Source: Eubacteriales bacterium (lineage in GTDB: Bacteria > Bacillota > Clostridia > Oscillospirales > CAG-272). Taken from it: a stretch of 64,000 nt of DNA. The position numbers were made by a program, and so were the translations under genes. The DNA lies in NCBI GenBank assembly GCA_045120465.1, contig JBGVEW010000035.1, positions 212 to 64,211 of the forward strand. Direction: 5' to 3'. The notes under the pieces were generated by a model. That model saw only the letters and a program-made list of their open reading frames with translations, ran no database searches and was not told where the DNA came from. Of this stretch, positions 1-64,000 are shown piece by piece. The stretch's first letter is position 1. Each line of letters starts with the position of its first letter.

Positions 1-58
1 CAACGCTTTTTGAAAGGGGGCTTCGTCAATGACTCAGCCCATACAGCGTCTCCCGCTA

Positions 59-2488
59 TCACTTTACCTTTTTCAGCTTCCAGATGCGCTGTGCGTATTC
101 TTCGATACTGCGGTCGGCGGCAAACTTGCCTGCTGCCGCGATATTGAGGAGCGACATACGGTTCCATCTTGCCTTATCGCGGTAAGCCTCGATCATTGCC
201 TCATGCGTCAGGCGGTAGGACTCAAAGTCCGCCATACACATATAAGGATCTGCCACGCCGTGACCGTTATTGAGGAGATACGACGCGATATCCGCAAAGG
301 ATTCGCCCGCAAAGCCGATAGAAAGCTGATTGATGATCTTGATCAATCGCTCGTTGGAAATATAATAGTTTGCCGCGCTGTAGCCGTTGAGCCAGAGCTG
401 TTCGACCTCGTCTGCCTTCAAACCAAAGATGAACATGTTCTCCTCGCCTGCGGCTTCCTGCATCTCAACGTTTGCACCGTCGAGCGTACCGATGGTGAGC
501 GCTCCGTTGATCATCAGCTTCATGCATCCCGTTCCGCTGGCTTCCTTACCCGCCAAAGAGATCTGTTCGCTGATCTCGGCAGAGGGAACGAGGGCTTCCG
601 CCATGCTGACGCTATAGTTTTCGAGGAACACGACGTTGAGCTTTTCGCGGATCTTGGGGTTTTGCTCAATGTCCTTACCGATCATGCAAAGCAGCTTGAT
701 GATGCGCTTTGCCATATCGTAGCCGGGAGCCGCCTTTGCGCCGAAAATAAAGGTCTGCGGCTGCATATCGAGGTCGGGATTCTCCTTGAGATCCAGGTAA
801 AGTCCAATGATATGGAGCGCGTTGAGAAGCTGTCTCTTATACTCGTGGAGACGCTTGATCTGCACGTCGTAAACCGAATGCGTATCGATCTTTTTGCCGG
901 TCTTTGCGGCAACGAGGTTGGAGAAGCGGATCTTGTTTTCGTGCTTGATGGCACGCATACGCTCCTTAACCGTCTCGTCATCCGCAAACTTTGCAAAGTC
1001 GGAAAGGCGTTCGGGTTGGTGACGGTAATCGGTTCCGATACACTCATCCAAAAGGGCGGCGAGCTTGGGATTGGAATAGCACAGCCAGCGGCGGTGCGCG
1101 ATACCGTTGGTAACGTTATCGAATCGTTCGGGATACATCCGATAAAAGTCCTTGAACGTGGAATCCTTGAGGATGCTCGAATGGAGCTCGGATACGCCGT
1201 TAACCGAGTGCGACGCGATGACCGACAGGTTTGCCATGCGGACCTGTCCGTAGCCGATGACGCTCATGTGCGAAATGCGACCCCAGTTGCCGGGGAACGC
1301 CGTCCATGCCTCGCGGCAGAAGCGCTCGTTGATCTCCTTGACGATGGAATAAATGCGCGGAAGCTTGAGGCGGAACAGATCCTCGTTCCACGTCTCCAGA
1401 GCCTCGGGCATAACGGTATGGTTGGTGTAGGAAACAGTGCGAGTCACGATGCTCCACGCCGCATCCCACGAAAAGAAATAATCGTCAATGAGGATGCGCA
1501 TCAATTCCGGAATGCAGAGCGCGGGATGCGTATCATTGATGTGAATTGCCACCTTGTCGGGCAGGTTATCCAAGCGTCCGTACACCGCCATGTGGTCGCG
1601 GATGATGCTTTGGATGGATGCCGAAACAAGGAAATACTGCTGCGACAGGCGGAGCAGCTTGCCCTCGGTGTGGTTATCCGACGGGTACAAGACCTTGGAA
1701 ATGATCTCCGCGTTGGTGCTCTCCTCCAGTGCTCTGGTGTACTGTCCTTGTGTAAAGAGGCGCATATCGAACTTTTGCGTGTTTCTCGCGCGCCACAAAC
1801 GGAGCTGGCTGACCGCGGTGCTGTCCGCGCCCGAGATCATCATGTCGTAAGGAACTGCCTCGATCTCCTCGCAATCGTCGTAAAGGATCTCGCAGTGTCC
1901 GTCCGATCTCCACTCCTCGCGGATCTTGCCGCCAAAGCGCACCTTATACGTGCGGTCGGTTCTGGGAACGAGCCATACCTCGCCGCCCGGGAGCCAGATG
2001 TCGGGGGTCTCGACCTGAATACCGTCCACGATCATTTGCTTGAACAATCCGTACTCGTAGCAGATCGAAAAGCCCGTTGCGGGATAATCCAGCGACGAAA
2101 GCGAATCCATAAAGCACGCGGCAAGTCTGCCAAGACCGCCGTTGCCAAGCCCTGCGTCGGGTTCGCACTCGTAAAGATCCTCCAGATCAAATCCGAGCTT
2201 TTTCAGTGCCTTTTCATACGCGCCTGCAAGTCCGAGATTGCAAAGGTTGGTTTTGAGCGAGCGTCCAAGCAAAAATTCCATGCACATGTAGTACACGCGC
2301 TTGGCACCTGCCGCGTTGACCTTCTTTTTGTAAGCGGAACGCTTGTCACTTAAAATATTCTTGACCGTGATCGCCGCCGCCTTGTACATCTGGTCGCGCG
2401 ATGCCTCTGCTGCCGTACATCCAAAATGGCGTTGCAGCACGCTCTCCAGCAATTCCTTGACCTCTGCACTGTTGGGATTGTAATTCAT
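59..2488 (-). CDS. glgP: glycogen/maltodextrin phosphorylase (GT35 family)
   Basis: 809-aa ORF with ATG at 2488-2486 and GGAGG about 12 nt upstream. Full-length alpha-glucan phosphorylase pattern, including the PLP-lysine motif EASGTGCMKLMINGA. TGA stop at 61-59. Confidence 0.95.
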   Translation of the reverse strand: MNYNPNSAEVKELLESVLQRHFGCTAAEASRDQMYKAAAITVKNILSDKRSAYKKKVNAAGAKRVYYMCMEFLLGRSLKTNLCNLGLAGAYEKALKKLGFDLEDLYECEPDAGLGNGGLGRLAACFMDSLSSLDYPATGFSICYEYGLFKQMIVDGIQVETPDIWLPGGEVWLVPRTDRTYKVRFGGKIREEWRSDGHCEILYDDCEEIEAVPYDMMISGADSTAVSQLRLWRARNTQKFDMRLFTQGQYTRALEESTNAEIISKVLYPSDNHTEGKLLRLSQQYFLVSASIQSIIRDHMAVYGRLDNLPDKVAIHINDTHPALCIPELMRILIDDYFFSWDAAWSIVTRTVSYTNHTVMPEALETWNEDLFRLKLPRIYSIVKEINERFCREAWTAFPGNWGRISHMSVIGYGQVRMANLSVIASHSVNGVSELHSSILKDSTFKDFYRMYPERFDNVTNGIAHRRWLCYSNPKLAALLDECIGTDYRHQPERLSDFAKFADDETVKERMRAIKHENKIRFSNLVAAKTGKKIDTHSVYDVQIKRLHEYKRQLLNALHIIGLYLDLKENPDLDMQPQTFIFGAKAAPGYDMAKRIIKLLCMIGKDIEQNPKIREKLNVVFLENYSVSMAEALVPSAEISEQISLAGKEASGTGCMKLMINGALTIGTLDGANVEMQEAAGEENMFIFGLKADEVEQLWLNGYSAANYYISNERLIKIINQLSIGFAGESFADIASYLLNNGHGVADPYMCMADFESYRLTHEAMIEAYRDKARWNRMSLLNIAAAGKFAADRSIEEYAQRIWKLKKVK

Positions 2489-2570
2489 AACAAATGAGCC
2501 TCCTTGGTTTTATCGCTCCCCGCCCCTTGCGGGAAGTGTGTGTTGGAATATGGTTTGGGTTTGGGTTTGT

Positions 2571-2712
2571 TTTTTTGGGGAAAACTTTTACCGCCTTTTT
2601 GATAGCCTACCCTCTACGGGAATCGCTCTCATGTCGGTTCCTTTTTTCATGCTCTGCGTGGTTCTTTTCCTCATTTTTCATTCCGCATTTTGCATTTTGC
2701 ATTTTGCATTTT
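2571..2712. repeat. partial copy of intergenic repeat family A (half hairpin plus body)
   Basis: The stretch ttttttggggaaaacttttaccgcctttttgatagcctaccctctacgggaatcgctctca...catgctctgcg aligns with the copies at 4181-4704 and 6336-6920. It lies directly 5' of the glgP start. Confidence 0.6.
2685..2712. repeat. (GCATTTT)x4 heptanucleotide tandem repeat
   Basis: Four perfect consecutive GCATTTT units read directly; they abut and overlap the glgA TAA stop (2713-2711). Confidence 0.85.
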
Positions 2713-4141
2713 AAAGTCCCGCGTACAGTTCGAGGTATTTCTCGGCGGAAGTATTCCACGAAAAATCGGTTTTCATAATTTTGGTAACCAGTTTTTTGCG
2801 CGCCTTGGGGTCATTCCAAAGGGCAATTGCCGCCTCGGTGCGTTCACGAAGCTCGTCAGCGCGGTAATTGGCAAAGGTAAAGCCGTTGCCGTGGATGGTA
2901 TTTCCTTCGGTCCAATAGGGCTTGATGGAATCGTACAAACCGCCCGTTTCGCGCACCACGGGGATGGCACCGTAGCGCGACGCGATCATTTGCGAAAGTC
3001 CGCACGGCTCGCTCTTGGAAGGCATGAGGAAGATATCGGTTGCCGCATAGATGCGCTTGGAAAGGTCACGGTCGTAGGTGATCAGAGCGCGCACCTTTTC
3101 GGGGAACGCCGCTTCCAGGTCGCAAAACAGCTTTTCGTATTTTGCTTCGCCCTTGCCGAGAATCACGAGCTGGACGTCGTTATTTGCAACGATATCCCAA
3201 ATGCACTCCGAAACGATGTCCAGCCCCTTATGGGATGCCAGACGCGTGATCAGGGAGAGCATGGGAACGTCACTCGTTTCGGGGAGTCCGACCTCTTTTT
3301 GCATTGCCTTTTTATTCTTTGCTTTTCCGGCAAGGCGGGTAGGCGTAAAGGGTGCGGCAATGCCGCTCTCCTCGGGATCGTAGTAAGTGTAATCGATTCC
3401 GTTCAGAATTCCCGTCAGCTTGTGCGCGTTGCGAACGAGGCAGGATTCCAACCCGTGTGCGTACTCTGCCGTGGTGATCTCCTCGGCATATCTGGGGCTG
3501 ACCGTACTGACGCGATCGGCACACTCGATTGCCGCCTTCATCAAATTGATGCATCCGCCGTGATCCATCAGGCTATGCTCGTTTTCGCCCATTGCGAACA
3601 CGTCGCCCAAAATTGCAAAATCGTACTGTCCCTGATACTCAATGTTGTGGATGGTGAACGCGGTGCGGATATCGCGGTATCCCTCGCGGTTGCGATAAAT
3701 GCAGTTGAGATACACCACCGACAGTGCCGACTGCCAATCATGCGCGTGCAGCACGTCGGGGTAGTACTGCAAGCGGTTCATCATTTCCAGCACCGCCATG
3801 CAGAAATACGCATATCTCTCACCGTCGTCAAAAAATCCGTACAGTGCGGGACGCTTGAAATAGTATTCGTTATCAATAAAATAGTAAGTGACTCCGTCCT
3901 TCTGCAAGCTATACACGCCGCAATACTGCTGACGCCATGCGAGATCGACGTAAAAAACAGCCTCTTCCTTCATCTGTCGGCGCCACTCGTCCTTCACCGC
4001 CGCGTAAAGCGGAAGCACTACGCGCACGTCAACCTCTCCCGTTTTGGCAAGTGCCGCAGGGAGAGAACCCATCACGTCACCAAGTCCGCCCGTTGCCGCA
4101 AACGGCATCGCCTCGGCTCCTACAAATAAAATCTTCTTCAT
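2711..4141 (-). CDS. glgA: glycogen synthase (starch synthase, GT5)
   Basis: The conserved N-terminus MKKILFVGAEAMPFAATGGLGDVMGSLP (K-x-GGL motif) starts at the ATG at 4141-4139. The 50 codons upstream in the ORF track run through repeat DNA and are rejected. Confidence 0.93.
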   Translation of the reverse strand: MKKILFVGAEAMPFAATGGLGDVMGSLPAALAKTGEVDVRVVLPLYAAVKDEWRRQMKEEAVFYVDLAWRQQYCGVYSLQKDGVTYYFIDNEYYFKRPALYGFFDDGERYAYFCMAVLEMMNRLQYYPDVLHAHDWQSALSVVYLNCIYRNREGYRDIRTAFTIHNIEYQGQYDFAILGDVFAMGENEHSLMDHGGCINLMKAAIECADRVSTVSPRYAEEITTAEYAHGLESCLVRNAHKLTGILNGIDYTYYDPEESGIAAPFTPTRLAGKAKNKKAMQKEVGLPETSDVPMLSLITRLASHKGLDIVSECIWDIVANNDVQLVILGKGEAKYEKLFCDLEAAFPEKVRALITYDRDLSKRIYAATDIFLMPSKSEPCGLSQMIASRYGAIPVVRETGGLYDSIKPYWTEGNTIHGNGFTFANYRADELRERTEAAIALWNDPKARKKLVTKIMKTDFSWNTSAEKYLELYAGL

Positions 4142-4180
4142 TTGGTTTCCTCTTTGTTTGTTTTTTGTTTGTGGCAGAGT

Positions 4181-4704
4181 TTTTTCTTGTTTTTTTCTTG
4201 GAGAACCTTCTTTCAAGAAGGTTCTCCAAACCTCTCCAAGAACTTTTACCGCCTTTTTTGATAGCCTACCCTCTACAAGAATCGCTCTCAAAGTGGTTCC
4301 TCTTTTTCTGCTCTGCGCTTGGCGTTAGCCTTCGTGCAGAACAGACTCGACTTACTTTCTTTCTCTCGCACGCTGACGGAAGAATTGCTCCCGCAAGCGT
4401 TTTGGTACCACCACCCAAAACGCTCACCAAAAGTAGTTTGCTATGTGTTTTTTCTTGGGAAAACTTTTGAAAAAGTTTTCCCAAACCCTTTCAAAACTTT
4501 TATCGCATTTTTGTTGGCGTACCCTCTACGGGAATCTCTCTCATTGCGATTCCTTTTTTCATGCTCTGCGCTTGGCGCAAGCCACCGTGCAGAGCAGACT
4601 CTACTTACTTTCTTTCTCTCGCACGCTGACGGCACAATAGCTCCCGCAAGCGTTTTGGGACCCACGACCACAAAACGCTCCACAAAGTTAGTTTTGCGTG
4701 GGGA
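4181..4704. repeat. two tandem copies (A1, A2) of a ~255-nt structured intergenic repeat, family A
   Basis: Each unit has a T-rich tract, a perfect hairpin (4200-4227 ggagaaccttct/agaaggttctcc; 4457-4482 gggaaaactttt/aaaagttttccc), a conserved body (cttttaccgcc..ccctctac..gctctgcgc..ctttctctcgcacgctgacgg..gctcccgcaagcg) and a second hairpin gcgttttgg..ccaaaacgc. Confidence 0.85.
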
Positions 4705-4740
4705 TTTTTCTCATTTTGCAGTTCGCATTTTTCATTTTTT

Positions 4741-5095
4741 CGTGTCATCCTGAGCGAAAGGCGTAGCCTGTAGTCGAACTTTGCGGAATGAGCCTCGGGC
4801 ACGCAGTGCCGCGAATGGAGCAAAGCGCGAGGGCTGTGCCCGAAGCGGGATCTATTAACGATTACCAATAGCCCTTGATAGAAAAAGTAACATTTGCATG
4901 TGGAAAGCGATTAAGACTCCAAACAAGATCCCATCGTCGCTCCGCTCCTCGGTTTTGCTCCATTCCGCGGGGCTTCATTTCGAAAAACTTCGACTGCGCA
5001 CCGCGAGAATAACCGTTTGGAAAGGCTTCCCCCCGTGGGGAAGCTCCCAACGGAGTCGGGTGATGAGGTGTAGGATGCGGAACATCCGTATTCCT
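4741..5095. repeat. mosaic of other short repeat modules, including an inverted pair
   Basis: 4741-4830 (gtcatcctgagcgaaaggcg..ttcgaactttgcggaatgagcc..gcgaatggagcaaa) recurs inverted at about 4960-5015 (tttgctccattccgcgg..ttcatttcgaaaaacttcgactgcg). The module ggggaagctcccaacggagtcgggtgatgaggtg (about 5038-5071) resembles ggggaggtggcacggcttgccgtgacggaaaggg at about 6952-6985. Confidence 0.45.
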
Positions 5096-5132
5096 CATTG
5101 GATTGGTGGCGTCCTCGTTCTTACAAAAAAAC

Positions 5133-6284
5133 TTACTCCTTCATTCGAACAGGCAGGAGCATAAAGAGCTCCTTGGTGTCCTCTTTTTCCTCTGCGGGTT
5201 CGATGTTGATGCTGGTCAGAGGCGAGGTCATGGAGATGCGCACCTTTTCGGCATCGGTGGCTCTGAGGCTATCGATGAGAAAACGGTTATTGAACGCGAT
5301 CAAAAGGTCGCCGCCCTCCTGCTCCACCTCAACCTCGTCATAGGTCGATCCGAGCGTCGAAACAGCCGAAATCTTGAGCACACCGCTATCAAAATCAAGC
5401 TTTACGTGCGAACGGACGCTTCCCGCCACCTTTTCCTCGGTGATAAGAGCCGCTCTTTCCAAAGCCGCAATCATTCTCTCACGGTCAACCGTTGCAAAAA
5501 TACGGTGCGAATTGAGAATAATACGGTCAAAATCAATGTACTGTCCCTCAATGAGACGGGAGAAGAAAATGATCTCTCCAATATGGAACACGATATTTTT
5601 ACGGGTCAGATAGATGCGCACAGTCTCTCTCTCGTCATCCTTGAGGAGCTTGAACAATTCTCCCACGGTTTTTGTGGGGATGATGAAGGAGAAGCGCAGG
5701 TCGCTGCCGTCCTCGTTCTTATTTTCGATATCTGCCTTTGCAAGACATTTTGCAAGCTTGTAGCTATCGCAGGACACTGCCAGCATCTCGTCTCCCGTAA
5801 TACGGAAATAACATCCGTTGAGAACGGGACGCTGATCGTTTGCCGCCATTGCGTACATCACCTTGGAAAGCATACTCTTGAGCATTGACTGACCGATAAC
5901 AAAGCCGTCCTCGGTAACGAGTCTTGGAATTTGAGGATAGTCTGCCGAATTCATCGAATTCATCTTGTGGCTGGACTTACCGCTCTCGATGCACGCCTGC
6001 AACCCATCGTTAACGGTAAGGGTAACGAATTCCCCCTCCATTACGCGAAGCGTCTGAACGAACTTTTGCGCGTTGATGATTGCCGCACCCGGTTCCTCGA
6101 CCTGTGCCGTCACCGAAATGCGCATTCCCTTTTCCAAATCGAAGGTCGTCATCTCACAGTTGCCGTCCGCGGTAGCGTTGAGAAGGATTCCCTCCACCGC
6201 CGAAAGCGTTGCCTTGCCCGACACCGCACACATCAACGGAGCTACTGCGTCGCTGATCTCTTGTCTCTTGAAAATAATCTTCAT
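5133..6284 (-). CDS. dnaN: DNA polymerase III beta sliding clamp
   Basis: 383-aa product starting MKIIFKRQEISDAVAPLMCAVSGKATLSAVEGILLNA (typical DnaN N-terminus) from the ATG at 6284-6282, with GAAAGGG upstream. The 98-codon N-terminal extension in the ORF track lies in repeat DNA. Confidence 0.9.
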   Translation of the reverse strand: MKIIFKRQEISDAVAPLMCAVSGKATLSAVEGILLNATADGNCEMTTFDLEKGMRISVTAQVEEPGAAIINAQKFVQTLRVMEGEFVTLTVNDGLQACIESGKSSHKMNSMNSADYPQIPRLVTEDGFVIGQSMLKSMLSKVMYAMAANDQRPVLNGCYFRITGDEMLAVSCDSYKLAKCLAKADIENKNEDGSDLRFSFIIPTKTVGELFKLLKDDERETVRIYLTRKNIVFHIGEIIFFSRLIEGQYIDFDRIILNSHRIFATVDRERMIAALERAALITEEKVAGSVRSHVKLDFDSGVLKISAVSTLGSTYDEVEVEQEGGDLLIAFNNRFLIDSLRATDAEKVRISMTSPLTSINIEPAEEKEDTKELFMLLPVRMKE

Positions 6285-6335
6285 ATCTAAAACCCTTTCG
6301 AATTGATAATCGTGTTGTTTTTTTTCTTTTCTTCT

Positions 6336-6920
6336 TTTTTGTTTTTTCTTGGAGAACCTTCTTGAAAGAAGGTTCTCCAAACCTCTCCAAGAACTTTTAC
6401 CGCCTTTTTTATAGCACCCTCTTTGAAAGGAATATTCAAAGCCTTTCCACCGAAGGTGCTCTGCGCTCGGTAAAAGCCTTGATGCAGTACAGACTCTGCT
6501 GAATTTCTTTCTCTCGCACGCTGACGGAAGAATCGCTCCCGCAAGCGTTTTGGTACCACCACCCAAAACGCTCCACAAAGTTAGTTTTGCGTGGGGGATT
6601 TTCGTGGGAAACTTTTTTCAAAAAGTTTCCCACACCCTTCAAAAACTTTTACCGCATTTTTGTTAGCCTACCCTCTGTAGGAACCGCTCTCAAAGCACTC
6701 CCTATTTTCATGCTCTGCGCTCGGTAAAAGCCTTGATGCAGTACAGATTTTGCTGAATTTGTTTCTTTCGCACGCTGACGGAGCAATCGCTCCCGCAAGC
6801 AATTTGGTACCACTTCTCGCTGCGGCTCGGTCACGCTCGCGTTCTGACACCACACCGTGGTGTCATTCATCCCGCTCGCGCCGCTTCGCTACCCAAAACG
6901 CTCCACAAAGTTAGTTTACC
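6336..6920. repeat. two tandem copies (A3, A4) of repeat family A; A4 carries a nested 77-nt insertion
   Basis: Hairpins at 6351-6378 (ggagaaccttct/agaaggttctcc) and 6606-6631 (gggaaacttttt/aaaaagtttccc), with the same conserved body as 4181-4704. In A4 the gcgttttgg..ccaaaacgc hairpin loop is interrupted at 6814-6890. Confidence 0.85.
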
Positions 6921-7085
6921 CATGGCAAAACAACTTTTGCCTCCCACTCTTGGGGAGGTGGCACGGCTTGCCGTGACGGAAAGGGCGCATTTTACATTCC
7001 CCTCGCCCCGCGCTCGCGCGATAGCCCTATAGCCTAATAGACATATATATAATATCGTAGTGATAGTAGTAAGGGCTGCGGAAAG

Positions 7086-7491
7086 TGTGGAAAACTCAAA
7101 AAAGCCTTATGCCGCTTGACTTTTTTGGATGCGTCGATTTGGGAAACCTGTTGAGTGTCATAGGTGTCAAACGGTGGAATTCGGTTTTGACGATGTGAAG
7201 AACTCTCCGATTGGGGTTCTTTTGGATCCCAAATGGCACACTATGGCACGTTTTCCACTTTTCCACAAGGGTTTTCCACAAGGAAAAGTCGATTTTTTTC
7301 GATTTTTGTCATTTTTTGCGGAGTTTTCCACTCCTTGACTTCAAACGGCTATCAACAGCAATTTTGTCATATGCCGCTTGACGTTTTTGATTTTTCTCCA
7401 CACCCGTTAACGGACTTTTGATAGGTTTTTTACACCACTTTTCCACAGGTGTTGAAAACCATGTGGAAAACTTGTGCTTTGGTGTGGAAAG
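7086..7491. promoter_or_regulatory. DnaA-box cluster (oriC-like region)
   Basis: Perfect TTTTCCACA at 7259-7267, 7272-7280 and 7439-7447 (+) and at 7086-7094 and 7462-7470 (-). One-mismatch boxes at 7251-7259, 7324-7332, 7394-7402 and 7483-7491. AT-rich tracts lie at about 7040-7075 and 7583-7617, and dnaN is 0.8 kb away. Confidence 0.6.
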
Positions 7492-7570
7492 GCATTTTTG
7501 TAACAGAAAAAGGTTCTTTTTTGGAAAGCTTCACCGTTAAAAAGTTCTTTCCGTCCGGAGAGTTCAGGCT

Positions 7571-7790
7571 ACTGCCAACCTCTATTATAAAAAAGTTTTT
7601 TTAAAATACATAAATTTGCTGCCCACTTTTTCTTTGCAAGAAAGAGGCGCAAAGAAAAAGTTAGCAAAAAGAAACGCCAAAAGAGAGAGTTCGCACGTTG
7701 CGACGGGCGAGGAGGGTGTTGCCCCTCCACCCCACAAACTTTTGAAAAAGTTTGATCAAAACTTTTGTCAAACTGACGAAACTCGTTAGT
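7571..7790. repeat. copy B1 of a second ~210-nt intergenic repeat family (B)
   Basis: It aligns with 59671-59885, sharing actgNcaaccNctattataaaaaa, ggcgcaa(a/g)agaaaag..caaaa(a)gagaaacgcc..ttcgcac and the hairpin caaacttttgaaaaagtttg (7735-7754) followed by caaaactttt. Confidence 0.7.
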
Positions 7791-7805
7791 TTTGTCTATA
7801 GTTTG

Positions 7806-7830
7806 GGGGCTGAGTCAATGACTCAGCCCC
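7806..7830. terminator. GC-rich hairpin downstream of the TIGR00266-family gene
   Basis: ggggctgagtca-a-tgactcagcccc forms a perfect 12-bp stem. The T-rich tract lies on the + side only, so its role as a minus-strand terminator is uncertain. Confidence 0.4.
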
Positions 7831-7845
7831 TTCGTTTTCTGTTTC

Positions 7846-8577
7846 TCAATTTCCGCCCAGATTGATCCGGAAACCTCCGCCGCCGTCGTCTCCGCCCGTT
7901 CGGATATCGAGATACGGAGTCAGCACGCGCGCCGTGTTGGCAATGGGCATGGATTGGATATAGACCTTACCGGGGCCCGTAACGCGGGTATTGAACAGCC
8001 CCTCTCCGCCAAGGAACATATTCTTCACGCCCTTGACCATCTGGATATCCATCGAGCATCCCTCGGTCATCGCCGCAAGGTAACCCGTATCTACGATGAT
8101 GCTTTCCCCATATCCCAACGTGTACTCCTTGCAGTAGCCGTCGATTTCGATAAAGACCATTCCGTCGCCGCGCACGCGTTGCATAATAAAGCCCTCGCCA
8201 CCGAAAAAGCCGTTTCGCAAACGCCGCTGAAAATAAACCGAAAGCTCCAACCCCCGCTCCATGGCAAGAAATCCGCGCTTTTGCACGATAATGCCCTCGC
8301 TCGGAGTCACGTGGTACGGGATGATAGAGCCCGGAAAACTGGACGCAAACGCGATCATTCCGCGTCCGCCTTCCGCGGTGTATTCGTTGAGAAAAAGCGA
8401 TTCTCCCGAAAACATTCTGCCAAACATTTTTTTGATGCCGCCCCCCGTATTGGTATCCATGCGCATATTGGGACTCATCCAGCTCATAGCACCGTTCTCG
8501 CTGCAAAGTGCCTGCCCTGCCTCGGGGTAACAAATCACAACCGGCAAATTACCGCCTTCAATTTCATATCGAATCAT
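7846..8577 (-). CDS. TIGR00266 / AIM24 (DUF124) family protein
   Basis: 243-aa product MIRYEIEGGNLPVV...GESLFLNEYTAEGG...GGEGFIMQRVRGDGMVFIEIDG...GGEGLFNTRVTGPGKVYIQS is typical of the family. ATG at 8577-8575. Confidence 0.8.
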   Translation of the reverse strand: MIRYEIEGGNLPVVICYPEAGQALCSENGAMSWMSPNMRMDTNTGGGIKKMFGRMFSGESLFLNEYTAEGGRGMIAFASSFPGSIIPYHVTPSEGIIVQKRGFLAMERGLELSVYFQRRLRNGFFGGEGFIMQRVRGDGMVFIEIDGYCKEYTLGYGESIIVDTGYLAAMTEGCSMDIQMVKGVKNMFLGGEGLFNTRVTGPGKVYIQSMPIANTARVLTPYLDIRTGGDDGGGGFRINLGGN

Positions 8578-8596
8578 AACGTCGTTCCTTTCTCTG

Positions 8597-9562
8597 TTAA
8601 ATAATATGTGCACGCAGGACGATATCCTGCTCAACGTTGCCAAATCTTCTTCCGTAAATATTGAATCCGCCCGCATACTGCCGATTCATCTCGGTGCGCA
8701 GGGAAAAGGTGATCTTATCCCGATGCTCCAGCTCCAATTGCGCGAGCGTAATGCGATGGTTTACCCGTTCTCCATTCAGAATCACTCCATTGTCATCGAT
8801 CGTCACCGTTACCAACACACCGTATTGCGAATACTTGCTATCCCACCACGCGGGGGAAAGAAGTCCGCGCTTGTCTCCAAAATCTCCGAGAGACAAAAAC
8901 TCGGCAACGTCGATTCCGCAAACCGAAAAAACGATCTCACTCTTCCAATCGTTGCAATAGTAGGGCGACTCCGAGGAGAGCTCCAAGGAAAATTCCAGCT
9001 GCCGCACCGTGTTCTGCTTGGCGAACGCATTGGAAAATGCGTAGGTGACCTCTCCGTTGTCCATACAAATCAGTTTTGCTTCAAAGCGTTGCGGATTGTA
9101 AGCATCCTCCTTGTCCAAAACCACAAACTGATCGTCGGTTGCAAGACGGATGTATTTGACGGGAGATGCGGAAATGTAATTTCCCACTCCCACGCTCTGC
9201 TCCACCACCGTCACCCGCGTATCGGATGACGCATTTTTGAGGGAAAAGGTCAATTCCGAAAAATTGATGTAAAAAACCAAGGTCTTTCCCTTTTTGTTGG
9301 GGCGCACCTTTTCAACCACCAGCCCCGCTTCCTCTAAAATACTCAAATGAAAGATGACCGTGGAATTGGTCAATTTATTGAGCTTTGCCAATTCGGTGAT
9401 CGAGCATGGCTCGCGCAAAAGCTGCTTTAAAAGCTGAAGCCTTACGGGATGGGAAAGCGCCTTGGAAATTGCCAGCACCTTTTCTTCGTCCGCACGTGTT
9501 CCCAGCTCCAATCGCACGTCACCGTAACGGTTGATCTGCTTTTCAACGTCAAACATACTCAT
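8597..9562 (-). CDS. ArsR-family winged-helix transcriptional regulator with a ~220-aa C-terminal domain of unknown function
   Basis: ATG at 9562-9560 with a GGGGGG/AAGG-rich SD upstream. The HTH region is LSHPVRLQLLKQLLREPCSITELAKLNKLTNSTVIFHLSILEEAGLV. Confidence 0.75.
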   Translation of the reverse strand: MSMFDVEKQINRYGDVRLELGTRADEEKVLAISKALSHPVRLQLLKQLLREPCSITELAKLNKLTNSTVIFHLSILEEAGLVVEKVRPNKKGKTLVFYINFSELTFSLKNASSDTRVTVVEQSVGVGNYISASPVKYIRLATDDQFVVLDKEDAYNPQRFEAKLICMDNGEVTYAFSNAFAKQNTVRQLEFSLELSSESPYYCNDWKSEIVFSVCGIDVAEFLSLGDFGDKRGLLSPAWWDSKYSQYGVLVTVTIDDNGVILNGERVNHRITLAQLELEHRDKITFSLRTEMNRQYAGGFNIYGRRFGNVEQDIVLRAHII

Positions 9563-9716
9563 CCCCCCTTTTTTATCTTCATTATAGCAAATCGGTTGAG
9601 AATTGTCAACCATTCTTTTGAAAATTGTGCGTTTTGGGTAAACCATTTCCAACTTGACTTCTCCTACCAAAAGCGTTATACTAAAGCTACAGGAAGCATT
9701 TGAAAGGAGGAATTGT

Positions 9717-9857
9717 ATGCGTTCCGACAAAAAGTACTACCCAACAGCTTTGGTTGAATTGGTTAAACTGAGCGCCGAGGATATTCTTCGCACCTCGGAT
9801 GGTATTGGCGACTCAACCTTTTCTCCGTCCAATCCGGGCGAATGGGATTCCCCGTAA
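9717..9857 (+). CDS. candidate small protein (46 aa), function unknown
   Basis: ATG at 9717 lies 6 nt after a perfect AAAGGAGG (9703-9710). Product is MRSDKKYYPTALVELVKLSAEDILRTSDGIGDSTFSPSNPGEWDSP with TAA at 9855-9857, 47 nt upstream of the BNR/GLUG gene on the same strand. Confidence 0.4.
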   Translation: MRSDKKYYPTALVELVKLSAEDILRTSDGIGDSTFSPSNPGEWDSP

Positions 9858-9904
9858 GTCTTTGAAAGATCATTCAAATAATCAAAAAGGAGATCCAATC
9901 TGCT

Positions 9905-12900
9905 ATGACGATGAAAAAACGAATTTTGGCATGCCTCTTGTGCATCCTTGTGTTGCTCCCCTGTATCACTTCTTTTGCGGATGCCGCGGCGGTATCCGTT
10001 CAAAACAACGAACCGCAAGACTCCCCCACCTTGACCATCGCAAAAACCAATCTGCAATTCGTCGAAAACGTGCAGATCCTTTACGCGGTCAAGCTGGAAG
10101 GAGTAGATGAAACCACAGTTTCCAAAGAGGATTTTAAGCTCCTCTGCTGGGAAACGCCGCAAAGCTCCTACCTGCTCGGAAACGAGAAGCTCGCCCTGAC
10201 CACCTCGGGCGCGATGGAGATCGACGGTGAAAAATACTACGTCTTTGAATACAAGACTCTTTCCGCCAAGCAAATGGCGGACGATATTTACGCAAGAGCC
10301 GTACTGATCCGCAACGGCAACACCTATTACAGCGAGTTATCAAAATACAGCGTTCTGCAATATGCCTACAACAAACTGGGATATACCGCAGAGGGAACGG
10401 AAAGCGAGGAACTCAAAGCATTGCTTATGGATATGTTACGCTACGGCGCATCCGCGCAGAAATACTTCAACTACAAAACCGACCGACTTGCAAGTGACAC
10501 CTTCTATCAGATCACGCTGACCAACGGTCACTTTACCAATGACAACATGAACACCGCGCTCGTACACGCGAAAACAGGTGCCGAGATCACGGCGGCAGAG
10601 GTCAACACCGAGGGCGCGCCCTTTGCGTTCTGGATGAGTGACGCGGGCAAGATCGTTGCGAAGGAACGCACGGTAACCGTCAACCCCACCGAAAACGCCT
10701 TCTACACCGCAGTGTATTCGAGCGAAAAGATCCCCGCCATCTTCTCCGAGGAAGCACTCGACGTCAACCAAATCCCCTGCAAGGTCAATTTTGATCCCGG
10801 GGAGCGCTATTTGCAGAATTATCAATACTTTGCAATGCAGGCAAGCGTGGAAATGACCGCAGGCGGCAGGCTCTGGAGCTGTTGGATCGGCGGCGGTGAC
10901 AACTCGGACGCATACTTGATTGCAACTTACAGTGACGATAAGGGAGAGACGTGGAAAGATATTCAGTTTGTCATCGATCCGCACAACGATGACCTCCCCT
11001 TGGTACGAAACGTACACATCGGCTGCTTCTGGCAGGATCCCTTGGGTAGGCTCTGGCTCTTCTACCAGCAATCTCTTGGCATGTTTGACGGTGAGGGCGC
11101 GAACTTTGCCATCATTTGCGAAAACCCCGATGATGAAAATCCCGTTTGGAGCGAGCCGCAGTATATCAGCGTGGGCGCATCCCTCAAAAAACCCATCGTT
11201 ACGCAAAACGGCGAATGGCTCCTTCCTGTCTCCATCTGGGAGCGCAACCATCCGATCAGTGAGCCGTTGCAAAATCAGCACACCGAGCTGGATGCCATCC
11301 GCGGTGCAAGAGTGTACGCCTCCACCGATTTGGGAGCAACGTGGGAATACCGCGGCGGTGTGGACTTTAGTGACAGACGCTTTAACGAGCACTCCATCGC
11401 AGAGCTGGACGATGGAAGGATCATGATGTACTCCCGTTGCAAGACCGCCATCAAAAAGTCCTATTCCTCGGACGGTGGCAGAACCTGGAGCGCGGAAGAG
11501 ATCGCGTTCCCGCACGTGGACGGACTTGCGATGATCCGCACGCTCCCCTCGGGCAACCTGCTTCTCGTCAAGCACGGTCAAAGCATGACGGAAGCCACCG
11601 AATCCCGCAGCCATCTGACTGCGTTCGTTTCCCGCGATAACGGAGAAACCTGGGAAGGCGGACTTTTACTGGACGGCGCAAACTATATCTCCTACCCCGA
11701 TATCGCCATCGGTTCGGACGGCAAAATCTACGTACAGTACGATCAAGCACGCAACCGCAGCGCACTGATCCTCTTTGCTCGCTTTACCGAGGAAGAGGTT
11801 CTGGCAGGAGCGATCTCAAAGGAGGGCTCCGCACTCCGTCAAACTATCAAGGACACCAACGGCATCAAGGGGCATCCCGTGGTGATGGCGGCAGGCACGC
11901 CGTTTGGAGGTTCGGGAACCTCCACCGACCCCTACACCATCTCCAACGCTGATCAATGGCAATACCTGATTGCACAGGTGGCAAGCGGCAATACGTTTGA
12001 GGGCATGTACCTCTCCCTGACGAGCGACATTGATTTTGGCGGCATTACCCTGCAACCCGTCGGCTTTATTTTGCAGAGCAACCATTATTCGCACCCCTTC
12101 CGCGGCTTCTTCAACGGAAACGATCATACACTCTCCAACTTTACAATCGATGCCCACGATCTGTATTGCCGCGGTCTGTTCGGCTACATGGATCAAGGAA
12201 GCGTTCAAAAGATCACGGTAGATAACGCGCTCATCCGCGGAAGAACCAACGTCGGAGCGATCGTCGGCTCCATTACGGGCGTAGCAGGAAACCGCTCCAA
12301 GGTTCAGCACTGCACGGTTGGAGAAAACGTAACGGTCATCGGTTACCAGCGCGTCGGCGGTGTGATCGGAAATGCCGAAAACTACGTTACCGTTCAGGAT
12401 TGTGTCAACAACGCAACCGTCAAAGCTCCCTTTGCATCCGCAGATGCCGATTTGAACGTTGGCGGAGTGGTGGGATATATCAACAATCGCATCCATATGG
12501 ACCATTGCGTCAACAACGGAACCGTCATTGCGCGCCATGCGGATAAAGCCTACGTTGGCGGTATTACCTCAAACGGCAAAAACTGCACCATTCTCTACTG
12601 CATCAACAACGGAACCGTCATTGCAGACGACTGCGTGGGCGAAATTTGCATCGGCGGTATCGCCGCATGGCAGAGTGACAACCGCTTTGAGGATTGCGCC
12701 AATCACGGAACAGTCCTGGCGCGCGGTCTTTCGGGCATCAACGCGGGCGGCTTGGTCGGATACTACGGAAAGGATGACAGCACGGCAAACTCCATTCTCC
12801 GATCCTATTCTACGGGCGAGGTCACGGTCGAGCATTACGGGCAGACCTCCGAGATCATGGTCGGCGGTCTTGTCGGCAGAGCCTCCGCAAAAGCCGGCAA

Positions 12901-13156
12901 TACGGACTCCTCTATCAAGGATTCGGTCTCTCTCACTGTTCCAACGGTGATCAACGCAACGCGCAAAACCTACGTTGGAAGCTTTATCGGCAAATACGTA
13001 GCGGATTCGATGACCTTTGAGGGCAATCTCGCGGCAGAGGGAACGGCTGTTGGCAGAAGCTCGGCTGTTTCTGACGTGAGCCACCTTTGCACGGTTGACA
13101 AAACCGCGGCAGAAGAGGCTCTGGAAGCCTTAAAACAAGCCATTGAGGCACAATAA
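9905..13156 (+). CDS. secreted BNR/Asp-box (sialidase-fold) protein with C-terminal GLUG-type beta-helix repeats
   Basis: Signal peptide MTMKKRILACLLCILVLLPCITSFADA. Asp-boxes are YSDDKGETW, STDLGATW, SSDGGRTW and SRDNGETW. The C-terminal ~400 aa carries periodic VGG(V/L/I)(V/I)G motifs (GAIVGS, GGVIGN, GGVVGY, GGLVGY, GGLVGR). Confidence 0.8.
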   Translation: MTMKKRILACLLCILVLLPCITSFADAAAVSVQNNEPQDSPTLTIAKTNLQFVENVQILYAVKLEGVDETTVSKEDFKLLCWETPQSSYLLGNEKLALTTSGAMEIDGEKYYVFEYKTLSAKQMADDIYARAVLIRNGNTYYSELSKYSVLQYAYNKLGYTAEGTESEELKALLMDMLRYGASAQKYFNYKTDRLASDTFYQITLTNGHFTNDNMNTALVHAKTGAEITAAEVNTEGAPFAFWMSDAGKIVAKERTVTVNPTENAFYTAVYSSEKIPAIFSEEALDVNQIPCKVNFDPGERYLQNYQYFAMQASVEMTAGGRLWSCWIGGGDNSDAYLIATYSDDKGETWKDIQFVIDPHNDDLPLVRNVHIGCFWQDPLGRLWLFYQQSLGMFDGEGANFAIICENPDDENPVWSEPQYISVGASLKKPIVTQNGEWLLPVSIWERNHPISEPLQNQHTELDAIRGARVYASTDLGATWEYRGGVDFSDRRFNEHSIAELDDGRIMMYSRCKTAIKKSYSSDGGRTWSAEEIAFPHVDGLAMIRTLPSGNLLLVKHGQSMTEATESRSHLTAFVSRDNGETWEGGLLLDGANYISYPDIAIGSDGKIYVQYDQARNRSALILFARFTEEEVLAGAISKEGSALRQTIKDTNGIKGHPVVMAAGTPFGGSGTSTDPYTISNADQWQYLIAQVASGNTFEGMYLSLTSDIDFGGITLQPVGFILQSNHYSHPFRGFFNGNDHTLSNFTIDAHDLYCRGLFGYMDQGSVQKITVDNALIRGRTNVGAIVGSITGVAGNRSKVQHCTVGENVTVIGYQRVGGVIGNAENYVTVQDCVNNATVKAPFASADADLNVGGVVGYINNRIHMDHCVNNGTVIARHADKAYVGGITSNGKNCTILYCINNGTVIADDCVGEICIGGIAAWQSDNRFEDCANHGTVLARGLSGINAGGLVGYYGKDDSTANSILRSYSTGEVTVEHYGQTSEIMVGGLVGRASAKAGNTDSSIKDSVSLTVPTVINATRKTYVGSFIGKYVADSMTFEGNLAAEGTAVGRSSAVSDVSHLCTVDKTAAEEALEALKQAIEAQ

Positions 13157-13161
13157 ACGAT

Positions 13162-13192
13162 ATCCCCACAAGGGCTTTGCCCTTGTGGGGAT
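13162..13192. terminator. bidirectional intrinsic terminator between convergent genes
   Basis: atccccacaagggc-tt-gcccttgtggggat (14-bp stem) is followed by accgtttta. It sits between the stops at 13156 (+) and 13199 (-). Confidence 0.7.
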
Positions 13193-13198
13193 ACCGTT

Positions 13199-13849
13199 TT
13201 ATAAACACTCCAAAAGCGCACTCGGTTTGGAAAGTAGCACGTCCGCACCGTCGCGGAGCAGCTCCTCGCGTCCGCGGAAGCCCCAAAGAACGCCAATCGT
13301 TTTCATGCCGGCGTTCTTTCCCGTTTGCATATCCACACCCGTGTCACCGATATAAAGGCACTCTTCCCGCGTGGCACCGAATAGGTTCATCACATCCAAA
13401 ACCGCCGTCGGGTCGGGCTTGAGCGGAACGCCCTCTTTCTGCCCCGTGACAAAATCGAAATATCCCTCTCCGTACAGCTTGCCTACTACGGTTTGTGCCG
13501 CAAAATCGGGCTTATTGGAGACGATTGCCAAACGGATGCCCCGCGATTTGAGCTCGTCCAGCACCTCTTTCAAGCCTTTAAAAATCGTGGTTCCAAAGGC
13601 AACGTCGGCATCGTAAGCCGTATTGTAATCACGAAAAACAGCGTCGTAAAGCGCGTCGCTGTAGCAGGCGCGAAACTCCAACATTCCGCGCACAAGATGC
13701 TTGGCACCCTTGCCCGCAAGAAAGTTGTACTCCTTTTTGGGAATCGCTTCCACTCCGTGCATCCCGAGCGCGAGATTTCCGTAATGCGCAATCGTTCCAA
13801 CGGTGTCCAGCACCGTACCATCCAGATCGAAAATACAAAGCTTGATCAT
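13199..13849 (-). CDS. HAD-superfamily hydrolase (phosphoglycolate phosphatase-like)
   Basis: N-terminal MIKLCIFDLDGTVLDT (the DxDGT nucleophile motif) and C-terminal YIGDTGVDMQTGKNAG. ATG at 13849-13847 with AAGGAG upstream. Confidence 0.85.
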   Translation of the reverse strand: MIKLCIFDLDGTVLDTVGTIAHYGNLALGMHGVEAIPKKEYNFLAGKGAKHLVRGMLEFRACYSDALYDAVFRDYNTAYDADVAFGTTIFKGLKEVLDELKSRGIRLAIVSNKPDFAAQTVVGKLYGEGYFDFVTGQKEGVPLKPDPTAVLDVMNLFGATREECLYIGDTGVDMQTGKNAGMKTIGVLWGFRGREELLRDGADVLLSKPSALLECL

Positions 13850-14004
13850 GGCTTCTCCTTGGGTTCATCAGATTCAATTTATTATACCACGCTCCCTTGA
13901 AAAATGCAAGAAAAAGTCAATAAAATCGTCAACAATATCATTTTTTTCGCTTGACAATCCACCTGTTTTATGATATGATGAAACCCAAAGAGAGGGGTGA
14001 CGTA

Positions 14005-14856
14005 ATGGCAGGGAAAAATGAATTGCTGTTTGCGGACGAGAATTTTCCCATCCGAATCGATTTGAAGCGCGCATCGCACATCGATGACGTTGAGGATGCA
14101 AGGCGTGCACTTCACGAGGCGATTGAAATCAAATATTTTTACGAGGGTTCCTCTACCCTGCTCGTCGGTCGCAAAACCGTTGTGGCGCGGGCGGGCGACG
14201 TGATCGTCATCAACCCATACGAGTTTCACGCCACCGTGAACGATGAAAACTGCGGAAAATATCACCTCTTTATGATCTCTACCGATTTTTTTATCGGAAA
14301 CGACTCCGAAATTCCGGATCTCGTTCACAAGTTGCTCTCGGGGCAGCTCTCCTTTGTTACACACTTTGAGCGGGATGAATCGCTTTGCCGCATCCTGTCT
14401 TTACTGATGCAGGAGATGCAAGCGCAAAATCCTTATTTCCGCATTGCGGTGCGAGGGCTTGCAATGGAGCTTCTCTCGCATCTTTTGCGTCACGGCGTAC
14501 CGTCCGCCCCCACCGACGACAGCCGCGCGCATGCCGCTCGCCACTATGCGGTGGTAGAGCCCGCCCTGCGGCGCATCCGCGACGGATATGCGGAACGCTT
14601 GACCGTTGAGGAGCTTTCCCACCTTTGTGCCGTGAGCAAATTCCATTTTTGCCGCGTATTTAAGGCGGTTACGGGTATGACAGTCATGCAATATATCAAC
14701 GACTATCGCCTGACCATTGCCGACGTGACGCTCAAAAACACCGACCGCACCGTGTCTCAAATCTCTCACCTGTGCGGCTTTGAGGACGAAAGCTATTTTT
14801 GCCGTTGCTACAAAAAACGCTTTGGATACCCTGCGGGCAAGCGAAGAAATCGCTGA
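14005..14856 (+). CDS. AraC-family transcriptional regulator (cupin sensor domain plus HTH)
   Basis: ATG at 14005 follows AGAGGGG. The C-terminal dual HTH reads VEELSHLCAVSKFHFCRVFKAVTGMTVMQYINDYRL...ISHLCGFEDESYFCRCYKKRFGY. Confidence 0.85.
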   Translation: MAGKNELLFADENFPIRIDLKRASHIDDVEDARRALHEAIEIKYFYEGSSTLLVGRKTVVARAGDVIVINPYEFHATVNDENCGKYHLFMISTDFFIGNDSEIPDLVHKLLSGQLSFVTHFERDESLCRILSLLMQEMQAQNPYFRIAVRGLAMELLSHLLRHGVPSAPTDDSRAHAARHYAVVEPALRRIRDGYAERLTVEELSHLCAVSKFHFCRVFKAVTGMTVMQYINDYRLTIADVTLKNTDRTVSQISHLCGFEDESYFCRCYKKRFGYPAGKRRNR

Positions 14857-14893
14857 ATCCCCGTCTATAACGCATGAAAGGATCGATACCATC

Positions 14894-16846
14894 ATGAACG
14901 TTCGGATTACAAACGATACAAAAACCTTGCGCTATGCCGCTGAGGAGCTTTGCAACTATCTGGTTCGGATAGACGAAACGCTTTCAACGTCGATTCTCGT
15001 TTCTTCTACCCCCGACCCAAACGCGATCACGCTGGGGCTTCTTTCCGACCTCTCCCTCCCCGAAGATGACGTTCTTGACGCAATGATCGATGACGTCATC
15101 GACGTCAATATTTCGAATTTGACGGGCTATATTGCGGGGAGCAACGAGCGCAGCGTTTTGATGGGCGTTTACCACTACCTCAAAAGTGCCGGATGCCGTT
15201 GGGTGCGCCCGGGAGAGGCGGGAGAATATATTCCCAAAAAGGATCTGCGGACGCACGTCTTTCGGGAACGAAAAAAAGCCGACTACCCCTTCCGCGGTCA
15301 ATGCGTTGAGGGGGCGGTCAGCTTTGAGCACGTCCGCGACACGATCCTCTGGCTCCCCAAGGTGGACATGAATCTGTTTATGATCGAGCAGATCGTCCCC
15401 TACAATTATATGAATCGCTGGTACCGCCACACCGGCAACACCAAGTTCAAAAACGTGGTGGAGCCTCCCTATTCGGTGTATTGCGATTACGTGACGGAGT
15501 GGGAGCGCACCATTCAAAAATGCGGGCTCCAGTTCCACGCGCTGGGACACGGCGCGCTCAACGAGCCCTTTGGCATCCGACATATGATTTCGGGGCAGCA
15601 CTACGACGTCCCCGAGGAAACCAAAAAAGCGTTTGCTTTGGTCAACGGAAAAAGAGAGTTGTTTGCTTCTTCCCCTTTCTTTACCCAGCTTTGTATGTCG
15701 CAGGAGTGGGTACAGGACAAGGTGGTTGCGTGGTTGGCGGACTATCTGGAAGAAAAGCCTTACATCGATTTTCTCCATTTTTGGCTTGGAGACTATATCA
15801 ACAACCATTGCGAGTGTCAAGATTGCGTCAAGCATCACCCCTCCGACCTCTACGTTCAAATGCTCAACAAGCTGGATGCTGAGCTGACACGACGCGGCAA
15901 TCCCGCCAAAATCGTGTTTATTATGTACGTGGCAACGCTTTGGCCGCCGATCAAGGAAAGGCTGAACAACCCTTCCCGCTTTATTATGACCACCGCGACC
16001 ACGCGCGCCGTGGGAGATCAGTATTCCGACAAGCGACGCGAGGGTGGAATCCCCGAATGGATCCGCAACCGTCACGCCATTCGAGCGGGCTTTGATCTGA
16101 CCCTTTCCTTTGTGGACGCATGGAAGCCCACGTTTGACGGACAAAAGTTTTTGTTTGAATACTACCTTTATACCTCGCATTTTTCCGACCCCGGGTATAT
16201 GACCTTCTCCCGCAACCTCGCAACCGACATGAAAATGCTCCCCTTGACCGGCTTTGGCGGAGTGATGAGCGACCAGACCCAGCGCGCCTACTTCCCAACG
16301 GGGCTCCCCGCCTCCATTTTGGGCGAGTTCCAATTTGACGCAAGTCTGGATACCGAGTGCTACATCGAGCAATACTTCAAGGATGCGTTTGGAGAGGATT
16401 GGAAGCTCGCGCTCGACTATCTCGAAGCGATTTCGCGTCTGTTCTCTCCCAACGAAATGGCGCAAAACAGCGACGTTACCGCTCAGGATACGGGATCTAC
16501 CGATGCGAACGCCAAGCGTGCCGGCGTGATTGGAAACCGCGCGCTGCAAGCGGCTCTGACCCAAGTCTCCCCGCTTGCCACCTCCTTTGCCGCTACCGCA
16601 ACGGCGCATTGCACGCTTTCCGATCCGTGCCACAAGGAATCCTGGAGAATTTTGACCTACCACACCGAATACTGCAAACGCTTGTCACAAATCTATCTCG
16701 CGCTGACGGAAGAGGATACCAAACGTGCATACGCATATCTTGAGGAAATGATCGATTACCTCTCCGACGTTGAGGGAGAAATCCATCCTTATTTCGATCT
16801 CGTTCTCTTCACCCAACGCACCAAACAACTGATTGAAGGAAAATAA
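14894..16846 (+). CDS. DUF4838-like putative glycoside hydrolase (family-level guess)
   Basis: 650-aa ORF from the ATG at 14894 (GAAAGGA upstream). The overall pattern, including the CECQDC cysteine motif, resembles DUF4838 proteins from memory. It has no signal peptide and lies beside the AraC regulator and the sugar isomerase. Confidence 0.5.
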   Translation: MNVRITNDTKTLRYAAEELCNYLVRIDETLSTSILVSSTPDPNAITLGLLSDLSLPEDDVLDAMIDDVIDVNISNLTGYIAGSNERSVLMGVYHYLKSAGCRWVRPGEAGEYIPKKDLRTHVFRERKKADYPFRGQCVEGAVSFEHVRDTILWLPKVDMNLFMIEQIVPYNYMNRWYRHTGNTKFKNVVEPPYSVYCDYVTEWERTIQKCGLQFHALGHGALNEPFGIRHMISGQHYDVPEETKKAFALVNGKRELFASSPFFTQLCMSQEWVQDKVVAWLADYLEEKPYIDFLHFWLGDYINNHCECQDCVKHHPSDLYVQMLNKLDAELTRRGNPAKIVFIMYVATLWPPIKERLNNPSRFIMTTATTRAVGDQYSDKRREGGIPEWIRNRHAIRAGFDLTLSFVDAWKPTFDGQKFLFEYYLYTSHFSDPGYMTFSRNLATDMKMLPLTGFGGVMSDQTQRAYFPTGLPASILGEFQFDASLDTECYIEQYFKDAFGEDWKLALDYLEAISRLFSPNEMAQNSDVTAQDTGSTDANAKRAGVIGNRALQAALTQVSPLATSFAATATAHCTLSDPCHKESWRILTYHTEYCKRLSQIYLALTEEDTKRAYAYLEEMIDYLSDVEGEIHPYFDLVLFTQRTKQLIEGK

Positions 16847-16850
16847 AAAA

Positions 16851-16896
16851 GCGAAGGAGTCCGGTGCGAAAACGCATTGGATTCCTTCGTTTTTTA
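16851..16896. terminator. bidirectional intrinsic terminator
   Basis: An A-run precedes the stem cgaaggagtcc..ggattccttcg, and tttttt follows it. It lies between the convergent stops at 16846 (+) and 16901 (-). Confidence 0.7.
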
Positions 16897-16900
16897 AGCA

Positions 16901-17797
16901 TCAGACCTCGTTGTAGATCCGCTTCATATTGGCAAAAGAGACGTGCGTGCCGTACTCACACTCCTCCATGCCCTCGTATTCCAGATAAATATCGCCGTCA
17001 AAATTCGAATTTTTGATGGTTTTCATAATATCCCAGATATCAATGTCCCCCTGTGCTAAGATCGAACCACGCAGGAACGTACCGTTGACCGAGCGGAACC
17101 AGGAATCCTCACAGTTAAAATCCTCAGCACCTCCGGGATCGCGGTGCGCGGGACGAAGATAAAAGTCCTTCATGTGAATGGTCTTGGCAAAGCCGATCAT
17201 CTTCTTTGCCGCGATTTCGGGAATATCGTCCACGCAGGTGTAGTTTCCAACGTCCATCTGGTGTCCCCAGTTTTCTCTCTTGACCGAGGTCAAAATCTGA
17301 CGAACGCGCTCGGAACCGTTGGCGTGGAAGCCGTGATTTTCCAACAGCACGGTAATTCCCATCGGCTTTGCATAGTCGCAAAGCTCCTCGTAGGTGCTCA
17401 CGATCAAGGGCAGCTCCGCCTGGAACTTTTCCATCGTGTTTTCGCTCATGGGGCGGCTGAACGCCGCAGAATCCACGCGCATGGTGGGAATCTCCATATC
17501 CGAAACCATTTCCATATGCTTTTTGACGCGCTTCATTTCGTTTGCATATCGCTCGTCATCCAACATCAAAAAGTTTGCGTTGAGCGAATAGTTTCCAATC
17601 GGAACACCGAGCTTTTGGGATGCTTCTTTAAAATCCTTTTTGAGTTCCGGAGTCTCAACCAAATTAAAACCGAACGGAACCAGCTCAACCACCTCTGCCC
17701 CCATAGCCGCAATTTTCTCAAACGCGGTGATCGGAGTCAATTCGCCCGTGCGGATCTTGCGCGAAACACCATAAATGGATATACCAAACCGTCTCAT
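16901..17797 (-). CDS. sugar phosphate isomerase/epimerase (xylose isomerase-like TIM barrel)
   Basis: 298 aa, ATG at 17797-17795 with AAAGGAG upstream. Pattern typical of the AP_endonuc_2 / TIM-barrel family (..VELVPFG.., ..TVLLENHGF.., ..IHMKDF.., ..YLEYEG..). Confidence 0.8.
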   Translation of the reverse strand: MRRFGISIYGVSRKIRTGELTPITAFEKIAAMGAEVVELVPFGFNLVETPELKKDFKEASQKLGVPIGNYSLNANFLMLDDERYANEMKRVKKHMEMVSDMEIPTMRVDSAAFSRPMSENTMEKFQAELPLIVSTYEELCDYAKPMGITVLLENHGFHANGSERVRQILTSVKRENWGHQMDVGNYTCVDDIPEIAAKKMIGFAKTIHMKDFYLRPAHRDPGGAEDFNCEDSWFRSVNGTFLRGSILAQGDIDIWDIMKTIKNSNFDGDIYLEYEGMEECEYGTHVSFANMKRIYNEV

Positions 17798-17838
17798 GTT
17801 CTTTCTCCTTTATATCGATAGATGTGTTCGATTGAACG

Positions 17839-17866
17839 GGGCTGACTCCACAAAAGCCAGCCCCGT
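17839..17866. terminator. hairpin after the 39-kb minus-strand block (weak terminator candidate)
   Basis: ggggctg..(13-nt loop)..cagcccc at 17838-17864. The T-rich tail is on the + side only. Confidence 0.3.
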
Positions 17867-17880
17867 TTGATTGTTTGGAA

Positions 17881-20800
17881 TTAAGCAGCCTCGTTTTCGC
17901 TCTCGTCTTCAGCCAGCAAGGACTGTGCCTTTGCTACGTAGAAATCGTAGAGCTCCTGCAAATCTGCCATGGATGCCTTATCCTCATCGGATACAACGTC
18001 TGCGTAGAGTGCCTGCATCTCACTGAGAAGCTCTTCTACACCGGCGCGTCTGGCTTCATCCTTCAGCACCTCATATGCAAGGCACTTCTGTTCCAGCTCC
18101 AGCATCTTCATGCCGACCAGAGCAACCTTTTCGGTAAATGCCTCCACCAAAAATTCCGCAACTGCCGCATAGTAGATGCTGTAATCGCTTTCCATCAGAA
18201 CGAACAGAGTCTGCTCGTCCACGCTCAACGCCGCATAACCCTTCATGACCGTAAGTACTTGCTCGCGGTCAAAGATGGTTTCCGTGGATTCGGGATCGCT
18301 GAGCATATACGTCCAAAGAACGTTGTACGCCAGATTCTCAAAGGTCTTGAGGTTGGACTCCTGATAGGAATCGTAGATTCCAACATCCATAAATTTATTC
18401 AGTGCCTCTACGTAGATGCCGCGATAAACGTTCATCATGTACTCAAAGGTGTAGGTCAGCTTGATCTGCTCGGTCATACCGCTTCCGTCCTCGGAAACGT
18501 CACCGTTACCACTCTCAACATCCTGATACTTTACGAACAAAGGTTCGTAGTAATAGATATTGAGGATCTCAGGATCGTTGCTGGACAGAATCTTTTCCTC
18601 AAGCAACAAAGCACGCTCGCAAGCACTCAAGAGCAGGTTGTACATGTCAACCTGCTTCTCGGTAATGATCATGTAAGAAAGCTCGATGACCTGGATTGCC
18701 TCGTCAAGTGCCAAGAAAGTATCCATCCATTCGCCTTCGGGGGGCATAACGGGCTCCTCAACGTCGTATCTTGCGCTGATGGCCAGATACTTGTTGTAGG
18801 TACCTAACAGCTTTTGTTCAAAGGTCGCCTTGTCGATCGGGTTCATGCCATCGTATGCAGCCTGAACTTTGGCAAGACGCGCACGGAAGTCATCCAACCA
18901 CGTATCGGAGGAGAAACGCTGTGCGTAAAGCTCCATTGCGATCACCAGCTCATTATAAGCCTCCTGTGCAGCCTCGTCGATAAACAGACCTCTGTAGTAC
19001 TCGTGCAGAAGATGAACGAAGAGGCAGGTCATATCCTCGGAGAAGCCCTCCATCTCAAATACCGCGTCAAATGCAAGAGGCGGGATGTTCATGGAGTAGT
19101 AAGGATTGATCGCAGCGAGGAAGTTGAGCTGACGGGTAGGAGTCAGTGCCACGTACATGGCAAACATTTCCTCAATTGCCGTCTTGTACTCATTGGACTC
19201 TCTGTAGGTCTCCTGCGTCATAATGTTGAACAGGATCTCCATGTAGTGATCCATCAACGCTTCATACTCGGGAAGATCCAAAAGCGCGCCGGAGTAGGTA
19301 TAGAAGCCGCCCTCGGTCGTGCGCAGATACTCGAGCATATCGTCAAAGTAGAAGGGGGTGCTGGGGTCAAGTCCCATCCAAACGTTAACGGGAAGGATCG
19401 CGTAAAGCTCTCGAACCATTGCGTTATCGCCGGAAAGGATCTCCTCTGCGGTGCGAAGTGCCATGTAGTAGTTGAAGAAGAAGTTGGAGGTATCCAACGT
19501 TTCAAAATTGGCAACGGCATCGATCTGCTCCAGTGCCAGGGTAATGTAGGATGCCAGCTCCTCAAACGCTACGGGCAGGTGTACGCTTGCAAGATTTGCA
19601 AGTGCCTCGTCGTTATCTACGAAATAGTAGTAGGAGTAAAGGATCTCGAACGCATCGTCCGCCTCACGCCACGTGGAAATGTGGTAGTAGATCTCGCTCA
19701 GAGAACCGTCTGCATATTCGCTTGCAAAAATGAAGTTGTAAGCCGCCTCGATCTCGGTGGCGTAGGTCGAAATACCAACCTCGTTCCAATCTGCCGGGAT
19801 CTCCTCAAAGAGCTCGTGCAGATCCAGCATATAGCGGAAGATCTCTGCCAGACTCTCGTAGATCTCCACGTCCAGAAGAGCAAACTCGCCAAAGGTGATG
19901 CCGGTGGTGAGCTCCTGCTTTTCAAACGCCGTAATGATCTTGGAAACCAGAGGAGTCATCGTATAGAGTACGTTGTCATCATCCTCAAGAACCTCGATTG
20001 CCGCTTCCATCGCCTCGGGAGTACGGCAATTGAATACCAAACCGCCCTCTGCAACCGTAAATGCATCGTCGAGAGCGATGATCTCGTCTTCGATCCGGCT
20101 CATACCGTAGGAGAACGCCGCACGTGCAACCGCCAAGCGTTCCTCGGTGGTGATAAACTGCGTTTCTGCCGGTGCCATATCGAGATACATCTCCATCAGC
20201 TCCAGAGCCTTTTCGCCAAGCTCCTCGGAAATCTCGGGCCACTCCTCAAGAGCGTTCTCCCAATTGATATCCGCAAACGCTGCCGACTCATCCTTAAAGA
20301 GGGAGATGTCGGTGTAGGTGAGCTTGACGGTAAAGGGATACTCCTTGCCATCAAATTTGACGGTCAGAGTCTGATCCTTTTTGGGATTGTCCTTGGTAAC
20401 CACGGAAAGATCAAATCCGGTAACCTCCACTGCCGCATCGGTCAGGGGAACGTCCTTTTCCAAAGCTCCGTTGTTTGCCTTCAGGGTCAAGTAACCGCCG
20501 GCAAGATCAAGACCGTTTGCGTGGCTATCGTAAGCGATCTTGTTGGGAGCGTGCAATTTTACTTCTTCAACCTCAAAAATCGTTACCTTAAAGGTGCAGC
20601 TGTAGGTCTCGCTGTCGGTCTCGTAGGTTGCGGTAACGGTGCAATCGCCCGCATTGTCGGAATCAAAGCCCTCGAGCTTTACCTTTTCGTTGTTGAGAAT
20701 AACGGTATAGGAAGAACCGTCGTCGCGGGTGATCTTCAAGCGTCCCTTGCCAAGATCCAATTCGTCACCTACAAAATAGTCGGTTACAAATTCAATCGCC

Positions 20801-21135
20801 TGCATTCTTTCTACCACGTTTACCGTGATTTCAACAGACTTACCGCCATAGGTCAAGGTAACCTTTTGGTCACCCGTTTTGCTCTTATCGTAGCCCGAAA
20901 CGGAAACGCCCGCATCGCTCATGGGAACCTCTTTGGTCTCTCCGTTTTGCACGACCTTCAATACACCGTTGGAAAGATCGAGATCGTTACCAACGATATA
21001 CATCAATTGGGGCATATCCTTGACCTCAAGGGTCAGGTCGCCACTCGCTTCCGGCTCGTCACCACAGGAGACCGCAGCAAACGCCAAAACGGCCACCATC
21101 AAAAGCAGGAGCGCGAAGGTACTGAATTTTTTCAT
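17881..21135 (-). CDS. lipoprotein with three N-terminal bacterial Ig-like (Big_3-type) domains and a ~800-aa acidic helical region
   Basis: Lipobox in MKKFSTFALLLLMVAVLAFAAVSCG. Three ~75-aa repeats follow the pattern (..GxxLDLxxGxLxV..G....V.....V.V.GxD....G...VT..Y...). GGAGG lies upstream of the ATG at 21135. Confidence 0.75.
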   Translation of the reverse strand: MKKFSTFALLLLMVAVLAFAAVSCGDEPEASGDLTLEVKDMPQLMYIVGNDLDLSNGVLKVVQNGETKEVPMSDAGVSVSGYDKSKTGDQKVTLTYGGKSVEITVNVVERMQAIEFVTDYFVGDELDLGKGRLKITRDDGSSYTVILNNEKVKLEGFDSDNAGDCTVTATYETDSETYSCTFKVTIFEVEEVKLHAPNKIAYDSHANGLDLAGGYLTLKANNGALEKDVPLTDAAVEVTGFDLSVVTKDNPKKDQTLTVKFDGKEYPFTVKLTYTDISLFKDESAAFADINWENALEEWPEISEELGEKALELMEMYLDMAPAETQFITTEERLAVARAAFSYGMSRIEDEIIALDDAFTVAEGGLVFNCRTPEAMEAAIEVLEDDDNVLYTMTPLVSKIITAFEKQELTTGITFGEFALLDVEIYESLAEIFRYMLDLHELFEEIPADWNEVGISTYATEIEAAYNFIFASEYADGSLSEIYYHISTWREADDAFEILYSYYYFVDNDEALANLASVHLPVAFEELASYITLALEQIDAVANFETLDTSNFFFNYYMALRTAEEILSGDNAMVRELYAILPVNVWMGLDPSTPFYFDDMLEYLRTTEGGFYTYSGALLDLPEYEALMDHYMEILFNIMTQETYRESNEYKTAIEEMFAMYVALTPTRQLNFLAAINPYYSMNIPPLAFDAVFEMEGFSEDMTCLFVHLLHEYYRGLFIDEAAQEAYNELVIAMELYAQRFSSDTWLDDFRARLAKVQAAYDGMNPIDKATFEQKLLGTYNKYLAISARYDVEEPVMPPEGEWMDTFLALDEAIQVIELSYMIITEKQVDMYNLLLSACERALLLEEKILSSNDPEILNIYYYEPLFVKYQDVESGNGDVSEDGSGMTEQIKLTYTFEYMMNVYRGIYVEALNKFMDVGIYDSYQESNLKTFENLAYNVLWTYMLSDPESTETIFDREQVLTVMKGYAALSVDEQTLFVLMESDYSIYYAAVAEFLVEAFTEKVALVGMKMLELEQKCLAYEVLKDEARRAGVEELLSEMQALYADVVSDEDKASMADLQELYDFYVAKAQSLLAEDESENEAA

Positions 21136-21153
21136 CGTTCAAATTCCTCCATA

Positions 21154-23943
21154 TTATTTGTTTTCATTGTTTTCAACGGTTTCCGTCCAAATCGCATACA
21201 GCTTTCTGCCGTCGGTTGCCTCGGTCAGCTTATCGGTTTGATAAGTTGCCTTGGTTGCCGCTGCGTTGGTGTCCCAACCGATGCAGGTATAGCCGTGACG
21301 CACGGGATTGGAAATCTTGTTACTGGTATTACGGTTGGTAATGCTCGTTGCCGACTTTTCAAAATACAAAACGTAGTCGCCATCCTCGGACAACGTGCAG
21401 TTCCACACAGCGGGACGGTAGGAGGAGTTCCAGAGAGGATCCCAATTTTCACCTGCCTTGTCGCTGACACAGAAGAAGGTCAACTCCGGACACCCGTAAA
21501 AGGCGTGTGCCGCAAGATTGACAAGACTTTCGGGCAGAATAACCGCCGTTAATCCCTTGCAATTGCGGAATGCCTGTCTGCCAATGCTCTCGATCGTTGT
21601 GGGAAGCACCAGCTCTTTAACAGGGCGGCAACCGTAAAAGGCAAAATTGCCAATTTCTTTTACGCCCTTCCCAAGCGTCAAGGTTTCGAGTGCCTCGCAC
21701 TTGTAAAACGCGTAGTTTCCAATGGTCGTAACACTATCGGAAATCGTAACAACCTTCAATTCGGGGCACTTATAAAATGCCTTTTCGCCAATGGTCTTAA
21801 CGCTCTTGCCAAAGGTAACCGTTTCCAAAACGGGACATCTGTAGAACGCTTTTTCGCCAACGGACTCCAAGCCATCCCCCATGATCACGCGCTTGAGGGA
21901 AGCGAAATTATAGAATGCGCTTCTGCCGATGGTCTTGACGCCGTTTCCGATACGGATCTCGTCGATACCGTACACCGTAAGGGTCATATCCTCGTCCATC
22001 TCGTACAAGCCGCTACCGTAAAAAGCGTAATCGCCGATGCTGACCACGCTGTCGGGAATGACGAGAACGTCCTGATCGCCATCCATCATGTCCTCACCCA
22101 TATAGATGGTACCGCACTTGTAGAAAGCGGAACGACCAATGCTCTTGAGCAGAGGAGGAAGCGTAAAGAGGGACAGATTGTTACATTGATAGAAGGTGTA
22201 ATCCTCGATGACCTCAAGGGTATCGGGAAGAACGACCGACGTCAAGCCACCGCAATCGTAGAACGCAGAGCGTCCCACGTATTTTACGGTATTGGGCATT
22301 GTAATTGAGGAAAGACCGTCGCATCGGTAGAACGCATAGTTTGCGATTCCCGCAGTACCGTCACGAACCTCAATGTCGCCCGTCAGTCCTTCGGTAAAAT
22401 CGACGATCCAGTTGCCTGCGTAAACCACGCCGCCCTCGGTATTCTTAAAGATACCGGAATTGCGGAATGCGTAAGAACCGATCGTTTGCACGCGGTCGGG
22501 GATCTCGATCTCTTTGAGCGATTCGCAATCGCGGAACGCGTAAGAGCCGATGACCTTTAAATTACTTGCCGTAATTTTGCCCGCATCCCAATCGTAAGAG
22601 CCAAGATATACGGCTTGAAGCTCCTTACATCCGACGAACGCCTGTTCGCCGATTTCCTCCACGCCGCTGCCGATAATGATACGCAAAAGCGCAGAAGCCC
22701 CCGCAAACGCCGCTTCACCGATATACTTCACACTATCGGGCAGCTCTACGTCCGCCAAATAGATGTTGCGATAAAATGCAAAGCTTCCGATACCAATGGT
22801 ATCAGGCTTCAGGGGCTGAGGCTGAATGGAAACGTCCTTCAATCCCAAGAACCACTTGCCTACGTAAACCTCGTTTTCCGCGGTGTTATTCCAAAGAGCG
22901 GTCTCCTGGAATGCACCGAGCGCAACGTTTCGGATGCCGGATCCCAAGGTGACGTTTTGCAGTGCCGCGCACTGGTAGAACGCGCCCTCACCGATCGACC
23001 AAAGCGTCTCGGGGAAGGTAACCGCGCTCAAAGCACTCGCTTCGGAGAACGCATACGGGCCGATCTCCAAAAGATTTGCGCCAAAGGTCACGGTTTTGAG
23101 TCCTGCGCATCCCGTAAACGCGTATTCACCGATCGAAACCAGTGCATCCGGAAGGTTCATGACTGTCAGTCCTGCGCAATCCGCAAATGCGTTTTCGGCA
23201 ATCGACGTAACCGCATCCCCCAAGCGGACCTCGGTCAGCTTGGCACAATACGCAAAGGTATTGGGCTGAATCACGGTAACGCCCGCGGGAACGGTGAGCA
23301 CGCCCTCCAAAAGACGGCAGCTTGCAAACGCGCTTTCTCCGATCGCGGTCAAATTTTTGGGGAACTGAACCGACTTCAGATACGAGCAATTTGCAAACGC
23401 AAACTTGCCGATCTCGGTCACGTTTTCACCGATCGTTACGCTGGTAACGTCACCCTTATTGAAGAATGCCTTGTCACCGATGCGGATAACGGGCTTGTTG
23501 CGGTAGGTCGCAGGGATCACGATGTCCCCTGTTGCAATTCCCTTGGAGCTGACCTCGTAAGCGTTTCCGTTATCGATCAAAGTAAACGCCATTCCCGGCT
23601 CACGCTCGCGGATAAAGGTTTTGGCTTCCGACCAAGGGGAATCCAACAGTTCCTCGCCTTTGCCGTTCGCCTTAACGGACACCTTGTACGTGCCCTCCGC
23701 CAGAAAAGCAAGATCATACTGCGTCTTGCTTGTGACGAATTCCTGCGCCTCTTTACCGTCCGCCTCAATGCGAACGGTATAGAGAAGCGCGTCCTTGACC
23801 TTGCCCCATGAATACGTAAGTGTCGTGGTATCGATCTCCGTACGCTCGGGAGTAGCGAGCGCAGGGGTCGTTTCACAGGCACAGAGCGTCATCATAAATA
23901 CAAGGGTTAAAATCAATATGATGTGCAAACGAATTGCTTTCAT
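21154..23943 (-). CDS. BspA-type leucine-rich-repeat (LRR_5) lipoprotein with a C-terminal InlB-B/Listeria-Bacteroides repeat
   Basis: Lipobox in ..VFMMTLCAC. Dozens of ~23-aa repeats follow the pattern (V..IG..AF..C..L..V.LP). The C-terminus reads HGYTCIGWDTNAAATKATYQTDKLTEATDGRKLYAIW. Confidence 0.85.
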   Translation of the reverse strand: MKAIRLHIILILTLVFMMTLCACETTPALATPERTEIDTTTLTYSWGKVKDALLYTVRIEADGKEAQEFVTSKTQYDLAFLAEGTYKVSVKANGKGEELLDSPWSEAKTFIREREPGMAFTLIDNGNAYEVSSKGIATGDIVIPATYRNKPVIRIGDKAFFNKGDVTSVTIGENVTEIGKFAFANCSYLKSVQFPKNLTAIGESAFASCRLLEGVLTVPAGVTVIQPNTFAYCAKLTEVRLGDAVTSIAENAFADCAGLTVMNLPDALVSIGEYAFTGCAGLKTVTFGANLLEIGPYAFSEASALSAVTFPETLWSIGEGAFYQCAALQNVTLGSGIRNVALGAFQETALWNNTAENEVYVGKWFLGLKDVSIQPQPLKPDTIGIGSFAFYRNIYLADVELPDSVKYIGEAAFAGASALLRIIIGSGVEEIGEQAFVGCKELQAVYLGSYDWDAGKITASNLKVIGSYAFRDCESLKEIEIPDRVQTIGSYAFRNSGIFKNTEGGVVYAGNWIVDFTEGLTGDIEVRDGTAGIANYAFYRCDGLSSITMPNTVKYVGRSAFYDCGGLTSVVLPDTLEVIEDYTFYQCNNLSLFTLPPLLKSIGRSAFYKCGTIYMGEDMMDGDQDVLVIPDSVVSIGDYAFYGSGLYEMDEDMTLTVYGIDEIRIGNGVKTIGRSAFYNFASLKRVIMGDGLESVGEKAFYRCPVLETVTFGKSVKTIGEKAFYKCPELKVVTISDSVTTIGNYAFYKCEALETLTLGKGVKEIGNFAFYGCRPVKELVLPTTIESIGRQAFRNCKGLTAVILPESLVNLAAHAFYGCPELTFFCVSDKAGENWDPLWNSSYRPAVWNCTLSEDGDYVLYFEKSATSITNRNTSNKISNPVRHGYTCIGWDTNAAATKATYQTDKLTEATDGRKLYAIWTETVENNENK

Positions 23944-23979
23944 CCGTTGCTCCTTTCAGACTACTGCTTGCATCACGCG

Positions 23980-26736
23980 TTACTTGCCCGACTCCGTTGT
24001 ACGAAGCTTGGCAGCAGCTGCGTCCGCTTTTTTCTGCTTGTGCTCTCTGATCAGCTCATGCGGCCACTTGAACTTGAACTTACGCACGGCAATGTCCAAG
24101 AGGAAGAGCACGATGGCCAAGATCAAAAGCGGGATACGGGGATCGTATTCCCTCTTTAACGTTTTTTCGAGATTTTGGAATACGTCCGCAGGGTCGTTGA
24201 TGATAAGTCCTCTGCCGTCGTTTGCCAACAGGGTCATCAGCTCCTCGCCCAAGGGAGTGCGCGTCGGGAACGCGTTATACTCCTCGGAATAGGAAAAGGT
24301 CTTGTAGAAGGACGTATCCGAAAGAAGCACGCCGTTTTCGTCGAACTTCTCGATCGTGACCTCGTAAAGTCCCGCATCCTTGATCTCAAACGAGAATCTG
24401 CGGTTGCCCTCCTGTGCCTTTACGGGAATGCCGCGATTGGCAAGCTCCGCCAAGGAAGCAGACAGAGGCTTTACGGAGACCTCGATACGATGATTTTCAT
24501 CCAGATTGTAAATATTGAGCTGCGTGGTGTAGTTGTCGGTCTTAACGGAATAGTCAAATCCGCCAACCTGTACGTCCTCCTTCGGGAAGATCGAGCGGAC
24601 GATGTTGGTAACGATCGCCTTACCGATCAGGTCCTCAACAAACGTACCCGACCACTCACCGTTCAGGTCACACATAAAGCTACCCACGTTACCCGCGCCG
24701 TATTTCCAATGTGCATAGATCGGAACGTATTTGCCCATCAGGGTAACGACTGCATCCTTTTTGGCAACCGTACCGTAGTAACCGGTCAGAGGCGGGATCG
24801 CATTTTGCGCAATACCTGCCACAACGGTGGTATGCTCCTTAATCTGAGGAATAAACTCCTCACCGTAAGCGATCTCGGGGATCGCTTCCAGTGCCAGATC
24901 CTGCTGCATGACCGTAGGAATGGTCTGGAGCTGGGACTGTGCAACGTTGTAGAACTTACCGCCGCCAAGGGTTGCAAGCTCGGTCATCTTTTCGCGCTTG
25001 CCCGCATCGATATCACCAACCGTAACAACGGACATGGTAATGCCCTTTGCCACGTTGATATCCGTAAAGTCCAGATAACCGACTCCGTCCTCGGTTCTTG
25101 CTTCGTCTCCGGGGTCACCGTCGGATACGATGATAATATGCTTACGCTCGACGTTGGTAATTGCCGAAAGTGCAAGTCCCGCACCCTCGATTGCCTTTGC
25201 GAAGATGGTACCGCCGCTTGCCTCGGTATTGTCGTCCACAGCTCGGATCGCTTCGCGGATCTCATCCCTGCGGGAAACCGGAAGAATCTGCAAGTTTTCG
25301 GTCGCCGCCTCGCTAAAGGAATAGACACCGCAGAAATCACGGTCGCTCAAGGTATCCAGACACGCTTCGGCACCCTCAATCGCCGCGGGAAGCTTACCCA
25401 TGCTCATAGAGCCAGAAGTATCCACAACGATCATCAATGCGATAGGAGGAGTAAAATCCACGGCGTTGATGGGAAGCATCTGCTTGTAGTAAGTGGATTT
25501 TTCCAGATCCACGCGGTTGTATGCGTGGGGCACCAGCGTTCCGTTGACCAGTTCGTTTTTACCGCCCACGGTAAACAAACCGCCGCCAAGGCTGTAAACG
25601 TACTCATTGAGCAGTTCCTCAAAGCCTGCGGGCATATCGCTGTAGGCAATGTTTGCCAAAATGACCTGTTCGTACTCTGCCATCTCCTGAAGCGTACGCG
25701 GGAACATATCCAGCTCCTTTTCCACGCTGAAGGAGGTAACCTTAAAGTTTTCGTTCAGAATTTCCTGAAGCTTTTGCGTCTCGTTTTCATAACGCTCAAG
25801 CAACAGAACGTTTTCGAATTCCTCCAGATTGATGAAGGAATGGTATGCGTTATTCTTGCTTTCGGTATCCTTGGGATGCGCGATCTCAAAGCGAAGCTCG
25901 TGCATACCTCTGGACTCCAGCAGGATGTTTATGGGAACGGTCTGCTCCTCCTGCGAAACGGTGATGGCGGTCGTTCCCAGCTTTTCACCGTTATCGTACA
26001 GGCTCAGCTCCAAATTCTGTTCACCCTTGCCGAAATTGCTTTTCAAAGTCACTTCCGCGGTAAACGCCTCACCGGGAATGACGTGTTGATCGGGCATCTT
26101 AACCGACAGGATCTGCATCTCCTCGGATTCGTTATTGGGATAGTAAACCGTATCCACCATAATGCCGTCGGCGGCAATTCCCTTGATCACGGCGGTAGCC
26201 GCTTGATCGGTTTCGATACCGTCCGAGATCAAAACGATCTTGGCGGATTCGGAATTGGTAAAGAGGCTTGCCGTGTACTCCAAGGCGGTAGCCAGATCGG
26301 TTGCCGTGGTATCGGGATCCTTGGAGGTCAAATAATTTTCATATGCATTCGTGGGGTCGTCCGTCAATTCGGCAACGTAGCTGCAGCCGTATCCGAATTT
26401 GACCACACCGACCTTGTAGTCGGTTCCGCAAATATTGATTACCGTTTGTACGAAATCATCCTTGTCCGCGCGAGTTCCCTCGGAGCTATCCGAAACGTCA
26501 ACCAGCAAAAGGATCTCGTTTTTCGCATTCGGAATCTCGTAGCGGAAGGAAATACCCGCCAAAAGGTTGATCGCAATGACCATAGCAATGCTGTGCAATA
26601 CCATGGAAACGATGCGGTTTCTGGTGCGGCGGTATTTTTTGTTCATCAAAAAATACGGAAGCAGCGTCAGAAGAATCGCCGGAATGATCAACAGCAACAG
26701 CCACGGATGAGTATAATTCAGTTGTAAATTCAGCAT
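23980..26736 (-). CDS. membrane protein with two von Willebrand factor A domains (BatB-like)
   Basis: N-terminal TM helices. MIDAS motifs are LLVDVSDSS and VVDTSGSM. The C-terminal TM anchor is IPLLILAIVLFLLDIAV. AGGAG lies upstream of the ATG at 26736. Confidence 0.85.
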   Translation of the reverse strand: MLNLQLNYTHPWLLLLIIPAILLTLLPYFLMNKKYRRTRNRIVSMVLHSIAMVIAINLLAGISFRYEIPNAKNEILLLVDVSDSSEGTRADKDDFVQTVINICGTDYKVGVVKFGYGCSYVAELTDDPTNAYENYLTSKDPDTTATDLATALEYTASLFTNSESAKIVLISDGIETDQAATAVIKGIAADGIMVDTVYYPNNESEEMQILSVKMPDQHVIPGEAFTAEVTLKSNFGKGEQNLELSLYDNGEKLGTTAITVSQEEQTVPINILLESRGMHELRFEIAHPKDTESKNNAYHSFINLEEFENVLLLERYENETQKLQEILNENFKVTSFSVEKELDMFPRTLQEMAEYEQVILANIAYSDMPAGFEELLNEYVYSLGGGLFTVGGKNELVNGTLVPHAYNRVDLEKSTYYKQMLPINAVDFTPPIALMIVVDTSGSMSMGKLPAAIEGAEACLDTLSDRDFCGVYSFSEAATENLQILPVSRRDEIREAIRAVDDNTEASGGTIFAKAIEGAGLALSAITNVERKHIIIVSDGDPGDEARTEDGVGYLDFTDINVAKGITMSVVTVGDIDAGKREKMTELATLGGGKFYNVAQSQLQTIPTVMQQDLALEAIPEIAYGEEFIPQIKEHTTVVAGIAQNAIPPLTGYYGTVAKKDAVVTLMGKYVPIYAHWKYGAGNVGSFMCDLNGEWSGTFVEDLIGKAIVTNIVRSIFPKEDVQVGGFDYSVKTDNYTTQLNIYNLDENHRIEVSVKPLSASLAELANRGIPVKAQEGNRRFSFEIKDAGLYEVTIEKFDENGVLLSDTSFYKTFSYSEEYNAFPTRTPLGEELMTLLANDGRGLIINDPADVFQNLEKTLKREYDPRIPLLILAIVLFLLDIAVRKFKFKWPHELIREHKQKKADAAAAKLRTTESGK

Positions 26737-26752
26737 CTTGTGTCAGCTCCTG

Positions 26753-28651
26753 TCAATAATTCTGTTTCGTTTGCAACGCCCACTCGGCAAACATCAAGGT
26801 TACCAGCGCGATCGCAAAATAGAAGAGCAGATCCTCAAATTCGATCTCGACCACGGTTTCCACGCTCATCATGGGAAGCGCGTCAACCTGCTTGGTAACG
26901 TTGCTTTCATAAGCGGGGATCGTTACAAAGAAGTTTTCGGTAATGAGCGCGTCCCCCTTCATCGTCTTCTGCGTTGCGGTATAGGTGCCGGGGCGCGTCA
27001 GCTTCAATTCCCCTACCGCATTCTCAAACAGGATCTCCTCACCGTTTCCTTCTACCTTCAGATCGGTTCCGCGTCCCGTCAGGGTTACGGTGTCACCGAT
27101 CTCAAAGGAGTTGGAGGTGAGCGTTCGGGGAATGAAATAATTGAACATATTGAACATCATAAACGAGAAATCGGGAATTGCACACAGGTTGGAATAGTTC
27201 AGGTCGAACGCCCAAACCACAACCTTTGCCCCTTGCTCATTCTTAACAAGGATCATCGGCTTACCGTTGTAGTACGCCAATTCCTCATATCCGTCACTCG
27301 AAATGATCTCTCGGTACTTTGCAATGGTGATTCGAGAGGAGTCCACGTAAGTCATCAAATTGTGAGGCGCACCCGTTGCCAGGGTCGTATCGCTCTTTAC
27401 GGGAACCGCTTCACCGATACGAAGACCCGAACCGTCGGGACCCTTGTCGGGGTCCACCAGAAGCACAACGCCGTCGGTGGGCATCACGTCGGGCATACGG
27501 TGCTCAAAGATGTAAAAATCAAAGCCTTCGGTTTCTACCGCCTCACCGTACGTACGCTGCACAAACTCAATGTTCCATGCGTTTTTCATTGTCTGACGCA
27601 TCGTGCGCACCATACCTGCGAAATAGTTGTTCGGGATCGAGCTCGAATACTGAACGCGGATGGTGGGCTTGGTTCCTCCGTAAAGGAAGAAGATGTTGTC
27701 ATCAACAAAGGAATCGTCAACCGAAATATAGAGCTCCAGATAATCGAAGGAATACAGTGCCTCACCGCCCATATCGTCGGTATTGAAACTGATGACCTTC
27801 TCTTCCTCTGCGGGATCGAAAAATTCGGTTCTCGTCAGCGTTTTGGAAGCCTGCGCGTTTCCGTTTACGCCGTGGATCTCACAGGTAACGGTTACCGTTT
27901 CGGTTCTGCCGTAGCAGCCGAGCTCCACGTTGATCTCGTAGTGGTTGTTCTCGTTCATTTCTGCCGTACAACCGAGAATTGCCGCGTTCCATTCGCCCGC
28001 CTCTGCCACGTTTTGAACCAAAATCTCATTCTTTTCAACGTATTCGGTTGCCGTAAAGAGGTGAACCTGTGCCTCATTGTTAAAGTTCAGCACGCTTTCG
28101 GACAATGCGACAGCCCCCTTGATGTCTGCCGAGCTGTAGGTACACTGCGTACCATCCGCCAACAGCGCATCAAACGCTGCGTTGATCGCATCCGTTTGTG
28201 AGGAGCCTGCTCGCTGGAACAGGAACTCGGAGTTGTCGTCCGCCAAAATGACCGACACGAGTCCTCCATCCTCCAAGGTGCCAAGCACCAATGCGCGTGC
28301 TTCGTCAACTGCGCGCTCAAAGCGCGTGCTGGCGCCGTTGGTAAGGCGCATACTTGCGGAGGCGTCGATGATGATGACCTTTTCATTTTCGTCACCGATC
28401 TTTTCATGCATCAACACGGGCTGTGCCAAAAGCAGTGCGCAGATGGTCAGAATCAGCACCTGGCACAAAAACAGCAGGATGTTTTGCAAACGGTTGATCG
28501 GCAACCGCTTTTTTCTGTATTTCAGACTCAATCTCCAGACAAAGGTACTGGAGATCATTTTTTGCTGATAATTAGGCTTGATGATATAAATGATGATCAG
28601 AGCAATTATACCGAGCAAACCCAAAAATCCTAACGGTGCTAACCAACTCAT
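26753..28651 (-). CDS. BatA-like protein (aerotolerance-regulator N-terminal domain plus VWA)
   Basis: The N-terminus MSWLAPLGFLGLLGIIALIIIYIIKP is characteristic of BatA_N. It has the VWA MIDAS motif IIDASASM and a C-terminal TM helix. Its start overlaps the DUF58 stop by 4 nt (ATGA). Confidence 0.85.
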   Translation of the reverse strand: MSWLAPLGFLGLLGIIALIIIYIIKPNYQQKMISSTFVWRLSLKYRKKRLPINRLQNILLFLCQVLILTICALLLAQPVLMHEKIGDENEKVIIIDASASMRLTNGASTRFERAVDEARALVLGTLEDGGLVSVILADDNSEFLFQRAGSSQTDAINAAFDALLADGTQCTYSSADIKGAVALSESVLNFNNEAQVHLFTATEYVEKNEILVQNVAEAGEWNAAILGCTAEMNENNHYEINVELGCYGRTETVTVTCEIHGVNGNAQASKTLTRTEFFDPAEEEKVISFNTDDMGGEALYSFDYLELYISVDDSFVDDNIFFLYGGTKPTIRVQYSSSIPNNYFAGMVRTMRQTMKNAWNIEFVQRTYGEAVETEGFDFYIFEHRMPDVMPTDGVVLLVDPDKGPDGSGLRIGEAVPVKSDTTLATGAPHNLMTYVDSSRITIAKYREIISSDGYEELAYYNGKPMILVKNEQGAKVVVWAFDLNYSNLCAIPDFSFMMFNMFNYFIPRTLTSNSFEIGDTVTLTGRGTDLKVEGNGEEILFENAVGELKLTRPGTYTATQKTMKGDALITENFFVTIPAYESNVTKQVDALPMMSVETVVEIEFEDLLFYFAIALVTLMFAEWALQTKQNY

Positions 28652-29547
28652 GCCATGATACCTACCTTAAGCAATTCTTTGAACAGTACCTTTTCGATAG
28701 GCTGATCGGTGCGAACGGTGATAAACTCCGCGCCGCGCGAATGACAAAACGTCTTCAACCCATCCACCAGCTCGTGCATTGCTTGCTCGTAAGCACTCTG
28801 GGATGCACGGTCGATCTTGAGCTTCATGTTTTTGGTATCGGCAACGTCCACCGACTCGGAGTCGATGAGGTTGACGCGTCCCATGTAAAGCGGATCGGTC
28901 TCCTCGGGGGTCATCACCTGAACCAAAAGAACCTGACGCTTTTTATAGCAGAGATAATCCACTGCTTTTTTCCAGTCGGAATCCGTAAAGAAGTCGGAAA
29001 TAATAACGGTAAGTCCGTCGTTGTTGCCCGTTGTGGGGCATCCGACAACCGCCTGGCGCAGATCTGCCTCTCCGTCAAAATTCATCTTTTCAAGCTCGCT
29101 GATCGCGCTGAAAAACGCCCGCTTGCCAACAATGGTGCCAAACGGATTTTTCGCCTTATCCTCTTTGATGAGTTGGAAAGAGACCTTGTCCATGTTATGT
29201 ACGGACAAGTATCCCAAGGCAGCCGCAATACCAATTGCGTAATTTGCCTTTGAGGGATTATCCTTTCCCATCGATGCCGAACAGTCGATAAAGATCTGCG
29301 TGTGCATCTGTCTCTCATCGGTAAAGAGCTTTAAGAAGAACTTTTCGAAGCGGCTGTACAGATTCCAGTCGATACGGCGGATATCGTCACCGAGCATATA
29401 CTCTCGATAGTCCGCAAACTCAACCGTTTGTCCGTACGTCCGCACCAGATGCTTTCCTCCGAAAAAGCCCGCAAGATCTGCGCGCAATTCCAGCGAAAGC
29501 GCTTCTAAACGACTGAAAAATTCATCGTTTAAGTAGGAACCCTTCAT
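28648..29547 (-). CDS. DUF58 domain protein (MoxR-associated)
   Basis: Carries the DUF58 signature FADYREYMLGDDIRRIDW. Its start overlaps the MoxR stop by 1 nt (TAATG). Confidence 0.85.
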   Translation of the reverse strand: MKGSYLNDEFFSRLEALSLELRADLAGFFGGKHLVRTYGQTVEFADYREYMLGDDIRRIDWNLYSRFEKFFLKLFTDERQMHTQIFIDCSASMGKDNPSKANYAIGIAAALGYLSVHNMDKVSFQLIKEDKAKNPFGTIVGKRAFFSAISELEKMNFDGEADLRQAVVGCPTTGNNDGLTVIISDFFTDSDWKKAVDYLCYKKRQVLLVQVMTPEETDPLYMGRVNLIDSESVDVADTKNMKLKIDRASQSAYEQAMHELVDGLKTFCHSRGAEFITVRTDQPIEKVLFKELLKVGIMA

Positions 29548-30626
29548 TATTTTCTCCCAAATACCTTACGCTTTTTCTCGGTGCTCTCAACCTCTTGGGG
29601 AGCATCCTTTTTGTCTTCCTTCTTTGCGTTATCTACGAGACCGTTCTTGCCGGCAAGCTCGTCGATGATCATCTTAACGATCTCATCAGCGGATACGCGC
29701 TCTGCAATTGCCTCGAAGGTCAGCTTCATTCTGTGTCTGAGAACGGGGTAAGCCAGCTCGTTGATATCGTTGTAAGAAACGTTGAATCTGCCGTTCATGA
29801 GTGCCTTTACCTTTGCCGCGGAGATCAAAGCCTGACCTGCACGGGGGGATGCACCGAGACGAACGTACTTCTTTGCAGCGTTGCTTGCGCACTCGCTGTC
29901 GGGGTGCGTTGCGGAGCAAAGGGTCATTGCGTAGCGCATCACGTCCTCAGCAACGGGGATCTGGTTTGCGGTAGCGCGCATCTCCAGCAGATCCTCGCCG
30001 TTACAAGCAGCGTCAGCAACCTCTGCCATGGTCTTTTGGGTCATGTTGACGATATCCATCAATTCATCCAGCGAAGGATTCTTAACGATGATCTTGAACA
30101 TGAAACGGTCCATCTGTGCCTCGGGCAGAGGGTAAGTACCGTCCTGCTCGACGGGGTTCTGGGTTGCCAGAACGAAGAAGGGCTCTTCCAGCTTTCTCGA
30201 AACGCCCATCACGGTAACGGTGTGCTCCTGCATTGCCTCAAGGAGTGCAGACTGGGTCTTAGGAGTTGCACGGTTGATCTCGTCCGCGAGAATGATGTTG
30301 GAGAAGATCGGTCCCTTTTGGAACTGGAAGCTGGAGTTGCCGTTATCGTCCTTTACGATAATGTTGGTACCCGTTACGTCGGCGGGCATCAGGTCAGGAG
30401 TGAACTGGATACGGGAGAACGGAAGGTTGAATACACGACCGAGAGAACGAACCAAACGGGTCTTACCGACACCGGGAACACCCTCCAAAAGCACGTTACC
30501 GCCTGCGATCATTGCGATAACCGCACCCTCGATAACTTCCTTTTGACCAATCACGTCTCTTTCGATCTGCTCAAAGATGTTTTTGCACTGCGTGCTGAAT
30601 TTTTGAATGCTCTGTTCTGTAACCAT
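29547..30626 (-). CDS. MoxR-family AAA+ ATPase
   Basis: Walker A is LLEGVPGVGKT and Walker B is IILADEINRATPKTQSALLEAMQE. The single AAA_3-type domain is followed by a lysine-rich tail. Confidence 0.92.
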   Translation of the reverse strand: MVTEQSIQKFSTQCKNIFEQIERDVIGQKEVIEGAVIAMIAGGNVLLEGVPGVGKTRLVRSLGRVFNLPFSRIQFTPDLMPADVTGTNIIVKDDNGNSSFQFQKGPIFSNIILADEINRATPKTQSALLEAMQEHTVTVMGVSRKLEEPFFVLATQNPVEQDGTYPLPEAQMDRFMFKIIVKNPSLDELMDIVNMTQKTMAEVADAACNGEDLLEMRATANQIPVAEDVMRYAMTLCSATHPDSECASNAAKKYVRLGASPRAGQALISAAKVKALMNGRFNVSYNDINELAYPVLRHRMKLTFEAIAERVSADEIVKMIIDELAGKNGLVDNAKKEDKKDAPQEVESTEKKRKVFGRK

Positions 30627-30698
30627 GATTTTTTCTACCTTACATTATTTATTTTTTTATTTTTTGTTTTGGGGTTATATCATCAATCCATAGGATTG

Positions 30699-31844
30699 TT
30701 ATATACTATCGAAATAAGCCTCGAAGAATTCCCGCAATTCGGGGGGAATCTCTCCGGTTTGTTCAAAGATCTCCATTGCCATCTCGTAATACATATCGAG
30801 CTGATCTCTGTAATATTGATTACCGTCGATAAACTGGTTGCTATCCTGCCATTTACCGCCGGCACCCGCACCTTGGCCATGCGCGCCGGAATTTTCTTTC
30901 CCCTGCTCTTCACCGCCGGAGCCGGAGCCTTGCGTGTCGCCTTCATCTCCGCCCTCTGCGTTACCGTCAGAGTTCTGATTTCCGTTTTCGCCTTCCTGTG
31001 CGTTTGCGTCGGAACCGCCGGGAACGTCGTCGGCTTGATCGCCTTCGTTGCCGCTCTCTCCGCCCTGCTCCTGACCGCCTTCGCCATCGCCTTCACCGTC
31101 GCCTTCGAGGATCTCCTCAAAAATAGCGGTAAAGACCATTTCTTCTTGTACGTTCTTTTCAGAACGCTCGGGCTGCTCGTAACCGTCATCCCAGCCAACG
31201 AATACCCAACCGTCCTCGGCAACCGCCACAACGGGAGTGGTATCCTCTCCGGGGAGCAACAGCTGATCGGCGACCCCCTGAATTTCGCCGCCCTCTTCCA
31301 CTACGTAGGAAACGGCGATGTAATTTGCCAACGGATCCTCAGGGTTGATGATCTCGTTAAAATTGGGAATCACGTCCTCTTCCGCAAGACCCGCGATCGT
31401 CGTCATACCCGAAGCCACCACTGCCGCGACAAGTGTCATGGCAATCAGAAGCTTGGAAAAACGCATACGGATTTTTTTGTTTGCAACGTCGCTCAAATGC
31501 TCCTTGGCATTCTCCCTCTGCAGCATGGCGATATAGGATTCATCATGTTCCAGCTCCAGCATGGTAACAACGCGCTCCTCCAGGCCCAAACGGTCTATGC
31601 GGCGCGCAATACTCTGCGTGGTGGGGCGGAATTTGGCAAAATAGAAGATGACGCCGCTGATGAGAGCGATACCCGCGCCGATGCCGATAGCGATCCAGAT
31701 TCCTTCAAAGTCGAAAATCCAAGCCGCCAAAGCCGCCAAAAAGTTAGCCGAAAAGCCAATGAGCAATCCGCAAAAAGCAGACTTGATCACAGCTTCCGCA
31801 ATCAATCTTGAATAATGTTTTTTAAAAAAGCGATTTTTAATCAT
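30699..31844 (-). CDS. membrane protein with an InlB-B-like repeat and a long acidic G/E/D/N low-complexity region
   Basis: Three predicted TM segments at the N-terminus, then WVFVGWDDGYEQPERSEKNVQEEMVFTAIF, then EGDGEGDGEGGQEQGGESGNEGDQ... It is the first gene after the terminator hairpins at 31879-31967. The SD is weak. Confidence 0.65.
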   Translation of the reverse strand: MIKNRFFKKHYSRLIAEAVIKSAFCGLLIGFSANFLAALAAWIFDFEGIWIAIGIGAGIALISGVIFYFAKFRPTTQSIARRIDRLGLEERVVTMLELEHDESYIAMLQRENAKEHLSDVANKKIRMRFSKLLIAMTLVAAVVASGMTTIAGLAEEDVIPNFNEIINPEDPLANYIAVSYVVEEGGEIQGVADQLLLPGEDTTPVVAVAEDGWVFVGWDDGYEQPERSEKNVQEEMVFTAIFEEILEGDGEGDGEGGQEQGGESGNEGDQADDVPGGSDANAQEGENGNQNSDGNAEGGDEGDTQGSGSGGEEQGKENSGAHGQGAGAGGKWQDSNQFIDGNQYYRDQLDMYYEMAMEIFEQTGEIPPELREFFEAYFDSI

Positions 31845-31878
31845 TGCAATCTTTCATTTCTATGTAAAAATTAGGTGG

Positions 31879-31967
31879 AATCCAAGCGGCGGCGTACCGC
31901 CGCTTGGATTGTTTCTTCTATCCCACAGCACCCGTGGGTGCTGTGGGTGGTGTCACCAAAAGGTGAC
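31879..31967 (-). terminator. three consecutive hairpins downstream of the 2,759-aa gene
   Basis: Hairpins at 31952-31967 (gtcacc-aaaa-ggtgac), 31922-31947 (cccacagcaccc-gt-gggtgctgtggg) and 31879-31910 (aatccaagcggcgg-cgta-ccgccgcttggatt). On the minus strand the last is followed by ccacctaattttta. Confidence 0.55.
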
Positions 31968-31973
31968 GAATGA

Positions 31974-34900
31974 TTAGTCTTTGGTTACGGTAAAGTCAAA
32001 CTCACCGGTGTTACTACTATAGCACTTGACAACCACGTAATAGGTTTCGCCTGCAGTCAGGTTTGCGGTAAGCTTGAAGTGGTATCCTTCTCCGCCGTCA
32101 TCATCGTAATCCCATTCCCAATCAAGATCGTCAGCCTTGTACAAGCCACAATACGTATCACCATAGGTTGCGGTAGTGTGATCTGCCTCAAATGTGTAGC
32201 TTCCACTCTCGGCTGCGGTAAATACGTAGTATCTCTTTTCTCTGGGCTCGTCAACAACAGCGTGCATGGGAGTATTGAGCGTGATGATGATCGCCTCTTC
32301 AAAGCTATCACCACTCTTCTGAGAAGCAAACTCTTCTTCGGTCATCCACTTTGCATACAGCGTGGTAGCCGTTGCGCTGTAGTAAGGACCGGAAAGTCTC
32401 TTGCCCTCGCATGCTTCGTTGTTAAACCAACCGCAGAATACATAGCCTTCCATCTCAAGATCGGCAGGTACGGTAATTGCAAGCATCGTTTCGATCGGAT
32501 CAATAACGGTATCGTTACCGGTTACGAACGTGTAGGTATGCATCTCACCGTCATAGCCCCAAACAACAGCATAAGAGTCTGCCCAGTAGGATGTCCAGCT
32601 GGAAGGCTTTTCGGCTTCCTTAACCAACAGAACCATGCTTGCGTTACAACCGTCGAACGCATCGTTGGGCATATAGGAGTAGCCTACGGGGATGATGATC
32701 TCAACAACGTGATCACAACCGAGGAAAGCCTTGGCAAAGACGCCATATACGTTTTCGGGAAGCGTAATGGAAGCGTCGGTTCCGTTGTAAGCCAGGATGT
32801 AGGACTCGGTCTCGTCGTAATCGAAGAGCACAAAGTCACCCTCGGTGCGCAGTGCGCTTTCACCCTCTTCTGCGGTGTAAACATGGTAAGCCTTCAGATC
32901 ACCGGGATTCGAGTAGGAATTCTCCTCGATCTCCAGACCCGACATGTTGTAAACCTCAACCAGCTTGTCGCAATAACCAAACGCATAATCCTGAATCTCG
33001 ACAAGGTTTGCGGGGAGCATAACGCTCATCAGGCTTTCGCAATAGTAGAACGCTTCCTCAGCGATCACGAGATCTTCCGTGCCGCCCTCCTCAAAGAGAA
33101 GAACCTGAAGCTTAGATGCGCGAGCAACTGCGCTATCTGCGATCAGAGTAACCTCCTTGGGAACGGTGAAGGTACGATCTGCTTTTGCGATAGGATAAGA
33201 GAGTAAGGTCTTGCCGTCAGCGCTGTAAAGAACGCCGCCGATCGCCTTAAAGGACGTGCTGCCGTCCTCAACGTAGTATGCCTCCAAGGATCTGCAGTTG
33301 CTGAACGCGCCGGCAAGAGCCGTTACAGACGCGGGGATCGTAACCTCGGTCAGTGCGTGGCAGTTTGCAAACAGCATGGAAGGAAGGGTGGTTGCCTTGG
33401 TGTTGAGCACCAGGTTGGACAGCGACATACAAGCACTGAACGCTGCGGAACCAAAGTTGGTAACCGTTTCGGGAAGAACGAGCGATTCCAGAGCCGAGCA
33501 GGAATCAAACGCGTTTTCGTTGATCGTGCTGACGGAGGTGGGAATGGTAACGTTCTTCAGTGCGGTGCATTCGTAGAATGCGTAAGCACCGATCACCGCA
33601 CACTTGGGATTCTCTGCAAAGGTGATGGTTTCAAGAGCTGCACAGCCTTCGAACGCACCGGGCGTTTCATCGTGATCCGCCGTGATATCACGGTCGAGAA
33701 TCGCGGTAACGCTTGCGGGAATTTCAAAGGAAGTGATTGCCGTGTATGCAAAGGTACCTGCGGGAATTGCTTCGAGCTGGCTTCCCTCTGCAAAGGTAAT
33801 GCTGCTCAGATTTTCACACGCATTTGCGCCGTATGCATAGTAGTAGAAGGTATTGATACCCATCGTCTTCAGAGATGCGGGGAAGCTGACCGAGGTCAGC
33901 GCGGTTGCACCCGCGAATACGCGGTCGCCCATCGTGGTCAAGCCCTCGCCAATGGTTACGGTGGTCAAAGCATCACAACCAAAGAAGACTTCATCACCCA
34001 TGGAAACCAGACCTGCGGGAAGTGCGATCGTGGTAAGAGGAGTGTCGTTGAATACGCTGTTGCCCAATACCGTCAAACGGCTATTTTCGGTAGCAAAGGT
34101 TGCAGCCTTCAGCTTGGTACCAAAGAATGCATTGTCACCGATCTTCGTCAGTCTTGCGGGGAATGCGACTTCGATTCCGTTCGCGTAGCGACCCGCATAG
34201 TTAAATGCGTGATCTGCAATCTCAAGGTCATCTGCGCCGTTTTCCTCAAATACGAGGTTCTCAAGGCTCTCGGTGGTTGCAAATGCATAAGAACCGATCG
34301 AAACAACCGTGTTGGGAATGTTTACCGTGGTGAGCTCGGTGCAATAGAAGAATGCACGCTCGCCAATGGTCTTAAGACCTGCGGGAAGAACAATGGTGGT
34401 GAGTACGTTGTTGTTTGCAAATGCGTTAGGAGCGATATTCTCCGTGCCTGCGGGAACGGTGTACTCGGTAGCGGTAAGACCGATGGGATAGTAGAGCAGC
34501 GTCTTCAGATCTGCGCTGAAGAGAACGCCGTTTACGGAAACCATCGTCGTGCTGTCACCGTTGATGGTAATCGTTTGCAGATTATCGCAATCCTCAATGA
34601 GAGAAGCATTGAAGTTTGCAAGAGCTGCAGGGAGAGTCAGGGATGCGAGCTCATCGCAGCTGTAGAATGCCTTGTCGCCAATGGACGTAACGCCCGAAGG
34701 AATGGAGATCGATACAAGTTCATCACAGTTTGCAAATGCCTCGGCACCAATGGTCTCAAGAGCACTGTTGTCTGCAAAGAGGATTTCAGTAATGAGCGTG
34801 CACTTCTTGAATGCGTTAGCGTGGATCACCTTAACGGTTGCGGGAATGGTGATCTTGCCCTCTGTACCTGCATTCTGTGCGGGGCAAAGAACGAGCTCGA

Positions 34901-37900
34901 TGGGCTGATCCTCCGAATCGGTCAGATACAGGATACCGTCAATAACCGCAAAAATTGCGTGTTCGGATTCTGCAACCGTAATGGAAGTCAAGCTGCTGGT
35001 GGACCAGCTTCCGCTAACCGCAAATGCAGCTCCGCCGCCTTCAATTCCCGTGATCACAATGCCCTCAGCCGTAGTGTAGGACGCAAGATTTGCGGGAAGG
35101 TTAACGGTTACGAGATCCTCACAATCTACAAATGCCTCGGCACCAATGGTCACCTCACCCATACCGGAGGTAAAGGTAACAGAGGTAATATCCGTTCCGT
35201 AGAACGCACGTGCGCCAACTGCCAAGCGGTTGGTAGCGGTGCTGCCCTCTACGATGGGATCCTGGTTTGCCAGAGACGCGGGAAGAACGATGTCGCCGGA
35301 GAGGTAGGACTCCTCAAATGCGGACTCACCAATGATGGCAAGCTTACCGTCAGCGGCAAAGTTTACGGTAAAGGAACCGCCGTTCGAGTAAGAATATACG
35401 CCACATTCCATAAATGCGCCTACACCAATCTCAACAACGTTGTAGGAGAGATTGACAACTTCAATCTTATTATCCGTAAAGGAGTATGCACCGAGAACGA
35501 GGTCTGCGGTTGCCTCATCTGCAACGGGATATGCGCTCTCAAAGGTCAAAGACGTGATACCGGAATTCTGGAACGCATACTGACCGATGTAGATCAAGGA
35601 TGCGGGAAGCGTAAGATCGCCGAGACCGTCCTTATCATTCCAAGAATCGTAAGAGTCAGCAAATGCGTACTCACCGATGGTTTGGAGCTGACAGCCCTCA
35701 GCAAAGTTCAGGGTGTTTACAAAGCCCTCGAAGAATGCATAAGCGCCGATGCTCTTAACGGATGCGGGAATCGTGATCTCCGTCAAATTGGGGTTCTGAT
35801 AGAATGCGTACTCACCGATGGTTTCCAGCACGGAGCCTTCAACCGTCAGTTCAACCTCTACACCGTAGGAAGGATCCCAATAGCCGCCCTCCTGACCACC
35901 GAAGCAGTATGCACCGATGGACTTCAGAGATGCGGGAATGACAACTGCCTCTTCGGTAGTGGTTTTGTAGAACGCGTACTCACCGAGCGACTGTACACCC
36001 TCGGAGAGGATGATCGCGTCAGCGGTTGCCCACTCGAATGCGTGTGCACCGATGGACGTGGTGTTTGCGGGAATGACGAGCGTGCCGAGGAGTGCCTGCT
36101 CAAATGCGTTTGCACCGATGGTCAGGGACTCTGCGGTAGCAACTTCCGCAAATACGATATTGCCGATATGGCTCTCCTTGAACGCTTCGTTGCCGATCTC
36201 CTCGAGACCTGCGGGAAGGGTCAGGGTGTTCTGCCACAATGCCTTGTTGCCCTTGAAGACACCGTTGCCGATCTTCTTAACGCTCTCGGGAATGGTGATG
36301 TCCTCTACCTTACCCTGAGGAACGAATACCAGCTCGGTAACGTCCTTGTTGTAAAGGATACCGTCCTCGGTGGTAAAGTACACACCGTTGGGAACGTTGA
36401 TCTCAACCAGGCTGGTGCATCCGCCGAAGATAGCGGGCAGCTCGGTGATATTGGAAGGAAGGGTTACGCTCTCGAGGGATGCGCAGTTGTAGAATGCGTC
36501 TGCGCCGAACGTAGGAGCATTACCGTCGTTCGCAAATACCAGCTCGCTGAGCTTGAAGCAATCGCGGAACGCTTCCTTACCGATCTCGGTTACGGTTGCG
36601 GGGATGGAGAAGCTTTCCAGCTCGGAGCATCCGTAGAATGCGCCCTCGGAGATCACAGCCAGACGGCTGCCCGTTCCGAGTACTACCTCTGCCAGAGCTG
36701 CACAGTTGCGGAATGCGTACTTGCCGATTACCACGTTGTTAAAGCCTCTGTCCTCAAAGGTAACCTTGGTAATTGCGGTGTTGTAGAATGCACACTCGCC
36801 AACAAGGCTTACCGTGTTGGGAAGCGTAACCTCGGTTACGTTCGTACCGATAAATGCGCCTGCTGCGATGGTCTGCGTACCGGTTGCGGGAGTAAACGCA
36901 CCGCTTACGGTTGCAGGTACGTAGTACAGGGTCTTAGCGTCCTTGCTGTAGATCGCGCCGTTGATCACCTTGTAGTACTGGTTGTTTGCCGCGATCTCAA
37001 TGGTGGTGAGTGCGGTGCATCCGAAGAATGCGTCGTCGGGCGTCTCGGTGGAGATCACACCGTCGGTCAACGTGTACTTAGAAAGCGCAACGTTGGTCAA
37101 ACGGCCGGGCAAACGGAGGCTTGCCAGCTTGGTGCAGCCTGCAAATGCTCTTGCCTCGATGACAAGATTCTGCTCTGCGCCGGAAACCGCGCTCTCAAAT
37201 ACAACGGACGTCAGATTGGTGGAGTTTGCAAATGCTTCCTTACCGATCTTGGTCACGGATGCGGGAATGATGATCTTGCTCAGTACAGAGTCCTTAAGAG
37301 CCTCTGCGGGGATCTCGGTGATACCTGCTGGAATTGCGTAGGTACCGGTCTTTGCCATAGGCATGTAGAGAAGCTTGGTTGCAACGCCGTTTGCGTCGTT
37401 CTCGAACAGAACGCCGTCACGAGAGGAGTAAACGGGAGCAACACCCTCGGCAGTCTTGTAAACGTTGACAGCGGTCAGACGAGTGCATCCGCCAAAGGGA
37501 GTGATCTGGGAGATCTGCTGAATGGTATCGGGCAGATTGATCACCTTGAGGTTGGTGCAGTTTGCAAACGCATTACCTGCTACCATTGCAACGGGAAGTC
37601 CCTGGTAGGTTGCGGGAATCGTGATCTCGTCAACGAGCGCGATTCTCGGGCCCTTGGCTACAACGTATGCATCCTTACCGTTCACCTTGGAAAGGTTGAA
37701 GGAAAGTGCCTCGTTGATCCAGAATGCGTGCAGCTCTTTGTTTTCAAGATCTGCCCAGTGAGTCAGAGCGTTACCCTTTGCATCGGTATAACGGATGCCG
37801 TTACCGTAGGGCTCGCTGTACCAACCGCCGAATGCACCTGCAGCGTCTGCGGGCGTGGGAACGGTCAGCTGATAGGTCTGCTCGTAGAATACCTCGTCAG

Positions 37901-40253
37901 AGGTCTTGTCGCCCGTACCGCCTTCACCGTAGTTGTAGGTAACGGTGTACTTGTTGGGCGTGTAGTATGCGTACAGAACGATTGCACCGGTTTCTGCAAA
38001 CAGCGTATCGGTATAAGCCATACCGTTGGATGCAGGGCCGCCGGGAACGTTGTACCAGCTATTGAATGTATAGCCGGTCTTTTCGGTGGTGGGAAGCTCA
38101 ATGCGATCCCCTACAGCCTTATACTGTACGTCGATCGCGCTGCCTCCGCGGGTGTCGAAGATCACAGCGTATGCCGTTACGTCAACGGTGAGCCACTCGG
38201 AAGGACGGCCGTCGTTGGTCAGGAAACGAACCTTCAGGGTGTTCTTGCCCTCACGGGTCAGAGCAACCTTAACGGCAAAGGAACCGTCGGTAACGCTGAT
38301 GACGTTGCCGTTGTTGACCTGAAGTTCATAGGAGGATGCGCCGAGAACGGGAGTCCAGGAGAGGATGCCCTCGGAGTAGGTGACCTTGTTACCGTTTGCG
38401 TTGTACACAGCAGTAACCGCATCGCTCCAGAGAGAAGCCTGATCGCCCATTGCGCGAACGCTGATCGCATATGCGTTGCCTTCAACGTAGGTCAATGCAC
38501 CGGTCAGATCAAGGCTGTTGGTAGTAGCTTCGAGAACCGTATCGCCAACCTTTACCTCGTACTTGGTAGCTCCCTCAACAGCCGTCCAGGAAAGCAGATA
38601 GCCGGAGAGACGCAGGTCAGCGGGAGTTGCGAGATTGCTCTTTTGATAGATGTACTCGCTTGCCGCGGGAGAAGCGTAGCCACGGGTTACGGGATAAACC
38701 TTAACCACGATTCCGTTCTTCACGGATGCGCACTCCTTGAGGCTGACAAAGGTCTTGGTGCCGTTGTTTACGAATGCATGGTTGTGAGCGGCGTTACCGC
38801 AAGCCACGGATACCATGTAGTAAGCAGCGTTCTCAACCTCGTCCCAACGAACGGTCTGGGTTGCTTCGTCAAAACGAATGCCCTCAACCGCGCCGAGAAC
38901 CTTCTTATAAACGAATTCCTTAGAGGTGGAAGCGACGTAACCCTCGCCGATTGCCGTTACCGTAAAGCGGATACCCTCTTCGGTCATGGTGCAGTTTGCA
39001 AAGTTGAATACTCTGGAAGTACCGTTATCAAAAGCGGTGTGCTGATGATCGGGATTTCCGCATACAACGTTGATAACGTACTTGTCAGCACCCTCAACGG
39101 TGTTGTAAATGAGCATGGAATCGACAACGGTGAACAGAGAAACGCGTCTGAGTGCCTTATTCGTGTAGAATCTGACTGCCTCGGAGTTGTTGACGTCGTT
39201 GTTCGCCTTTGCGATCACGTGAACCTCGTACTCGCCTGCGGGCAGAGTATCGAAGGAGAAGTTGTAGGAAGTAGCGGGTGCGCTTGCCTCAACGACTGCT
39301 TCGCCGTCGGCATTGATGATCTTGATATCGTAAGATCTTGCGCCCTCTACGGAGTTCCAAATGATCACACCGGACTCAATGTTGACAACGGGAGCAGCGA
39401 GACGGTCGCCCGTATCGATTGCTTGCCAGAGTGCATACAGCGTGGTATGCGCATCCAGTGCCATACCTTCCTGATAGCGGAAGGAAAGCTTGTTACCGTT
39501 ATCGGTCATGCTGATCCACCAGCCCATGAACTCGTACCCGTCTCTCTCGGGAACGGGGAGATCATAAAGCTTAGCACCCTTGGTGGTGAGGGATTCGGGA
39601 ACCTCGGTTGCGGTGTAGTTGAGGTCAAAGTCAACGGTATATTCGATACCGTCGGCAGACGCCTCAGTCCAACGCGCGTAAACCGTAGTGTCACCGGTAA
39701 TGGGCTGTGCATCGAACGCAAACGCAGTCTTAAAGCTGCTGTCTGCATACCAACCGACAAACAGGTAGCCCTCACGGGTGGGATCGGCAGGCTTTTCGAG
39801 CGTTTTGCCGTTGAGAACGGAAGCGTCCTCAATCTCGCTACCACCGTTGGTCTCGAAGTTCACCGTGTAGGTTACCTTCTTCAAGAAACGCATAGTAGCT
39901 TCCTCGTAAGTCAGGGTAATCACGTTGCCGGAAAGTGCCGCCTCAATCGTTTCCTTGCCTTCGGCATGGAAATCAAGGGAGAGGACACCCTCGTTCAACG
40001 CATATACGCCGGACTCGAGCTTGCCTTTTACATCAAGAGTAAACGAACCGCCGGCATTGAGTGTGAGCGTATACTCTTGTACGCCACCGTCAAAATAATA
40101 CACACCGGCTTCGGGCCATTCGGTCTTACCGGGCTCCTCTGGTTGTTCCGGTTCCTGGTTGCACGCTGCCATCACAATGATGAGCACCGTAGCCAAAAGA
40201 ATCGAGGCAACTGCAGACAGGACACCGACAAGAGTCTTCTTGGTCATTTTCAT
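31974..40253 (-). CDS. giant surface lipoprotein with InlB-B/Flg_new repeats, FN3-like modules, very long BspA-type LRR arrays and a C-terminal PPC-like domain
   Basis: 2,759 aa, ATG at 40253 with GGAGG 9 nt upstream, lipobox in ..LIIVMAACN. Repeats include REGYLFVGWYADSSF..TVYARW and many copies of IG..AF..C..L. The C-terminus YYVFTAAESGSYTFEADH..GDTYCGLY..ETYYVVVKCYS resembles pre-peptidase C-terminal domains. Confidence 0.9.
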   Translation of the reverse strand: MKMTKKTLVGVLSAVASILLATVLIIVMAACNQEPEQPEEPGKTEWPEAGVYYFDGGVQEYTLTLNAGGSFTLDVKGKLESGVYALNEGVLSLDFHAEGKETIEAALSGNVITLTYEEATMRFLKKVTYTVNFETNGGSEIEDASVLNGKTLEKPADPTREGYLFVGWYADSSFKTAFAFDAQPITGDTTVYARWTEASADGIEYTVDFDLNYTATEVPESLTTKGAKLYDLPVPERDGYEFMGWWISMTDNGNKLSFRYQEGMALDAHTTLYALWQAIDTGDRLAAPVVNIESGVIIWNSVEGARSYDIKIINADGEAVVEASAPATSYNFSFDTLPAGEYEVHVIAKANNDVNNSEAVRFYTNKALRRVSLFTVVDSMLIYNTVEGADKYVINVVCGNPDHQHTAFDNGTSRVFNFANCTMTEEGIRFTVTAIGEGYVASTSKEFVYKKVLGAVEGIRFDEATQTVRWDEVENAAYYMVSVACGNAAHNHAFVNNGTKTFVSLKECASVKNGIVVKVYPVTRGYASPAASEYIYQKSNLATPADLRLSGYLLSWTAVEGATKYEVKVGDTVLEATTNSLDLTGALTYVEGNAYAISVRAMGDQASLWSDAVTAVYNANGNKVTYSEGILSWTPVLGASSYELQVNNGNVISVTDGSFAVKVALTREGKNTLKVRFLTNDGRPSEWLTVDVTAYAVIFDTRGGSAIDVQYKAVGDRIELPTTEKTGYTFNSWYNVPGGPASNGMAYTDTLFAETGAIVLYAYYTPNKYTVTYNYGEGGTGDKTSDEVFYEQTYQLTVPTPADAAGAFGGWYSEPYGNGIRYTDAKGNALTHWADLENKELHAFWINEALSFNLSKVNGKDAYVVAKGPRIALVDEITIPATYQGLPVAMVAGNAFANCTNLKVINLPDTIQQISQITPFGGCTRLTAVNVYKTAEGVAPVYSSRDGVLFENDANGVATKLLYMPMAKTGTYAIPAGITEIPAEALKDSVLSKIIIPASVTKIGKEAFANSTNLTSVVFESAVSGAEQNLVIEARAFAGCTKLASLRLPGRLTNVALSKYTLTDGVISTETPDDAFFGCTALTTIEIAANNQYYKVINGAIYSKDAKTLYYVPATVSGAFTPATGTQTIAAGAFIGTNVTEVTLPNTVSLVGECAFYNTAITKVTFEDRGFNNVVIGKYAFRNCAALAEVVLGTGSRLAVISEGAFYGCSELESFSIPATVTEIGKEAFRDCFKLSELVFANDGNAPTFGADAFYNCASLESVTLPSNITELPAIFGGCTSLVEINVPNGVYFTTEDGILYNKDVTELVFVPQGKVEDITIPESVKKIGNGVFKGNKALWQNTLTLPAGLEEIGNEAFKESHIGNIVFAEVATAESLTIGANAFEQALLGTLVIPANTTSIGAHAFEWATADAIILSEGVQSLGEYAFYKTTTEEAVVIPASLKSIGAYCFGGQEGGYWDPSYGVEVELTVEGSVLETIGEYAFYQNPNLTEITIPASVKSIGAYAFFEGFVNTLNFAEGCQLQTIGEYAFADSYDSWNDKDGLGDLTLPASLIYIGQYAFQNSGITSLTFESAYPVADEATADLVLGAYSFTDNKIEVVNLSYNVVEIGVGAFMECGVYSYSNGGSFTVNFAADGKLAIIGESAFEESYLSGDIVLPASLANQDPIVEGSTATNRLAVGARAFYGTDITSVTFTSGMGEVTIGAEAFVDCEDLVTVNLPANLASYTTAEGIVITGIEGGGAAFAVSGSWSTSSLTSITVAESEHAIFAVIDGILYLTDSEDQPIELVLCPAQNAGTEGKITIPATVKVIHANAFKKCTLITEILFADNSALETIGAEAFANCDELVSISIPSGVTSIGDKAFYSCDELASLTLPAALANFNASLIEDCDNLQTITINGDSTTMVSVNGVLFSADLKTLLYYPIGLTATEYTVPAGTENIAPNAFANNNVLTTIVLPAGLKTIGERAFFYCTELTTVNIPNTVVSIGSYAFATTESLENLVFEENGADDLEIADHAFNYAGRYANGIEVAFPARLTKIGDNAFFGTKLKAATFATENSRLTVLGNSVFNDTPLTTIALPAGLVSMGDEVFFGCDALTTVTIGEGLTTMGDRVFAGATALTSVSFPASLKTMGINTFYYYAYGANACENLSSITFAEGSQLEAIPAGTFAYTAITSFEIPASVTAILDRDITADHDETPGAFEGCAALETITFAENPKCAVIGAYAFYECTALKNVTIPTSVSTINENAFDSCSALESLVLPETVTNFGSAAFSACMSLSNLVLNTKATTLPSMLFANCHALTEVTIPASVTALAGAFSNCRSLEAYYVEDGSTSFKAIGGVLYSADGKTLLSYPIAKADRTFTVPKEVTLIADSAVARASKLQVLLFEEGGTEDLVIAEEAFYYCESLMSVMLPANLVEIQDYAFGYCDKLVEVYNMSGLEIEENSYSNPGDLKAYHVYTAEEGESALRTEGDFVLFDYDETESYILAYNGTDASITLPENVYGVFAKAFLGCDHVVEIIIPVGYSYMPNDAFDGCNASMVLLVKEAEKPSSWTSYWADSYAVVWGYDGEMHTYTFVTGNDTVIDPIETMLAITVPADLEMEGYVFCGWFNNEACEGKRLSGPYYSATATTLYAKWMTEEEFASQKSGDSFEEAIIITLNTPMHAVVDEPREKRYYVFTAAESGSYTFEADHTTATYGDTYCGLYKADDLDWEWDYDDDGGEGYHFKLTANLTAGETYYVVVKCYSSNTGEFDFTVTKD

Positions 40254-40358
40254 ACTGTCTAACCTCCATTTATTTTTTTCGCTTGCGCGAATGGGTTACG
40301 TAATGATAAAATGCATAGATTGCGAATGTACTACGTAAAAGGGGGGGCGGGAGAGGGC

Positions 40359-40628
40359 TCAGAGCAGGAAAAGATAGAGCAACAACGCCGCCAGAGCAAA
40401 AGCTCCGACCAAGCAGAGCAGCATCGGTCCGTAAACCGAAAACGCCGCCGCGATCATCGCGCGCTTTTCTCGGAAATTGAAGCTGACGTAACGCTTTCTC
40501 TGCTCGTCAAACGCTTCCTGTTCCTCGGGAGTTCTCCCGTGCAAAGCCGCCATCGAGTACACGGTATCCCCCGTGTCCTCGTAATAGACGACCTTGCGTT
40601 TTTTCTTCTTAGATTGTTTTTCTTTCAT
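40359..40628 (-). CDS. small membrane protein (89 aa), unknown function
   Basis: Its ATG overlaps the preceding ATPase stop (ATGA at 40628-40625). It has a lysine-rich N-terminus and a C-terminal TM helix MLLCLVGAFALAALLLYLFLL. Confidence 0.5.
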   Translation of the reverse strand: MKEKQSKKKKRKVVYYEDTGDTVYSMAALHGRTPEEQEAFDEQRKRYVSFNFREKRAMIAAAFSVYGPMLLCLVGAFALAALLLYLFLL

Positions 40629-41671
40629 GCTTCGGGAGTTGCCTCGGGAGCATCGGGGGGATTCCCACCCTCACACAAGTGGCAGGCAACGAAATGTCCG
40701 GGTGCGACCTCGGTCATTTGCGGAGCTTCCTCACGGCACCGATCGGTGCAGTACTTGCAACGGGTATGGAATTTGCATCCCTTGGGGGGATTGGTGGGGC
40801 TGGGAAGCTCGCCTTCCAGCGCCACGGGGTCGGATTTGTGATGCGGATTTGCCACGGGAACTGCGGAGAACAGCGCCTTGGTGTAAGGATGCTGTGCGTT
40901 GGTGCAGATCTCCTTGGTCGAACCCATCTCTACAACGTTTCCGAGATACATGACCGCGATCTCATCCGAGATGTACTTGACGACCGAGAGGTCGTGGGAA
41001 ATGAACAGATAGGACATTCCCTCTTCTCTCTGCAGCTTTTTGAGCAGGTTGATGATCTGTGCCTGAATGGACACGTCAAGTGCCGAAACGGGCTCGTCAC
41101 AAATGACCAGCTTGGGCTTTACCGCCAAAGCACGCGCGATGCAGATTCTCTGACGCTGACCGCCCGAAAACTCGTGCGGATAGCGATCGTAGTAATGCTC
41201 CTGCAAACCGCAACGCTTCATGATGGTACGAACGTAGCTTGTGACCTCGTTTGCGGGAACGACGTTGTGCACGCGTACCGCTTCACCAATGATCTCGCCA
41301 ACCGTCATACGGGGGGGCAAGGAGGAGTACGGGTCCTGGAAAATGAGCTGCAGCTCGGTGCGGAGCTTAGAAAGTCCGCGACGGTTCAGCTTTGCCAGAT
41401 CGTAGAACTGATCCTTTCCGTTTGCGTCCGTGGTCTTATAAAGAGCACTTCCCTCGGTAACGTCGTACAAGCGGAGAATGGTACGCCCGAGCGTGGTCTT
41501 ACCGCAACCGGATTCTCCTACGATACCAAGCGTTTTGCCGCGTTCCAGATCAAAGGAAACGCCGTCAACAGCCTTTAGGAATGCGGTGGGATGACCGAAC
41601 ATATCCTTTTTGACGGGAAAATGCTGCTTCAGTCCCTTGACTTGCAGAATGTAATCCTTTTCTTCCATCAT
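40625..41671 (-). CDS. peptide ABC transporter ATP-binding protein (OppF/DppF type)
   Basis: Walker A is GESGCGKTT, signature is FSGGQRQR and Walker B is [14 protein letters not shown]-terminal oligopeptide-transporter domain is present. Confidence 0.9.
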
Positions 41672-42843
41672 TCCTCACCTTTCTCCTCGTCGTACAGGTG
41701 GCAGAACACGCTGTGCGTCTCGGTAATCTTGATCTCTCTGGGATACGTGCCCGCGCACTTTCCGCAACGGCGATTACATCTTCCCTTGAAGAGACACTCG
41801 TCGGGAATATTGATGGGGTTGGGCACGTTTCCGGGGATGCTGTAAAGCTCATCCGCCGCATCGGATTCCAAGGAGGGCTTTGCCTTTTGGATACCGATGG
41901 TGTAGGGGTGCATAGGATTATCGAAAATCTCATACACGGTTCCCTTTTCCACGATCTTACCCGCGTACATGACCACTACGTAGTCTGCCATCTCGGCAAC
42001 GACGCCAAGGTCGTGCGTGATCAGCATAACCGATGCGCCGCACTCCTTTTGCACCTTTTTCAGCAGGCGCAAAATTTGGCTCTGAATGGTAACGTCCAAC
42101 GCCGTGGTGGGCTCGTCGGCAATGATCAGCTTGGGGTTGCCCGTCAAGGCAATCGCAATCATGACTCTCTGACGCATACCGCCCGACAATTGGTGCGGAT
42201 AGTAGTTTACAATGGTTTCGGGCATCGGAATACCAACCAAAGAAAGCATTTCGATCGCCTTCTTTTCGGCATCCGCCTTGGTTGCCCCTTCGTTGTGGAG
42301 CAAATAGACCTCCTCGATCTGATATCCCACGGTAAACACGGGATTGAGGCTGGTCATCGGCTCCTGGAAGATCATGGAGATATCCTTACCTCTGATGCGG
42401 CACATCTCGTTGGTGGGCATCTTGGTAATGTCGTAGCATATGTTGTTGCCGTTCTCGTCCGTACCGAGGTCGCCGGTGTTAAAACGGATCTCTCCGCCAA
42501 CGACCTGACCCTGCGGTGCCTGAACCAACTGCATGATCGAAAGGCTGGTTACGCTCTTTCCGCATCCGGATTCTCCAACCAGACCGATGATCGAATCCTT
42601 GGGAACGTTGAACGTAATGCCGTTTACCGAACGGACAACGCCGTTATCGGTAAAGAAGTGGGTCTGCAGATTATCGATCTCCAAAACGTTGTCGTTCGAC
42701 TGCATCACGGTGGTGTAATCTGCGGGAGTCACCTTGCGACGCTTGATCTTTTCAAGGCGCTTCATTTCGCGAAGATTGCTTTTGATGATCGCGCGGCTCT
42801 CTTTCAAGGTGAGCGTATTGGGATTCTTTTGTTTCTTTGCCAT
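41668..42843 (-). CDS. peptide ABC transporter ATP-binding protein (OppD/DppD type)
   Basis: ATG at 42843 lies 5-7 nt after AGAGGTG; the ORF-track start at 42852 is a GTG. Walker A is GESGCGKSV, signature is LSGGMRQR and Walker B is LIIADEPTTALD. The stop overlaps the next start. Confidence 0.9.
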   Translation of the reverse strand: MAKKQKNPNTLTLKESRAIIKSNLREMKRLEKIKRRKVTPADYTTVMQSNDNVLEIDNLQTHFFTDNGVVRSVNGITFNVPKDSIIGLVGESGCGKSVTSLSIMQLVQAPQGQVVGGEIRFNTGDLGTDENGNNICYDITKMPTNEMCRIRGKDISMIFQEPMTSLNPVFTVGYQIEEVYLLHNEGATKADAEKKAIEMLSLVGIPMPETIVNYYPHQLSGGMRQRVMIAIALTGNPKLIIADEPTTALDVTIQSQILRLLKKVQKECGASVMLITHDLGVVAEMADYVVVMYAGKIVEKGTVYEIFDNPMHPYTIGIQKAKPSLESDAADELYSIPGNVPNPINIPDECLFKGRCNRRCGKCAGTYPREIKITETHSVFCHLYDEEKGEE

Positions 42844-42848
42844 CCTAA

Positions 42849-43916
42849 TCACCTCTTAGACTTGGGGTCCATTGCGTCACGCAGACCGTCGCCAACAAAG
42901 TTGAACGCCAGAACCGCGATAACGATCAGAATACCCGCCGGAATCCAAAGTGTCGGATAGGACGCCATCGTAACGGGGTCGGTAGAGGAAGAGATCATCG
43001 TTCCCCACGCGGCGTACGGGAGCGGGATACCCAGACCCAGGTAGCTCAACGTGGACTCGTAAAGAATGATGCTTCCCAGACCCAGCGTCATCGACACGAT
43101 CAGCTGCGGCATGATGTTGGGAACGAGGTGCTTGAAGATTCGTCTCCAAACGGGAATACCCATAACCTCGCAGGCAACGATATACTCCTGCTCACGCAGG
43201 TAGAGGATCTGACCTCTTACCATTCTCGCGGTGCCGCTCCAACCGAAAATGGTTAATATGACCATCAAATAGTAAATTCTCATGTGGGATTCGATGCCCC
43301 ATGAATCGATAACCGCGGATGCGATCAAAAGGATCGGCAGCGTGGGGATACAGTTGAGAATATCCACCAAACGCATGATCAGCTGGTCGATCTTGCCGCC
43401 AAAGTAACCCGAAATACCGCCCAGAATGACACCGAGGATGGTCTCCAGAATAACGACCACAAATCCCAAGGTCAGGGAGATACGTCCACCGTACATCAAA
43501 CGGATGAACACGTCAAGTCCCTTTTCGTCGGTTCCGAGAGGGTGAGAAGAAGAGGTCGGCGCGTACGCGTTGATATCTACCGTGTCCTCAAAGAACTGAT
43601 AGGTCTTGATGGGGTTGCCGTTGGCGTCAACGGTATCGATCCAATACCCCGAACGCTTTACGGTAGGGGTATGGTCGGTATCGGTTTCATACCATTCATA
43701 GCCGAACAGATGCATAACAGGGGGACCTGCAAAGGCGAATACAAAGAGTGCCACGAGCATGATAAGCCCAATCAGAGAGAGGCGGGAGCGGAAGAACCGC
43801 CGCGCTACCATCTGCGCGGGTGACATCTCCTTGTAATGCACCTCTACTTCAACTTCCTCGAGCGCATCCGTCGGATCTGTTCTTTTATCCATAGTTTCGT
43901 CCATAATTTTCTCCAT
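42849..43916 (-). CDS. peptide ABC transporter permease (OppC/DppC type)
   Basis: Typical BPD_transp_1 permease with an OppC N-terminal region. The start is ambiguous: ATG at 43916 or ATG at 43904 preceded by GGAGAA. Confidence 0.85.
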   Translation of the reverse strand: MEKIMDETMDKRTDPTDALEEVEVEVHYKEMSPAQMVARRFFRSRLSLIGLIMLVALFVFAFAGPPVMHLFGYEWYETDTDHTPTVKRSGYWIDTVDANGNPIKTYQFFEDTVDINAYAPTSSSHPLGTDEKGLDVFIRLMYGGRISLTLGFVVVILETILGVILGGISGYFGGKIDQLIMRLVDILNCIPTLPILLIASAVIDSWGIESHMRIYYLMVILTIFGWSGTARMVRGQILYLREQEYIVACEVMGIPVWRRIFKHLVPNIMPQLIVSMTLGLGSIILYESTLSYLGLGIPLPYAAWGTMISSSTDPVTMASYPTLWIPAGILIVIAVLAFNFVGDGLRDAMDPKSKR

Positions 43917-43933
43917 ATCGTTTGTCGGAATGC

Positions 43934-45304
43934 TTATTTGGAAAGCTTGACGCGCGGGTCAACAACCGCATACATCAGGTCGGAGAAGAGGGTTCCGATG
44001 ACCGTAAGGACTGCCAAGAACATATTGTAGCCCATGATAAACGGAATGTCTCCCTGCTGAAGTGCTTTATACGCCAAGCGCCCGATTCCGTCGATACTGA
44101 ACACTTCCTCGGTGATCATCGCGCCGCCAAACAGAGACGGCAGGATGCCCGCGAGAAGCGTCATCAAGGGGATCATGGTGTTGCGGAAGGCGTGTACGTA
44201 AATGACCTTCTTTTCGGAAAGTCCCTTGGAGCGTGCCGTACGGATGTAATCCGAGTTGAGCACCTCCAGCATATTGGTTCTGGTATAACGCATCAATCCA
44301 CCGATGGAAAGCACGACCAAAACCGTCATGGGGAGCACCAAGTGCCACAGCATGTCGCCAAGGTGTGCAAGACCTACGCTTGCGGACGCGCCGCTGACAA
44401 GACCCGATGCGGGGAACCAGCCAAGCCAGCTCGAAAAGATCTTGATAAGCAATGCCGCAAAGAAGAAGGAAGGAAGCGAAATACCGATCATGGTAACGAC
44501 CGTTACCGTGTAGTCACGCACCGAGTACTGATGCGTTGCGCTCGTGATACCCATGGGGATCGCGATGGCAAACTGCAGTACCAATGCGACGAGCGAAATG
44601 AAGAAGGAGATCCACATATGCTCGGCAATGACGGTGGAAACGGGCATCTGATACAAGAAGGATTGACCCATATCACCGCGGAGCATATTTCCGAGCCACG
44701 AGAAGTAACCCGAAAGGACTGCTCCGAATTTTTCCCAAACGGTAGCCGTTTTGTAAGAAACATCAAGGCTGTACGCCCTTGCGATGCTTGCATCGGGACG
44801 GAATTCGATCGCGCCGTCATTTGCCGTCCAGATACCCTGCTCCAAAGTTTTGGGATGATCCGCGTCGCGTTTATCCACGATGCGGTAAGCAAGCTCCTTT
44901 GACTTGGTGATTTCGATGATAAGAGAAACACCATCGAGCTGGCTGTTTGTGTACGTTCCGTCGTAAAACTCTTCAGAGGAAAGGAGCTTGCCCGTAAAGT
45001 CCTCGTATTCGGACACCTTGGTATCGGTACGGAAAACGGTTCCCGCGGAAATGACAACGTTCCCTTCCCCATCCTTTACTTCATTCAATTCGACGTCCAG
45101 ATATGCATCCGGCATATAAAGACCGTATCTCTTTTTAAAATCGTCAAGCTGTTCGCGGGTGATGGTTCCCTGCCCGAGCTGAGCCGAAAACTTTGTTTCC
45201 AAATAGTTTTGCGGCATCAGTCGAACAAGAAAGTAAATGATAATGGATACACCCAACAGAATGATGATTGAAAGACCGATTCGTTTCAGTATATATTTGA
45301 TCAT
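43934..45304 (-). CDS. peptide ABC transporter permease (OppB/DppB type) with a ~150-aa extracytoplasmic insertion
   Basis: Starts MIKYILKRIGLSIIILLGVSIIIYFLVRLMP (canonical OppB start). A long hydrophilic loop follows before the conserved permease core ..DYIRTARSKGLSEKKVIYVHAFRN.. Confidence 0.88.
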   Translation of the reverse strand: MIKYILKRIGLSIIILLGVSIIIYFLVRLMPQNYLETKFSAQLGQGTITREQLDDFKKRYGLYMPDAYLDVELNEVKDGEGNVVISAGTVFRTDTKVSEYEDFTGKLLSSEEFYDGTYTNSQLDGVSLIIEITKSKELAYRIVDKRDADHPKTLEQGIWTANDGAIEFRPDASIARAYSLDVSYKTATVWEKFGAVLSGYFSWLGNMLRGDMGQSFLYQMPVSTVIAEHMWISFFISLVALVLQFAIAIPMGITSATHQYSVRDYTVTVVTMIGISLPSFFFAALLIKIFSSWLGWFPASGLVSGASASVGLAHLGDMLWHLVLPMTVLVVLSIGGLMRYTRTNMLEVLNSDYIRTARSKGLSEKKVIYVHAFRNTMIPLMTLLAGILPSLFGGAMITEEVFSIDGIGRLAYKALQQGDIPFIMGYNMFLAVLTVIGTLFSDLMYAVVDPRVKLSK

Positions 45305-45328
45305 TCTGATATCCCTCGAATTCGAGTT

Positions 45329-47863
45329 TTAGTTGGTTTCCTTCAGACTGACTTCCCAGATTCTGCTCAGAGGTCCGTTGTAAGGAGTGAGCTCGCTCTT
45401 GGGAGTGAGGGTCGATTCGTCAATGACGTTGGAGTTGTAGGCAAACAGGTCACTTCTCTGGTAGGTAGGCAGCTCAACCGCCAGCTCCATAACCAGATCC
45501 AAAGCCTGCTTGTAATACTCGATACGCTTCTTTTCATCGAGGGTCTCTCTTGCCTTGTCGATGATATCGGAGAGCTGCTTGATGAGTGCCAGCTCGGTAT
45601 CGTACTTATTACCGTTGTTTGCCTTGATTGCGCGGTAACCCCAGTTTGCGGTAGAGCCCGCGGTGGAGTCCATGTGGTAAACCTGATACATATCAGGGTC
45701 AACGCCCGCTCCCCATGCTGCTGCCCAAACGGTAAGGTCACCGTTGTTGAGCTTGGAGAGCGCGTTGATATCGGTCTTGACCTCAACCTTAAAGCCGTGC
45801 TTATTCAGAATATCCGCAGCCTGCTTGAGGGAGTTGTAAGCGGGGTGGTCGGTAGTATCGCCTGCAATGGTGAAGGTGTACTTACAAATGTCGTTACCCT
45901 TCTGGTAGATACCCTCGGCGTTCTTGGTGTAACCCGCCTGCTTTACCAGTTCCTCGCACTTTGCGCCCGTGGAGTCAAATGCGTAGTACTGACCCTCGAT
46001 GTCCTTAGGATATGCCCAGGATGCCATGGTCATAGGACGGGAGATGGAATAGGAGTAACCAAAGTAGTACTCAACCGCGAGGTTGGTGTTAACCGCGTGC
46101 ATGATCGCACGTCTGACGTTGATGTTGGGAACCTTTTCGGCGTTGATACCGATATAACCGTAACCGTTGGTCATAACGAAGGAGCTGGAGAATCCGTCAC
46201 CCTTCTTTGCCTCAAGGCTATCGATGTTCTCCTGCTTGCAGGCAGGCTCAACGAAGTGAACGCCGCCGGAGTACAGGGTATCGAGCATGAGGTTGGTGGA
46301 AACGACCTGATAGTTGATATACTTGATCTTAACGTCGAACATGAAGTGGCTGTTACGCTCGAAATATACGACGTTGTTTGCCTTGAAGGTACCTGCGCTG
46401 ACTGCGGAGGAGTCGCCGGTACGGGTGGTTGCCTTGTAAGGACCTGCGCCTACGGGAACACCGATCTTGTTGGGGTTCTTAACAACCTCATCCTGGAACT
46501 CGATGCTACCGAATTCCACGCCGAAGTTCTTCTCGTAGTCAAACTTCTTGATCTGTGCCTCGTTGGAGTAGTAGTACATAGGAGCAACGGTAAACGCGAA
46601 GTTCCAGATTGCCTTGGGGTCAACCTCGTTGATCTCAATCTCAAGGACCTCGTTACCCTTGGTTACGCTGCCGTCCTTAGCAAGCGTAGGAACGCCGTAC
46701 TCCACACCGTTAACGGTTACGCTCTCCTTGCGGTTTGCGTAGCGGATACCGGAAATGCTTTCAATTCTGTCCTCATCCTCGATGTTTTCAAAGTATGCCT
46801 GCTTTTCGAGGTAGGAGAAGTAGGTCAACAGCTCGGTAGCGGTTGCCCAGTAGGTGATAACCTCATCTACACGGTTGGGGAAATAGGTGTTGTAAACCGC
46901 GTTGATCGCCTGCTCCTCGGACCAGTTCTTGCACTGCTCCTCGTCAACGCTGTAGTCAAACTTGTATTCCTTCTTGTTCCAGGAAATGAAACCCTCGTTG
47001 TAAAGGAATGCCTCAGAGTCGGTAGTAAGAGTAACCTTCTTGCCGTTCTTATCGGTAAATACGATGTCCTCTGCGGTACCCTTTGCGTAGGTGTAGTCCT
47101 TCTTCAGCTCTTCCTTGAAGTACTTCTTAGCCAGCTCGTAGTCGTTGATGATCGTGCCATACTCGGGAAGCTCGGTCTTGAAGTCGTTCATAACAGCGGT
47201 AAGAGCATTAACCAGTTCATCTTCCTTCAGGCTCTTGCCCTCGTTATCGTCATAAACGATCTCAAGGCAGTCGCGGAGTCTCTGAACACGGTCAGCCGCG
47301 AGCGCGATGAACTGCTCGTCAAAGCTATCCTGCTCGTTTTCGTTCTTACTCTGGGTACGGTACTCATCCAAACCTACGATATCGGTGGAGTAGATGGTTG
47401 CGCTACCGTAGTAAGCGGGGTCAAGATAAACGTAAAGGTTGAACAGAACGTCCTTCATCGTAAGAGGAGAACCGTTGCTGAACTTGAGATTGTTCTTGAG
47501 AACGAAACGGTAAACCGTGGTCTTGGTATTACCCTGCGCATCCTTTTTGGGGATGGCTTCGTAGTCCAGAACGACGCACGCCTCGTCCTTACCGTATGCG
47601 ACCTTACCGTCCTTATCGGAGGAAAGCATCGAGATCTGCGTCATACCGACGATCTGACCGTCGGGACCGGAGGAGGAGTAGAAGGGGTTGAATACGCCGT
47701 CAAGCTCCGAGGTGGAAAGCACCAAACGGGTACTTTCGTTGTCGATAACTGCGCCTGTTCCGCTGGGATCACTCGGGTCGTTTCCGCAGCTCGCAAATAC
47801 TGCGGCAAGCGTTGCGATCGCCAGGATCAGAGCAAGCAGCTTTGTGCTGTTTCTTTTCATCAT
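45329..47863 (-). CDS. family-5 (OppA/DppA-type) ABC substrate-binding lipoprotein, enlarged (844 aa)
   Basis: Lipobox in ..LAAVFASCG and AAGGAG upstream. SBP_bac_5-like core (..GPYK.., ..PDMYQVYH..) with large insertions. Confidence 0.85.
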   Translation of the reverse strand: MMKRNSTKLLALILAIATLAAVFASCGNDPSDPSGTGAVIDNESTRLVLSTSELDGVFNPFYSSSGPDGQIVGMTQISMLSSDKDGKVAYGKDEACVVLDYEAIPKKDAQGNTKTTVYRFVLKNNLKFSNGSPLTMKDVLFNLYVYLDPAYYGSATIYSTDIVGLDEYRTQSKNENEQDSFDEQFIALAADRVQRLRDCLEIVYDDNEGKSLKEDELVNALTAVMNDFKTELPEYGTIINDYELAKKYFKEELKKDYTYAKGTAEDIVFTDKNGKKVTLTTDSEAFLYNEGFISWNKKEYKFDYSVDEEQCKNWSEEQAINAVYNTYFPNRVDEVITYWATATELLTYFSYLEKQAYFENIEDEDRIESISGIRYANRKESVTVNGVEYGVPTLAKDGSVTKGNEVLEIEINEVDPKAIWNFAFTVAPMYYYSNEAQIKKFDYEKNFGVEFGSIEFQDEVVKNPNKIGVPVGAGPYKATTRTGDSSAVSAGTFKANNVVYFERNSHFMFDVKIKYINYQVVSTNLMLDTLYSGGVHFVEPACKQENIDSLEAKKGDGFSSSFVMTNGYGYIGINAEKVPNINVRRAIMHAVNTNLAVEYYFGYSYSISRPMTMASWAYPKDIEGQYYAFDSTGAKCEELVKQAGYTKNAEGIYQKGNDICKYTFTIAGDTTDHPAYNSLKQAADILNKHGFKVEVKTDINALSKLNNGDLTVWAAAWGAGVDPDMYQVYHMDSTAGSTANWGYRAIKANNGNKYDTELALIKQLSDIIDKARETLDEKKRIEYYKQALDLVMELAVELPTYQRSDLFAYNSNVIDESTLTPKSELTPYNGPLSRIWEVSLKETN

Positions 47864-47879
47864 TACATCTCCTTATTTT

Positions 47880-48977
47880 TTAAGCCTGTGTTTCAGACTT
47901 CTTTTCAATCGTGATATTGGCAGTAAAGTCCGTTACGGTATTCTTGTCGCTCTCCTCATAGAGTGCCTCGTTCAAACGAGGAAGCTCCACATCGGACGCA
48001 ACCACGATCTTACCGTTGACTTGAACGTTTGTAATCTTACAACCGTTCGCTTCTCTTGCCAATGCTGCAACCTTCAGCGTTTTTGCCACGCTCTTGACCT
48101 CAAGGAACTCAAGCGTTACGTTGTCAAAGGTTACGTTGCGGATCTCGGCACCCTCGCCCAGATCCTGGAATACGGATGCGGAAGGCATAATCGCCGTACC
48201 AAACTGTTCAACGGTAAAGTTTTCCACCTTATGTCCGTTGCCCTCGAAAACATTGGAGAACGTTCTCTTGAAATCAAGCGTCTTGCCTTGGCAATCGATG
48301 TCACTCAAAAGATAGATGTTTCCATTTCCGATCGCGTTGTTCAGGGTGTCATAGCTGTCAACCAACAGCCAATCGCCCTGAATGTAGTCAACGTAAATGC
48401 GAATGTCCGTATCAACCGCGCCACCGGGATGCTTGGTTGTGAAATCCCATGCGTCGGTCAATTCTTTATTGGAGTAGTAACCGCTGGGGGTATAACCCTT
48501 GCGTGTCTTGGCAAACTCTCTCCAGTCCTCAAACACCTCATCGGCCGCAACCGAATAGCTGCCAAGCTGAATTTCCTTATCGCCGTCGGTATAGCAGACC
48601 GTAAACGTGTAAACAATCTCCTTTTCCCAACCGGCATAAAGGGTCAGTACTTCTTTGTTGATTTTATCCTTTGCAAAATCCCACTTTTGATCAGCCTTAC
48701 ATTCTGCGCTCGTGTACCAACCGGTAAAACGGTATCCCGAACGAAGGATCTCATAGTTGTTATACGTGGTCGGGTCGAGAATCAAGGAGCCCGGCTCGTA
48801 TGCGTAATTGATCTTGGTGGTAACGACGGAGGTCATGATATCCAGCTTTCCTTGATTGAGATCAAAGGTTGCGACATACATGCCGTCCAGATTTTGCGCG
48901 GCATTGCCGCACCCCGACAAAAGAATTGTCAGGGTGACGGTCAAGAGTGCCAAAAGGATCAGATGTTTTTTCTTCAT
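47880..48977 (-). CDS. lipoprotein with InlB-B/Flg_new repeats and a GLUG-type module start
   Basis: Lipobox in ..LTILLSGCG. Contains GYRFTGWYTSAECK...LTLYAGW and GYTPSGYYSNKEL, then FSNVFEGNGHKVENFTV. Its ATG overlaps the protease stop (ATGA at 48977-48974). Confidence 0.7.
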   Translation of the reverse strand: MKKKHLILLALLTVTLTILLSGCGNAAQNLDGMYVATFDLNQGKLDIMTSVVTTKINYAYEPGSLILDPTTYNNYEILRSGYRFTGWYTSAECKADQKWDFAKDKINKEVLTLYAGWEKEIVYTFTVCYTDGDKEIQLGSYSVAADEVFEDWREFAKTRKGYTPSGYYSNKELTDAWDFTTKHPGGAVDTDIRIYVDYIQGDWLLVDSYDTLNNAIGNGNIYLLSDIDCQGKTLDFKRTFSNVFEGNGHKVENFTVEQFGTAIMPSASVFQDLGEGAEIRNVTFDNVTLEFLEVKSVAKTLKVAALAREANGCKITNVQVNGKIVVASDVELPRLNEALYEESDKNTVTDFTANITIEKKSETQA

Positions 48978-51900
48978 TCTTCACCTTGCTCCTTTTCCTG
49001 CGTATCCTGCGTATCCTGCGCATCCTGTGCGTCTTGCACGTCCTGCGCATCGTTTTGCTCTTCCTCGACCTCCTCGGCAGCCTCAGCTTCCTGAGCGGTC
49101 TCGGTCGTCTCAGCAACCTCAGCCTCGGGCTCTGCCTCGATCATCGGCTGCGCCTGCTGCTTGCGCTTTTTACCGACGCTCAAACCAATGCCAACACCAA
49201 CACCCGCCAAAACGATTACCGCGCCGACAACGATCAGGATGATCGCCCAAACGGCCATACCGTCATCGGGAGTCGGTTCCTCGTCGGTTACGGGAGGCGT
49301 GTCGGGAGTATTGTCCTCGGGGATGTCTTCCTCGGGGAAGTGCTCCGCAAAGGTCTTGTCAAAGTCGGGAGTCATACCCATTGCCTTGGTAAGATCAGCG
49401 ATCTTTGCGGTCAGAACGCTTGCGTTTTCAACCGCCTGCTGCTCTTCTGCGCTCAGGCTGTTGAAGAATGTGCTTGCATCCTTGACTGCATTGAAGGAGT
49501 ACTCCGTGCAATCCATATCGTACAGGTGATTGATCTTATCCTCTGCAACGTCAACGTTGTATTCGCTGCGTGCCTTAAGGAAACGGTCGATCAATGCCTT
49601 TTCTACGGTTGCAAGCTCATCTGCCTGACCTTCGAGTGCGTTGTACGCATTGATCGCGGCATCGACCAGTGCTTTGTCAAAGCGGTCTGCCGTTTCGGGA
49701 AGCTTTTTAACAGCCTCGATAAACGCCAGTGCAAACTTGCCGGTGGTAGCGCCGGAGGTCTCCTCGCTTGCCTTGAAGTATGCCCGGTAGAGAACGCTGT
49801 CGTAGCCCTCGTTGTTATCGGGCAGGACGTAAGTCAAGTCGGATGCACCCTTGGACGCTACAACGTCAATGAAGTTCATGTAGTACAAAGGCATTGCAAC
49901 CTGATCGACTTCTCTGTAGTAGTAATCGTAACGGTAGAGCTTATCGAAATTGGGATACTCCTCAAGCGTTTCGGGAGTGATCTTGATCTCTTCACCCGTA
50001 ACGGTGCCCTCGAGGTGAGGTGCGTAGTAAGAATGGAAGACAACGGTCTTGAGATTCTCGCACGCATAGAATGCGTAGTTACCGATGCTCTTCATGGACT
50101 CGGGAAGGATCAGCTTCTCGATAAACGTGTTGTTCATCGCCGCGGTGTACTCGATTCTCACGGTACCGTCGGCAACCGCAAACTCGGTATTCTCCTTTGC
50201 AACGGGGTAAACGGACAGCACGTAGCCGTTGTTGACAACCGTGTAAAGAACGCCGTCGCGGATCATGATATGATCGGATTCGAAATCGTAAACCTTTTCA
50301 CCATCTACCATTGCGTAGAAGGTCTTGAAGGTTGTGCTCGAATCAAAGATGCTGAACTCAACGGTCTGGAGCGTGGGAGAAACCTCAAACTCTACTATGG
50401 AGGTCAGTGCAAACGCGCCAAAGCCGAGGTGCTCGAGCTTGGGAGCGGATACCGTGGTCAGATTTTGACAACCCGCAAACGCCTGATCGTAAATGTGGGT
50501 CGCTTCGGGAGCATATACGGACTGCAGATAGAACGCACCGCCCGTGTTTTCGGTTCCCTCCGCAAATGCCATCGAACCGATCTCAACGGCAGAGGAAAGA
50601 TCCAGATGCTCAGCGTGAGGCGCATCGTAGAATGCACCCATACCGATACGAACCACGTGAGACAGATCAATATCGGTCAAAGCGAGACATGCATAGAAGG
50701 TCAGATCCTCGATATCGGTCAGATTCTCGGAAAGAACGACACGCTGCAAGGATTGGCAAGCCGCAAATGCAGCACCGCCGATCTTGGTAACGTTCGAAAG
50801 ATCGATCTCGGTCAGATAAACGCATCCGTAGAAGCCGTATTCACCGATCTCGCGGAGAGCGGGCATATAAACGGTAGCAAAGCCTGCACCGCTGACAGCG
50901 TTTTCATCATCGCTGGGAGCAAATGCGTTGTCACCGATCACCTCAAGGCGTTCTGCGCTGAACGTCTTCAAGTTAGGACAGTCTGCAAAGCAAGCCTCGC
51001 CGATTTTGGTTACGTAGGGCATGTTTACGTCGGTCAGGGACAGACAATAGTAGAACGCATATGCGCCAAGTTCACCGGTCATCTTGGTAAAATCGATCGA
51101 AATCAGATCTTCGCATCCGTAGAATGCAGACTCGTCAACGGTAACACCGTCGCCCAGGAGGTTTACGACCTCAACGCCGCTTCCGCAGAATGCGTAAGCA
51201 CCGATCACGGCAGCCGCACCGAGCGTTACGCGCTCCAGGGACGTGCATCCGTAGAAGGCACCGATGCCGATCTCTACACCGTTTTGAGGGAGATTTACCT
51301 CAACCAAGCCGGTATTTTCGAATGCGAACCCACCAACGCGGGTCACGTTTTCGAGATTGATGGAAGTAAGCTTTTTGGATTCGCAGAATGCCATTTCACC
51401 GATTTGAACGTCACGTGCGGGAAGCACAACGCTCTTCAGTGCGTCACAGCTTGCAAACGCCGCCATGCCGATGGACTTGATGAGAGAGCCCTCTGCAAAG
51501 GTAACGGACGTCAGATAACGGTTTGCGGAGAACGCGCCGTCACCGATCTCCTTAACATGTGCGGGAACCTCATAATTGCCGAGGTTTGCATCGGGCAGTG
51601 CCAGAATCAGACGAGTGCCGTCCTTGCTGAACACGATGCCGTTTTCAACCTTGTAAAGCGCAGAAGCTTCCACGTTGAAGCTCATACCCTTGATGCCCTC
51701 AAACGTGCTCATGCCCGCAGACTCGATCTCGCTGTTTTCAGCAAAGATCAGCTCGGTCAAGCCACTGCTTGCGAATGCCAGATCACCCAAAACGAATGCG
51801 GAATTGGGAAGCGTCAGGCTTTCGAGATCGGTACATTTATAGAACGCACCGTATGCGATTTCCTCACACGCACCGCCAAAGATAACGGTTTCAAGGTTCT

Positions 51901-54900
51901 TACATCCGTTGAACGCCTCCTGACCCAAGTAGGTCAGATCGTTCTTGAACTCAACGCTCGTCAGCTTGGTGCAGCCCTTGAACGCGCTGTCCGGAACGGT
52001 ATCGCAATAGAGCACGATGCTCTTGATGGGAGTGTTTTCAAACATTTGCTCGGCGATACGGGTCTTTTCGCCAAGTACGACCGTTTCCAGCTTGGAGCAG
52101 TTCGCAAACGCTGCAACGCCGCTGCGGGAAAGGTTGGTCAGGATCGCCTCGCTGATACGCGTTTCTGCAAACGCCTTATCACCGAGAGCATAGATCGAAG
52201 AAAGATCAATGCCGCCCAGATCCTTACAGGTCAAGCTTTCGCACTGGTAGAATGCCTTGTTTGCAATGACGGTAACGTTTTCGAGGTTGATGTTTTCCAA
52301 GACCTCACAGCCCTCGAACGCGCTCTCACTAATGGTCTTACAGCTCTTGGGAAGCGTTACGCTACCAAGCTTATGACAACCGTAGAATGCGAATTTTTCA
52401 ATGGTTTCAACGTCCTCGGGGATCACTACGGAGGTTACCGTATCGTTTCCGAGTGCAGTCTTCTTATCGTCAAAATCGTAGTTTCCGTCCTCGTCCGTTT
52501 CAACCTCTTTCTCGTTATCGAGATCGTAATGGCTGAACGCGAACGCGCCAATCATCATAATACCCTCGTCACCGGGGATCACGACGTCGCCGCCCCAACC
52601 CTTGTAAGCAAGGAGCGTGCGTCCCTCGATCACGAATTCGCTCTTGACCTCAACCGACAGACGAGCCGCCAAAAGCGAGGGCTTACCGTCAATGAGGATC
52701 TGCAGAGTGATTCTTGCCTTACCCTCAGCCTGTGCGGTAACGACACCGTTTTCATCAACGGTTGCCGCCTTGGGATTACTCGTGGTCCACTTCAATTCGT
52801 ATTTATCGGGATCCAGATACCAAGGATCGAGCTGATAGTAAAGCTGGATCTTTTCGGAAGGATAGAATGCAAGACTGGAGCTGCCGCCAAAATAGTTGAT
52901 CGCACCCGTGACTCCGATTTCGGAATAATCGATGTCGGAATTGAAAGCAAACAACGTCTTATAGGAAGTAAATTTCAGATCCTCGACCTGCATCTTGTCG
53001 GGATTTTCCACCACCTGATCACTGACGTTTACAACCAACGTCTTGTAAAGAGGCTTTTCGGTGCCGTCGGTCGGATCGATAAACGTCCAATCCTTACCCG
53101 TAACGGTAATGGTTGCCTGACCTGCCTTACGTGCCTCGATCTGACCGTCCTGAATGGCAACGACCGTTTCATCGGAGGATGCCCAAGTCAGGTTCTGGAG
53201 GTAACCGGTTTCGATCACGTCTGCGTCCTTGCGAGCAAGGAACGTGGTCAAATCAAAGATCTGGTTGATATCCAGAGACAACGCAGAATCAAGGAATTCC
53301 AGCTCGGTGCTCTCGGTTTCGGGGAACGGAACGTAAGCGATACCGGAGTTCATTGCGTAGTCGTCGATGTAGAAGCAAATACCCTCGGGAGTGGAGGAAT
53401 TCTTCACCAGGTCGATGTAATCGGTGATTTCAACCGCAACCTTGGTAACCTTTCCTCTCTCTTCCTGATAGATCGGGATCGGATTGCCGCAAAGCGAGGA
53501 GTAGGTCTTTTTGATCGTGCCGTCCTCGGTGGTCTCACCCTGCGGATCGTCATAAACGATGATGGGGCGCAGAGACATCGCGTAATGGTTATCGTAAACC
53601 ATCAAATCAACGTAGTAGCGATTCTTCTTCATCGCCTTATCGTACTCGGTGCGGAAGGTCGCATCGGTAATGGAGGGTGCCTCGTAGTCGATGTAGAAGG
53701 AGAAGGAGTAAGTATCCTTGGAATTGCGGTTTTCACCGTCCCAGTCGAGCTTTGCGGACATCGTGACCTCAAAACGCTGGTTGTTGTATCCAAATACCTC
53801 ACCCGTCTGGTAATTTGCCATTGCCAAGCGGATCTGTGCGGCGTAGGGATACGGAGAACCGATAAAGTGCGACTTGTAGCAGTTATACTGGGTCTCGGAC
53901 CATACTTCCTCACCCGTAGTCGCGTTTTTGATCGAAATATTCAGCTCCTTCGCGCCGCGCAAAAGTCCGGTAAAGATTCCGTAAATACCGTTAATCGCAT
54001 CCGCGTAGTAAGAAACCGCTGCCTTATCCTCGGTTGCGGGAATCGGCGTGTACTTGCTCTCGTCCATTGCGTAAACGTAGCTGCCGAGAGGAAGCACGTA
54101 GTCGTAATAGTAGCTACCCAGGGGGGTGGTTGCGTAGTAATCCGCCTTGATCTTGTCCTCGTCGTCGATCGCGTTGTTGTGTGCCTCGGTCTCTACCTCG
54201 TAGTAATCAAGGTCGAAAATCGGAGCCTCACCCCAGTCGCCGTAGAAAGCAAGGAAGGGTGCGTTGAGGTCAACGCCGTTTGCATCGGTGCTGTCGAAGG
54301 TCAAAAATCCTTCTACGTACATACCGTTTTTAAAGCTTGCGTTCAGGTAAGACTTATCCGCCGCAGAAAGCGTCAGAGTAACCGTTACCTTTGCGGTCTT
54401 ACCCGCCTCAACCGAAACGACACCGTTTTTGAGGGTACCGTTTTCAACCGAATACTCGGCCGTGTTGGAGAGGATGTATCCCATCTCCGCTACGTACTCG
54501 GGATCGGAGGTGGAAAGCGTCTCGGTCATGGTAACGTTACCGATGGTGTAGCTGAGTGCCTTGTCGGAGATGTTTTTGAGGTTGATGCTCATCGTGTAAA
54601 CGCCGGTACGCTTGGGATCGTCAAAGAGCTCCAGCTTGGTCTTACCGATACCATCTACAAAGAGGTATGCGGGGGTCGTGGTTGCCTTTACGATATCCGC
54701 AATACCCGCTCCCTGCTTTCTGGGGGAGTAGGGATTGCCCTTGTGGTCAAGCGCGATGGTCGCGGTGGACATGCAGAGCTGGTTGACCAGGTCTCTGACC
54801 TGCTCAGGCTTCATCTCGGGATATTTTTCCTTGACGTACTGACGAATCAGGACGGTAATACCGCACATATTGGGGGCTGCCATACTGGTACCGCTCAATT

Positions 54901-56776
54901 TGTCGTATCCGCCGCCGGGAATTGCCGAGAGAATGTTACCGCCGTGTGCGGTGATCTCGGGCTTGAGCGTCAGGTCGGGATTAGGTCCCCAGCTCGAGAA
55001 GTCACTCATGAAGGGGCCTGCCTGATTTTCGTACTTGAAGGTGATCTTACCGGTCTTTTGCTTTGCCATGAGATCACCGTCGTCCTTACCGATGGAGATA
55101 ACGGGGATCTTGACGTCGTTACCGACCGTCATAATGATATCACCGAATACGTTGTTGTAAATGATGATTGCTGCAGCACCCGCCTCGTAAGCGTACTGCA
55201 TCTTTTCCTCAAAGGTGATGTCACCGCGGCGTACCAGCGCGATCTTGCCCGCAATGTCAACGCCCTCGTAGTTAATGGGCATACCCACGCCGGGGATTGC
55301 AACGTAATCGTAATCCTTAGGCTGTCCGGGAGCCACTCCGAGCATTGCAAAGAAATCGTACTCCTTTGCGTTCTGGTTTACGGACTCGTGGAAGAAGATC
55401 TCGTCCTTGCCGTTTGCCAGCATATACTTGTCCTTGTTACCGTTGATGGAAGCAACGGACATTGCAGCCATGTAGGTAGAGGGAGCACCGACCGTAGCAG
55501 AGTCGGGGTTGCCGCTCTTGTTGGTGTTACCGCCCTCGGAGCCGTAACCGCTGCTGTAATCGTTGGAAGCAGCAACCAGCAGAGAAATACCTGCTTTTTC
55601 GATGTTATCGTACAGGGTGTTCTTGTATTCCTCATCTACCTCACGGGTAAATCCGCAGGAGGTACCCAAGCTCATGTTGATCGCGTCAACGCCGAGGATG
55701 ATCGAGTCCTCAAGAGCCGCGAGAATATCACCGTCCTCAGCGCCTGCCTCGTAGTCGCTGAACACCTTCATGATTGCGAACTGCGTATCGATTGCAACAC
55801 CCGTAATGGTTTCGTCCATACCGCCGATGATGCCCGCAACGTGCGTACCGTGCTCGTTTGCAAAGGGCATGATGTTTGCGTCCTTATCCGCATAGTCGTA
55901 ACCGAATGCGATCTTGTTACCCGTGATGTTACCGTAGTAAACCTCACGCGCCTCAAGGGAGTTGTCGTAACCGTATGCGCGAGTCTCGGTCAGAAGTGCC
56001 TCAATCTTGTCACGGTCGTACCGAGGGGATGCAACCTCGTGCGTCGTGAACGCGGTGTGCGTGTAATCGCACCCCGTATCCAGAATTGCCACGATGGTTT
56101 TCTCACCGGTGAACTTGATGTCACCGCTGTTGAAGATACCCGTGTCGTAAACGTTAACGGGGTTTTCAACCGCAATGGCAGGCTCGTAGGTGTTGGAGAG
56201 GATCACGCGCTCAACGCCTTCGATCTTGGTAATTGCCGCCAACTGCTCGTAGGTGGTGGAAACGTACGCACCGTCCGCTACGTGGAAGTAGTTGTACTTG
56301 ACCTCGGTGATCAGCCCTGCCTCTTCCAAACGGGAGAGCACCTTTTTCTGGTTCGCCTCCAGCTTTGCCTTCAACTCGGCAGCCTTGGCGGACACGCGGT
56401 ATTCCGCGTAGGTCATGTCCTGTCGATCCTTCGAGAAGGAGGAGACCAGCGAATCATCCGAGAAGGTCAGGATAACCTCGACCTTGCCGTGAAGCTCGTA
56501 GTCCTCGATCTTCTTGAGCAGATCCTGATTGATCGAGCCGAGAAAATCCTTTCTCAGTTGAGCGATCGCCTCATCGCTGTCAAACTTTCCGATACCGCCG
56601 GAAAGCAGTTCTTCCAGTGTCGTGGGCTTGCCGATCAGGGTAGAGATTCCCGAGACCAGAGCCGAACAGCTCAAAGCCAGGGTCTGAATCATCATTGCCA
56701 TGATCAGAAGCCATGTCAGAAGCGGCTTCATCAGTCGCTTCATCCGCGAATGTCGTGTAGTGTTTGTGTTGTGCAT
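48974..56776 (-). CDS. giant cell-anchored subtilisin-family (S8) serine protease with PA domain, Big_2 domains, BspA-type LRR arrays and a C-terminal TM anchor
   Basis: Catalytic motifs are AILDTGCDYTH (Asp), HGTHVAGIIGG (His) and SGTSMAAPNMCG (Ser). The PA insert reads GKIALVRRGDITFEEK. Big_2 motifs are SSDETVVAI and TSNPKAATV. About 1,100 aa of LRRs are followed by the TM helix WAIILIVVGAVIVLAGVGVGIGL. The preferred start is the ATG at 56776 (GAGGAAAA upstream); the ORF-track start at 56818 is a TTG. Confidence 0.9.
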   Translation of the reverse strand: MHNTNTTRHSRMKRLMKPLLTWLLIMAMMIQTLALSCSALVSGISTLIGKPTTLEELLSGGIGKFDSDEAIAQLRKDFLGSINQDLLKKIEDYELHGKVEVILTFSDDSLVSSFSKDRQDMTYAEYRVSAKAAELKAKLEANQKKVLSRLEEAGLITEVKYNYFHVADGAYVSTTYEQLAAITKIEGVERVILSNTYEPAIAVENPVNVYDTGIFNSGDIKFTGEKTIVAILDTGCDYTHTAFTTHEVASPRYDRDKIEALLTETRAYGYDNSLEAREVYYGNITGNKIAFGYDYADKDANIMPFANEHGTHVAGIIGGMDETITGVAIDTQFAIMKVFSDYEAGAEDGDILAALEDSIILGVDAINMSLGTSCGFTREVDEEYKNTLYDNIEKAGISLLVAASNDYSSGYGSEGGNTNKSGNPDSATVGAPSTYMAAMSVASINGNKDKYMLANGKDEIFFHESVNQNAKEYDFFAMLGVAPGQPKDYDYVAIPGVGMPINYEGVDIAGKIALVRRGDITFEEKMQYAYEAGAAAIIIYNNVFGDIIMTVGNDVKIPVISIGKDDGDLMAKQKTGKITFKYENQAGPFMSDFSSWGPNPDLTLKPEITAHGGNILSAIPGGGYDKLSGTSMAAPNMCGITVLIRQYVKEKYPEMKPEQVRDLVNQLCMSTATIALDHKGNPYSPRKQGAGIADIVKATTTPAYLFVDGIGKTKLELFDDPKRTGVYTMSINLKNISDKALSYTIGNVTMTETLSTSDPEYVAEMGYILSNTAEYSVENGTLKNGVVSVEAGKTAKVTVTLTLSAADKSYLNASFKNGMYVEGFLTFDSTDANGVDLNAPFLAFYGDWGEAPIFDLDYYEVETEAHNNAIDDEDKIKADYYATTPLGSYYYDYVLPLGSYVYAMDESKYTPIPATEDKAAVSYYADAINGIYGIFTGLLRGAKELNISIKNATTGEEVWSETQYNCYKSHFIGSPYPYAAQIRLAMANYQTGEVFGYNNQRFEVTMSAKLDWDGENRNSKDTYSFSFYIDYEAPSITDATFRTEYDKAMKKNRYYVDLMVYDNHYAMSLRPIIVYDDPQGETTEDGTIKKTYSSLCGNPIPIYQEERGKVTKVAVEITDYIDLVKNSSTPEGICFYIDDYAMNSGIAYVPFPETESTELEFLDSALSLDINQIFDLTTFLARKDADVIETGYLQNLTWASSDETVVAIQDGQIEARKAGQATITVTGKDWTFIDPTDGTEKPLYKTLVVNVSDQVVENPDKMQVEDLKFTSYKTLFAFNSDIDYSEIGVTGAINYFGGSSSLAFYPSEKIQLYYQLDPWYLDPDKYELKWTTSNPKAATVDENGVVTAQAEGKARITLQILIDGKPSLLAARLSVEVKSEFVIEGRTLLAYKGWGGDVVIPGDEGIMMIGAFAFSHYDLDNEKEVETDEDGNYDFDDKKTALGNDTVTSVVIPEDVETIEKFAFYGCHKLGSVTLPKSCKTISESAFEGCEVLENINLENVTVIANKAFYQCESLTCKDLGGIDLSSIYALGDKAFAETRISEAILTNLSRSGVAAFANCSKLETVVLGEKTRIAEQMFENTPIKSIVLYCDTVPDSAFKGCTKLTSVEFKNDLTYLGQEAFNGCKNLETVIFGGACEEIAYGAFYKCTDLESLTLPNSAFVLGDLAFASSGLTELIFAENSEIESAGMSTFEGIKGMSFNVEASALYKVENGIVFSKDGTRLILALPDANLGNYEVPAHVKEIGDGAFSANRYLTSVTFAEGSLIKSIGMAAFASCDALKSVVLPARDVQIGEMAFCESKKLTSINLENVTRVGGFAFENTGLVEVNLPQNGVEIGIGAFYGCTSLERVTLGAAAVIGAYAFCGSGVEVVNLLGDGVTVDESAFYGCEDLISIDFTKMTGELGAYAFYYCLSLTDVNMPYVTKIGEACFADCPNLKTFSAERLEVIGDNAFAPSDDENAVSGAGFATVYMPALREIGEYGFYGCVYLTEIDLSNVTKIGGAAFAACQSLQRVVLSENLTDIEDLTFYACLALTDIDLSHVVRIGMGAFYDAPHAEHLDLSSAVEIGSMAFAEGTENTGGAFYLQSVYAPEATHIYDQAFAGCQNLTTVSAPKLEHLGFGAFALTSIVEFEVSPTLQTVEFSIFDSSTTFKTFYAMVDGEKVYDFESDHIMIRDGVLYTVVNNGYVLSVYPVAKENTEFAVADGTVRIEYTAAMNNTFIEKLILPESMKSIGNYAFYACENLKTVVFHSYYAPHLEGTVTGEEIKITPETLEEYPNFDKLYRYDYYYREVDQVAMPLYYMNFIDVVASKGASDLTYVLPDNNEGYDSVLYRAYFKASEETSGATTGKFALAFIEAVKKLPETADRFDKALVDAAINAYNALEGQADELATVEKALIDRFLKARSEYNVDVAEDKINHLYDMDCTEYSFNAVKDASTFFNSLSAEEQQAVENASVLTAKIADLTKAMGMTPDFDKTFAEHFPEEDIPEDNTPDTPPVTDEEPTPDDGMAVWAIILIVVGAVIVLAGVGVGIGLSVGKKRKQQAQPMIEAEPEAEVAETTETAQEAEAAEEVEEEQNDAQDVQDAQDAQDTQDTQEKEQGEE
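48997..49050. repeat. 9-nt in-frame tandem repeat (6 units) at the 3' end of the protease gene
   Basis: cctgcgtat cctgcgtat cctgcgcat cctgtgcgt cttgcacgt cctgcgcat, encoding DAQDVQDAQDAQDTQDTQ in the cytoplasmic tail. Confidence 0.75.
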
Positions 56777-57253
56777 GCTTTTTTCCTCGCATTTTTGAAT
56801 TTCGCCGCCTCGGCACAATCATTTCGGTCCAATTGTTTGAGGGTTTGAGCGCGTAACTTTCACCCCAATTTTTCCGATATGCCAATGACGACATAAATAT
56901 ACATTAAAGATTATACCACAAGATCCGTATTTTTTCAAGTCCTTTATATATAAATAGAATACATTTTCACTTTGTATCAAATTTTTACGTATTTCATCCA
57001 CCATTTTCGTCGTTTTTTACAAAAATATTTTTTCATTTCCGATGCATGAACCGCAAAAGTATGCACCTCCGCGTCTCTTTCCTGTAAGAAAATGCAAGTT
57101 ATGCACTCGGCACTTGCAAAACGCACCTTCCGATGCATGTAAAAAGAGAACAAAAAAACGGCCCTCTCAAAGAGGCTTTTGAGAGAACCGCTTGTAAAAA
57201 AGCGACGAAAAGCTTTTGGTGGGAATTTGCGTTTTTGATGGGATCAACCCAAG

Positions 57254-57293
57254 CAAAAAAACACGGAGGTGTCTCAAATACGAGACACCTCCG
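57254..57293 (-). terminator. rho-independent terminator of the 57316-58053 gene
   Basis: Stem cggaggtgtctc / gagacacctccg (57264-57293) is followed on the minus strand by TTTTTTT (57254-57260). Confidence 0.75.
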
Positions 57294-57315
57294 CGCGATG
57301 GAAGAGACGGCAAAA

Positions 57316-58053
57316 TCAAAGATCTCTGATGACGCGTCTTCTCAAAACCTTATTCGATTTCTTCAGCTTGACAAACGAAGGAGTCGCCACGACCGAAGAG
57401 GACTTGCGCGTGATGATCAGCTGCAGCGCGATCAAAACGAGCGCAACGCCGACGACGATTGCAAAACCGATCCAGTTGGTGTAGGAAAGCTTGAGGATTT
57501 CCAGCGTGGGAACCAGCGCAGACACCATCGCAACCGAAACGAACGCCGCGCTGACGGAAGTCAACAGGATAAAGGAAACGCGCAGGATAAACATGCACAG
57601 AAGTGCCAACAGAATTGCACCGCCGATTGCCAGCGTAATGCTCTTGGTGTAGAAATAAGCGAGAACAAAGCCAACCAGTGCCATTACGGTGTAGAACGCA
57701 TAGGAGAACTTCTTGAACGCCAAAAGGAAGAACAGCGCGCCAAAAATAGCGGCAGGGATATAGGGCACCCAGTTTGGCAGGTCGAGATTGAACCAGCCCT
57801 CAACAAGGTAGAACAGCTCCGCGCCTACGAAATAGTAGCCGACCACCGCAGCAACCGCCGCCGTTAACAGCTTGATCAGCTTATAGCCGAACGCACCGAT
57901 TCCGAGTGCGGCTACAAGACCAATGATGTAAAAGACCATCGGAGGGATTCCAAGCCCCTCTGCTCCAGCGGTAAGACCGTCCGTCAGCTTTGTCAAAAGC
58001 GCGAACAGATCGGTGTTTGTCAAATCGTTAAAAAAGTTTTCAAACATACTCAT
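57316..58053 (-). CDS. polytopic membrane protein, unknown function
   Basis: 245 aa from the ATG at 58053 (GGAAAGGAG upstream). About 6-7 hydrophobic helices and a basic C-terminal tail. Confidence 0.7.
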   Translation of the reverse strand: MSMFENFFNDLTNTDLFALLTKLTDGLTAGAEGLGIPPMVFYIIGLVAALGIGAFGYKLIKLLTAAVAAVVGYYFVGAELFYLVEGWFNLDLPNWVPYIPAAIFGALFFLLAFKKFSYAFYTVMALVGFVLAYFYTKSITLAIGGAILLALLCMFILRVSFILLTSVSAAFVSVAMVSALVPTLEILKLSYTNWIGFAIVVGVALVLIALQLIITRKSSSVVATPSFVKLKKSNKVLRRRVIRDL

Positions 58054-58268
58054 ACTCCTTTCCGAGCAAGTTCCATTTACCACATTATACACCGAACCCC
58101 GTCCTTTTGTCAATAGCTTGTTTCACTTTTTCTCCCGAAAATGTGTTTTTTTTAAAAAAGGCGAGCTAAAAAACCGACAAAAGAGCGGTTTATTTACAAA
58201 ATAATGCTGAAATCCGACCGCGTTTGCTGTATAATAATGTCAACGTACCCTGAAGAGGAGGGCTTCTT

Positions 58269-59627
58269 ATGACGCACGCCGAAAGGCATTACCGTAAAAT
58301 GACCGAGACTCCCGTCTCCCGTCTGATCGTCACGCTTGGAATTCCCACGACCATCTCCATGCTCATCACCGGCGTTTACAATCTTGCCGACACCTACTTT
58401 GTCGGAACGCTCGGGGAAAGTCCGCAGGCGGCAACGGGAATCCTGTTCACCCTGCAATCCATCATTCAGGCAATCGCCTTTATGTGGGGACACGGTTCGG
58501 GCACCTTTGTTTCCAAGGCGTTGGCGGACAGGGATACCGACAGCGCGACACGCTACGTTTCTTCCGCGTTTTTCATCGGCGGTTCCATCGGTATTTTGAT
58601 GATGATATTGGGTCTTTTATGCCTCGACCCGCTCCTGCGTCTGCTTGGCAGCACCGAGACCATTCTCCCCTACGCCCGCGACTACGGAATGTGGGTGCTG
58701 ATCGCCTGCCCCTTTATGATCTGCTCGTTGATCTTAAACAACAATCTGCGCTACGAGGGCAAGGCCTTTTACGCCATGTTCGGTTTGACGACGGGCGGGC
58801 TTCTCAACATCCTTGGCGACTACCTGCTGGTACGCGTATTCGGCATGGGCGTGTTCGGCGCGGGCATGGCTACCGCAATCTCGCAGATGATCAGCTTTAC
58901 GATCCTTTTGATCCTTTACGGAAAATTCGCGCAAAGCCGCATTTGCCTGCGCGCGATCAGCAAAAACATTGAGGAATACCTCGGCATCGTCAAGGTCGGC
59001 TTCCCTTCCCTGATCCGTCAGGGGCTCAATTCGATCTCGGGCGGACTTTTGAACAATCTGACCAAGAGCCTCCCCATTGCAAACCCGGACGCGGCGATTG
59101 CCGCGATGAGCGTGGTCAACCGCTTCTCCTCCCTGGTCATGTTCGTAGGTCTTGGAATCGGTCAGGGCTTCCAGCCCGTTGCGTCCTTTAACTATCAGGC
59201 AAAAAAATATACCCGCGTCAAAAAGGGATTGATCTTTACAACGGTGTTCGGCGTTTGTCTGGTAGGCGTTCTCTCTGTTCTCGGCAATATCTTTGCAGAA
59301 CCGATCGTAGCGATCTTTCAAGAGGAGACAACGGTGCGCGAAATTGCCGTTCCCGCTCTGCGCTACGCCACGGTAGGCTTGCTCTTTTTGCCCCTGTCGG
59401 TTCCCGTCAACATGCTCTACCAAAGCATCCGCAAGGCGGGGATCGCATCTCTGCTTTCCATCCTGCGCTCGGGCGCGGTATTCATTCCCACGTTGCTCCT
59501 GCTTCATCATTTTCTCGGCCTTACGGGAATTCAAGCGGCACAGCCCATTGCCGACGTATTAACGGGGCTTTTGAGCGTACCGTTCATGATCTATTTTTTG
59601 AAGAGCACACCGAATGAAACCGAATAA
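58269..59627 (+). CDS. MATE-family efflux transporter
   Basis: 452 aa with GAGGAGG upstream. It has 12 hydrophobic segments, and the start ..PVSRLIVTLGIPTTISMLITGVYNLADTYFVG.. is typical of MATE proteins. Confidence 0.9.
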   Translation: MTHAERHYRKMTETPVSRLIVTLGIPTTISMLITGVYNLADTYFVGTLGESPQAATGILFTLQSIIQAIAFMWGHGSGTFVSKALADRDTDSATRYVSSAFFIGGSIGILMMILGLLCLDPLLRLLGSTETILPYARDYGMWVLIACPFMICSLILNNNLRYEGKAFYAMFGLTTGGLLNILGDYLLVRVFGMGVFGAGMATAISQMISFTILLILYGKFAQSRICLRAISKNIEEYLGIVKVGFPSLIRQGLNSISGGLLNNLTKSLPIANPDAAIAAMSVVNRFSSLVMFVGLGIGQGFQPVASFNYQAKKYTRVKKGLIFTTVFGVCLVGVLSVLGNIFAEPIVAIFQEETTVREIAVPALRYATVGLLFLPLSVPVNMLYQSIRKAGIASLLSILRSGAVFIPTLLLLHHFLGLTGIQAAQPIADVLTGLLSVPFMIYFLKSTPNETE

Positions 59628-59633
59628 CGCAAG

Positions 59634-59665
59634 GAACGCCCACGCGCAAATGCGCGTGGGCGTTC
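59634..59665 (+). terminator. GC-rich hairpin after the MATE gene
   Basis: gaacgcccacgcgca-aa-tgcgcgtgggcgttc (15-bp stem) starts 7 nt after the stop. There is no clear U-tract. Confidence 0.5.
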
Positions 59666-59670
59666 GGATC

Positions 59671-59885
59671 ACTGACAACCCCTATTATAAAAAAACGTTT
59701 GTTAAATAGCATAAAGCTGTTAGCCGCTTTTCTCTTGGCGATGTGGGCGCAAGAGAAAAGCTCACAAAAGAGAAACGCCGAAAGGGGAATTTCGCACTCT
59801 GCGGAGCGCGAGCAAGGCTCCGCCTTGGGAAACCGCAAGCTTTTGAAAAAGCTTGACCAAAACTTTCATCGCGGGTTTGTACAAA
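59671..59885. repeat. copy B2 of repeat family B
   Basis: It aligns with 7571-7790. The hairpin caagcttttgaaaaagcttg (59836-59855) differs from B1 by a compensatory pair change. Confidence 0.7.
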
Positions 59886-59895
59886 CATAGCAAGT

Positions 59896-59924
59896 AACGC
59901 CCTCGCGGTTTCCGCGAGGGCGTT
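59896..59924. terminator. hairpin 6 nt downstream of the 59930-60256 gene
   Basis: aacgccctcgcgg-ttt-ccgcgagggcgtt, a 13-bp stem. Confidence 0.5.
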
Positions 59925-59929
59925 GCTCT

Positions 59930-60256
59930 TTATCGGTAATACACGTAATACACGATGATGGTGCGCTCGCGTCCGCCGTGCTCCAGATCGGGGGCGGTGA
60001 TCACGACTCCATCCTTGGAAAGCAGTTCCCAAGCCTGCATCTCCTCGATCTTGCATCGCATCAGCACGTCTGCCGATGCAAACACGATCATCTCGTCGTC
60101 ACGGATATTCAATCCCCCGTTTCTGCCGATGACCTCATCCACGTCGTTGATCTTTTCGGTTACGTAGCGGATATGATGATTGCTCATCTGCTTTGCCATC
60201 TCCCAGCGGTATTTTTTACTGTTGGGGTCTTTTTTTCTCGAAAACCAATGAAACAT
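59930..60256 (-). CDS. hypothetical small protein (108 aa)
   Basis: ATG at 60256 with GAGAGGTG upstream; product starts MFHWFSRKKDPNSKKYRWEMAKQ... The longer 227-aa ORF in the track overlaps the methyltransferase gene and is rejected. Confidence 0.6.
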   Translation of the reverse strand: MFHWFSRKKDPNSKKYRWEMAKQMSNHHIRYVTEKINDVDEVIGRNGGLNIRDDEMIVFASADVLMRCKIEEMQAWELLSKDGVVITAPDLEHGGRERTIIVYYVYYR

Positions 60257-60273
60257 CGTCACACCTCTCAAAA

Positions 60274-61467
60274 TCAAAACGCTACGTCGGCATCGCCCAC
60301 CAAAAAACGCTTGGCGGCAAAATACTCGTCCATCAAAGCCTTGGCGCGCGCCGAATTCGGATCGAATCCTTTTTTGCGAAGCCCGCGAAGCATCACGTTT
60401 TTGGGTGTCTCCTCGGGGTCGATCAATTCCAACGTGCAAACGTTGTATCCGTTCGCTTCCAGACGCTTCAGACGCAACGCATCGGTTGCCGCGTCGCACA
60501 GCTTTTGACGCAGCATGGAATGATCGGTGATAAAGGACAACGCCTCGCACTTGATGGTATGATTCATTTCGTGGTGACAGCACGGTGTAGAAAGAATCAC
60601 GTCCGCCTGCCATTCGGTTGCCTTGTGCAATACGATATCGGTGGCAACGTCGCAGGCATGGAGCGAGATCACAAGGTGCACGTGCTCGGTCACCTCGAAT
60701 TCGCGGATATCACCGTGACGGAATTCCAATCCCTCAAAGCCCAGCTTGTTTGCCACACCGTTACAGTATTCCACCACGTCCGCCTTCAGATCCACGCCCG
60801 TCATCCGAACGTTTCTTTTCAGCACGTTTGCAAAGTAATGGTATGCCGCAAAGGAAAGATAGCTCTTTCCGCAACACAGATCGCAAATGCGCAGATCCCC
60901 CGTTTCGGGCAGATGCGGAAGGCAATCGCGGATCAGCTCCAAAAAGCGATTGATCTGGCGGAACTTGGATTGCTTTTTATCCTTGACGCGTCCGTTTTCA
61001 TCGCTGACGTCAAGCAACTTGAGAAAGGGCTCGTCACCGCGCAGAATATAGCTCTTTTCGCGGTTGTTTTTTTCGATTTTGACCGCAGGTGCATCTCCCT
61101 TTTCCAAGGCACGCAAGAGCTTTTCTCCCCCAATGAGGGTCACCTTTCCCCCCTTGGAGCGTCTCAGCTCGCACTCTCCCGCCGACGTCAAAAGATTGAT
61201 CTGCGCAAAGCCGCAAAGCAACGCGCAAATCTCCTCACGGTCGGTCATGGCAAAATTGCGATGCACCGCCTTATTGTCCCTTTGCAAAGTCTCAGCCTGA
61301 ATCAGACTTTTTCCGCCGATCACGCGCATCGTCAACGTCACGCGCAGGACGGATGCGTCGTCGGGCTTGGAAAGCACCGCTTTTTTCAGGCACCCCGCCA
61401 AAGCCGCGCGAGTGATCAGCTCGGTCACGCGACCGTACGGTGTATCCAGCATTTCAATATCGGTCAT
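60274..61467 (-). CDS. class I SAM-dependent methyltransferase with an N-terminal accessory domain
   Basis: The SAM-binding motif I region is ICDLCCGKSYLSF, followed by ..VDLKADVV.. and ..HACDVATD.. Confidence 0.8.
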   Translation of the reverse strand: MTDIEMLDTPYGRVTELITRAALAGCLKKAVLSKPDDASVLRVTLTMRVIGGKSLIQAETLQRDNKAVHRNFAMTDREEICALLCGFAQINLLTSAGECELRRSKGGKVTLIGGEKLLRALEKGDAPAVKIEKNNREKSYILRGDEPFLKLLDVSDENGRVKDKKQSKFRQINRFLELIRDCLPHLPETGDLRICDLCCGKSYLSFAAYHYFANVLKRNVRMTGVDLKADVVEYCNGVANKLGFEGLEFRHGDIREFEVTEHVHLVISLHACDVATDIVLHKATEWQADVILSTPCCHHEMNHTIKCEALSFITDHSMLRQKLCDAATDALRLKRLEANGYNVCTLELIDPEETPKNVMLRGLRKKGFDPNSARAKALMDEYFAAKRFLVGDADVAF

Positions 61468-61470
61468 ATC

Positions 61471-62205
61471 TTATTGATCCTTTTTCTTGTTCTTCTTGTT
61501 TTTTCCAAACTCCAGCTTATGCTCGCTTCCATCCCGGATGCGCTTGATGTTTTCGCGGTGTGCAAACACCACGAACACTGCGGAAAACACCGCCATGGCG
61601 ATGCTGAGATCGGGCACCTGATAGAACGCCTGCAAGATCAGGGGGTACAAAAGTGCCGCCATCATAGAGCCGAAGGACACCATGCGCGTACCGATCGCCC
61701 CCACCAAAAAGATCGCCAAAAGAAAGAGGAAGGTCAGCGGCGAGATCATCAAAACGACCATCGCAAGGCAAGCCACGCCCTTTCCTCCGCTGAAACGGTG
61801 GAAAATGGGAAACATATGTCCGAACATGACGAAAAATCCCGCCAGCGCGCGACCGTTAAAGCCCCAGATCCAAAGCCCGAGCAAAACGGCAAGTGCCGCC
61901 TTGAAGAGATCTAACGAAAAGGTTGCCGCAGCCGCGCCCTTGCCAAAGGTGCGCAGCATATTGGTAGCCCCCGCGTTGCCGCTGCCGTGCTTGCGGATAT
62001 CGTCCTTGTAGTACAGACGCGAGATCAGGATTGCGGGATTGATGCTGCCCAGCAGATATGCCAGGATGATGGATAAAAGCGCGCCCGTGATATGCACGAT
62101 GGCAACCGTGGTATCGTTTCGCCCAATCGCCTCCAGAATCTGCTCCGCCAGCGACCAAAAGCGCACGACGACCTCGTTGGGCGACGGCGTAAGTGCAACA
62201 ATCAT
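61471..62205 (-). CDS. plsY: glycerol-3-phosphate acyltransferase PlsY
   Basis: Contains LGSINPAILISR...HGSGNAGATNMLRTFG (the PlsY signature). AGGAGG lies upstream of the ATG at 62205. It is somewhat long (244 aa), with a Lys-rich tail. Confidence 0.88.
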   Translation of the reverse strand: MIVALTPSPNEVVVRFWSLAEQILEAIGRNDTTVAIVHITGALLSIILAYLLGSINPAILISRLYYKDDIRKHGSGNAGATNMLRTFGKGAAAATFSLDLFKAALAVLLGLWIWGFNGRALAGFFVMFGHMFPIFHRFSGGKGVACLAMVVLMISPLTFLFLLAIFLVGAIGTRMVSFGSMMAALLYPLILQAFYQVPDLSIAMAVFSAVFVVFAHRENIKRIRDGSEHKLEFGKNKKNKKKDQ

Positions 62206-62215
62206 AGCCTCCTCC

Positions 62216-63295
62216 TTAAAACAGCTCGATCAGTTCCTTCGGGCTCTTGGTAAAATCGTAAATGCTTCCGTCGTTGCGCACCGCAACCAAGTCCTCGATG
62301 CGGCAACCGTATTTGCCCTCTACGTAAATTCCCGGTTCAAAGGTCACCACGTGTCCGCGCTCCAATCTGACGTCCGGCGCGGTTTTGGGAGAGAGATTCG
62401 GTGTTTCGTGTACGTACAGTCCGACACCGTGACCAAGGGAATGCCCAAAGCACCCTTCGTATCCCGCTCCGTTGATCACGTCACGCGCGATGCGGTCAAG
62501 CTCCCGGCAGAACGCCCCCTCCGCCGCCGCTTCCAGCGCGTTTGTCTGCGCAGTCAGAACGGTTTGATAGAGCTTTTTCATATCCGCGTCCGCTTTGCCG
62601 AGGCAAACGGTACGGGTCATATCCGCGCAATAGCCGTCCACGCGTGCGCCGTAGTCCATCGTCAAAAAGCCGCGCTCCAGCTTGCAATGTCTGGGCGTTC
62701 CGTGGGGACGCGAGGAATTGCTTCCCGACACCGCGATGGTATCGAACGCCAAGCCCTCCGCACCGTTTTTGCGCATAAAGTATTCCAGCTCCAAGGCGAC
62801 CTCGATTTCGGTCATATCGGGAGTCAGAACGGAAAGGATATGCGTAAACGCCGCATCGGTAATGCGTTGCGCGCGCTCGATGCAGGCAAGCTCCTCGTCA
62901 TCCTTGTGGATCCGAAGCTGTGAAAAGAGTGCCGACGCACCGCCCGACAGCGTATAGTCCTGCAACAAATTGCGATAGCGCTCAAACTCGGCACAGGACA
63001 GGGAGCGGTCCTCGGTGGCAACCGTACGGCAACCGTTTTCCGCAAGAAGTCCCGAAATACAAGGCATATGTCCCTCGTCGGGCGTCAGAACCGCAAGCTC
63101 TGCGTTCGCCTTTTCGCGCGCCGCTTCGACGTAGCGAAAATCGGTGAGCAGATAGGATGCGCCCCGTGTTACGAGGATCAGACCGTCATGAAATTCAAAG
63201 CCCGAAAGATAACGTTGGTTCGCTCCCTCGGAAACGATGGCGGCATCGTAGCCGTGCTCTGCCAGAAGTGCGCGAAAATCGGATAAACGTGACAT
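62216..63295 (-). CDS. M24-family Xaa-Pro aminopeptidase
   Basis: ATG at 63295 with AAAGGAG upstream. It has the N-terminal creatinase/prolidase domain and the metal-binding region DYGARVDGYCADMTRT..GHSLGHGVGLYVHE..EPGIY. Confidence 0.88.
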   Translation of the reverse strand: MSRLSDFRALLAEHGYDAAIVSEGANQRYLSGFEFHDGLILVTRGASYLLTDFRYVEAAREKANAELAVLTPDEGHMPCISGLLAENGCRTVATEDRSLSCAEFERYRNLLQDYTLSGGASALFSQLRIHKDDEELACIERAQRITDAAFTHILSVLTPDMTEIEVALELEYFMRKNGAEGLAFDTIAVSGSNSSRPHGTPRHCKLERGFLTMDYGARVDGYCADMTRTVCLGKADADMKKLYQTVLTAQTNALEAAAEGAFCRELDRIARDVINGAGYEGCFGHSLGHGVGLYVHETPNLSPKTAPDVRLERGHVVTFEPGIYVEGKYGCRIEDLVAVRNDGSIYDFTKSPKELIELF

Positions 63296-63455
63296 ATAGG
63301 ATCTCCTTTGATTCATTTCTCCCTTCATTATATCACAATTTTTCAAAAAAGTATAGCCCTGTTCGAAAAAATTTTTCTCGCCCCCCTTTTTTGACAAAAT
63401 AAAGAGCTTTCGCAGGGTATAATAAGAGCAAACCGCATACAAAACGGAGGAATTG

Positions 63456-64000
63456 ATGATGCAAACGGAGGTCTATATCGATCTTTACGTCCTGATCAAC
63501 ACCAGCATGAATCTTTTATCTCTGATGATCACCGCCTCTCTCCTGCATCGCAAGGTTTCGCGTCTGCGCTCCTGTCTTGCCGCGCTTCTCGGTGGAATTT
63601 ACGCCGCTGCGGCTCTCCTTTTTGAAATCGAAGGAGCGTTGGGATTTACCCTCGACCTGTTGGCGGGAGGGCTGATGTGTGCCGTGGCGTTTGCGGGCAG
63701 TTCTCTTTCCCTCTTTCGCTTTTTGCAAAGTGCCCTCGTTGAAGTGTTGACCTCGATGATCTTAGGAGGTATCATGACGGCACTCTACAGTCTGCTCAAC
63801 CGCCTCGATCTCCCTTTAGAGGTTTTGGAGGGAGACGGACTATCGGTTTGGCTCTTTTTGCTTCTGAGCCTCGCCGCAGGACTTCTGACCTTGCGCGGCG
63901 GACGCTTTTTCGGGTTTGCGGGGCGCACCAAGAGTGTGACCGTAGAGGTTCGACTGTTTGAAAAGGAGCTCACCCTGCGCGCAATGGTGGATTCGGGAAA
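63456..64000 (+). CDS. spoIIGA: sigma-E processing peptidase SpoIIGA (5' fragment, runs off the window)
   Basis: Not in the ORF track because no stop is reached. ATG at 63456 follows GGAGG. The product MMQTEVYIDLYVLINTSMNLLSLMI... is polytopic and ends in the window with ..LRAMVDSG, the aspartic DSG motif region. Confidence 0.8.
   Translation, partial: MMQTEVYIDLYVLINTSMNLLSLMITASLLHRKVSRLRSCLAALLGGIYAAAALLFEIEGALGFTLDLLAGGLMCAVAFAGSSLSLFRFLQSALVEVLTSMILGGIMTALYSLLNRLDLPLEVLEGDGLSVWLFLLLSLAAGLLTLRGGRFFGFAGRTKSVTVEVRLFEKELTLRAMVDSG

Follow-up and report, generated by a model that had tools for sequence, protein, structure and literature searches.

Long antisense shadow ORFs in a gut Clostridia genome are non-coding by-products of sense-gene codon usage

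Nearly every gene of a 64,000-nucleotide stretch of DNA from a gut MAG (hereafter the window) faces long open reading frames on the opposite strand. These shadow ORFs are non-coding artefacts of codon bias, lying in the codon-aligned antisense frame (frame -1) opposite demonstrably real genes. We are confident that they are no more than mirror images, and that avoidance of a class of A-ending codons is what leaves frame -1 nearly stop-free. An aligned antisense stop requires a sense TTA, CTA or TCA, and the rarity of these codons therefore leaves the mirror frame open. Frame -1 shadow ORFs that codon usage explains have been described since the 1990s. Mir et al. (2012; PMC3454372) discuss the work of Merino et al. 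(1994, NAR) on frame -1 ORFs, and their references include Silke (1997, Gene), according to whose title biased codon usage explains most long antisense frames.

Shadow ORFs and codon depletion in the window and the genome

A preliminary description of the window had paired its genes with shadow ORFs, and all of the ORFs that it named were found in place and codon-aligned, as verified through coordinate residues modulo 3 for six gene/shadow pairs (Table 1). Among the window genes of at least 300 codons, 20 of 23 had an aligned antisense run free of stops over at least half of the gene, 13 over at least 80% of it and 6 over its full length. Inside the genes of the genome as a whole, stops were found at 9.2 per 1000 in frame -1, whereas each of the four remaining alternative frames had 38-48 per 1000. 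The shadow of the BNR/sialidase-like gene is interrupted, leaving several pieces (10436-11614, 11816-12538 and others), because of the seven TTA/CTA/TCA codons of that gene.

Table 1. Genes of the window and the shadow ORFs opposite them
Feature	Coordinates	Strand	Evidence
glgP (glycogen phosphorylase), real gene	59..2488	-	Pfam Phosphorylase, E=2.6e-301; 1 TTA/CTA/TCA in 809 codons
Shadow ORF opposite glgP, 774 aa, codon-aligned	29..2353	+	No Pfam match
glgA (starch/glycogen synthase), real gene	2711..4291	-	Pfam Glyco_transf_5, E=1.8e-77
Shadow ORF opposite glgA, 479 aa	2690..4129	+	No Pfam match
BNR/sialidase-like gene	9905..13156	+	Pfam BNR_2; 7 TTA/CTA/TCA codons
VWA-domain gene	23980..26736	-	Pfam VWA_2 and VWA
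Shadow ORF opposite VWA gene, 850 aa	24175..26727	+	No Pfam match
Giant surface-protein (LRR) gene, 2,759 codons	31974..40253	-	Pfam LRR_5 x12, Flg_new x4
Shadow ORF opposite giant LRR gene, 2,301 aa	33357..40262	+	No Pfam match
OppA-like solute-binding protein gene	45329..47863	-	Pfam SBP_bac_5; 0 TTA/CTA/TCA in 844 codons
Shadow ORF opposite OppA-like gene, 746 aa	45674..47914	+	No Pfam match
S8 protease/PA/fn3_5/Big_2/LRR_5 giant gene, 2,614 codons	48974..56818	-	Pfam
Shadow ORF opposite protease gene, 2,633 aa	48947..56848	+	No Pfam match

The scarcity of TTA, CTA and TCA described earlier for the window genes was borne out: 29 genes contain 60 of them in 19,070 codons (3.15 per 1000), although the base composition of these genes at each codon position predicts 18.5 per 1000. 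The giant protease gene has none of the three, as had been stated (ATA 1, CCA 0, ACA 6), and the giant LRR gene, credited with a handful, has a single TTA and no CTA or TCA (ATA 0, CCA 2, ACA 5). Other A-ending codons are common in both, with GCA 111, GAA 76 and GTA 32 in the former and GCA 177, GTA 59 and GAA 70 in the latter. The 2,633-aa shadow is of unusual size at 50% GC, yet it lies in the tail of the distribution seen within this genome.

For the whole genome, we compiled a codon table of 2,007 self-called genes (748,374 codons), obtained with a simple gene caller that scored ORFs of at least 80 aa by a codon model and was spot-checked with Pfam on 17 genes only. In this table, TTA was counted 3,223 times, CTA 1,035 times and TCA 2,615 times, that is, at 4.3, 1.4 and 3.5 per 1000, together 9.2 per 1000 (median gene 6.3). 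The depletion is thus found across the genome, at about 2.6-fold under the composition expectation of about 24 per 1000, but the window is the most extreme of the genome's large contigs in the rarity of the three codons. An E. coli sample of similar GC (50 kb, 14,790 annotated codons) contained them at 19.5 per 1000, in agreement with the figure of about 2% that had been proposed for mid-GC bacteria.

Avoided codons and the level at which they are avoided

In the genome codon table, RSCU was low for CTA (0.09), ATA (0.16), CCA (0.26), TTA (0.28), TCA (0.35) and ACA (0.42), and CGA was also depleted (0.55), as opposed to GCA (1.31), GGA (1.21), CAA (0.94), GAA (0.88) and AAA (0.80). The earlier statement that other A-ending codons are used freely therefore applies to GCA, GGA, GAA, AAA, CAA and AGA, less so to GTA, and not to ATA, CCA, ACA and CGA. 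Its corollary, that the depletion is codon-specific rather than a plain GC3 effect, was upheld because GNA codons are abundant. TTA, CTA and TCA are not special in this respect, since three codons that do not complement stops, ATA, CCA and ACA, are avoided to the same degree. From gene to gene, the TTA/CTA/TCA rate correlated with the ATA+CCA+ACA rate (Spearman 0.59) and not with that of GNA codons (0.08). The strongly avoided class consists of the A-ending codons TTA, CTA, TCA, ATA, CCA and ACA, all of which begin with A, C or T and have a pyrimidine in the middle. A at the third position is tolerated, and such codons are freely used, when the first base is G or the middle base a purine. This class describes one genome rather than a fixed rule of the clade, because the six codons move separately across relatives: in lower-GC3 congeners, ATA, ACA and TCA go up, while TTA, CTA and CCA stay near zero.

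We made the expected TTA/CTA/TCA count of each of 1,742 genes conditional on how often that gene uses ATA, CCA and ACA. With this control, lower-tail P was 7e-4 and 6e-3 for the two giant genes, and there was no excess of outlier genes, since 3 were found at P<0.001 (1.7 expected) and 12 at P<0.01 (17 expected). The codons that the sense genes use therefore fully explain why the shadow frames are open, with no extra depletion of stop complements. The conclusion that no effect peculiar to TTA, CTA and TCA is left hinges on the choice of control codons, because a cruder prediction, based on general rare-codon usage and made without this conditioning, placed both giant genes far below expectation (P ~2e-6 each).

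We considered whether a bias of mutation or oligonucleotide context alone (avoidance of TpA and CTAG, GC pressure) could produce the depletion without codons being under selection. Such a bias helps to make TTA and CTA rare, the observed/expected ratio being 0.63 for TA and 0.31-0.36 for CTA/TAG both genome-wide and in intergenic DNA (0.36 for CTA/TAG in the latter), and the three-codon rate varies with GC3 from gene to gene (rho -0.53) and with GC from one contig or relative to another. Yet TCA/TGA is as frequent as expected (1.06 genome-wide, 0.99 in intergenic DNA), whereas TCA in codon phase is found at the low rate given above, compared with 28 and 12.6 per 1000 off phase, and is 8-fold rarer than in phase 2. 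Off phase, the three trinucleotides are generally present at 11-28 per 1000, the exception being CTA, at 4.8 in one of the two phases. Furthermore, GC3 is 60%, higher than intergenic GC (42%), GCA, GGA and GAA are abundant, and the strongest avoidance is seen in ribosomal-protein and elongation-factor genes: most genes of the ribosomal-protein cluster, together with those for EF-Tu, EF-G and RpoC, contain 0-1 TTA/CTA/TCA and 0-4 control codons (ATA/CCA/ACA). As the full cause, which the preliminary description had allowed for, this bias is very unlikely.

Avoidance operates at the codon level, most likely through translational selection, with the general shortage of TpA and CTA/TAG as an additional contribution. 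It peaks in very long genes and in presumably highly expressed ones; the TTA/CTA/TCA share of Leu+Ser codons drops with gene length from 0.077 to 0.023, and the control codons drop likewise. The window consists mostly of well-adapted genes, and its frame -1 is therefore nearly stop-free. In E. coli, translational codon bias goes with the expression level and the length of genes. The avoidance described here resembles it in being strongest in the genes for ribosomal proteins, EF-Tu, EF-G and RpoC and in growing with gene length, but concerns another set of codons, TTA and TCA reaching 10.1 and 5.2 per 1000 in the E. coli sample versus 4.3 and 3.5 here. The selective agent is presumably the efficiency or accuracy of decoding.

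A more specific version, in which U34 decoding is limited in pyrimidine-middle boxes (TTN/CTN/TCN/CCN/ACN/ATN), for example by an unusual or missing U34 modification peculiar to the clade, is very unlikely, and we judge equally so the separate proposition that a few shadows of at least 1,000 aa are translated. If true, a U34 decoding limit in a genus of the Oscillospiraceae type would go beyond ordinary expression-linked bias.

Loss or great scarcity of the U34 tRNAs for TTA, CTA and TCA, also suggested initially, could drive these codons out. Just one of the three, tRNA-Leu(UAA), is among the 30 tRNA genes assembled in this MAG, and tRNA-Leu(UAG) and tRNA-Ser(UGA) are not. This absence is uninformative because the assembly is also devoid of Ala, Asn, Asp, Cys, Ile and Phe tRNAs. 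One congener (G011) has the genes for all three and both Leu tRNAs are encoded in two others (G015 and G016), the genome still contains each of the codons more than a thousand times (counts above), and CCA and ACA are equally avoided despite the presence of tRNA-Pro(UGG) and tRNA-Thr(UGU). Loss of these tRNAs is therefore highly improbable; low tRNA abundance, unlike gene loss, is compatible with translational selection.

Homology and divergence of the shadow frames

Pfam matched the sense strand of all 7 window genes tested and the called strand of 9 of 10 zero-TTA/CTA/TCA genes randomly drawn from elsewhere in the genome. In contrast, none of 17 shadow translations, including all seven window shadows tested, gave a Pfam match, and the sole match of the 2,633-aa shadow among 5.8 billion proteins was another shadow ORF mis-called as a gene. 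The database entries of relatives are Oscillospiraceae, Eubacteriales or Clostridia MAGs. Orthologues of glgP contain 0-18 antisense stops (0-11 in the 20 that aligned without gaps), and protease orthologues contain 4 at 77% identity and 15 at 57% identity. Across these 20 glgP sequences, sense codon positions 1, 2 and 3 showed 0.083, 0.048 and 0.401 differences per site, third positions being thus 5-8 times more variable than the other two, and amino-acid identity was 91% for the sense versus 60% for the antisense translation, which diverges like non-coding sequence. No conservation or constraint of the shadows in their own frame was found for glgP and the protease, the two cases tested. These findings uphold the original rejection of the shadow ORFs as coding.

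They also make it scarcely credible that selection holds the antisense frame open, some or all shadows being translated overlapping genes or that frame having another function, a reading already contradicted for glgP and the protease gene. There are claims of such genes, likewise long ORFs antisense inside annotated genes, for Pseudomonas aeruginosa (PMC8850804) and E. coli O157:H7 (PMC9927249), and according to Mir et al. some long ORFs in alternative frames go beyond what models predict (PMC3454372). The former cases come with Ribo-seq or purifying-selection evidence for particular ORFs, whereas here the nearest orthologues have broken shadow frames, shadow translations have no Pfam matches, the 2,633-aa shadow has no database relative but another shadow, and ATA, CCA and ACA are depleted just as much.

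Relation to known shadow ORFs and consequences for annotation

The shadows of Merino, Silke and Mir (PMC3454372) share several features with the present ones: they are long stop-free frames in codon-aligned antisense of real genes, they are caused by rare sense TTA, CTA and TCA, they have no homologues, and which codons the mirrored gene contains determines how long they are. Unlike the textbook cases, which come from GC-rich genomes, the present ones are found at a genomic GC of just 50% and the effect arises from a codon-specific rule. No new mechanism is added, the long shadow frames being a by-product of codon bias and no feature in themselves, but they provide a clear example of codon bias, rather than high GC, making very long shadow ORFs at 50% GC.

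Full-length antisense ORFs in this gut Clostridia clade accompany ordinary genes (glgP, metG, bipA) as well as giant surface-protein genes, and gene callers that go by length or are weakly trained can pick the wrong strand as a result. This risk, pointed out in the preliminary description, has materialized in ENA assembly ERZ28653953, where a 1,499-aa shadow was called instead of the 1,772-aa S8/LRR_5 gene opposite; the mis-called shadow of this relative (P0001) has no Pfam match. The main consequence of the codon bias is thus a practical one, namely wrong-strand calls, through which one public annotation has placed a false protein in the databases and missed an S8 protease.

Depletion of TTA, CTA and TCA

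The window, positions 212-64211 of contig C35, belongs to the metagenome-assembled genome (MAG) G000 (2.59 Mb, 121 contigs, GC 50.2%, 95% completeness). At the glgP locus, its close relatives are gut MAGs, from ruminants and humans, that were deposited under Oscillospiraceae, Eubacteriales or Clostridia. Genes were called with a simple self-training caller of our own, ORFs of at least 80 aa being scored by frame-specific codon models; this yielded 2,007 genes and 748,374 codons, with a GC3 of 60% vs an intergenic GC of 42%.

TTA, CTA and TCA are the only sense codons that produce stops in the codon-aligned antisense frame (frame -1). The 29 called genes of the window (19,070 codons) contained 32 TTA, 4 CTA and 24 TCA, or 3.15 per 1000; the base composition of these genes at each codon position predicts 18.5 per 1000. 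The gene of the giant S8 protease contained none of them, and the other giant gene of the window, of 2,759 codons, contained one. The scarcity described from the window was also found when codons were tabulated genome-wide (TTA 4.3, CTA 1.4 and TCA 3.5; sum 9.2 per 1000, vs roughly 24 expected from composition). Large contigs ranged from 3.3 to 18 per 1000, tracking contig GC, the window's contig being the lowest. Two contigs, C64 (GC 46.6%, 15.3 per 1000) and C93 (18.1 per 1000), were atypical in composition.

Inside genes, stops occurred at 9.2 per 1000 codons in frame -1 vs 38-48 in the four other alternative frames. Among G000 genes of at least 300 codons, the frame -1 run spanned half the gene or more in 58%, and 12% were open end to end; in the window, 13 of 23 genes of this size had an open aligned antisense run covering no less than 80% of the gene. 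An E. coli K-12 sample, from a region of 52% GC, comprised 42 annotated genes with 14,790 codons; there the three codons reached 19.5 per 1000 and the median gene was open in frame -1 over 40% of its length. Relative to this sample the genome was about 2-fold and the window about 6-fold lower, the difference between genome and E. coli being quantitative, not qualitative. Low use of the three codons is common in the clade, not universal: across related species, 63 loci no shorter than 10 kb (GC 44-61%) gave 1.2 to 19 per 1000, lower at higher GC, and eight genomes belonging to other families within the order gave 1.5-35.5 per 1000.

What the avoidance reflects

The three codons are not special among the A-ending codons that G000 avoids. 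Relative synonymous codon usage was low for CTA (0.09), ATA (0.16), CCA (0.26), TTA (0.28), TCA (0.35) and ACA (0.42), while GCA (1.31), GGA (1.21), CAA (0.94), GAA (0.88) and AAA (0.80) were freely used. ATA, CCA and ACA, which are not stop complements, served as controls. They numbered 1, 0 and 6 in the protease gene, but GCA 111; in the 2,759-codon gene they numbered 0, 2 and 5, but GCA 177. Per gene, the rate of the three codons correlated with that of the controls (rho 0.59) and did not correlate with that of GNA codons (0.08). When genes were first regressed on an index of mixed rare codons, both giant genes were strong outliers (P about 2e-6). With the matched controls, their P values became 7e-4 and 6e-3, and 3 of 1,742 genes lay beyond P<0.001 and 12 beyond P<0.01. 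Because this is the level expected by chance from testing 1,742 genes, we dropped the idea of a depletion specific to the three codons, with the giant genes as special outliers. Other giant genes of G000 carried 4-8 of the three codons each, and one atypical giant 41.

The avoidance was confined to the codon phase: TCA occurred at 3.5 per 1000 in phase vs 28 and 12.6 in the other two phases, and TCA/TGA was at expectation genome-wide and in intergenic DNA. CTA/TAG (observed/expected 0.31-0.36) and TpA (0.63) were low everywhere, an added non-coding component for CTA and TTA. Longer genes had fewer of both codon sets. Most genes of the ribosomal-protein cluster and those of EF-Tu, EF-G and RpoC contained 0-1 of the three codons and few control codons; low-GC3 genes neighbouring them contained many. 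We infer from these observations that the avoidance reflects translational selection, which would disfavour a group of codons that are decoded poorly.

Other explanations were rejected. Selection tied to the antisense frame, an option raised in the preliminary description, is contradicted on two counts: the control codons are avoided equally, and the shadow frames are not conserved (see below). Loss of the cognate U34 tRNAs, also put forward there, was addressed with an inventory in G000 and three congeners. The G000 assembly contains just 30 tRNA genes and lacks any for several amino acids; among those present are tRNA-Leu(UAA), tRNA-Pro(UGG) and tRNA-Thr(UGU). Of the congeners, tRNA-Leu(UAA), tRNA-Leu(UAG) and tRNA-Ser(UGA) are all present in G011, and both Leu tRNAs in G015 and G016. 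All three cognate genes thus exist in the genus, and tRNA loss is therefore not the cause. Nor is the window a foreign island: in codon usage it is similar to the ribosomal-protein and elongation-factor genes (3.15 vs about 3.7 per 1000); genes of low GC3, which are probably foreign, behave in the opposite way. Two genes adjoining the EF-Tu/EF-G/rpoC region (GC3 0.25-0.33), with plentiful TTA, ATA and ACA, are probably recent acquisitions.

ATA use swings widely among close relatives: within the genus, the approximately 807 codons of glgP include between 0 and 27 ATA. The swing was seen in glgP orthologues (L032, L039, L073, L076) and in order-level relatives (L151, L152, L154, L157, L158); loci from several of the order's other families rise to 27-49 ATA per 1000, one of these loci being L154 (GC3 0.85). 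As a cause of high ATA in some congeners we considered tRNA-Ile(UAU). In the high-ATA congener G054, the 32 tRNA genes read, of 38 tRNA matches, included CAU-anticodon tRNAs but no tRNA-Ile(UAU).

Shadow ORFs and a wrong-strand gene call

The gene/shadow pairs named in the preliminary description are present in the ORF listing and are codon-aligned. Pfam recognised only one member of each pair tested: none of seven window shadows matched, while sense-strand matches were obtained for glgP, glgA, the VWA protein, an SBP_bac_5 (OppA-like) protein, a BNR protein and both giant proteins. Among ten genes without any of the three codons, drawn at random elsewhere in the genome and including PfkB, MetRS, BipA and a GH31 enzyme, the called strand matched Pfam in 9/10 and the shadow strand in 0/10, which supports the strand choices behind the codon table.

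Features and their coordinates
Feature	Location	Strand	Content
Giant predicted surface protein, 2,759 aa	window 31974-40253	-	BspA-type LRR_5 repeats (12 matched stretches), Flg_new repeats
Giant predicted surface protein, 2,614-aa protease	window 48974-56818	-	N-terminal S8 subtilase with PA insert; fn3_5, Big_2; BspA-type LRR_5 repeats (8 matched stretches)
Gene run, all genes with long shadows	window 23980-31844	-	Pfam-confirmed VWA gene; gene named MoxR in the preliminary description
Low-GC3 gene pair	G000:C111:2758-4156 (outside window)
Protease orthologue	G005:C21:17703-25403		one in-frame TGA
Protease orthologue	G009:C151:18241-26052		one in-frame TAA
Protease ORF, uncalled	L160:2635-7953	-	1,772 aa; Peptidase_S8, PA, fn3_5, Big_2, LRR_5
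Shadow, called as gene	L160:3001-7500	+	P0001, 1,499 aa

The run that includes the VWA gene resembles a Bat/aerotolerance-type operon, the MoxR name being that of the preliminary description.

The glgP and protease shadows are neither conserved nor constrained. Orthologues of glgP with 77-98% amino-acid identity had 0-18 stops in the antisense frame; in low-GC3 lineages TCA and ATA climbed together, with TTA, CTA and CCA near zero. Across 20 glgP orthologues aligned without gaps, sense codon positions 1, 2 and 3 showed 0.083, 0.048 and 0.401 differences per site, and mean amino-acid identity was 91% in the sense and 60% in the aligned-antisense frame. Protease orthologues at 77% and 57% identity contained 4 and 15 TCA codons, with longest open runs of 1,261 and 818 codons. 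Pfam, homologue and divergence checks agree with the earlier rejection of the shadows as coding.

The protease was present in 15 of 41 genus genomes searched (G000 counted; many incomplete), at 29-77% identity. The in-frame stops of its two closest orthologues, one each, could reflect pseudogenes, split genes or assembly errors.

Searched against 5.8 billion proteins, the 2,633-aa shadow of the protease had a single match, P0001 (41% identical), which had no Pfam match. On ENA ERZ28653953 scaffold_1486, P0001 lies opposite an uncalled protease ORF; the gene was called on the wrong strand in this public metagenome annotation, a real case of the error against which the preliminary description had warned.

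Long frame -1 ORFs are known. Merino et al. (1994), as cited in PMC3454372, ascribed them to codon usage; the title of Silke (1997), listed in the same paper, states that biased codon usage explains most long antisense frames; and Mir et al. (2012; PMC3454372) modelled the effect of codon usage on such ORFs. Compared with these, the mid-range GC of G000 and the size of its largest shadow are mildly unusual, and both follow from the genome's particular codon rule. The observation is thus confirmed and its explanation is ordinary and already known; its interest lies mainly in the annotation hazard.

What the first reader, a model, noticed from the sequence alone, without database searches (positions are those of the whole stretch)
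7040..7620. Dense DnaA-box cluster (oriC-like) with no dnaA gene nearby
Five perfect TTTTCCACA boxes lie at 7086-7094(-), 7259-7267, 7272-7280, 7439-7447 and 7462-7470(-). Four one-mismatch boxes lie at 7251-7259, 7324-7332, 7394-7402 and 7483-7491. All nine fall within about 400 bp of a 1.56-kb non-coding region upstream of dnaN.

TTTTCCACA fits the accepted TTWTNCACA DnaA-box consensus.

The cluster is flanked by AT-rich tracts that could act as unwinding elements: about 7040-7075 (atatatataatatcgtagtgatagtag) and about 7583-7617 (tattataaaaaagtttttttaaaatacataaattt).

A 13-nt direct repeat TATGCCGCTTGAC occurs at 7108-7120 and 7370-7382 and brackets the central boxes.

No ORF in 6285-7845 resembles DnaA. 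So this is either a chromosomal origin physically separated from dnaA, one half of a bipartite origin, or a DnaA-titrating or dnaN-regulatory site.
Basis: partly seen in the sequence, partly recalled or inferred. Interest (0 to 1): 0.65.

Follow-up and report, generated by a model that had tools for sequence, protein, structure and literature searches.

The report
Ordinary replication origin, dnaA lost at contig join
The DnaA-box cluster is the normal chromosome replication origin of an uncultured gut Clostridia species, and the missing dnaA gene reflects a junction inside a dispersed repeat that only this contig has, because other assemblies of the same species have dnaA directly next to the cluster.

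Summary
All five perfect TTTTCCACA boxes in the 64-kb window lie in 7086-7470, with five one-mismatch boxes beside them.

The end of the cluster nearest dnaN has the Firmicutes-type unwinding module:
- a box at 7086-7094 and a degenerate box at 7077-7085;
- a GGGC spacer;
- DnaA-trios at 7058-7072;
- an AT tract at 7043-7055.

The cluster is orthologous to the dnaA-dnaN spacer of relatives. Twelve loci from related species and three independent same-species assemblies (L033, L040, L041) read dnaA-cluster-dnaN. None has a box cluster upstream of dnaA, so the origin is a single unit, not bipartite.

The "no dnaA" part does not hold for the species. The window joins three loci that lie apart elsewhere:
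- ArsR-AIM24, normally followed by two GH31 genes (ten contigs);
- a roughly 3-kb oriC-dnaN cassette (4741-7766), normally dnaA-oriC-dnaN-recF-gyrB;
- glgA-glgP, normally glgBCD-glgA-glgP.

Both joins lie in high-copy dispersed repeats. The AIM24-side junction words are found in only one public run. There is no GC-skew or gene-strand switch at the cluster.

My estimate is an assembly chimera (about 0.55) or a rearrangement private to this strain (about 0.3). Interest is low.

The parts
7086..7491 (.). DnaA-box cluster. Perfect TTTTCCACA at 7086-7094(-), 7259-7267(+), 7272-7280(+), 7439-7447(+) and 7462-7470(-). One-mismatch boxes at 7251-7259(+), 7324-7332(+), 7394-7402(+), 7450-7458(-) and 7483-7491(-).
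   Evidence: The cluster aligns with the dnaA-dnaN spacer of L001, L030, L033, L040 and L041 and with alignment A1.
7439..7491 (-). Box quartet on the dnaA side: CTTTCCACA-N12-TTTTCCACA-N3-TTTTCAACA-N2-TGTGGAAAA. It is almost invariant across 8 species. In relatives it starts about 8 nt after the dnaA stop codon.
   Evidence: columns 20-72 of A1; L002 dnaA stop at 1622-1624.
7077..7094 (-). Tandem DnaA boxes of the unwinding module: TTTTCCACA (7086-7094) directly followed by the degenerate CTTTCCGCA (7077-7085).
   Evidence: Read directly from the sequence. Conserved in 8 of 8 aligned species. Fits the BUS rule of one box with at most 2 mismatches and a second box with at most 4 (PMC8287927).
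7058..7076 (+). GGGC spacer (7073-7076) followed by DnaA-trios. Read 3'->5' on the + strand from the box they are AAT GAT GAT AGT GAT (7072-7058). On the minus strand this reads GCCC TTA CTA CTA TCA CTA.
   Evidence: Sequence. TACT-type triplets adjoining the boxes are kept in all 8 species of A1, while the GC spacer varies. Compare the C. difficile oriC2 trio 5'-CACCTACTACTATTACTACTATGA (PMC7561715). The rule is at least 3 NAN trios within 16 bp of a box.
7020..7057 (.). Putative DNA unwinding element: an AT-rich tract next to the trios, with a pure A/T run at 7043-7055.
   Evidence: Sequence. ATTATATATATGTCTATT is conserved in close relatives, and more distant ones have a longer AT run at the same place. 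Unwinding itself is inferred, not shown.
5133..6284 (-). dnaN (DNA polymerase III beta clamp, 383 aa).
   Evidence: Pfam PF00712, PF02767 and PF02768. 71-98% amino-acid identity to the DnaN of relatives.
6341..6991 (.). Two copies of dispersed repeat R (6342-6587 and 6599-6813, plus a tail to about 6991), inserted between the unwinding element and dnaN. They inflate the spacer to 1.56 kb.
   Evidence: k-mer depth in run X1 is 100-1500 against about 20 for unique DNA. Relatives without the insert have spacers of 541-670 bp.
7645..7803 (.). Right junction of the cassette. It is a partial R copy. Same-species dnaA contigs match the window up to 7766-7777. Ten AIM24 contigs carry a different 45-nt stretch right after the terminator (7758-7803), and their sequence also departs from the window's on the cluster side of the shared core, at about 7689 or 7652. 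Exact multi-copy cores lie at 7718-7766 and 7645-7681.
4411..4953 (.). Left junction of the cassette. It consists of repeat E (4741-4947) plus R (4448-4694). Orthology to the glgD-glgA spacer of L056 (98.35%) ends at 4411. Orthology to the region downstream of dnaN in L033, L035 and L037 (96%) ends at 4741.
   Evidence: About 190 nt (4762-4953) has depth 28-1050 in X1, apart from one short bin at 7.6.
7846..8577 (-). AIM24-family gene, the non-native neighbour on the dnaA side. Its terminator hairpin is at 7806-7830.
   Evidence: Pfam PF01987; terminator scan; contexts.
2711..4141 (-). glgA, followed by glgP at 59-2488. This is the non-native neighbour on the recF side. In L056 it is preceded by glgB-glgC-glgD.
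   Evidence: Pfam; contexts.

Best explanation
What it is. The cluster is the chromosomal replication origin of an uncultured gut or rumen Clostridia species. It is a single-unit origin that fills the dnaA-dnaN spacer.

How it most likely works (inferred from sequence only):
- DnaA bound to the roughly ten TTTTCCACA-type boxes forms an oligomer.
- From the tandem boxes at 7077-7094 the oligomer extends onto the DnaA-trios at 7058-7072.
- This opens the adjoining AT tract (about 7020-7057), where the helicase is loaded.

Why dnaA is missing. In this species the native order is dnaA - origin - dnaN - recF - gyrB. In the window a roughly 3-kb oriC-dnaN cassette (4741-7766) sits between ArsR-AIM24 and glgA-glgP. 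Both joins lie inside high-copy dispersed repeats. I judge this to be a chimeric join made by short-read metagenome assembly, so the absence of dnaA is a property of the contig, not of the organism.
For: Origin identity:
- The box cluster is far above chance.
- The unwinding module matches the published BUS rules and the C. difficile oriC2 trio.
- Both the box quartet and the unwinding module are conserved across 8 species.
- Related loci read dnaA-cluster-dnaN-recF, with 3-10 perfect boxes in the spacer and none clustered upstream of dnaA.
- In relatives GC skew is negative upstream of dnaA (8 of 8) and positive downstream of dnaN (4 of 5 flanks longer than 1.8 kb).

Non-native flanks:
- Same-species contigs L033, L040 and L041 carry dnaA next to the sequence matching window 7766-6974, at 97.2% identity.
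- L035 shows dnaN-recF-gyrB.
- Ten same-species contigs show AIM24-R-GH31-GH31, including contigs of 68-95 kb.
- L056 shows glgBCD-glgA-glgP.
- Two samples each yield both canonical loci: L041 with L046, and L040 with L047.

Chimera specifically:
- Both joins lie in repeats. The left one runs through about 190 nt of repeat at 28-1050x depth, apart from one short bin at 7.6x.
- In X1 the box-cluster unitig (depth 27) overlaps both the window's version (depth 11.4) and an alternative (depth 18.4). The AIM24 side carries about 20, which does not fit the 11.4.
- Other assemblies of this species show further one-off contexts at the same repeats: L033 dnaN-DHDPS and L034 DUF1653-dnaN.
- The junction words occur in one run only.
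- Of 21 Pfam-supported genes to the right of the cluster, 18 point towards it, and the skew sign is the same on both sides.
Against: - Exact unitigs of run X1 tile nearly the whole window path across both joins at single-copy depth. The exception is a stretch at about 4868-4901 with no match of 99% or better.
- The exact multi-copy cores at the right join are only 37 and 49 nt. Ordinary 100-150-nt reads could span them, so an assembler should have resolved that join correctly.
- X1's own 21.6-kb unitig carries a private 45-nt variant right after the AIM24 terminator. No other strain has it. So something really differs at that spot in this strain.
- Depth in X1 is similar for the cassette (22-27) and the flanks (19.7-22.8), so it does not tell the two readings apart.
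- No raw reads or long reads were available.
- DnaA binding and unwinding are inferred from sequence only.
Confidence: 0.55

Rival explanations
1. Same origin, but the arrangement is real in this one strain. Recombination between dispersed repeats (for example two inversions with end points in R and E copies) moved oriC-dnaN away from dnaA and recF. The origin then fires with DnaA supplied in trans, and at least 57 kb of genes are now transcribed head-on to the leftward fork.
For: - Exact X1 unitigs follow the window path.
- The repeated cores at the right join are short.
- There is a private 45-nt variant after the AIM24 terminator in X1's own 21.6-kb unitig.
- Cassette and flanks have equal depth, so the cassette is single-copy and not a duplication.
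- The origin has no dnaA-upstream half, so separation from the dnaA gene is mechanistically tolerable.
- A recent inversion would also explain the lack of a skew or strand switch.
Against: - It needs at least two independent rearrangements, both private to one sample. They would split the glgBCDAP operon and the dnaA-dnaN-recF block.
- Strains 98% identical have neither rearrangement.
- The 45-nt variant matches neither parental repeat copy, so simple recombination between the two copies does not produce it.
- The window's junction unitig has about half the depth of either side.
- Similar one-off contexts in other assemblies (L033, L034) point to artefacts at these repeats.
Confidence: 0.3
2. 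The cluster is a DnaA-titrating or dnaN-regulatory site, and the real origin lies elsewhere.
For: There is no skew or gene-strand switch at the cluster in the window. DnaA-box clusters outside origins are known in other bacteria (my own knowledge; not tested here).
Against: - The site carries the full unwinding module of tandem boxes, GC spacer, trios and AT tract, conserved in 8 species.
- It is the only box cluster at the dnaA-dnaN locus in 13 relatives.
- Their GC skew changes sign at that locus.
Confidence: 0.05
3. It is one half of a bipartite origin. The other half would lie upstream of dnaA, as in Bacillus subtilis or C. difficile.
For: Clostridial origins are described as bipartite, with unwinding in the dnaA-dnaN half (PMC7561715).
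Against: In the 800 nt upstream of dnaA, 13 loci of this clade have 0-1 perfect and 0-1 one-mismatch boxes. Their dnaA-dnaN spacers have 3-10 perfect and 4-8 one-mismatch boxes.
Confidence: 0.03

Closest known systems
Bacillus subtilis oriC, dnaA-dnaN part (incC) with the basal unwinding system (BUS)
   Same: Position between dnaA and dnaN. Tandem DnaA boxes, a short GC spacer, 3'-GAT-5' DnaA-trios and then an AT-rich element on the dnaN side (PMC8287927; sequence).
   Different: This clade has no box cluster upstream of dnaA, so the origin is a single unit. The box consensus is TTTTCCACA rather than TTATCCACA. Function is untested.
Clostridioides difficile oriC2 (dnaA-dnaN spacer)
   Same: 5-9 boxes. 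The trio CACCTACTACTATTACTACTATGA precedes the unwinding element, much like GCCCTTACTACTATCACTACGA here (PMC7561715).
   Different: C. difficile needed oriC1 as well for unwinding in vitro. No oriC1 equivalent is seen here. Here dispersed repeats have been inserted between the unwinding element and dnaN.
Origins naturally separated from dnaA (Escherichia coli oriC)
   Same: This would resemble the window only if the window's arrangement is real: an origin served by DnaA in trans. PMC8287927 notes that E. coli oriC is separated from dnaA.
   Different: In E. coli the separation is fixed in the lineage and skew and gene orientation are adapted to it. Here it is private to one contig and one run, with no skew or strand switch, and the species-level order is dnaA-oriC-dnaN.

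Membership tests
Bacterial chromosomal origin oriC (DnaA-dependent) | Cluster of DnaA boxes: at least 3 boxes with mean spacing under 100 bp (criterion quoted in PMC7561715). | tested here: met
   10 boxes with at most 1 mismatch in 406 bp. All 5 perfect boxes of the 64-kb window are here.
Bacterial chromosomal origin oriC (DnaA-dependent) | Basal unwinding system: a box with at most 2 mismatches, a spacer of at most 16 bp, and at least 3 NAN trios (consensus 3'-GAT-5'). | tested here: met
   Box at 7086-7094, degenerate box at 7077-7085, GGGC spacer, trios AAT GAT GAT AGT GAT at 7072-7058. Rules from PMC8287927. The boxes and trios are conserved in 8 species.
Bacterial chromosomal origin oriC (DnaA-dependent) | AT-rich unwinding element next to the trios. 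| tested here: met
   Pure A/T run at 7043-7055 within an AT-rich stretch of about 7020-7057. Conserved. No duplex-destabilisation calculation was run.
Bacterial chromosomal origin oriC (DnaA-dependent) | Strand-compositional switch (GC-skew sign change) and gene-orientation switch at the site. | tested here: not met
   In the window the skew has the same sign on both sides, and 18 of 21 annotated genes to the right point towards the cluster. At the canonical locus of relatives the feature is met: negative upstream of dnaA in 8 of 8, positive downstream of dnaN in 4 of 5 flanks longer than 1.8 kb. The failure reflects non-native flanks.
Bacterial chromosomal origin oriC (DnaA-dependent) | DnaA binding, DnaA-dependent unwinding, and a marker-frequency peak. 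| not testable with these tools
   No isolate, no closed genome and no raw reads. Unitig depths along the window are flat within noise.
Firmicutes-type origin in the dnaA-dnaN spacer | Lies between dnaA and dnaN. | tested here: inconclusive
   Not met in the window: there is no dnaA in 64 kb. Met in three same-species assemblies and twelve related loci.
Bipartite origin (oriC1 plus oriC2) | A second box cluster upstream of dnaA. | tested here: not met
   0-1 perfect boxes within 800 nt upstream of dnaA in 13 loci.

The most novel reading that the evidence does not exclude
In one natural strain of a gut Clostridia species, recombination between high-copy dispersed repeats has very recently cut the oriC-dnaN cassette away from dnaA and recF. 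It now sits between AIM24 and glgA. The result would be a working origin with dnaA elsewhere and tens of kilobases of genes newly head-on to replication.
Probability: 0.3. Interest if true: 0.55.

Novelty: new member of a known kind. Interest (0 to 1): 0.22.

Why it matters
As an origin it is ordinary. It adds a clean example of a single-unit dnaA-dnaN origin, with a conserved unwinding module, for an uncultured Clostridia lineage.

The practical lesson concerns method. In genomes full of dispersed repeats, "oriC without dnaA" in a metagenome-assembled contig should first be checked against other assemblies of the same species.

If the arrangement turned out to be real, it would be a rare snapshot of the first step by which an origin and dnaA become separated. 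It would also be a natural test of how much head-on transcription a Firmicute tolerates.

Tried and rejected
- Rfam and tRNA scans of the window found nothing, so the spacer holds no known RNA gene.
- A dnaA or recF pseudogene in the spacers is rejected. tblastn gives only chance hits.
- A second, duplicated dnaN-oriC copy is rejected. Cassette depth equals flank depth in X1.
- A plasmid or phage origin is rejected. The flanking genes are chromosomal housekeeping and carbohydrate genes.
- A depth excess of the cassette as a sign that it lies elsewhere looked promising (27 against 19.7). It was dropped once other unitigs of the window showed a spread of 15.7-23.4.
- The metagenome-contig scan with DnaN returned only short contigs of other species.
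- No Nanopore or PacBio runs were listed.
- Exact look-ups failed for window DnaN, AIM24 from its first ATG, the 415-aa DnaN call and GlgA. Alternative starts and cluster members had to be used instead.
So the presence of the canonical dnaA junction in the source run could not be tested.
- The two TTGAC-containing 20-nt repeats do not have -10 partners, so they do not read as promoters.

Full report
**Observation**

TTTTCCACA occurs five times in the 64-kb window, all between 7086 and 7470. About 0.95 matches are expected, and no shuffle reaches five. Allowing one mismatch gives 32 matches in the window, ten of them within 7086-7491.

The box at 7483-7491 is on the minus strand.

- dnaN is 5133-6284(-), with all three beta-clamp domains.
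- The next gene upstream is an AIM24-family gene (7846-8577, minus strand), followed by an ArsR-type regulator.
- The 20-nt direct repeat at 7108-7127 and 7370-7389 is real.
- tblastn with the DnaA and RecF of relatives finds neither gene anywhere in the window.

**Anatomy**

Read in the dnaN direction (minus strand), the cluster has three parts.

- It starts with a box quartet, CTTTCCACA-N12-TTTTCCACA-N3-TTTTCAACA-N2-TGTGGAAAA (7491-7439).
- Scattered boxes follow.
- It ends with TTTTCCACA CTTTCCGCA GCCC TTA CTA CTA TCA CTA CGA TATTATATATAT (7094-7043).

On the + strand the trios read 3'-AAT GAT GAT AGT GAT-5'.

This is the published basal unwinding system: a box or box pair, a spacer of at most 16 bp, and at least three NAN trios with consensus 3'-GAT-5' (PMC8287927). 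It closely resembles the C. difficile oriC2 trio CACCTACTACTATTACTACTATGA, which precedes the experimentally mapped unwinding region (PMC7561715).

Between the AT tract and dnaN lie two copies of a roughly 250-nt dispersed repeat, R (6342-6587 and 6599-6813, with a tail to about 6991). These account for the unusual 1.56-kb spacer.

**Relatives**

A DnaN-guided scan of species-representative genomes returned 13 loci from uncultured Clostridia of ruminant and human gut, with 57-92% DnaN identity, plus two distant ones.

- All of these loci have TTTTCCACA clusters just upstream of dnaN.
- Where the contig extends, a 455-490-aa DnaA lies immediately upstream and RecF downstream.
- An eight-species alignment shows the quartet and the unwinding module as the two conserved blocks.
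- In 13 dnaA loci the dnaA-dnaN spacer holds 3-10 perfect and 4-8 one-mismatch boxes. The 800 nt upstream of dnaA hold 0-1 of each. The origin of this clade is therefore a single unit, not bipartite.
- In relatives GC skew is negative upstream of dnaA (8 of 8) and positive downstream of dnaN (4 of 5 flanks longer than 1.8 kb). This fits an origin at that locus.

**Same species**

Cluster members of the window's DnaN and of the matching DnaA led to contigs 95-98% identical to the window.

- L033, L040 and L041 come from three samples. Each reads dnaA, then 37-50 nt, then the sequence of window 7766/7777-6974 (97.2%), then R, then dnaN.
- L035 reads dnaN-E-R-R-recF-gyrB.
- The sister species L029 (98% amino-acid but 86% nucleotide identity in dnaN) and L030-L032 read dnaN-recF. 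L029 continues into gyrB.

The window's other two parts are also elsewhere in the species.

- Ten contigs carrying the identical AIM24 protein read AraC-HAD-sialidase-ArsR-AIM24-terminator-R. Where they extend further, two convergent GH31 genes follow (L046 73.9 kb, L047 95 kb, L048, L049 67.8 kb).
- L056 reads glgB-glgC-glgD-(E,R,R)-glgA-glgP.
- Two samples each give both canonical loci: L041 with L046, and L040 with L047.

So the window joins three loci: AIM24 | cassette 4741-7766 | glgA-glgP.

**The joins**

Right join:

- The dnaA-type contigs match the window up to 7766-7777.
- The AIM24-type contigs carry a different 45-nt stretch right after the terminator (7758-7803). They share a 31-nt core with the window, and their sequence departs from the window's again from about 7689 (or 7652 in some).
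- The stretch 7758-7803 is found only in the window and in X1's own 21.6-kb unitig, L052.

Left join:

- Orthology to the glg locus (98.35%) ends at 4411.
- Orthology to the region downstream of dnaN (96%) ends at 4741.
- In between lie E and R copies that are only 83-92% like any other copy.

In run X1, which holds 96% of the sampled words, exact unitigs tile the window apart from a short stretch at about 4868-4901. Unique parts have single-copy depth (19.7-27) and repeat cores have 100-1500x.

- At the right join the exact multi-copy cores are short (7645-7681 and 7718-7766).
- The junction unitig the window uses (7652-7747) has depth 11.4.
- An alternative 66-nt unitig has depth 18.4.
- The two flanks have depths of 27 and about 20.
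- At the left join about 190 nt (4762-4953) is high-copy, which short reads cannot span.
- The junction words are held by X1 only. No long-read run was found.

**Interpretation**

The identity of the feature is secure. It is the species' canonical origin, of the Firmicutes dnaA-dnaN type with a basal unwinding system. Its mechanism (DnaA oligomer on the boxes, extension onto the trios, opening of the AT tract) is inferred from sequence and from the cited work. It was not tested here.

The absence of dnaA is not a trait of the organism. Whether the window's arrangement exists in one strain or only in the assembly cannot be settled with contig-level data.

I favour a chimera (about 0.55) for these reasons:
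- Two independent non-native joins, both in repeats, are needed.
- They would split two conserved gene blocks.
- They are seen in one run only.
- Unitig depths at the right join do not balance.
- Other assemblies of the species show further one-off contexts at the same repeats: L033 dnaN-DHDPS and L034 DUF1653-dnaN.

A real private rearrangement (about 0.3) is kept alive by three things:
- the exact unitig path through the window;
- the short repeat cores at the right join;
- the private 45-nt variant next to AIM24.

Either way, the lack of a skew or strand switch in the window is explained by non-native flanks. In the dnaN orientation the skew is +0.07 upstream and +0.03 downstream, and 18 of 21 annotated right-hand genes point at the cluster.

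**Verdict**

This is an ordinary origin and a new member of a known kind. The unusual part of the finding is most likely an assembly artefact. Interest is low.

Noticed in passing
window 4191-4439, 4448-4694, 6342-6587, 6599-6813, fragment 2583-2658, partial 7689-7777; also L001, L006, L010, L011, L029, L033: A roughly 250-nt dispersed repeat family (R). Copies begin with a perfect 14-15-nt hairpin (6349-6380, 6604-6633). Copies are 79-87% alike within the window. k-mer depth is 100-1500 against about 20 for unique DNA in run X1, which implies tens of copies. The family is shared across related species, looks MITE- or REP-like, and sits at contig breaks and at odd joins.
   Followed up: partly
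window 4741-4947 (to about 5018); L033 333-534, L040 1-590, L056 5120-5641 and 10385-10712: A second high-copy element (E) often found next to R. It occurs downstream of dnaN, upstream of dnaA and in the glgD-glgA spacer of the same species. The 78-aa ORF at 4862-5098 lies inside it and is probably not a gene.
   Followed up: partly
whole window, e.g. 29-2353(+) opposite glgP 59-2488(-); 48947-56848(+) opposite 48974-56818(-): Almost every gene has an equally long open reading frame on the opposite strand. The antisense ORFs mostly start with TTG or GTG, and those scanned gave no Pfam hits. They are probably shadow ORFs caused by codon bias, but this is striking at about 51% GC.
   Followed up: no
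window 7108-7127 and 7370-7389: A 20-nt direct repeat, TATGCCGCTTGACNTTTTTG, inside the origin. It is kept at both places in the closest relatives (L033, L001, L030) but not in more distant ones. It may be a binding site for a second origin factor. No promoter partner was found.
   Followed up: partly
window 7758-7803; L052 6809-6856: A 45-nt stretch right after the AIM24 terminator that is private to the window and to run X1. Ten other strains carry a different variant of the R repeat's 5' end there.
   Followed up: yes
L033 4807-6325; L034 9164-10001: Other same-species assemblies also show one-off neighbours for dnaN: a DHDPS gene instead of recF in L033, and DUF1653 with no box cluster upstream in L034. 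Each switch is at R or E repeats.
   Followed up: partly
window 23980-30626 (-): A MoxR AAA ATPase, DUF58, BatA and VWA-domain gene row, resembling a Bat (aerotolerance-like) operon.
   Followed up: no
window 31974-40253 (-) and 48974-56818 (-): Two very large ORFs of 2759 and 2614 aa, not characterised. GC skew turns positive across the first one (33-40 kb), which is probably a compositional effect of that gene.
   Followed up: no
It is conserved in the same-species contigs L033 and L041. It contains TTTTTTATAATAGAGG on the dnaN strand, which looks like a -10 element and could be a promoter reading towards dnaN.
   Followed up: no

Follow-up and report, generated by a model that had tools for sequence, protein, structure and literature searches.

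A Bat-like MoxR/DUF58/VWA gene cassette linked to predicted surface LRR lipoproteins in gut Clostridia

Among the closest described relatives of the locus reported here are the Bat operons (B. fragilis BatI-BatE, Borrelia BB0170-BB0176 and Leptospira Bat), with which it shares a MoxR ATPase (AAA_3), a DUF58 protein, a VWA protein with a BatA_N double transmembrane (TM) segment and a second VWA protein, all encoded co-directionally. The Borrelia VWA member BB0172 is reportedly an integrin-binding surface protein. BB0173, a BatA-domain VWA protein, was found by experiment to face the periplasm, away from the cytoplasm (PMC5700661), as is predicted for both VWA membrane proteins of the present locus. 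MRP-type ('MoxR proper') operons, such as R. leguminosarum RL3499-RL3502 and that of M. tuberculosis MoxR1, share the ATPase subfamily and the DUF58/VWA neighbourhood, and their phenotypes are envelope-related or involve chaperoning of the secreted RipA (PMC4810496), but they lack the linkage to LRR or Ig surface lipoproteins. The bifidobacterial PFNA cluster (pkb2-fn3-aaa-atp-duf58-tgm; PMC8430577, PMC6803598) likewise occurs in Gram-positive gut hosts and joins MoxR and DUF58 to a large secreted adhesin-like FN3 protein, whereas the present cluster carries BatA-type VWA membrane proteins, absent from PFNA, and has no Ser/Thr kinase, transglutaminase membrane protein or PFNA-family FN3 protein. 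MoxR/VWA pairs such as NorQ/NorD, CbbQ/CbbO and RavA/ViaA are established remodelling or cofactor-insertion chaperones, in which the AAA+ MoxR hexamer is paired with a target-engaging VWA/MIDAS adaptor (PMC9976466, PMC13036017), and they provide a mechanistic template for MoxR with DUF58. Those pairs work entirely in the cytoplasm on a defined enzyme; here the classical VWA domains are predicted to lie outside it, and surface proteins are the candidate clients.

The window, the whole 64-kb stretch of DNA analysed, contains the seven minus-strand open reading frames (ORFs) called by the first-pass annotation, here A to G, all with matching coordinates (Table 1). The coordinates also reproduce the reported junctions from A to G, namely a 72-nt gap, a 1-nt overlap of the C start with the MoxR stop, a 4-nt overlap of D with the DUF58 gene, and gaps of 16, 36 and 18 nt, a spacing that bears out the description of a tightly packed, operon-like cassette. 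The proposed hairpins on both sides were recovered by folding, and the upstream LRR gene, H (LRR_5/Flg_new), adjoins the unit as described.

Table 1. Genes and stem-loops of the cassette, in positions of the window.
Feature	Position	Strand	Size or basis
H, predicted giant LRR lipoprotein upstream of A	31974-40253	minus	2,759 aa ORF
Three GC-rich stem-loops between H and A	31879-31967	minus	folding
A, membrane protein	30699-31844	minus	381 aa ORF
B, MoxR-type AAA+ ATPase, MRP/AAA_3 kind	29547-30626	minus	359 aa ORF
C, DUF58 protein with VWA-like DxSxS motif	28648-29547	minus	299 aa ORF
D, BatA_N/VWA membrane protein	26753-28651	minus	632 aa ORF
E, double-VWA membrane protein	23980-26736	minus	918 aa ORF
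F, predicted LRR lipoprotein	21154-23943	minus	929 aa ORF
G, predicted Big_3/helical lipoprotein	17881-21135	minus	1084 aa ORF
Stem-loop directly past G stop codon, downstream unit boundary	about 17835-17867	minus	folding

The 129-nt gap between H and A folds at -63.9 kcal/mol (z = -8.96; 0/200 shuffles equally stable), and the stem-loop after G at -29.4 kcal/mol (z = -5.66). None of the locus hairpins has a clean run of T after it on the coding strand; the H-A stem-loops look like a terminator or processing site, though without a clean U-tract. Strong hairpins occur in 96% of 49 H-A gaps, compared with 58% of genic controls. H is probably transcribed separately from A-G and, set off from A by these hairpins, may have independent regulation.

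Pfam upheld the assignment of MoxR, DUF58, BatA-type and VWA genes to a Bat-like core lacking the usual partners, with no match to TPR, SH3 or BatD anywhere in the seven-gene unit. Further differences from Bat operons concern the membrane proteins and the hosts. D and E exceed BatA/BatB two- to threefold in length and each carry one more TM segment at the C-terminus, E contains two VWA domains and a GATase1-like region, and the cluster adds the three-TM protein A together with lipoproteins of the LRR_5 and Big_3 kinds. It is found in Bacillota rather than diderms, and some paralogous copies are without MoxR/DUF58.

A is predicted to comprise a TM hairpin, a cytoplasmic helical hairpin (76-121), a third TM segment, an extracellular Flg_new_2 beta domain (8.7e-6 in Pfam), a disordered acidic linker (248-329), lying within a Gly/Glu/Asp-rich stretch at residues 245-335, and two C-terminal helices. 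It has invariant residues among its orthologs, and conservation peaks at residues 81-120 within the cytoplasmic hairpin, the C-terminal helices also being conserved. Its AlphaFold2 (AF2) model has a pLDDT of 66.6; A matched nothing in PDB or NCBIfam, and its 297 homologs are all similar in size. MoxR (AAA_3 4e-62, with AAA_lid_2) has invariant Walker A and B motifs in 51/51 orthologs. The DUF58 protein (DUF58 domain at 2e-33) retains DxSxS in 62/62 orthologs and has no sequence relative in PDB. No TM segment is predicted in MoxR or the DUF58 protein; from hydrophobicity and the positive-inside rule, both are predicted to be cytoplasmic, with A residues 151-381, and the bodies of D and E including their VWA domains, predicted to lie outside the membrane.

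D (BatA 9.8e-9, with VWA_2) consists of the BatA_N double-TM hairpin, a VWA domain, a ~400-aa ectodomain without a recognised fold and a C-terminal TM segment. Its MIDAS motif is partly degenerate, with D96 in 77/80 orthologs (3 have Glu instead), S98 in 80/80 and S100 in 54/80. E, with Pfam matches to VWA/VWA_2 over two stretches and a weak one to GATase1_like, runs from an N-terminal TM hairpin through VWA1 and VWA2, which has a full MIDAS, the GATase1-like region and a C-terminal TM segment to a basic cytoplasmic tail; its family counts 1,209 representatives at E<=1e-30. The VWA2 MIDAS (D439/S441/S443/T510/D539) and the VWA1 D-x-S/T-x-S/T motif are each present in 82/82 orthologs, and the tail D-I-A-V-R-K-F-K-F-K-W-P-H-E-L-I-R is nearly invariant, its residues occurring in about 80-82 of the 82. 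Such conservation indicates that the functional motifs of E, DUF58 and MoxR are under selection. Integrin alpha-I/beta-I domains show MIDAS-dependent ligand binding and inside-out control, and offer a working analogy only: they share membrane-anchored ectodomains, an intact DxSxS...T...D MIDAS and short, highly conserved cytoplasmic tails, with homology limited to the VWA fold.

F, G and H are predicted from sequence to be lipoproteins, a lipobox-like signal being present in 70/79 F and 51/60 G orthologs and a signal peptide with Cys in H. F matches LRR_5 (4e-164) across 7 stretches and Flg_new weakly at its C-terminus, and begins with a family-specific non-LRR domain (residues 23-125). Because all 83 of the 83 matches to this domain are ORFs in the F position, F is a specific orthologous family and not any LRR gene. 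G matches Big_3 (1.4e-18), and its AlphaFold2 model (pLDDT 88.3, pTM 0.71) has three Ig-like domains and, after them, about 800 aa of Tyr-rich, all-alpha structure that is very acidic (net charge -113), with Foldseek matches limited to the Ig part. H contains 12 LRR_5 stretches and 4 Flg_new repeats. The window holds three LRR_5 genes, of 929, 2,759 and 2,614 aa.

The order H-A-B-C-D-E-F-G holds across 122 distinct related loci, nearly all from metagenome-assembled genomes with mechanically called ORFs, and neighbours were counted among loci with room for them (113 for F, 98 for G, 79 for H). The cassette was found in about 100 species-level genomes, where its flanking genes differ, and the genes past the downstream stem-loop vary between related loci. 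Hosts are mostly uncultured gut Clostridia, with NCBI labels including Oscillospiraceae, Christensenellaceae and Pumilibacteraceae; a cultured carrier is Anaerocaecibacter muris (GTDB f__CAG-552). Median gaps are 194 (H-A), 48 (A-B), -1 (B-C), -4 (C-D), 14 (D-E), 17 (E-F) and 16 nt (F-G). In 99/113 loci the gene after E is F or resembles it: orthologous F, recognised by its non-LRR domain, at 97 and an F-like LRR at two. Of the 14 loci without F there, 13 belong to outgroup taxa. This survey, the comparative check that the first-pass annotation had proposed, found no free variation of the module's neighbours and points to an F linkage that is strongly conserved rather than incidental. The earlier proposal that LRR and Big_3 lipoproteins are hard-wired to the module stands for F but not for G, an accessory member that follows F in 59/98 loci and is absent from 39. 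The upstream LRR neighbour is also conserved, an H-like giant LRR preceding A in 65/79 loci, and MoxR and DUF58 precede D in 77/85. Distance matrices of A, D, F and G correlate with that of E at 0.83, 0.89, 0.81 and 0.87, values inflated by shared phylogeny. Mean distances are high for A, D, E, F and G (0.55-0.72) and low for DUF58 (0.30) and MoxR (0.19, the slowest-evolving member), as expected for predicted exposed versus cytoplasmic parts.

Because eight paralogous cassettes lack MoxR and DUF58 and two more lack DUF58 alone, the ATPase does not belong to the invariant part, which consists of A, D, E and F. Cassettes without the pair still encode H, F and G; six of the eight form one clade in the E tree, and four share an assembly with a full cassette. 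In the outgroups Erysipelotrichales, Acholeplasmatales and Lachnospiraceae, A-B-C-D-E is kept and F is absent (13 loci). Because these distant Bacillota keep A-MoxR-DUF58-D-E without F, this distribution indicates that the LRR partner is clade-specific and the core older; the core function can require neither F nor G, since about 40% of loci have lost G and the outgroups have no F. In 6/13 of these loci the gene after E encodes a CotH-domain protein, giant Ig-repeat genes lie near the core in at least three, and the neighbours include CotH with or without Flg_new repeats, Big_2 x10 and Big_3 x7. Secreted or surface proteins again adjoin the A-B-C-D-E core in these outgroups, an observation counted for the platform described next.

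Our tentative reading, held at somewhat less than even confidence, is that the locus encodes an extracytoplasmic platform of VWA proteins for docking surface lipoproteins, assembled by cytoplasmic MoxR/DUF58; the physical interactions and the role of MoxR/DUF58 are what we infer. D and E would be anchored by their N-terminal TM hairpins and C-terminal TM helices, with the VWA/MIDAS domains on the outer membrane face, and together with the three-TM A would dock or organise lipid-anchored proteins, always F, usually the neighbouring H and often G, plausibly with the MIDAS metal contacting acidic residues, as other VWA proteins do with their ligands. In the cytoplasm, MoxR and DUF58 would form an AAA+/VWA-like chaperone pair that assembles or activates the platform through three conserved cytoplasmic elements, namely the loop of BatA_N, the E tail with RKFKFKWPHE and A's helical hairpin. 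The pair may be able to work in trans, which would explain the paralogous cassettes without it. Because MoxR/DUF58 and the VWA domains are predicted to lie on opposite sides of the membrane, any coupling would have to run through short cytoplasmic segments, which to our knowledge is unprecedented for MoxR systems. This speaks against the platform, as do the partly degenerate MIDAS of D, the hairpins setting H apart, and the absence of G from many loci and of F from the outgroups. The original suggestion that AAA+/VWA machinery could assemble, anchor or remodel an LRR/Ig surface complex is compatible with the predicted topology and motif conservation. Its description of the linkage as uncharacterised is qualified by the bifidobacterial PFNA cluster (PMC8430577), a partial precedent for MoxR/DUF58 operons with a surface adhesin-like gene.

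It is rather unlikely that A-MoxR-DUF58-D-E is instead a generic Bat-like envelope-maintenance or stress module, with F, G and H co-inherited or co-regulated in this clade and forming no complex with the VWA proteins. The 13 outgroup cores without F and the 39/98 loci without G fit that account, as do Bat/MRP-type operons elsewhere with envelope or stress phenotypes and no adhesin partners, namely the Bat homologues of Leptospira (PMC3557215) and Borrelia (PMC5700661) and, as cited in the latter, the Rhizobium leguminosarum RL3499-RL3502 operon; also in line is Arc2, a P. aeruginosa cluster with MoxR/VWA that protects against the toxin ColA (PMC8926400). However, F, replaced by an F-like LRR in two loci, lies 16-18 nt past E in those 99/113 loci, even at ~40% E identity and with varied flanks, and F co-diverges with E also within duplicated cassettes. 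Secreted proteins fill the post-E slot in outgroups too, and so fixed an order is unusual among functionally unrelated genes.

A role of MoxR/DUF58 as a cytoplasmic pre-export chaperone keeping the large LRR/Ig lipoproteins export-competent, with D, E and A as membrane receptor or release factors, seems improbable. M. tuberculosis MoxR1 does bind secreted RipA and is required for its export (PMC4810496), and the secreted proteins encoded next to the ATPase here, H, G and F, are of unusually large size. Yet their signals are ordinary Sec/lipoprotein signals, not twin-arginine, all three persist in cassettes without MoxR/DUF58, and the invariant extracellular MIDAS motif of E would be left unexplained. 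We give very little credence to a surface motility or 'leg' apparatus like that of Mycoplasma mobile gliding (Gli349, Gli521, Gli123), in which a cytoplasmic ATPase moves giant proteins via membrane connectors. The cassette does combine giant surface proteins, membrane-spanning proteins and an ATPase, its core also occurs in wall-less Acholeplasmatales, and F has a partial NCBIfam match to Gli349 (3.9e-29), but that match spans LRR_5-like repeats only and scores 100 bits against a 1,750-bit cutoff, paralogous cassettes lack MoxR, homologs of the F1-like gliding motor are absent, and the accessible portion of 10.1101/2022.03.07.483007 reports no motility for Anaerocaecibacter muris. Chance adjacency of abundant LRR_5 genes, three of them in this window, to a MoxR/VWA operon has next to no probability and is refuted by orthologous F occupying the same slot at 97 distinct loci with variable flanking genes.

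Because its gene order is kept across about a hundred species of gut Clostridia, most of them uncultured, the link between the module and the predicted surface lipoproteins looks functional, and the cultured carrier Anaerocaecibacter muris makes the proposed role open to experiment.

The first-pass annotation described seven minus-strand genes, named A to G here, as one packed unit in which a Bat-like MoxR/DUF58/VWA module lies beside surface lipoproteins, with a giant LRR gene (H) directly upstream of A. All seven ORFs occur at exactly the annotated positions, Pfam agrees with the domain make-up of the unit, and H is present; the junctions from A to G, namely a 72-nt gap, overlaps of 1 and 4 nt, and gaps of 16, 36 and 18 nt, are borne out by the ORF coordinates. 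The flanking hairpins are likewise real, both sides folding far below expectation: the 129-nt H-A gap holds three stem-loops at 31879-31967 (-63.9 kcal/mol, z = -8.96), and the 83 nt 3' of G hold one (-29.4 kcal/mol, z = -5.66). No clean U-tract follows any flanking hairpin. A generic promoter and terminator consensus scan of the window was no richer than shuffled sequence, so the transcription-unit boundaries rest on hairpins and spacing only. Rfam families and tRNAs were not detected in the 64-kb window. Public gene calls start A 13 codons after the ATG taken here, which gives 368 aa; the 381-aa start is favoured because homologs of 375-378 aa can be aligned along its whole length.

Coordinates of the cassette genes, of other genes in the window and of variant genes in related loci (the latter prefixed by locus)
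Feature	Coordinates	Strand	Length	Domains and remarks
A, membrane protein	30699-31844	minus	381 aa	Flg_new_2 8.7e-6 (Pfam)
B, MoxR	29547-30626	minus	359 aa	AAA_3 PF07726 4e-62, AAA_lid_2 1e-18 (Pfam)
C, DUF58	28648-29547	minus	299 aa	PF01882 2e-33 (Pfam)
D, BatA-VWA	26753-28651	minus	632 aa	BatA_N PF07584 9.8e-9 (36 bits vs 25.9 cutoff), VWA_2
E, double-VWA	23980-26736	minus	918 aa	two VWA stretches, weak GATase1_like match (Pfam)
F, LRR lipoprotein	21154-23943	minus	929 aa	seven LRR_5 stretches 4e-164, weak Flg_new match
G, Big_3/helical lipoprotein	17881-21135	minus	1,084 aa	Big_3 1.4e-18 (Pfam)
H, giant LRR gene	31974-40253		2,759 aa	12 LRR_5 stretches 1.9e-218, 4 Flg_new stretches
S8/Opp cassette, whole	40625-56818	minus
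S8 subtilase	48974-56818	minus	2,614 aa	PA, fn3_5, Big_2, LRR_5
Flg_new protein	47880-48977	minus	365 aa
SBP_bac_5	45329-47863	minus	844 aa	unusually long
OppB/C/D/F	40625-45304	minus
BNR_2/GLUG ORF	9905-13156	plus	1,083 aa	sialidase-like propeller (BNR_2), GLUG motifs
Three consecutive ORFs	13882-16663	minus	559, 164, 160 aa	no Pfam match
AP_endonuc_2 gene	16901-17797			xylose-isomerase-like TIM barrel
CotH-kinase-domain gene after E	L166:12620-14407
CotH-kinase-domain gene after E	L167:11711-13555
CotH-kinase-domain gene after E	L169:12653-14617
CotH-kinase-domain gene after E	L171:12721-14673
CotH-kinase-domain gene after E	L172:12644-14479
CotH-kinase-domain gene after E	L194:12392-14263
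ORF replacing D and E	L178:3258-7577		1,439 aa	BatA_N, three VWA stretches, GATase1_like (Pfam)
ORF replacing D and E	L195:8195-12514		1,439 aa
Two tandem A-like genes	L024:3475-5990		364, 368 aa

The identical cassette is present on the Clostridia MAG contig GCA_045129315.1. About 70 full-length homologs of G (26-62% identical) are all 1,050-1,180 aa long, and for three of the most distant (27-33% identical) the cassette is the same but the genes downstream of it are wholly different. Two scans of one-genome-per-species contigs, anchored on E, gave a relative in 349 and then 485 species; fetched loci were mapped by phmmer and hmmsearch with the window proteins and family profiles, and double-fetched loci were dropped, leaving 122 distinct loci. 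A homolog search with E gave close relatives only (56-100% identity) and was unsuited to defining the outgroup. An 11-sequence alignment of distant E homologs held no conserved stretch fit for scanning, the distant single protein P0450 gave no match as scan query, and a mixed alignment headed by a distant sequence was the query that worked for the outgroup scan.

The neighbours of the core do not vary freely, and the proposed linkage stands: an F ortholog (97) or an F-like LRR gene (2) directly follows E in 99 of the 113 loci with enough sequence to judge. Counted in the same way, MoxR and DUF58 precede D in 77/85 loci, an H-like giant LRR gene lies upstream of A in 65/79, and G follows F in 59/98. 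The 14 loci lacking F comprise 13 outgroup loci and one with an assembly gap. F forms a true orthologous family: every one of the 83 ORFs matched by its non-LRR N-terminal domain (residues 23-125) occupies the F position, and neither H nor other LRR genes are ever matched. The observation is genuine and non-random, and chance adjacency is refuted by this F-specific domain in the F slot together with the conserved order over distinct loci. Median gaps are 48 (A-B), -1 (B-C), -4 (C-D), 14 (D-E), 17 (E-F) and 16 nt (F-G), with 194 nt for H-A, and a 60-nt window at -20 kcal/mol or below occurs in 96% of 49 H-A gaps versus 58% of genic control windows. Because of the conserved spacing and the H-A hairpins, A-G is judged to be one operon-like unit and H a conserved neighbour, probably with termination or processing of its own.

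Common to the cassette and Bat operons are the MoxR AAA_3 ATPase, a DUF58 gene directly after it (1-nt overlap), a BatA_N-VWA protein and a second VWA membrane protein; D has the Bat-type BatA feature, with an extra C-terminal TM segment in its 632 aa. As first annotated, this core stands without its usual BatC, BatD and BatE partners: Pfam finds neither TPR nor SH3 nor BatD domains in the seven proteins, and a threshold relaxed to E<=5 for A, D, E and G reveals none either. Because these partners are absent, the cassette is not filed as a Bat operon; its predicted domains make it a variant of the same kind. An AAA_3 ATPase with neighbouring DUF58 and VWA genes, the arrangement of MRP-subfamily MoxR/VWA systems, is also present; in P. 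aeruginosa the MoxR/VWA cluster is Arc2, PA4317-23 (PMC8926400). For MoxR/DUF58 operons of Gram-positive gut bacteria that include an adhesin-like surface protein, the PFNA cluster of bifidobacteria, pkb2-fn3-MoxR-duf58-tgm (PMC8430577), offers a partial precedent. This cluster has no BatA-type VWA proteins, whereas its pkb2 Ser/Thr kinase and tgm transglutaminase domains were found neither in the seven proteins nor in their immediate neighbours. Full-text literature on MoxR, DUF58, BatA or vWA with LRR, BspA or CotH contained no description of the cassette, although a paper in a subscription journal may have escaped. A defence system is rejected, as PADLOC gave no system hit and only weak AAA matches; a MoxR-vWA-beta-propeller ternary conflict system is not supported, at bpMoxR 9e-11 versus AAA_3 4e-62 and with no propeller.

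Hydrophobicity scans of D and E give an N-terminal TM hairpin with a Lys/Arg-rich connecting loop, a large body and a C-terminal TM helix, followed in E by a basic tail. Because of these loops and the basic E tail, positive-inside reasoning indicates that the D and E bodies, all VWA domains included, should lie outside the membrane, which agrees with BB0173, a BatA-domain protein whose periplasmic orientation was established by experiment (PMC5700661). MoxR and DUF58 have no TM segment in the same scan. A is predicted to run from a TM hairpin through a cytoplasmic helical hairpin (76-121), where its conservation is highest, and a third TM segment into an extracellular beta domain (176-244); beyond it the prediction has an acidic, disordered linker (248-329; 32% Gly, 25% Asp plus Glu) and, at the C-terminus, two conserved helices. 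F, G and H carry signal peptides ending in Cys; a lipobox-like pattern occurs in 70/79 F and 51/60 G orthologs, and the G Cys is kept in at least 90% of sequences. With tandem LRR_5 repeats and predicted lipobox-type signals, F and H resemble BspA-like LRR_5 surface proteins.

The second VWA domain of E conforms to the MIDAS residue pattern DxSxS ... T ... D, and D439/S441/S443/T510/D539 are kept in 82/82 orthologs, as is D-x-S/T-x-S/T in VWA1. The D MIDAS is partly degenerate (D96 in 77/80, with Glu in the other 3; S98 in 80/80; S100 in 54/80). DxSxS of DUF58 is present in 62/62 orthologs, and Walker A and B of MoxR are invariant in 51/51. The cytoplasmic tail of E, RKFKFKWPHELIR, is nearly invariant and recognisable in relatives only about 30% identical.

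The confident G model (pLDDT 88.3, pTM 0.71) shows three Ig-like domains (36-273), then an all-alpha domain of about 800 aa with net charge -113 and 7.4% Tyr. In Foldseek searches of PDB and BFVD the Ig-like N-terminus alone aligns, at a query-normalised TM-score of 0.12 or less, and the AF2 model of A (pLDDT 66.6) has no match at E<0.4 in the same databases; by these models, the acidic helical domain of G and A may be new folds with no structural relatives detectable in PDB or BFVD. PDB sequence searches with E and DUF58 returned nothing useful, and none of A, DUF58 and G is covered by an NCBIfam family, D, E and F matching there far below cutoffs. In BFVD, the G Big_3 domains best match entries titled 'Leucine rich repeat protein' on uncultured Siphoviridae contigs, at 19-23% identity over about 270 columns, which implies either Big_3 plus LRR proteins on phage-annotated contigs or mis-binned bacterial DNA.

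Eight cassettes read H-A-D-E-F-G with neither MoxR nor DUF58 (L004, L016, L017, L018, L021, L023, L038 and L061), and two keep MoxR and lack DUF58 (L022 and L039). Six of the eight MoxR-less cassettes form one clade, sister to the window's group, in a neighbour-joining tree of E (no bootstrap values), which argues for a paralogous lineage and against assembly errors. For four of them a full cassette lies in the same assembly (L016/L051, L018/L010, L023/L073, L061/L034); a second cassette of the L038 assembly lies on a different contig (L232), where the stretch that was fetched ends inside the cassette. F proteins of the MoxR-less clade are 0.40 apart among themselves and 0.52 or more from any other F, so duplication and divergence act on whole cassettes. 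Repeated losses of G have occurred, the gene after F then being unrelated (permease, nucleotidyl transferase) or a 1,500-1,730-aa Flg_new protein. Two tandem A-like genes occur in L024, and 855-1,027-aa ORFs downstream of F in L176 and L199 have A-like matches, possibly via a shared Flg_new_2 domain only.

The outgroup MAGs are labelled Erysipelotrichales, Bacilli, Acholeplasmataceae/Tenericutes, Lachnospiraceae and some Clostridia. These MAGs retain A, which is longer here (420-560 aa), together with MoxR, DUF58, D and E, and have no F; the gene directly after E encodes a CotH-kinase-domain protein in all six loci examined, with Flg_new repeats in three. These six come from MAGs labelled Erysipelotrichales, Bacilli, Acholeplasmataceae, Tenericutes and Eubacteriales, and no mention of a CotH-MoxR/VWA linkage was found in the literature. 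Giant proteins with Big_2 x10, Big_3 x7 or fn3 lie nearby. From these loci, A-B-C-D-E is therefore taken as the ancient core, with a post-E surface partner that is lineage-specific yet repeatedly extracytoplasmic. The single ORF replacing D and E in two Lachnospiraceae MAGs is, by the Pfam domains of L178, a D-E fusion, and it lends Rosetta-stone-type support to joint working of D and E.

Mean pairwise distance rises from MoxR (0.19) and DUF58 (0.30) through E (0.55), D (0.58), F (0.60) and A (0.62) to G (0.72). Distance-matrix correlations with E, which are inflated by shared ancestry and have no housekeeping control, are 0.89 for D, 0.87 for G, 0.83 for A, 0.81 for F, 0.66 for DUF58 and 0.36 for MoxR. 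Fast predicted-exposed parts and a slow cytoplasmic pair fit the predicted topology.

A second conserved cassette lies on the far side of H and recurs in most of the 80 related loci retrieved, among them MAGs of Anaeroplasma, Bacilli and Coprobacillus; its domains suggest a module that pairs a surface protease with a peptide importer. Its membership in the MoxR/VWA unit is ruled out, OppF-H adjacency occurring in the closest relatives only. Elsewhere in the window are a large secreted-type protein with BNR_2 and GLUG motifs and, downstream of the AP_endonuc_2 gene, three ORFs lacking Pfam matches.

We tentatively favour, at somewhat less than even confidence, a mechanism in which D, E and A would form a membrane-anchored extracytoplasmic VWA/MIDAS platform for docking or organising F, H and, in cassettes that have it, G, all of them lipid-anchored surface proteins. 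MoxR and DUF58 would act as a cytoplasmic AAA+/VWA-like chaperone pair, assembling or activating the platform via conserved cytoplasmic segments, and could serve a second cassette in trans. We infer this from the established behaviour of MoxR/VWA pairs, exemplified by NorQD (PMC9976466, PMC13036017), from BB0172, a VWA protein of a Bat-like locus in Borrelia and a surface adhesin according to the part of PMC5700661 that cites it, and from the conservation, variant, topology and evolution data. A weak point of the platform mechanism is that the core does not always come with F and G. Membrane-spanning coupling is another, as we know of no precedent for it among MoxR systems.

A rather unlikely alternative is that the core is a generic envelope module of Bat-like type and the surface genes are co-inherited with it; the core persists in outgroups that lack F, and the F slot is kept in nearly all other loci. 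Quite improbable is an integrin-like surface machine under inside-out regulation, with a cytoplasmic MoxR/DUF58 motor acting on the A, D and E tails and loops to switch extracellular MIDAS domains between binding and releasing giant LRR or Ig lipoproteins, by which the cell could control adhesion or surface-coat organisation. If this were true, the long-enigmatic MoxR-DUF58-VWA operons of Bat/MRP type would gain their first concrete mechanism, and gut Bacillota, wall-less lineages among them, would have a new class of bacterial surface-organising system. More doubtful again is a role of MoxR/DUF58 as pre-export chaperone for the giant lipoproteins, like MoxR1-RipA (PMC4810496); MoxR-less cassettes retain F, G and H. 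A gliding-type apparatus is very improbable, the Gli349 match of F being to LRR repeats only, at 100 bits versus a 1,750-bit cutoff.

NCBI labels among the relatives include Oscillospiraceae, Christensenellaceae, Candidatus Gallimonas and Candidatus Scatosoma (both 'Clostridia incertae sedis' in NCBI taxonomy), Candidatus Limihabitans and Subdoligranulum sp. CAG:314. A closed 1.65-Mb 'Christensenella sp.' MAG chromosome (L156, CP091723.1) carries the S8/Opp cassette and is a possible complete-genome reference for cassette counts. The one cultured carrier, Anaerocaecibacter muris CLA-AA-M11 (L185; Pumilibacteraceae), is placed in GTDB f__CAG-552 (10.1101/2022.03.07.483007).

This cultured host makes the cassette open to experiment, and natural 'experiments' exist in the MoxR/DUF58-less cassettes and in the outgroups with CotH replacing the LRR protein. 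Bat/MRP-type MoxR-DUF58-VWA operons are, to our knowledge, very widespread and after more than two decades still without an agreed function. The cassette gives Bat-type modules fixed, identifiable candidate clients, namely the orthologous LRR lipoprotein F, the giant LRR lipoprotein H and the Ig/helical lipoprotein G, and by its predicted topology the MIDAS domains would be exposed at the cell surface. Most of the carriers are uncultured Clostridia of the gut, whose surface proteins probably serve in contact with the host, mucus or particles.

Follow-up and report, generated by a model that had tools for sequence, protein, structure and literature searches.

The window analysed here is a stretch of 64,000 nucleotides from an uncultured rumen Firmicute. 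Eight minus-strand genes lie within it between positions 40359 and 56776, separated by -4 to 24 nt, and the checked ORF coordinates agree with the order and spacing that an earlier note on this DNA had given for them. Pfam supports the family assignment of the protease, the lipoprotein, the SBP (binding protein), both permeases and both ATPases. The eight genes, and a ninth that follows them, are:

48974-56776, minus strand: protease, 2600 aa
47880-48977, minus strand: lipoprotein, 365 aa; 4-nt ATGA overlap with the protease gene
45329-47863, minus strand: SBP, 844 aa; 16 nt after the lipoprotein gene
43934-45304, minus strand: OppB-type permease, 456 aa; 24 nt after the SBP gene
42849-43916, minus strand: OppC-type permease, 355 aa; 17 nt after the OppB-type gene
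41668-42843, minus strand: OppD-type ATPase, 391 aa; 5 nt after the OppC-type gene, measured from an ATG start that a good Shine-Dalgarno sequence precedes
40625-41671, minus strand: OppF-type ATPase, 348 aa; 4-nt overlap with the OppD-type gene
40359-40628, minus strand: 89-aa membrane protein (p89); 4-nt overlap with the OppF-type gene
31974-40253, minus strand: ninth gene, LRR lipoprotein, 2759 aa; 105-nt gap after the p89 gene

No strong terminator was found inside the cluster, where weak hairpins occur at the rate expected by chance (26, against 20.5 +/- 5.1 in shuffled sequences), in keeping with the earlier view that the genes leave no room for one. Three sites bear on the ends of the transcript:

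57156-57296, minus strand: two strong intrinsic terminators of the upstream gene, with 16-bp stems and T runs
56910-56938, minus strand: promoter-like site, TTGAAA, 17 nt, TG-extended TATAAT, 11/12 matches
31945-31920 and 31910-31879, minus strand: two hairpins after the ninth gene, the latter a 14-bp stem followed by TTTTT

The two terminators form the upstream boundary of the operon, and the RNA contigs of the upstream gene stop at 57293-57299 in all four of four runs. From there to the start of the operon, in an intergenic region of about 400 nt, rumen metatranscriptome contigs give zero cover (56887-57292), for which reason we take the contigs to represent RNA and not DNA carry-over. The operon contig ends at 56879-56886 in three runs, 24-36 nt downstream of the -10 element, and every gene junction of the operon is crossed by such contigs. 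A single RNA contig of 9821 nt covers 31347-41167 and links OppF with the ninth gene, and no terminator was found in the 105-nt gap between p89 and the ninth gene. The nine genes are a single transcription unit, with one promoter, no internal terminator and continuous RNA, as read from contigs that are unstranded, assembled, derived from related strains 1-7% divergent, and compatible with internal promoters or overlapping transcripts. The transcript check named in the earlier note favours a single unit, but the unit does not end with the eighth gene at 40359, as had been thought, since the contigs connect the ninth gene to OppF. The hairpins after the ninth gene are the probable, leaky end of the operon: RNA depth drops over them in runs X7 and X8, and contigs of X9 and X10 read through. 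Searches for nitrogen-related regulatory signals were negative, yielding neither a CodY box nor an Rfam element.

The protease consists of a signal peptide with a possible lipobox (LALSC), a pro-region, an S8 domain with a PA insert, fn3_5, two Big_2 domains, an LRR_5 region, a helical region and, at the C-terminus, one membrane helix (about residues 2503-2527) followed by KKRK and an acidic tail. In Pfam the Peptidase_S8 match (E 9.7e-41) spans residues 224-691, with PA inside it at 503-568 and fn3_5 at 727-841. The catalytic residues D233, H309, N405 and S631 are all present, and the Asp, His, Asn and Ser are unchanged in 64 of 64 homologues; the catalytic region is also the best conserved part of the protein, with 50-80% identity vs 30-55% for the LRR region. 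The best PDB matches of the head are C5a peptidase, SpyCEP and a cell envelope proteinase (E 1e-63 to 1e-56), and the alignments to the first two cover residues 218-882. With its Asp-His-Ser triad, oxyanion Asn, inserted PA and following Fn3-like domain, the head is, as judged from sequence, truly of the cell-envelope-proteinase/C5a-peptidase type (MEROPS S8A), the kind of S8 surface protease that had been proposed. The LRRs ascribed to it earlier are likewise found by Pfam, as eight LRR_5 stretches of the BspA type over about 850 aa (E 4.5e-127); tandem LRR_5 together with a predicted signal peptide and membrane anchor is the make-up of a BspA-type surface protein. No LPXTG sorting signal was found near the C-terminus, where the single membrane helix lies instead, and this helix is kept in 18 of 18 full-length homologues. 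Because the LRRs sit between the catalytic head and the C-terminal helix, a role as stalk or scaffold is as possible as the putative capture of a macromolecular or host target.

Downstream of the protease, the Opp-type importer genes of the earlier note are recovered by Pfam as SBP_bac_5, BPD_transp_1 in both permeases (with OppC_N in the OppC-type one), and ABC_tran with oligo_HPY, a tail typical of Opp/Dpp systems, in both ATPases. All five components score above the Pfam gathering scores and have the composition of the PepT family (TC 3.A.1.5), and by these matches the transporter is a complete Opp/Dpp/Nik-type importer. None of the components passes an NCBIfam equivalog cut-off, the best matches being Opp4A (87.5, cut-off 650), Opp4B (252, cut-off 450) and Opp4C (308, cut-off 350). 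As had been remarked, several components are enlarged: the SBP (844 aa) is extended by an insertion of ~235 aa, helical for the most part, at roughly residues 165-400, TM1 and TM2 of the OppB-type permease (456 aa) are joined by an enlarged extracytoplasmic loop of about 190 aa, and the OppD-type ATPase (391 aa) begins with an additional basic stretch of about 50 aa.

The SBP has the lipobox FASC and a cluster-C fold, and its AlphaFold model has a pLDDT of 91. Its best profile match is B. subtilis AppA (1XOC, 1.1e-22) and most further matches are peptide binders; the best fold match is nonapeptide-bound AppA (TM 0.81 over the target), followed closely by lactococcal OppA. Identity to any solved structure is only 11-16%, and in the fold comparison the nickel binders NikZ and NikA and other non-peptide binders score nearly equal to AppA and OppA, so that homology does not assign the SBP to one class of ligand. 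We infer from the modelled fold and the profile matches that the solute carried may well be a peptide.

The 365-aa lipoprotein has the lipobox LSGC, Flg_new repeats (Pfam, E 3.7e-10) that NCBIfam recognizes as internalin B-repeat regions, and an uncharacterised C-terminal half. It had been likened to the PrtM maturase, which we reject: neither Pfam nor NCBIfam finds a PPIase/rotamase domain in it, and in the 45 loci where the protease lies behind the transporter it keeps the SBP, not the protease, as its neighbour. It is present in 68 of the 73 loci with a full transporter, always directly upstream of the SBP gene. The 89-aa protein is a tail-anchored membrane protein with a basic N-terminus, one membrane helix and a YFWLK-like ending, and has the motif Y-x-(D/E)-D/T-G-x-T-(I/V)-Y-S-M followed by a KE(K/R)xAxIxAA stretch. 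It has no Pfam or NCBIfam match, and homologues of ~80 aa, some of them missed by tblastn, follow OppF in nearly all loci. We take both proteins to be conserved accessories of the transporter side.

The SBP family, at E<=1e-30, comprises 325 clusters at 50% identity, is uniform in size and is found in at least 588 species genomes, of which the analysis covered the 80 loci closest to the query. Of the best-matching species genomes, 66 have flanking DNA long enough to be informative, and in 63 of them a same-strand S8-PA-Fn3-Big_2-LRR_5 protease adjoins lipoprotein-SBP-OppBCDF-p89, so that by the conservation survey proposed in the earlier note the linkage is not unique to this genome. The protease lies in front of the transporter in 18 loci, as here, and behind it in 45, which argues for selection on a linkage that is kept through rearrangement. 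Gaps are short in the linked loci (typically 9-50 nt from p89 to the protease), and the SBP in them has ~840 aa and the membrane protein ~80 aa. The linkage persists down to 43% SBP identity, in Clostridia and in MAGs labelled Bacilli/Mollicutes. Three loci have no protease, and two of these (L018, L080) have in its stead a Flg_new giant that lacks the S8 domain, from which it follows that the transporter can pair with a non-proteolytic surface protein. The hosts of the module include ruminants, rabbit, chicken and human, and it is found in hundreds of species and expressed in rumen content.

The obvious comparison is with the PrtP-PrtM-Opp system of lactic acid bacteria (PMC7783315), and of this analogy, drawn in the earlier note, the protease head and the Opp-type importer stand whereas the PrtM counterpart does not. 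Both systems have a surface-bound S8 protease that contains a PA insert and an Fn3-like domain, an Opp-type importer of five components including a lipoprotein binding protein, and the logic, here proposed from the genes, of protein to oligopeptides to uptake. In lactic acid bacteria prtP and prtM lie apart from the opp loci, whereas here protease and transporter form one operon. A Flg_new lipoprotein tied to the SBP is found here and no PrtM-type PPIase, the anchor is a C-terminal membrane helix and not an LPXTG or S-layer-type one, Big_2 and BspA-type LRR_5 come after the Fn3 domain, the SBP, OppB and OppD are larger, and there is the additional conserved ~80-aa membrane protein.

Other known proteins resemble parts of the locus. 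The streptococcal enzymes C5a peptidase (ScpA/ScpB), SpyCEP and S. gordonii SGO_0316/0317 (challisin), which include the best structure and NCBIfam matches of the protease, have S8, PA and Fn3 in common with it, but are LPXTG-anchored, much shorter and without LRR_5, and have no transporter in the same locus; the NCBIfam score against the SGO_0316/0317 family is 266, with a cut-off of 1400. B. subtilis AppA/App, L. lactis OppA and S. aureus Opp4, the last giving the best NCBIfam matches of SBP and permeases, share the cluster-C SBP fold and oligo_HPY ATPases, and differ by lacking the helical insertion and the long OppB loop and in that the scores here stay under the equivalog cut-offs. The Opp systems of Mollicutes (MMSYN1_0165-0168 models), which are wall-less or reduced relatives of the Firmicutes, also have oversized subunits and give partial NCBIfam matches, but these span conserved cores only, and the enlargements are therefore not homologous. 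To our knowledge, no linked S8 protease is known for Mollicute Opp systems. Finally, BspA, LrrA and HupY/LrrG LRR proteins and the internalins share LRR_5, a partial HupY/LrrG match and, in the neighbouring lipoprotein, internalin-type B repeats, whereas in this locus the LRRs form part of a protease, between catalytic head and membrane anchor.

We suggest, with moderate confidence, that the eight conserved core genes of the nine-gene operon, which runs on the minus strand from about 56.9 to 31.9 kb, form a dedicated module for extracellular proteolysis and uptake. The giant subtilisin-family protease would be exported and held on the cell by its C-terminal membrane helix, its S8/PA/Fn3 head borne by the long Big_2/LRR_5 region, and would cleave environmental proteins (feed, host or microbial) to oligopeptides, which the lipid-anchored, oversized cluster-C SBP would capture and hand to the OppBCDF-type ABC importer. 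The imported peptides would presumably derive from the linked protease and serve nutrition. Bacteroidota polysaccharide utilisation loci likewise encode, in one co-regulated locus, a degradative enzyme at the surface, lipoproteins that bind there and an importer of their own; the likeness is one of logic only, as the proteins are different, a monoderm ABC importer stands in place of SusC/D, and the substrate here would be protein, not glycan. A more far-reaching version, which we consider rather doubtful, is a Gram-positive "protein utilisation locus" acting as a single physical machine, ancient and vertically kept, in which peptides pass directly from the head to the importer. The LRR/Big_2 stalk, the Flg_new lipoprotein, the helical insertion of the SBP and the enlarged OppB loop would then dock together, the small tail-anchored protein would serve as a subunit for assembly or gating, and the carriers would be reduced-genome gut Firmicutes (Christensenellales-like Clostridia, RF39/Acholeplasmatales-like Bacilli).

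Alternatively, the protease could process, mature or shed the cell's own LRR/Flg_new giants, with the transporter importing a non-peptide solute or recycling fragments, and the linkage would then reflect a shared surface-assembly programme and not a feeding pathway. Giant LRR proteins on both sides of the transporter within a 40-kb stretch of similar RNA depth, the two loci in which a Flg_new giant replaces the protease, and an SBP fold that leaves the ligand class unsettled would all fit this. We nevertheless find it improbable, given that the second giant is kept only in close relatives whereas the protease-transporter pair is kept throughout, that conservation within the protease is highest in the catalytic domain and not in the LRR part, and that the nearest neighbours of the SBP in both sequence and fold are oligopeptide binders. 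Opp systems of Firmicutes also import signalling peptides, and together with LRR_5 domains being protein-protein interaction modules, and with streptococcal enzymes as the closest solved or curated relatives (SGO_0316/0317 in NCBIfam), this could point to a protease with a specific target (a host factor, a competitor surface protein or a signalling peptide) and an importer that takes up the signal peptides so released, or related ones, for sensing instead of nutrition. Such a role seems to us quite improbable for a module that hundreds of species in widely differing hosts carry and that is expressed in the rumen, for which no single conserved host target is obvious, which has no peptide-sensing-type regulator within the operon, and whose protease scores far under the SGO_0316/0317 cut-off. 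Local clustering of surface-protein genes could in principle have brought an adhesin-like protease next to an ordinary Opp operon by chance, with no functional tie, but this is extremely improbable and already contradicted by the conservation data, that is by one strand, short gaps and two gene orders in 63 of 66 informative loci of distant lineages, as well as by the single promoter and the RNA contigs across all junctions.

The locus is a conserved, expressed and apparently undescribed variant of the cell-envelope-proteinase and Opp system, and looks like a widespread way, hitherto undescribed, to harvest protein nitrogen in many uncultured gut Firmicutes. The share of dietary nitrogen that an animal obtains, and the share that it loses as ammonia, depend on how protein is broken down and peptides are taken up in rumen and hindgut, and the lineages that carry the module are abundant and almost wholly uncultured. 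A conserved, expressed protease-importer operon gives proteolytic feeding in these organisms a concrete marker and a mechanism that can be tested. Three of its conserved parts, the Flg_new lipoprotein, the insertion in the SBP and the ~80-aa membrane protein, are new candidates for functional assignment, and the operon offers a first functional context for enzyme-fused BspA-type LRR regions.

The product of the ninth gene has the lipobox MAAC, four Flg_new and twelve LRR_5 matches. The gene is co-transcribed here and conserved at its position only among close relatives, with a homologue after p89 in loci L001, L003, L004 and L007. Genes for surface proteins are clustered in this part of the genome; the 40-kb minus-strand stretch encodes further LRR, Flg_new and Big_3 proteins and a MoxR-DUF58-VWA set, transcribed at similar depth.

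An earlier note, written by a model from the sequence alone, described eight minus-strand genes coupling an S8 protease to an Opp-type importer. The positions and gaps of all eight open reading frames were reproduced exactly, and every named assignment is borne out by a Pfam domain. The genes and the elements bordering them are as follows:

57296–57261 and 57193–57156: two strong terminators upstream of the operon
56938–56910: near-consensus promoter with an extended −10, between the terminators and the protease gene
48974–56776, minus strand: protease, first gene
47880–48977, minus strand: lipoprotein, ATGA overlap with the protease gene
45329–47863, minus strand: substrate-binding protein (SBP), 16 nt after the lipoprotein gene
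43934–45304, minus strand: OppB-type permease, 24 nt after the SBP gene
42849–43916, minus strand: OppC-type permease, 17 nt after the OppB-type gene
41668–42843, minus strand: OppD-type ATPase, 5 nt after the OppC-type gene
40625–41671, minus strand: OppF-type ATPase, 4-nt overlap with the OppD-type gene
40359–40628, minus strand: 89-aa protein, 4-nt overlap with the OppF-type gene
31974–40253, minus strand: ninth gene, 2759-aa lipoprotein with four Flg_new and twelve LRR_5 profile domains

In Pfam the protease combines Peptidase_S8 with a PA insert, fn3_5, Big_2 and eight LRR_5 stretches; the first lipoprotein has Flg_new, the SBP has SBP_bac_5, both permeases have BPD_transp_1 (one also OppC_N), both ATPases have ABC_tran with an oligo_HPY tail, and the 89-aa protein has no match. 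Most of the operon genes are preceded by a Shine-Dalgarno sequence. Hairpins inside the eight-gene cluster are weak and occur at chance rate, in agreement with the previous statement that there is no room for a terminator.

Matches to the window sequence come from gut metagenomes, bovine and other, and from four bovine metatranscriptome runs. RNA contigs end at 56879–56886 in three runs, 24–36 nt downstream of the −10 element, the stretch 56887–57292 has zero RNA contig cover, and the upstream gene is represented by a separate RNA contig (57293–58067) that ends at its own terminator. The contig ends and the uncovered stretch show that this material is RNA and not contaminating DNA. Each junction within the cluster is spanned by at least one RNA contig; an 8082-nt contig runs from the protease interior through the whole of the lipoprotein gene, one of 2703 nt from the protease through the lipoprotein gene into the SBP gene, and a 9821-nt contig from OppF through the 89-aa gene and the entire ninth gene. 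The 105-nt gap between the latter two genes contains no terminator. The ninth gene is followed by two hairpins, the stem of one measuring 14 bp and preceding a T run; RNA depth drops at this point in two runs, and in the other two the contigs read through. Thus, RNA across the ninth gene, the terminator-free gap and the downstream hairpins most likely define a transcription unit of nine genes and about 25 kb, as judged from assembled, unstranded contigs of strains 1–7% divergent from the window. The eight-gene unit described earlier does not end at 40359, since the ninth gene is joined to it by RNA contigs.

At 93% likeness RNA cover of the SBP gene seemed interrupted; this reflected strain divergence, and the hole was filled at a lower threshold. 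At 80% likeness, many further rumen RNA contigs, from other species, stack on the SBP gene (45329–47863) to a depth of up to about 200, which shows that several co-resident species express homologues of the binding protein in the same rumen samples. A search of the window for the CodY box with up to three mismatches gave three matches, which is chance level, with none near the promoter, and an Rfam scan of 39000–58500 at the E-value threshold gave no riboswitch, T-box or leader.

More than 2500 relatives of the SBP are found at E ≤ 1e-10; the 120 best all measure 830–918 aa, and at E ≤ 1e-30 the relatives form 325 clusters at 50% identity. Scanning one genome per species, we found at least 588 genomes with an SBP relative; the best 80 loci were taken with 10-kb flanks and, together with one metagenome locus, were searched with the window proteins by tblastn. 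The protease adjoins the transporter on the same strand in 63 of the 66 loci with sufficient flanking DNA, so the linkage is clearly not unique to this genome; uniqueness was what the earlier note had named as speaking against its reading. Two gene orders occur, both with short intergenic gaps: type-A, as in the window (18 loci), is protease–lipoprotein–SBP–B–C–D–F–small protein, and type-B (45 loci) is lipoprotein–SBP–B–C–D–F–small protein–protease. In the two type-B proteases tested, Pfam finds the S8/PA/fn3_5/Big_2/LRR_5 arrangement again, and it finds Flg_new in the accompanying lipoproteins. The carriers among the best 80 loci are all metagenome-assembled genomes from herbivore, chicken, mouse and human guts, labelled either as Clostridia (Christensenellaceae, Oscillospiraceae or Eubacteriales) or as Bacilli/'Mollicutes' (Acholeplasmatales, Anaeroplasma, Erysipelotrichaceae and CAG-type bins). 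The protease is absent from three loci; two of these have a giant Flg_new-repeat protein with no S8 domain in its position (L018, 17240–21706; L080, 933–7346), which implies that the transporter module can pair with a non-proteolytic giant surface protein. In one type-A clade (loci L009, L011–L013 and L071) the genes for protease and lipoprotein lie about 600 nt apart, leaving room for an additional small gene.

Among solved structures, the protease is closest to C5a peptidase, SpyCEP and a cell envelope proteinase, with alignments spanning residues ~220–880, and its best NCBIfam match is the SGO_0316/0317 family, far under the cut-off. It has a signal peptide. The catalytic part is its most conserved region, with Asp, His, Asn and Ser invariant in all 64 protease sequences. 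No LPXTG signal was found; the protein ends in a single membrane helix followed by KKRK, and this C-terminal helix is kept in all full-length homologues. With its catalytic head at the N-terminus and its anchor at the C-terminus, the protease has its LRR region between head and membrane; there the region could equally well serve as a stalk or docking scaffold or as a substrate trap. Electrostatic docking of an acidic cytoplasmic protease tail onto the basic N-termini of OppD and the 89-aa protein was ruled out, as the tail is not conserved: it is present only in close relatives, and most homologues extend no more than a few residues beyond the helix. Four type-B proteases (L015, 17291; L044, 17887; L045, 17647; L021, 17393) have a clear lipoprotein signal with Cys after the lipobox, and the window protease has a weaker lipobox-like LALSC at its N-terminus (56776). 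These signals suggest that the protease may also be lipid-anchored N-terminally, in addition to its C-terminal helix, at least until any pro-region is removed.

A confident model of the SBP (pLDDT 91) was obtained from a 50-sequence alignment. Both its best profile match (1.1e-22) and its best fold match (TM 0.81 over the target) are Bacillus subtilis AppA bound to a nonapeptide, with lactococcal OppA close behind in fold; NikZ, NikA and other non-peptide binders nearly equal AppA in fold score, and identity to any of these solved binders is 11–16%. We infer that the importer's ligands are oligopeptides. About 235 residues of the SBP (roughly 165–400) form a mostly helical insertion; the solved fold matches, all of 474–602 residues, are too short to contain it, and the query-normalised TM is about 0.5. 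OppB has an extracytoplasmic loop of ~190 aa. The conserved Asp that contacts the peptide N-terminus in DppA and OppA was dropped as a ligand test, since AppA and lactococcal OppA do not obey this rule in a simple way.

It had also been suggested that the first lipoprotein is an analogue of the maturase PrtM. Its only matches are Flg_new (Pfam) and internalin B-repeat regions (NCBIfam), and its gene is always directly upstream of the SBP gene, whichever end the protease takes; it is therefore no equivalent of PrtM. Its AlphaFold model without alignment was unusable (pLDDT 37). A DDG(H/R)T(I/V)Y(S/N)M-type motif is conserved in the small protein, a tail-anchored membrane protein encoded after OppF essentially everywhere, including loci where tblastn had failed to detect it.

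With this architecture, an intact and invariant active site, operon linkage conserved in two gene orders and co-expression in vivo, the locus is most economically read as a putative dedicated proteolysis-and-uptake module, which is a plausible function. The membrane-tethered CEP-type protease would release oligopeptides, which the lipid-anchored AppA-like SBP would pass to the OppBCDF importer; this flow of products from protease to transporter would presumably serve nutrition. A rival is a specific-target protease of the streptococcal kind, combined with peptide sensing. A second rival is surface-protein maintenance, with a non-peptide solute for the transporter; it is hinted at by the many LRR proteins nearby and by the two loci in which a giant other than a protease is present. 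Chance adjacency of protease and transporter is excluded by the conservation data.

A proteolysis-and-uptake module would work similarly to the PrtP/Opp system of lactic acid bacteria, but the operon is not a member of that system: it has no PrtM, its protease lacks a sortase anchor and has a different C-terminal architecture, the transporter parts are enlarged, two additional conserved proteins are present, and everything is in one operon. At domain level, the components belong to the S8 cell-envelope-proteinase structural group and the Opp/Dpp/Nik ABC family, and none reaches a curated NCBIfam equivalog cut-off. A full-text literature search found no description of such a protease-Opp operon; a Tenericutes genomics paper mentions App/oligopeptide uptake in RF39/RFN20 and names no linked protease. 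In uncultured gut Firmicutes the operon is widespread and conserved, and it is expressed.

Near-full-length 'mirror' open reading frames lie opposite most genes, e.g. 48947–56848 (plus strand; 2633 codons, opposite the protease) and 33357–40262 (plus strand). Codon usage is the cause: the codons that read as stops on the opposite strand, TTA, CTA and TCA, hardly occur, with counts of 0/0/0 among the 2600 codons of the protease and 8/1/6 among 11049 codons. CCA and ATA are likewise infrequent, but GCA and GTA are used often, which means that third-position A is not avoided in general. Directly downstream, 17881–31844 (minus strand) encodes a Flg_new_2 protein, a MoxR AAA ATPase, DUF58, BatA/VWA and a second VWA protein, as well as a 929-aa LRR_5 protein and a 1084-aa Big_3 protein, that is, a Bat-like MoxR-DUF58-VWA set amid giant surface proteins; its RNA depth is about that of the protease operon, down to about 16.9 kb. 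On the other side, 57293–58113 (minus strand) encodes a multi-pass membrane protein of no Pfam family, with its own perfect promoter (TTGACA-18-TATAAT, 58113–58084) and a strong terminator; in the three runs reading both, its discrete RNA contig (57293–58067) is two to three times as deep as the protease operon. An M24 gene of the Xaa-Pro aminopeptidase/prolidase type (62216–63442, minus strand), some 5.4 kb upstream of the operon, is a possible candidate for an intracellular partner acting on imported peptides.
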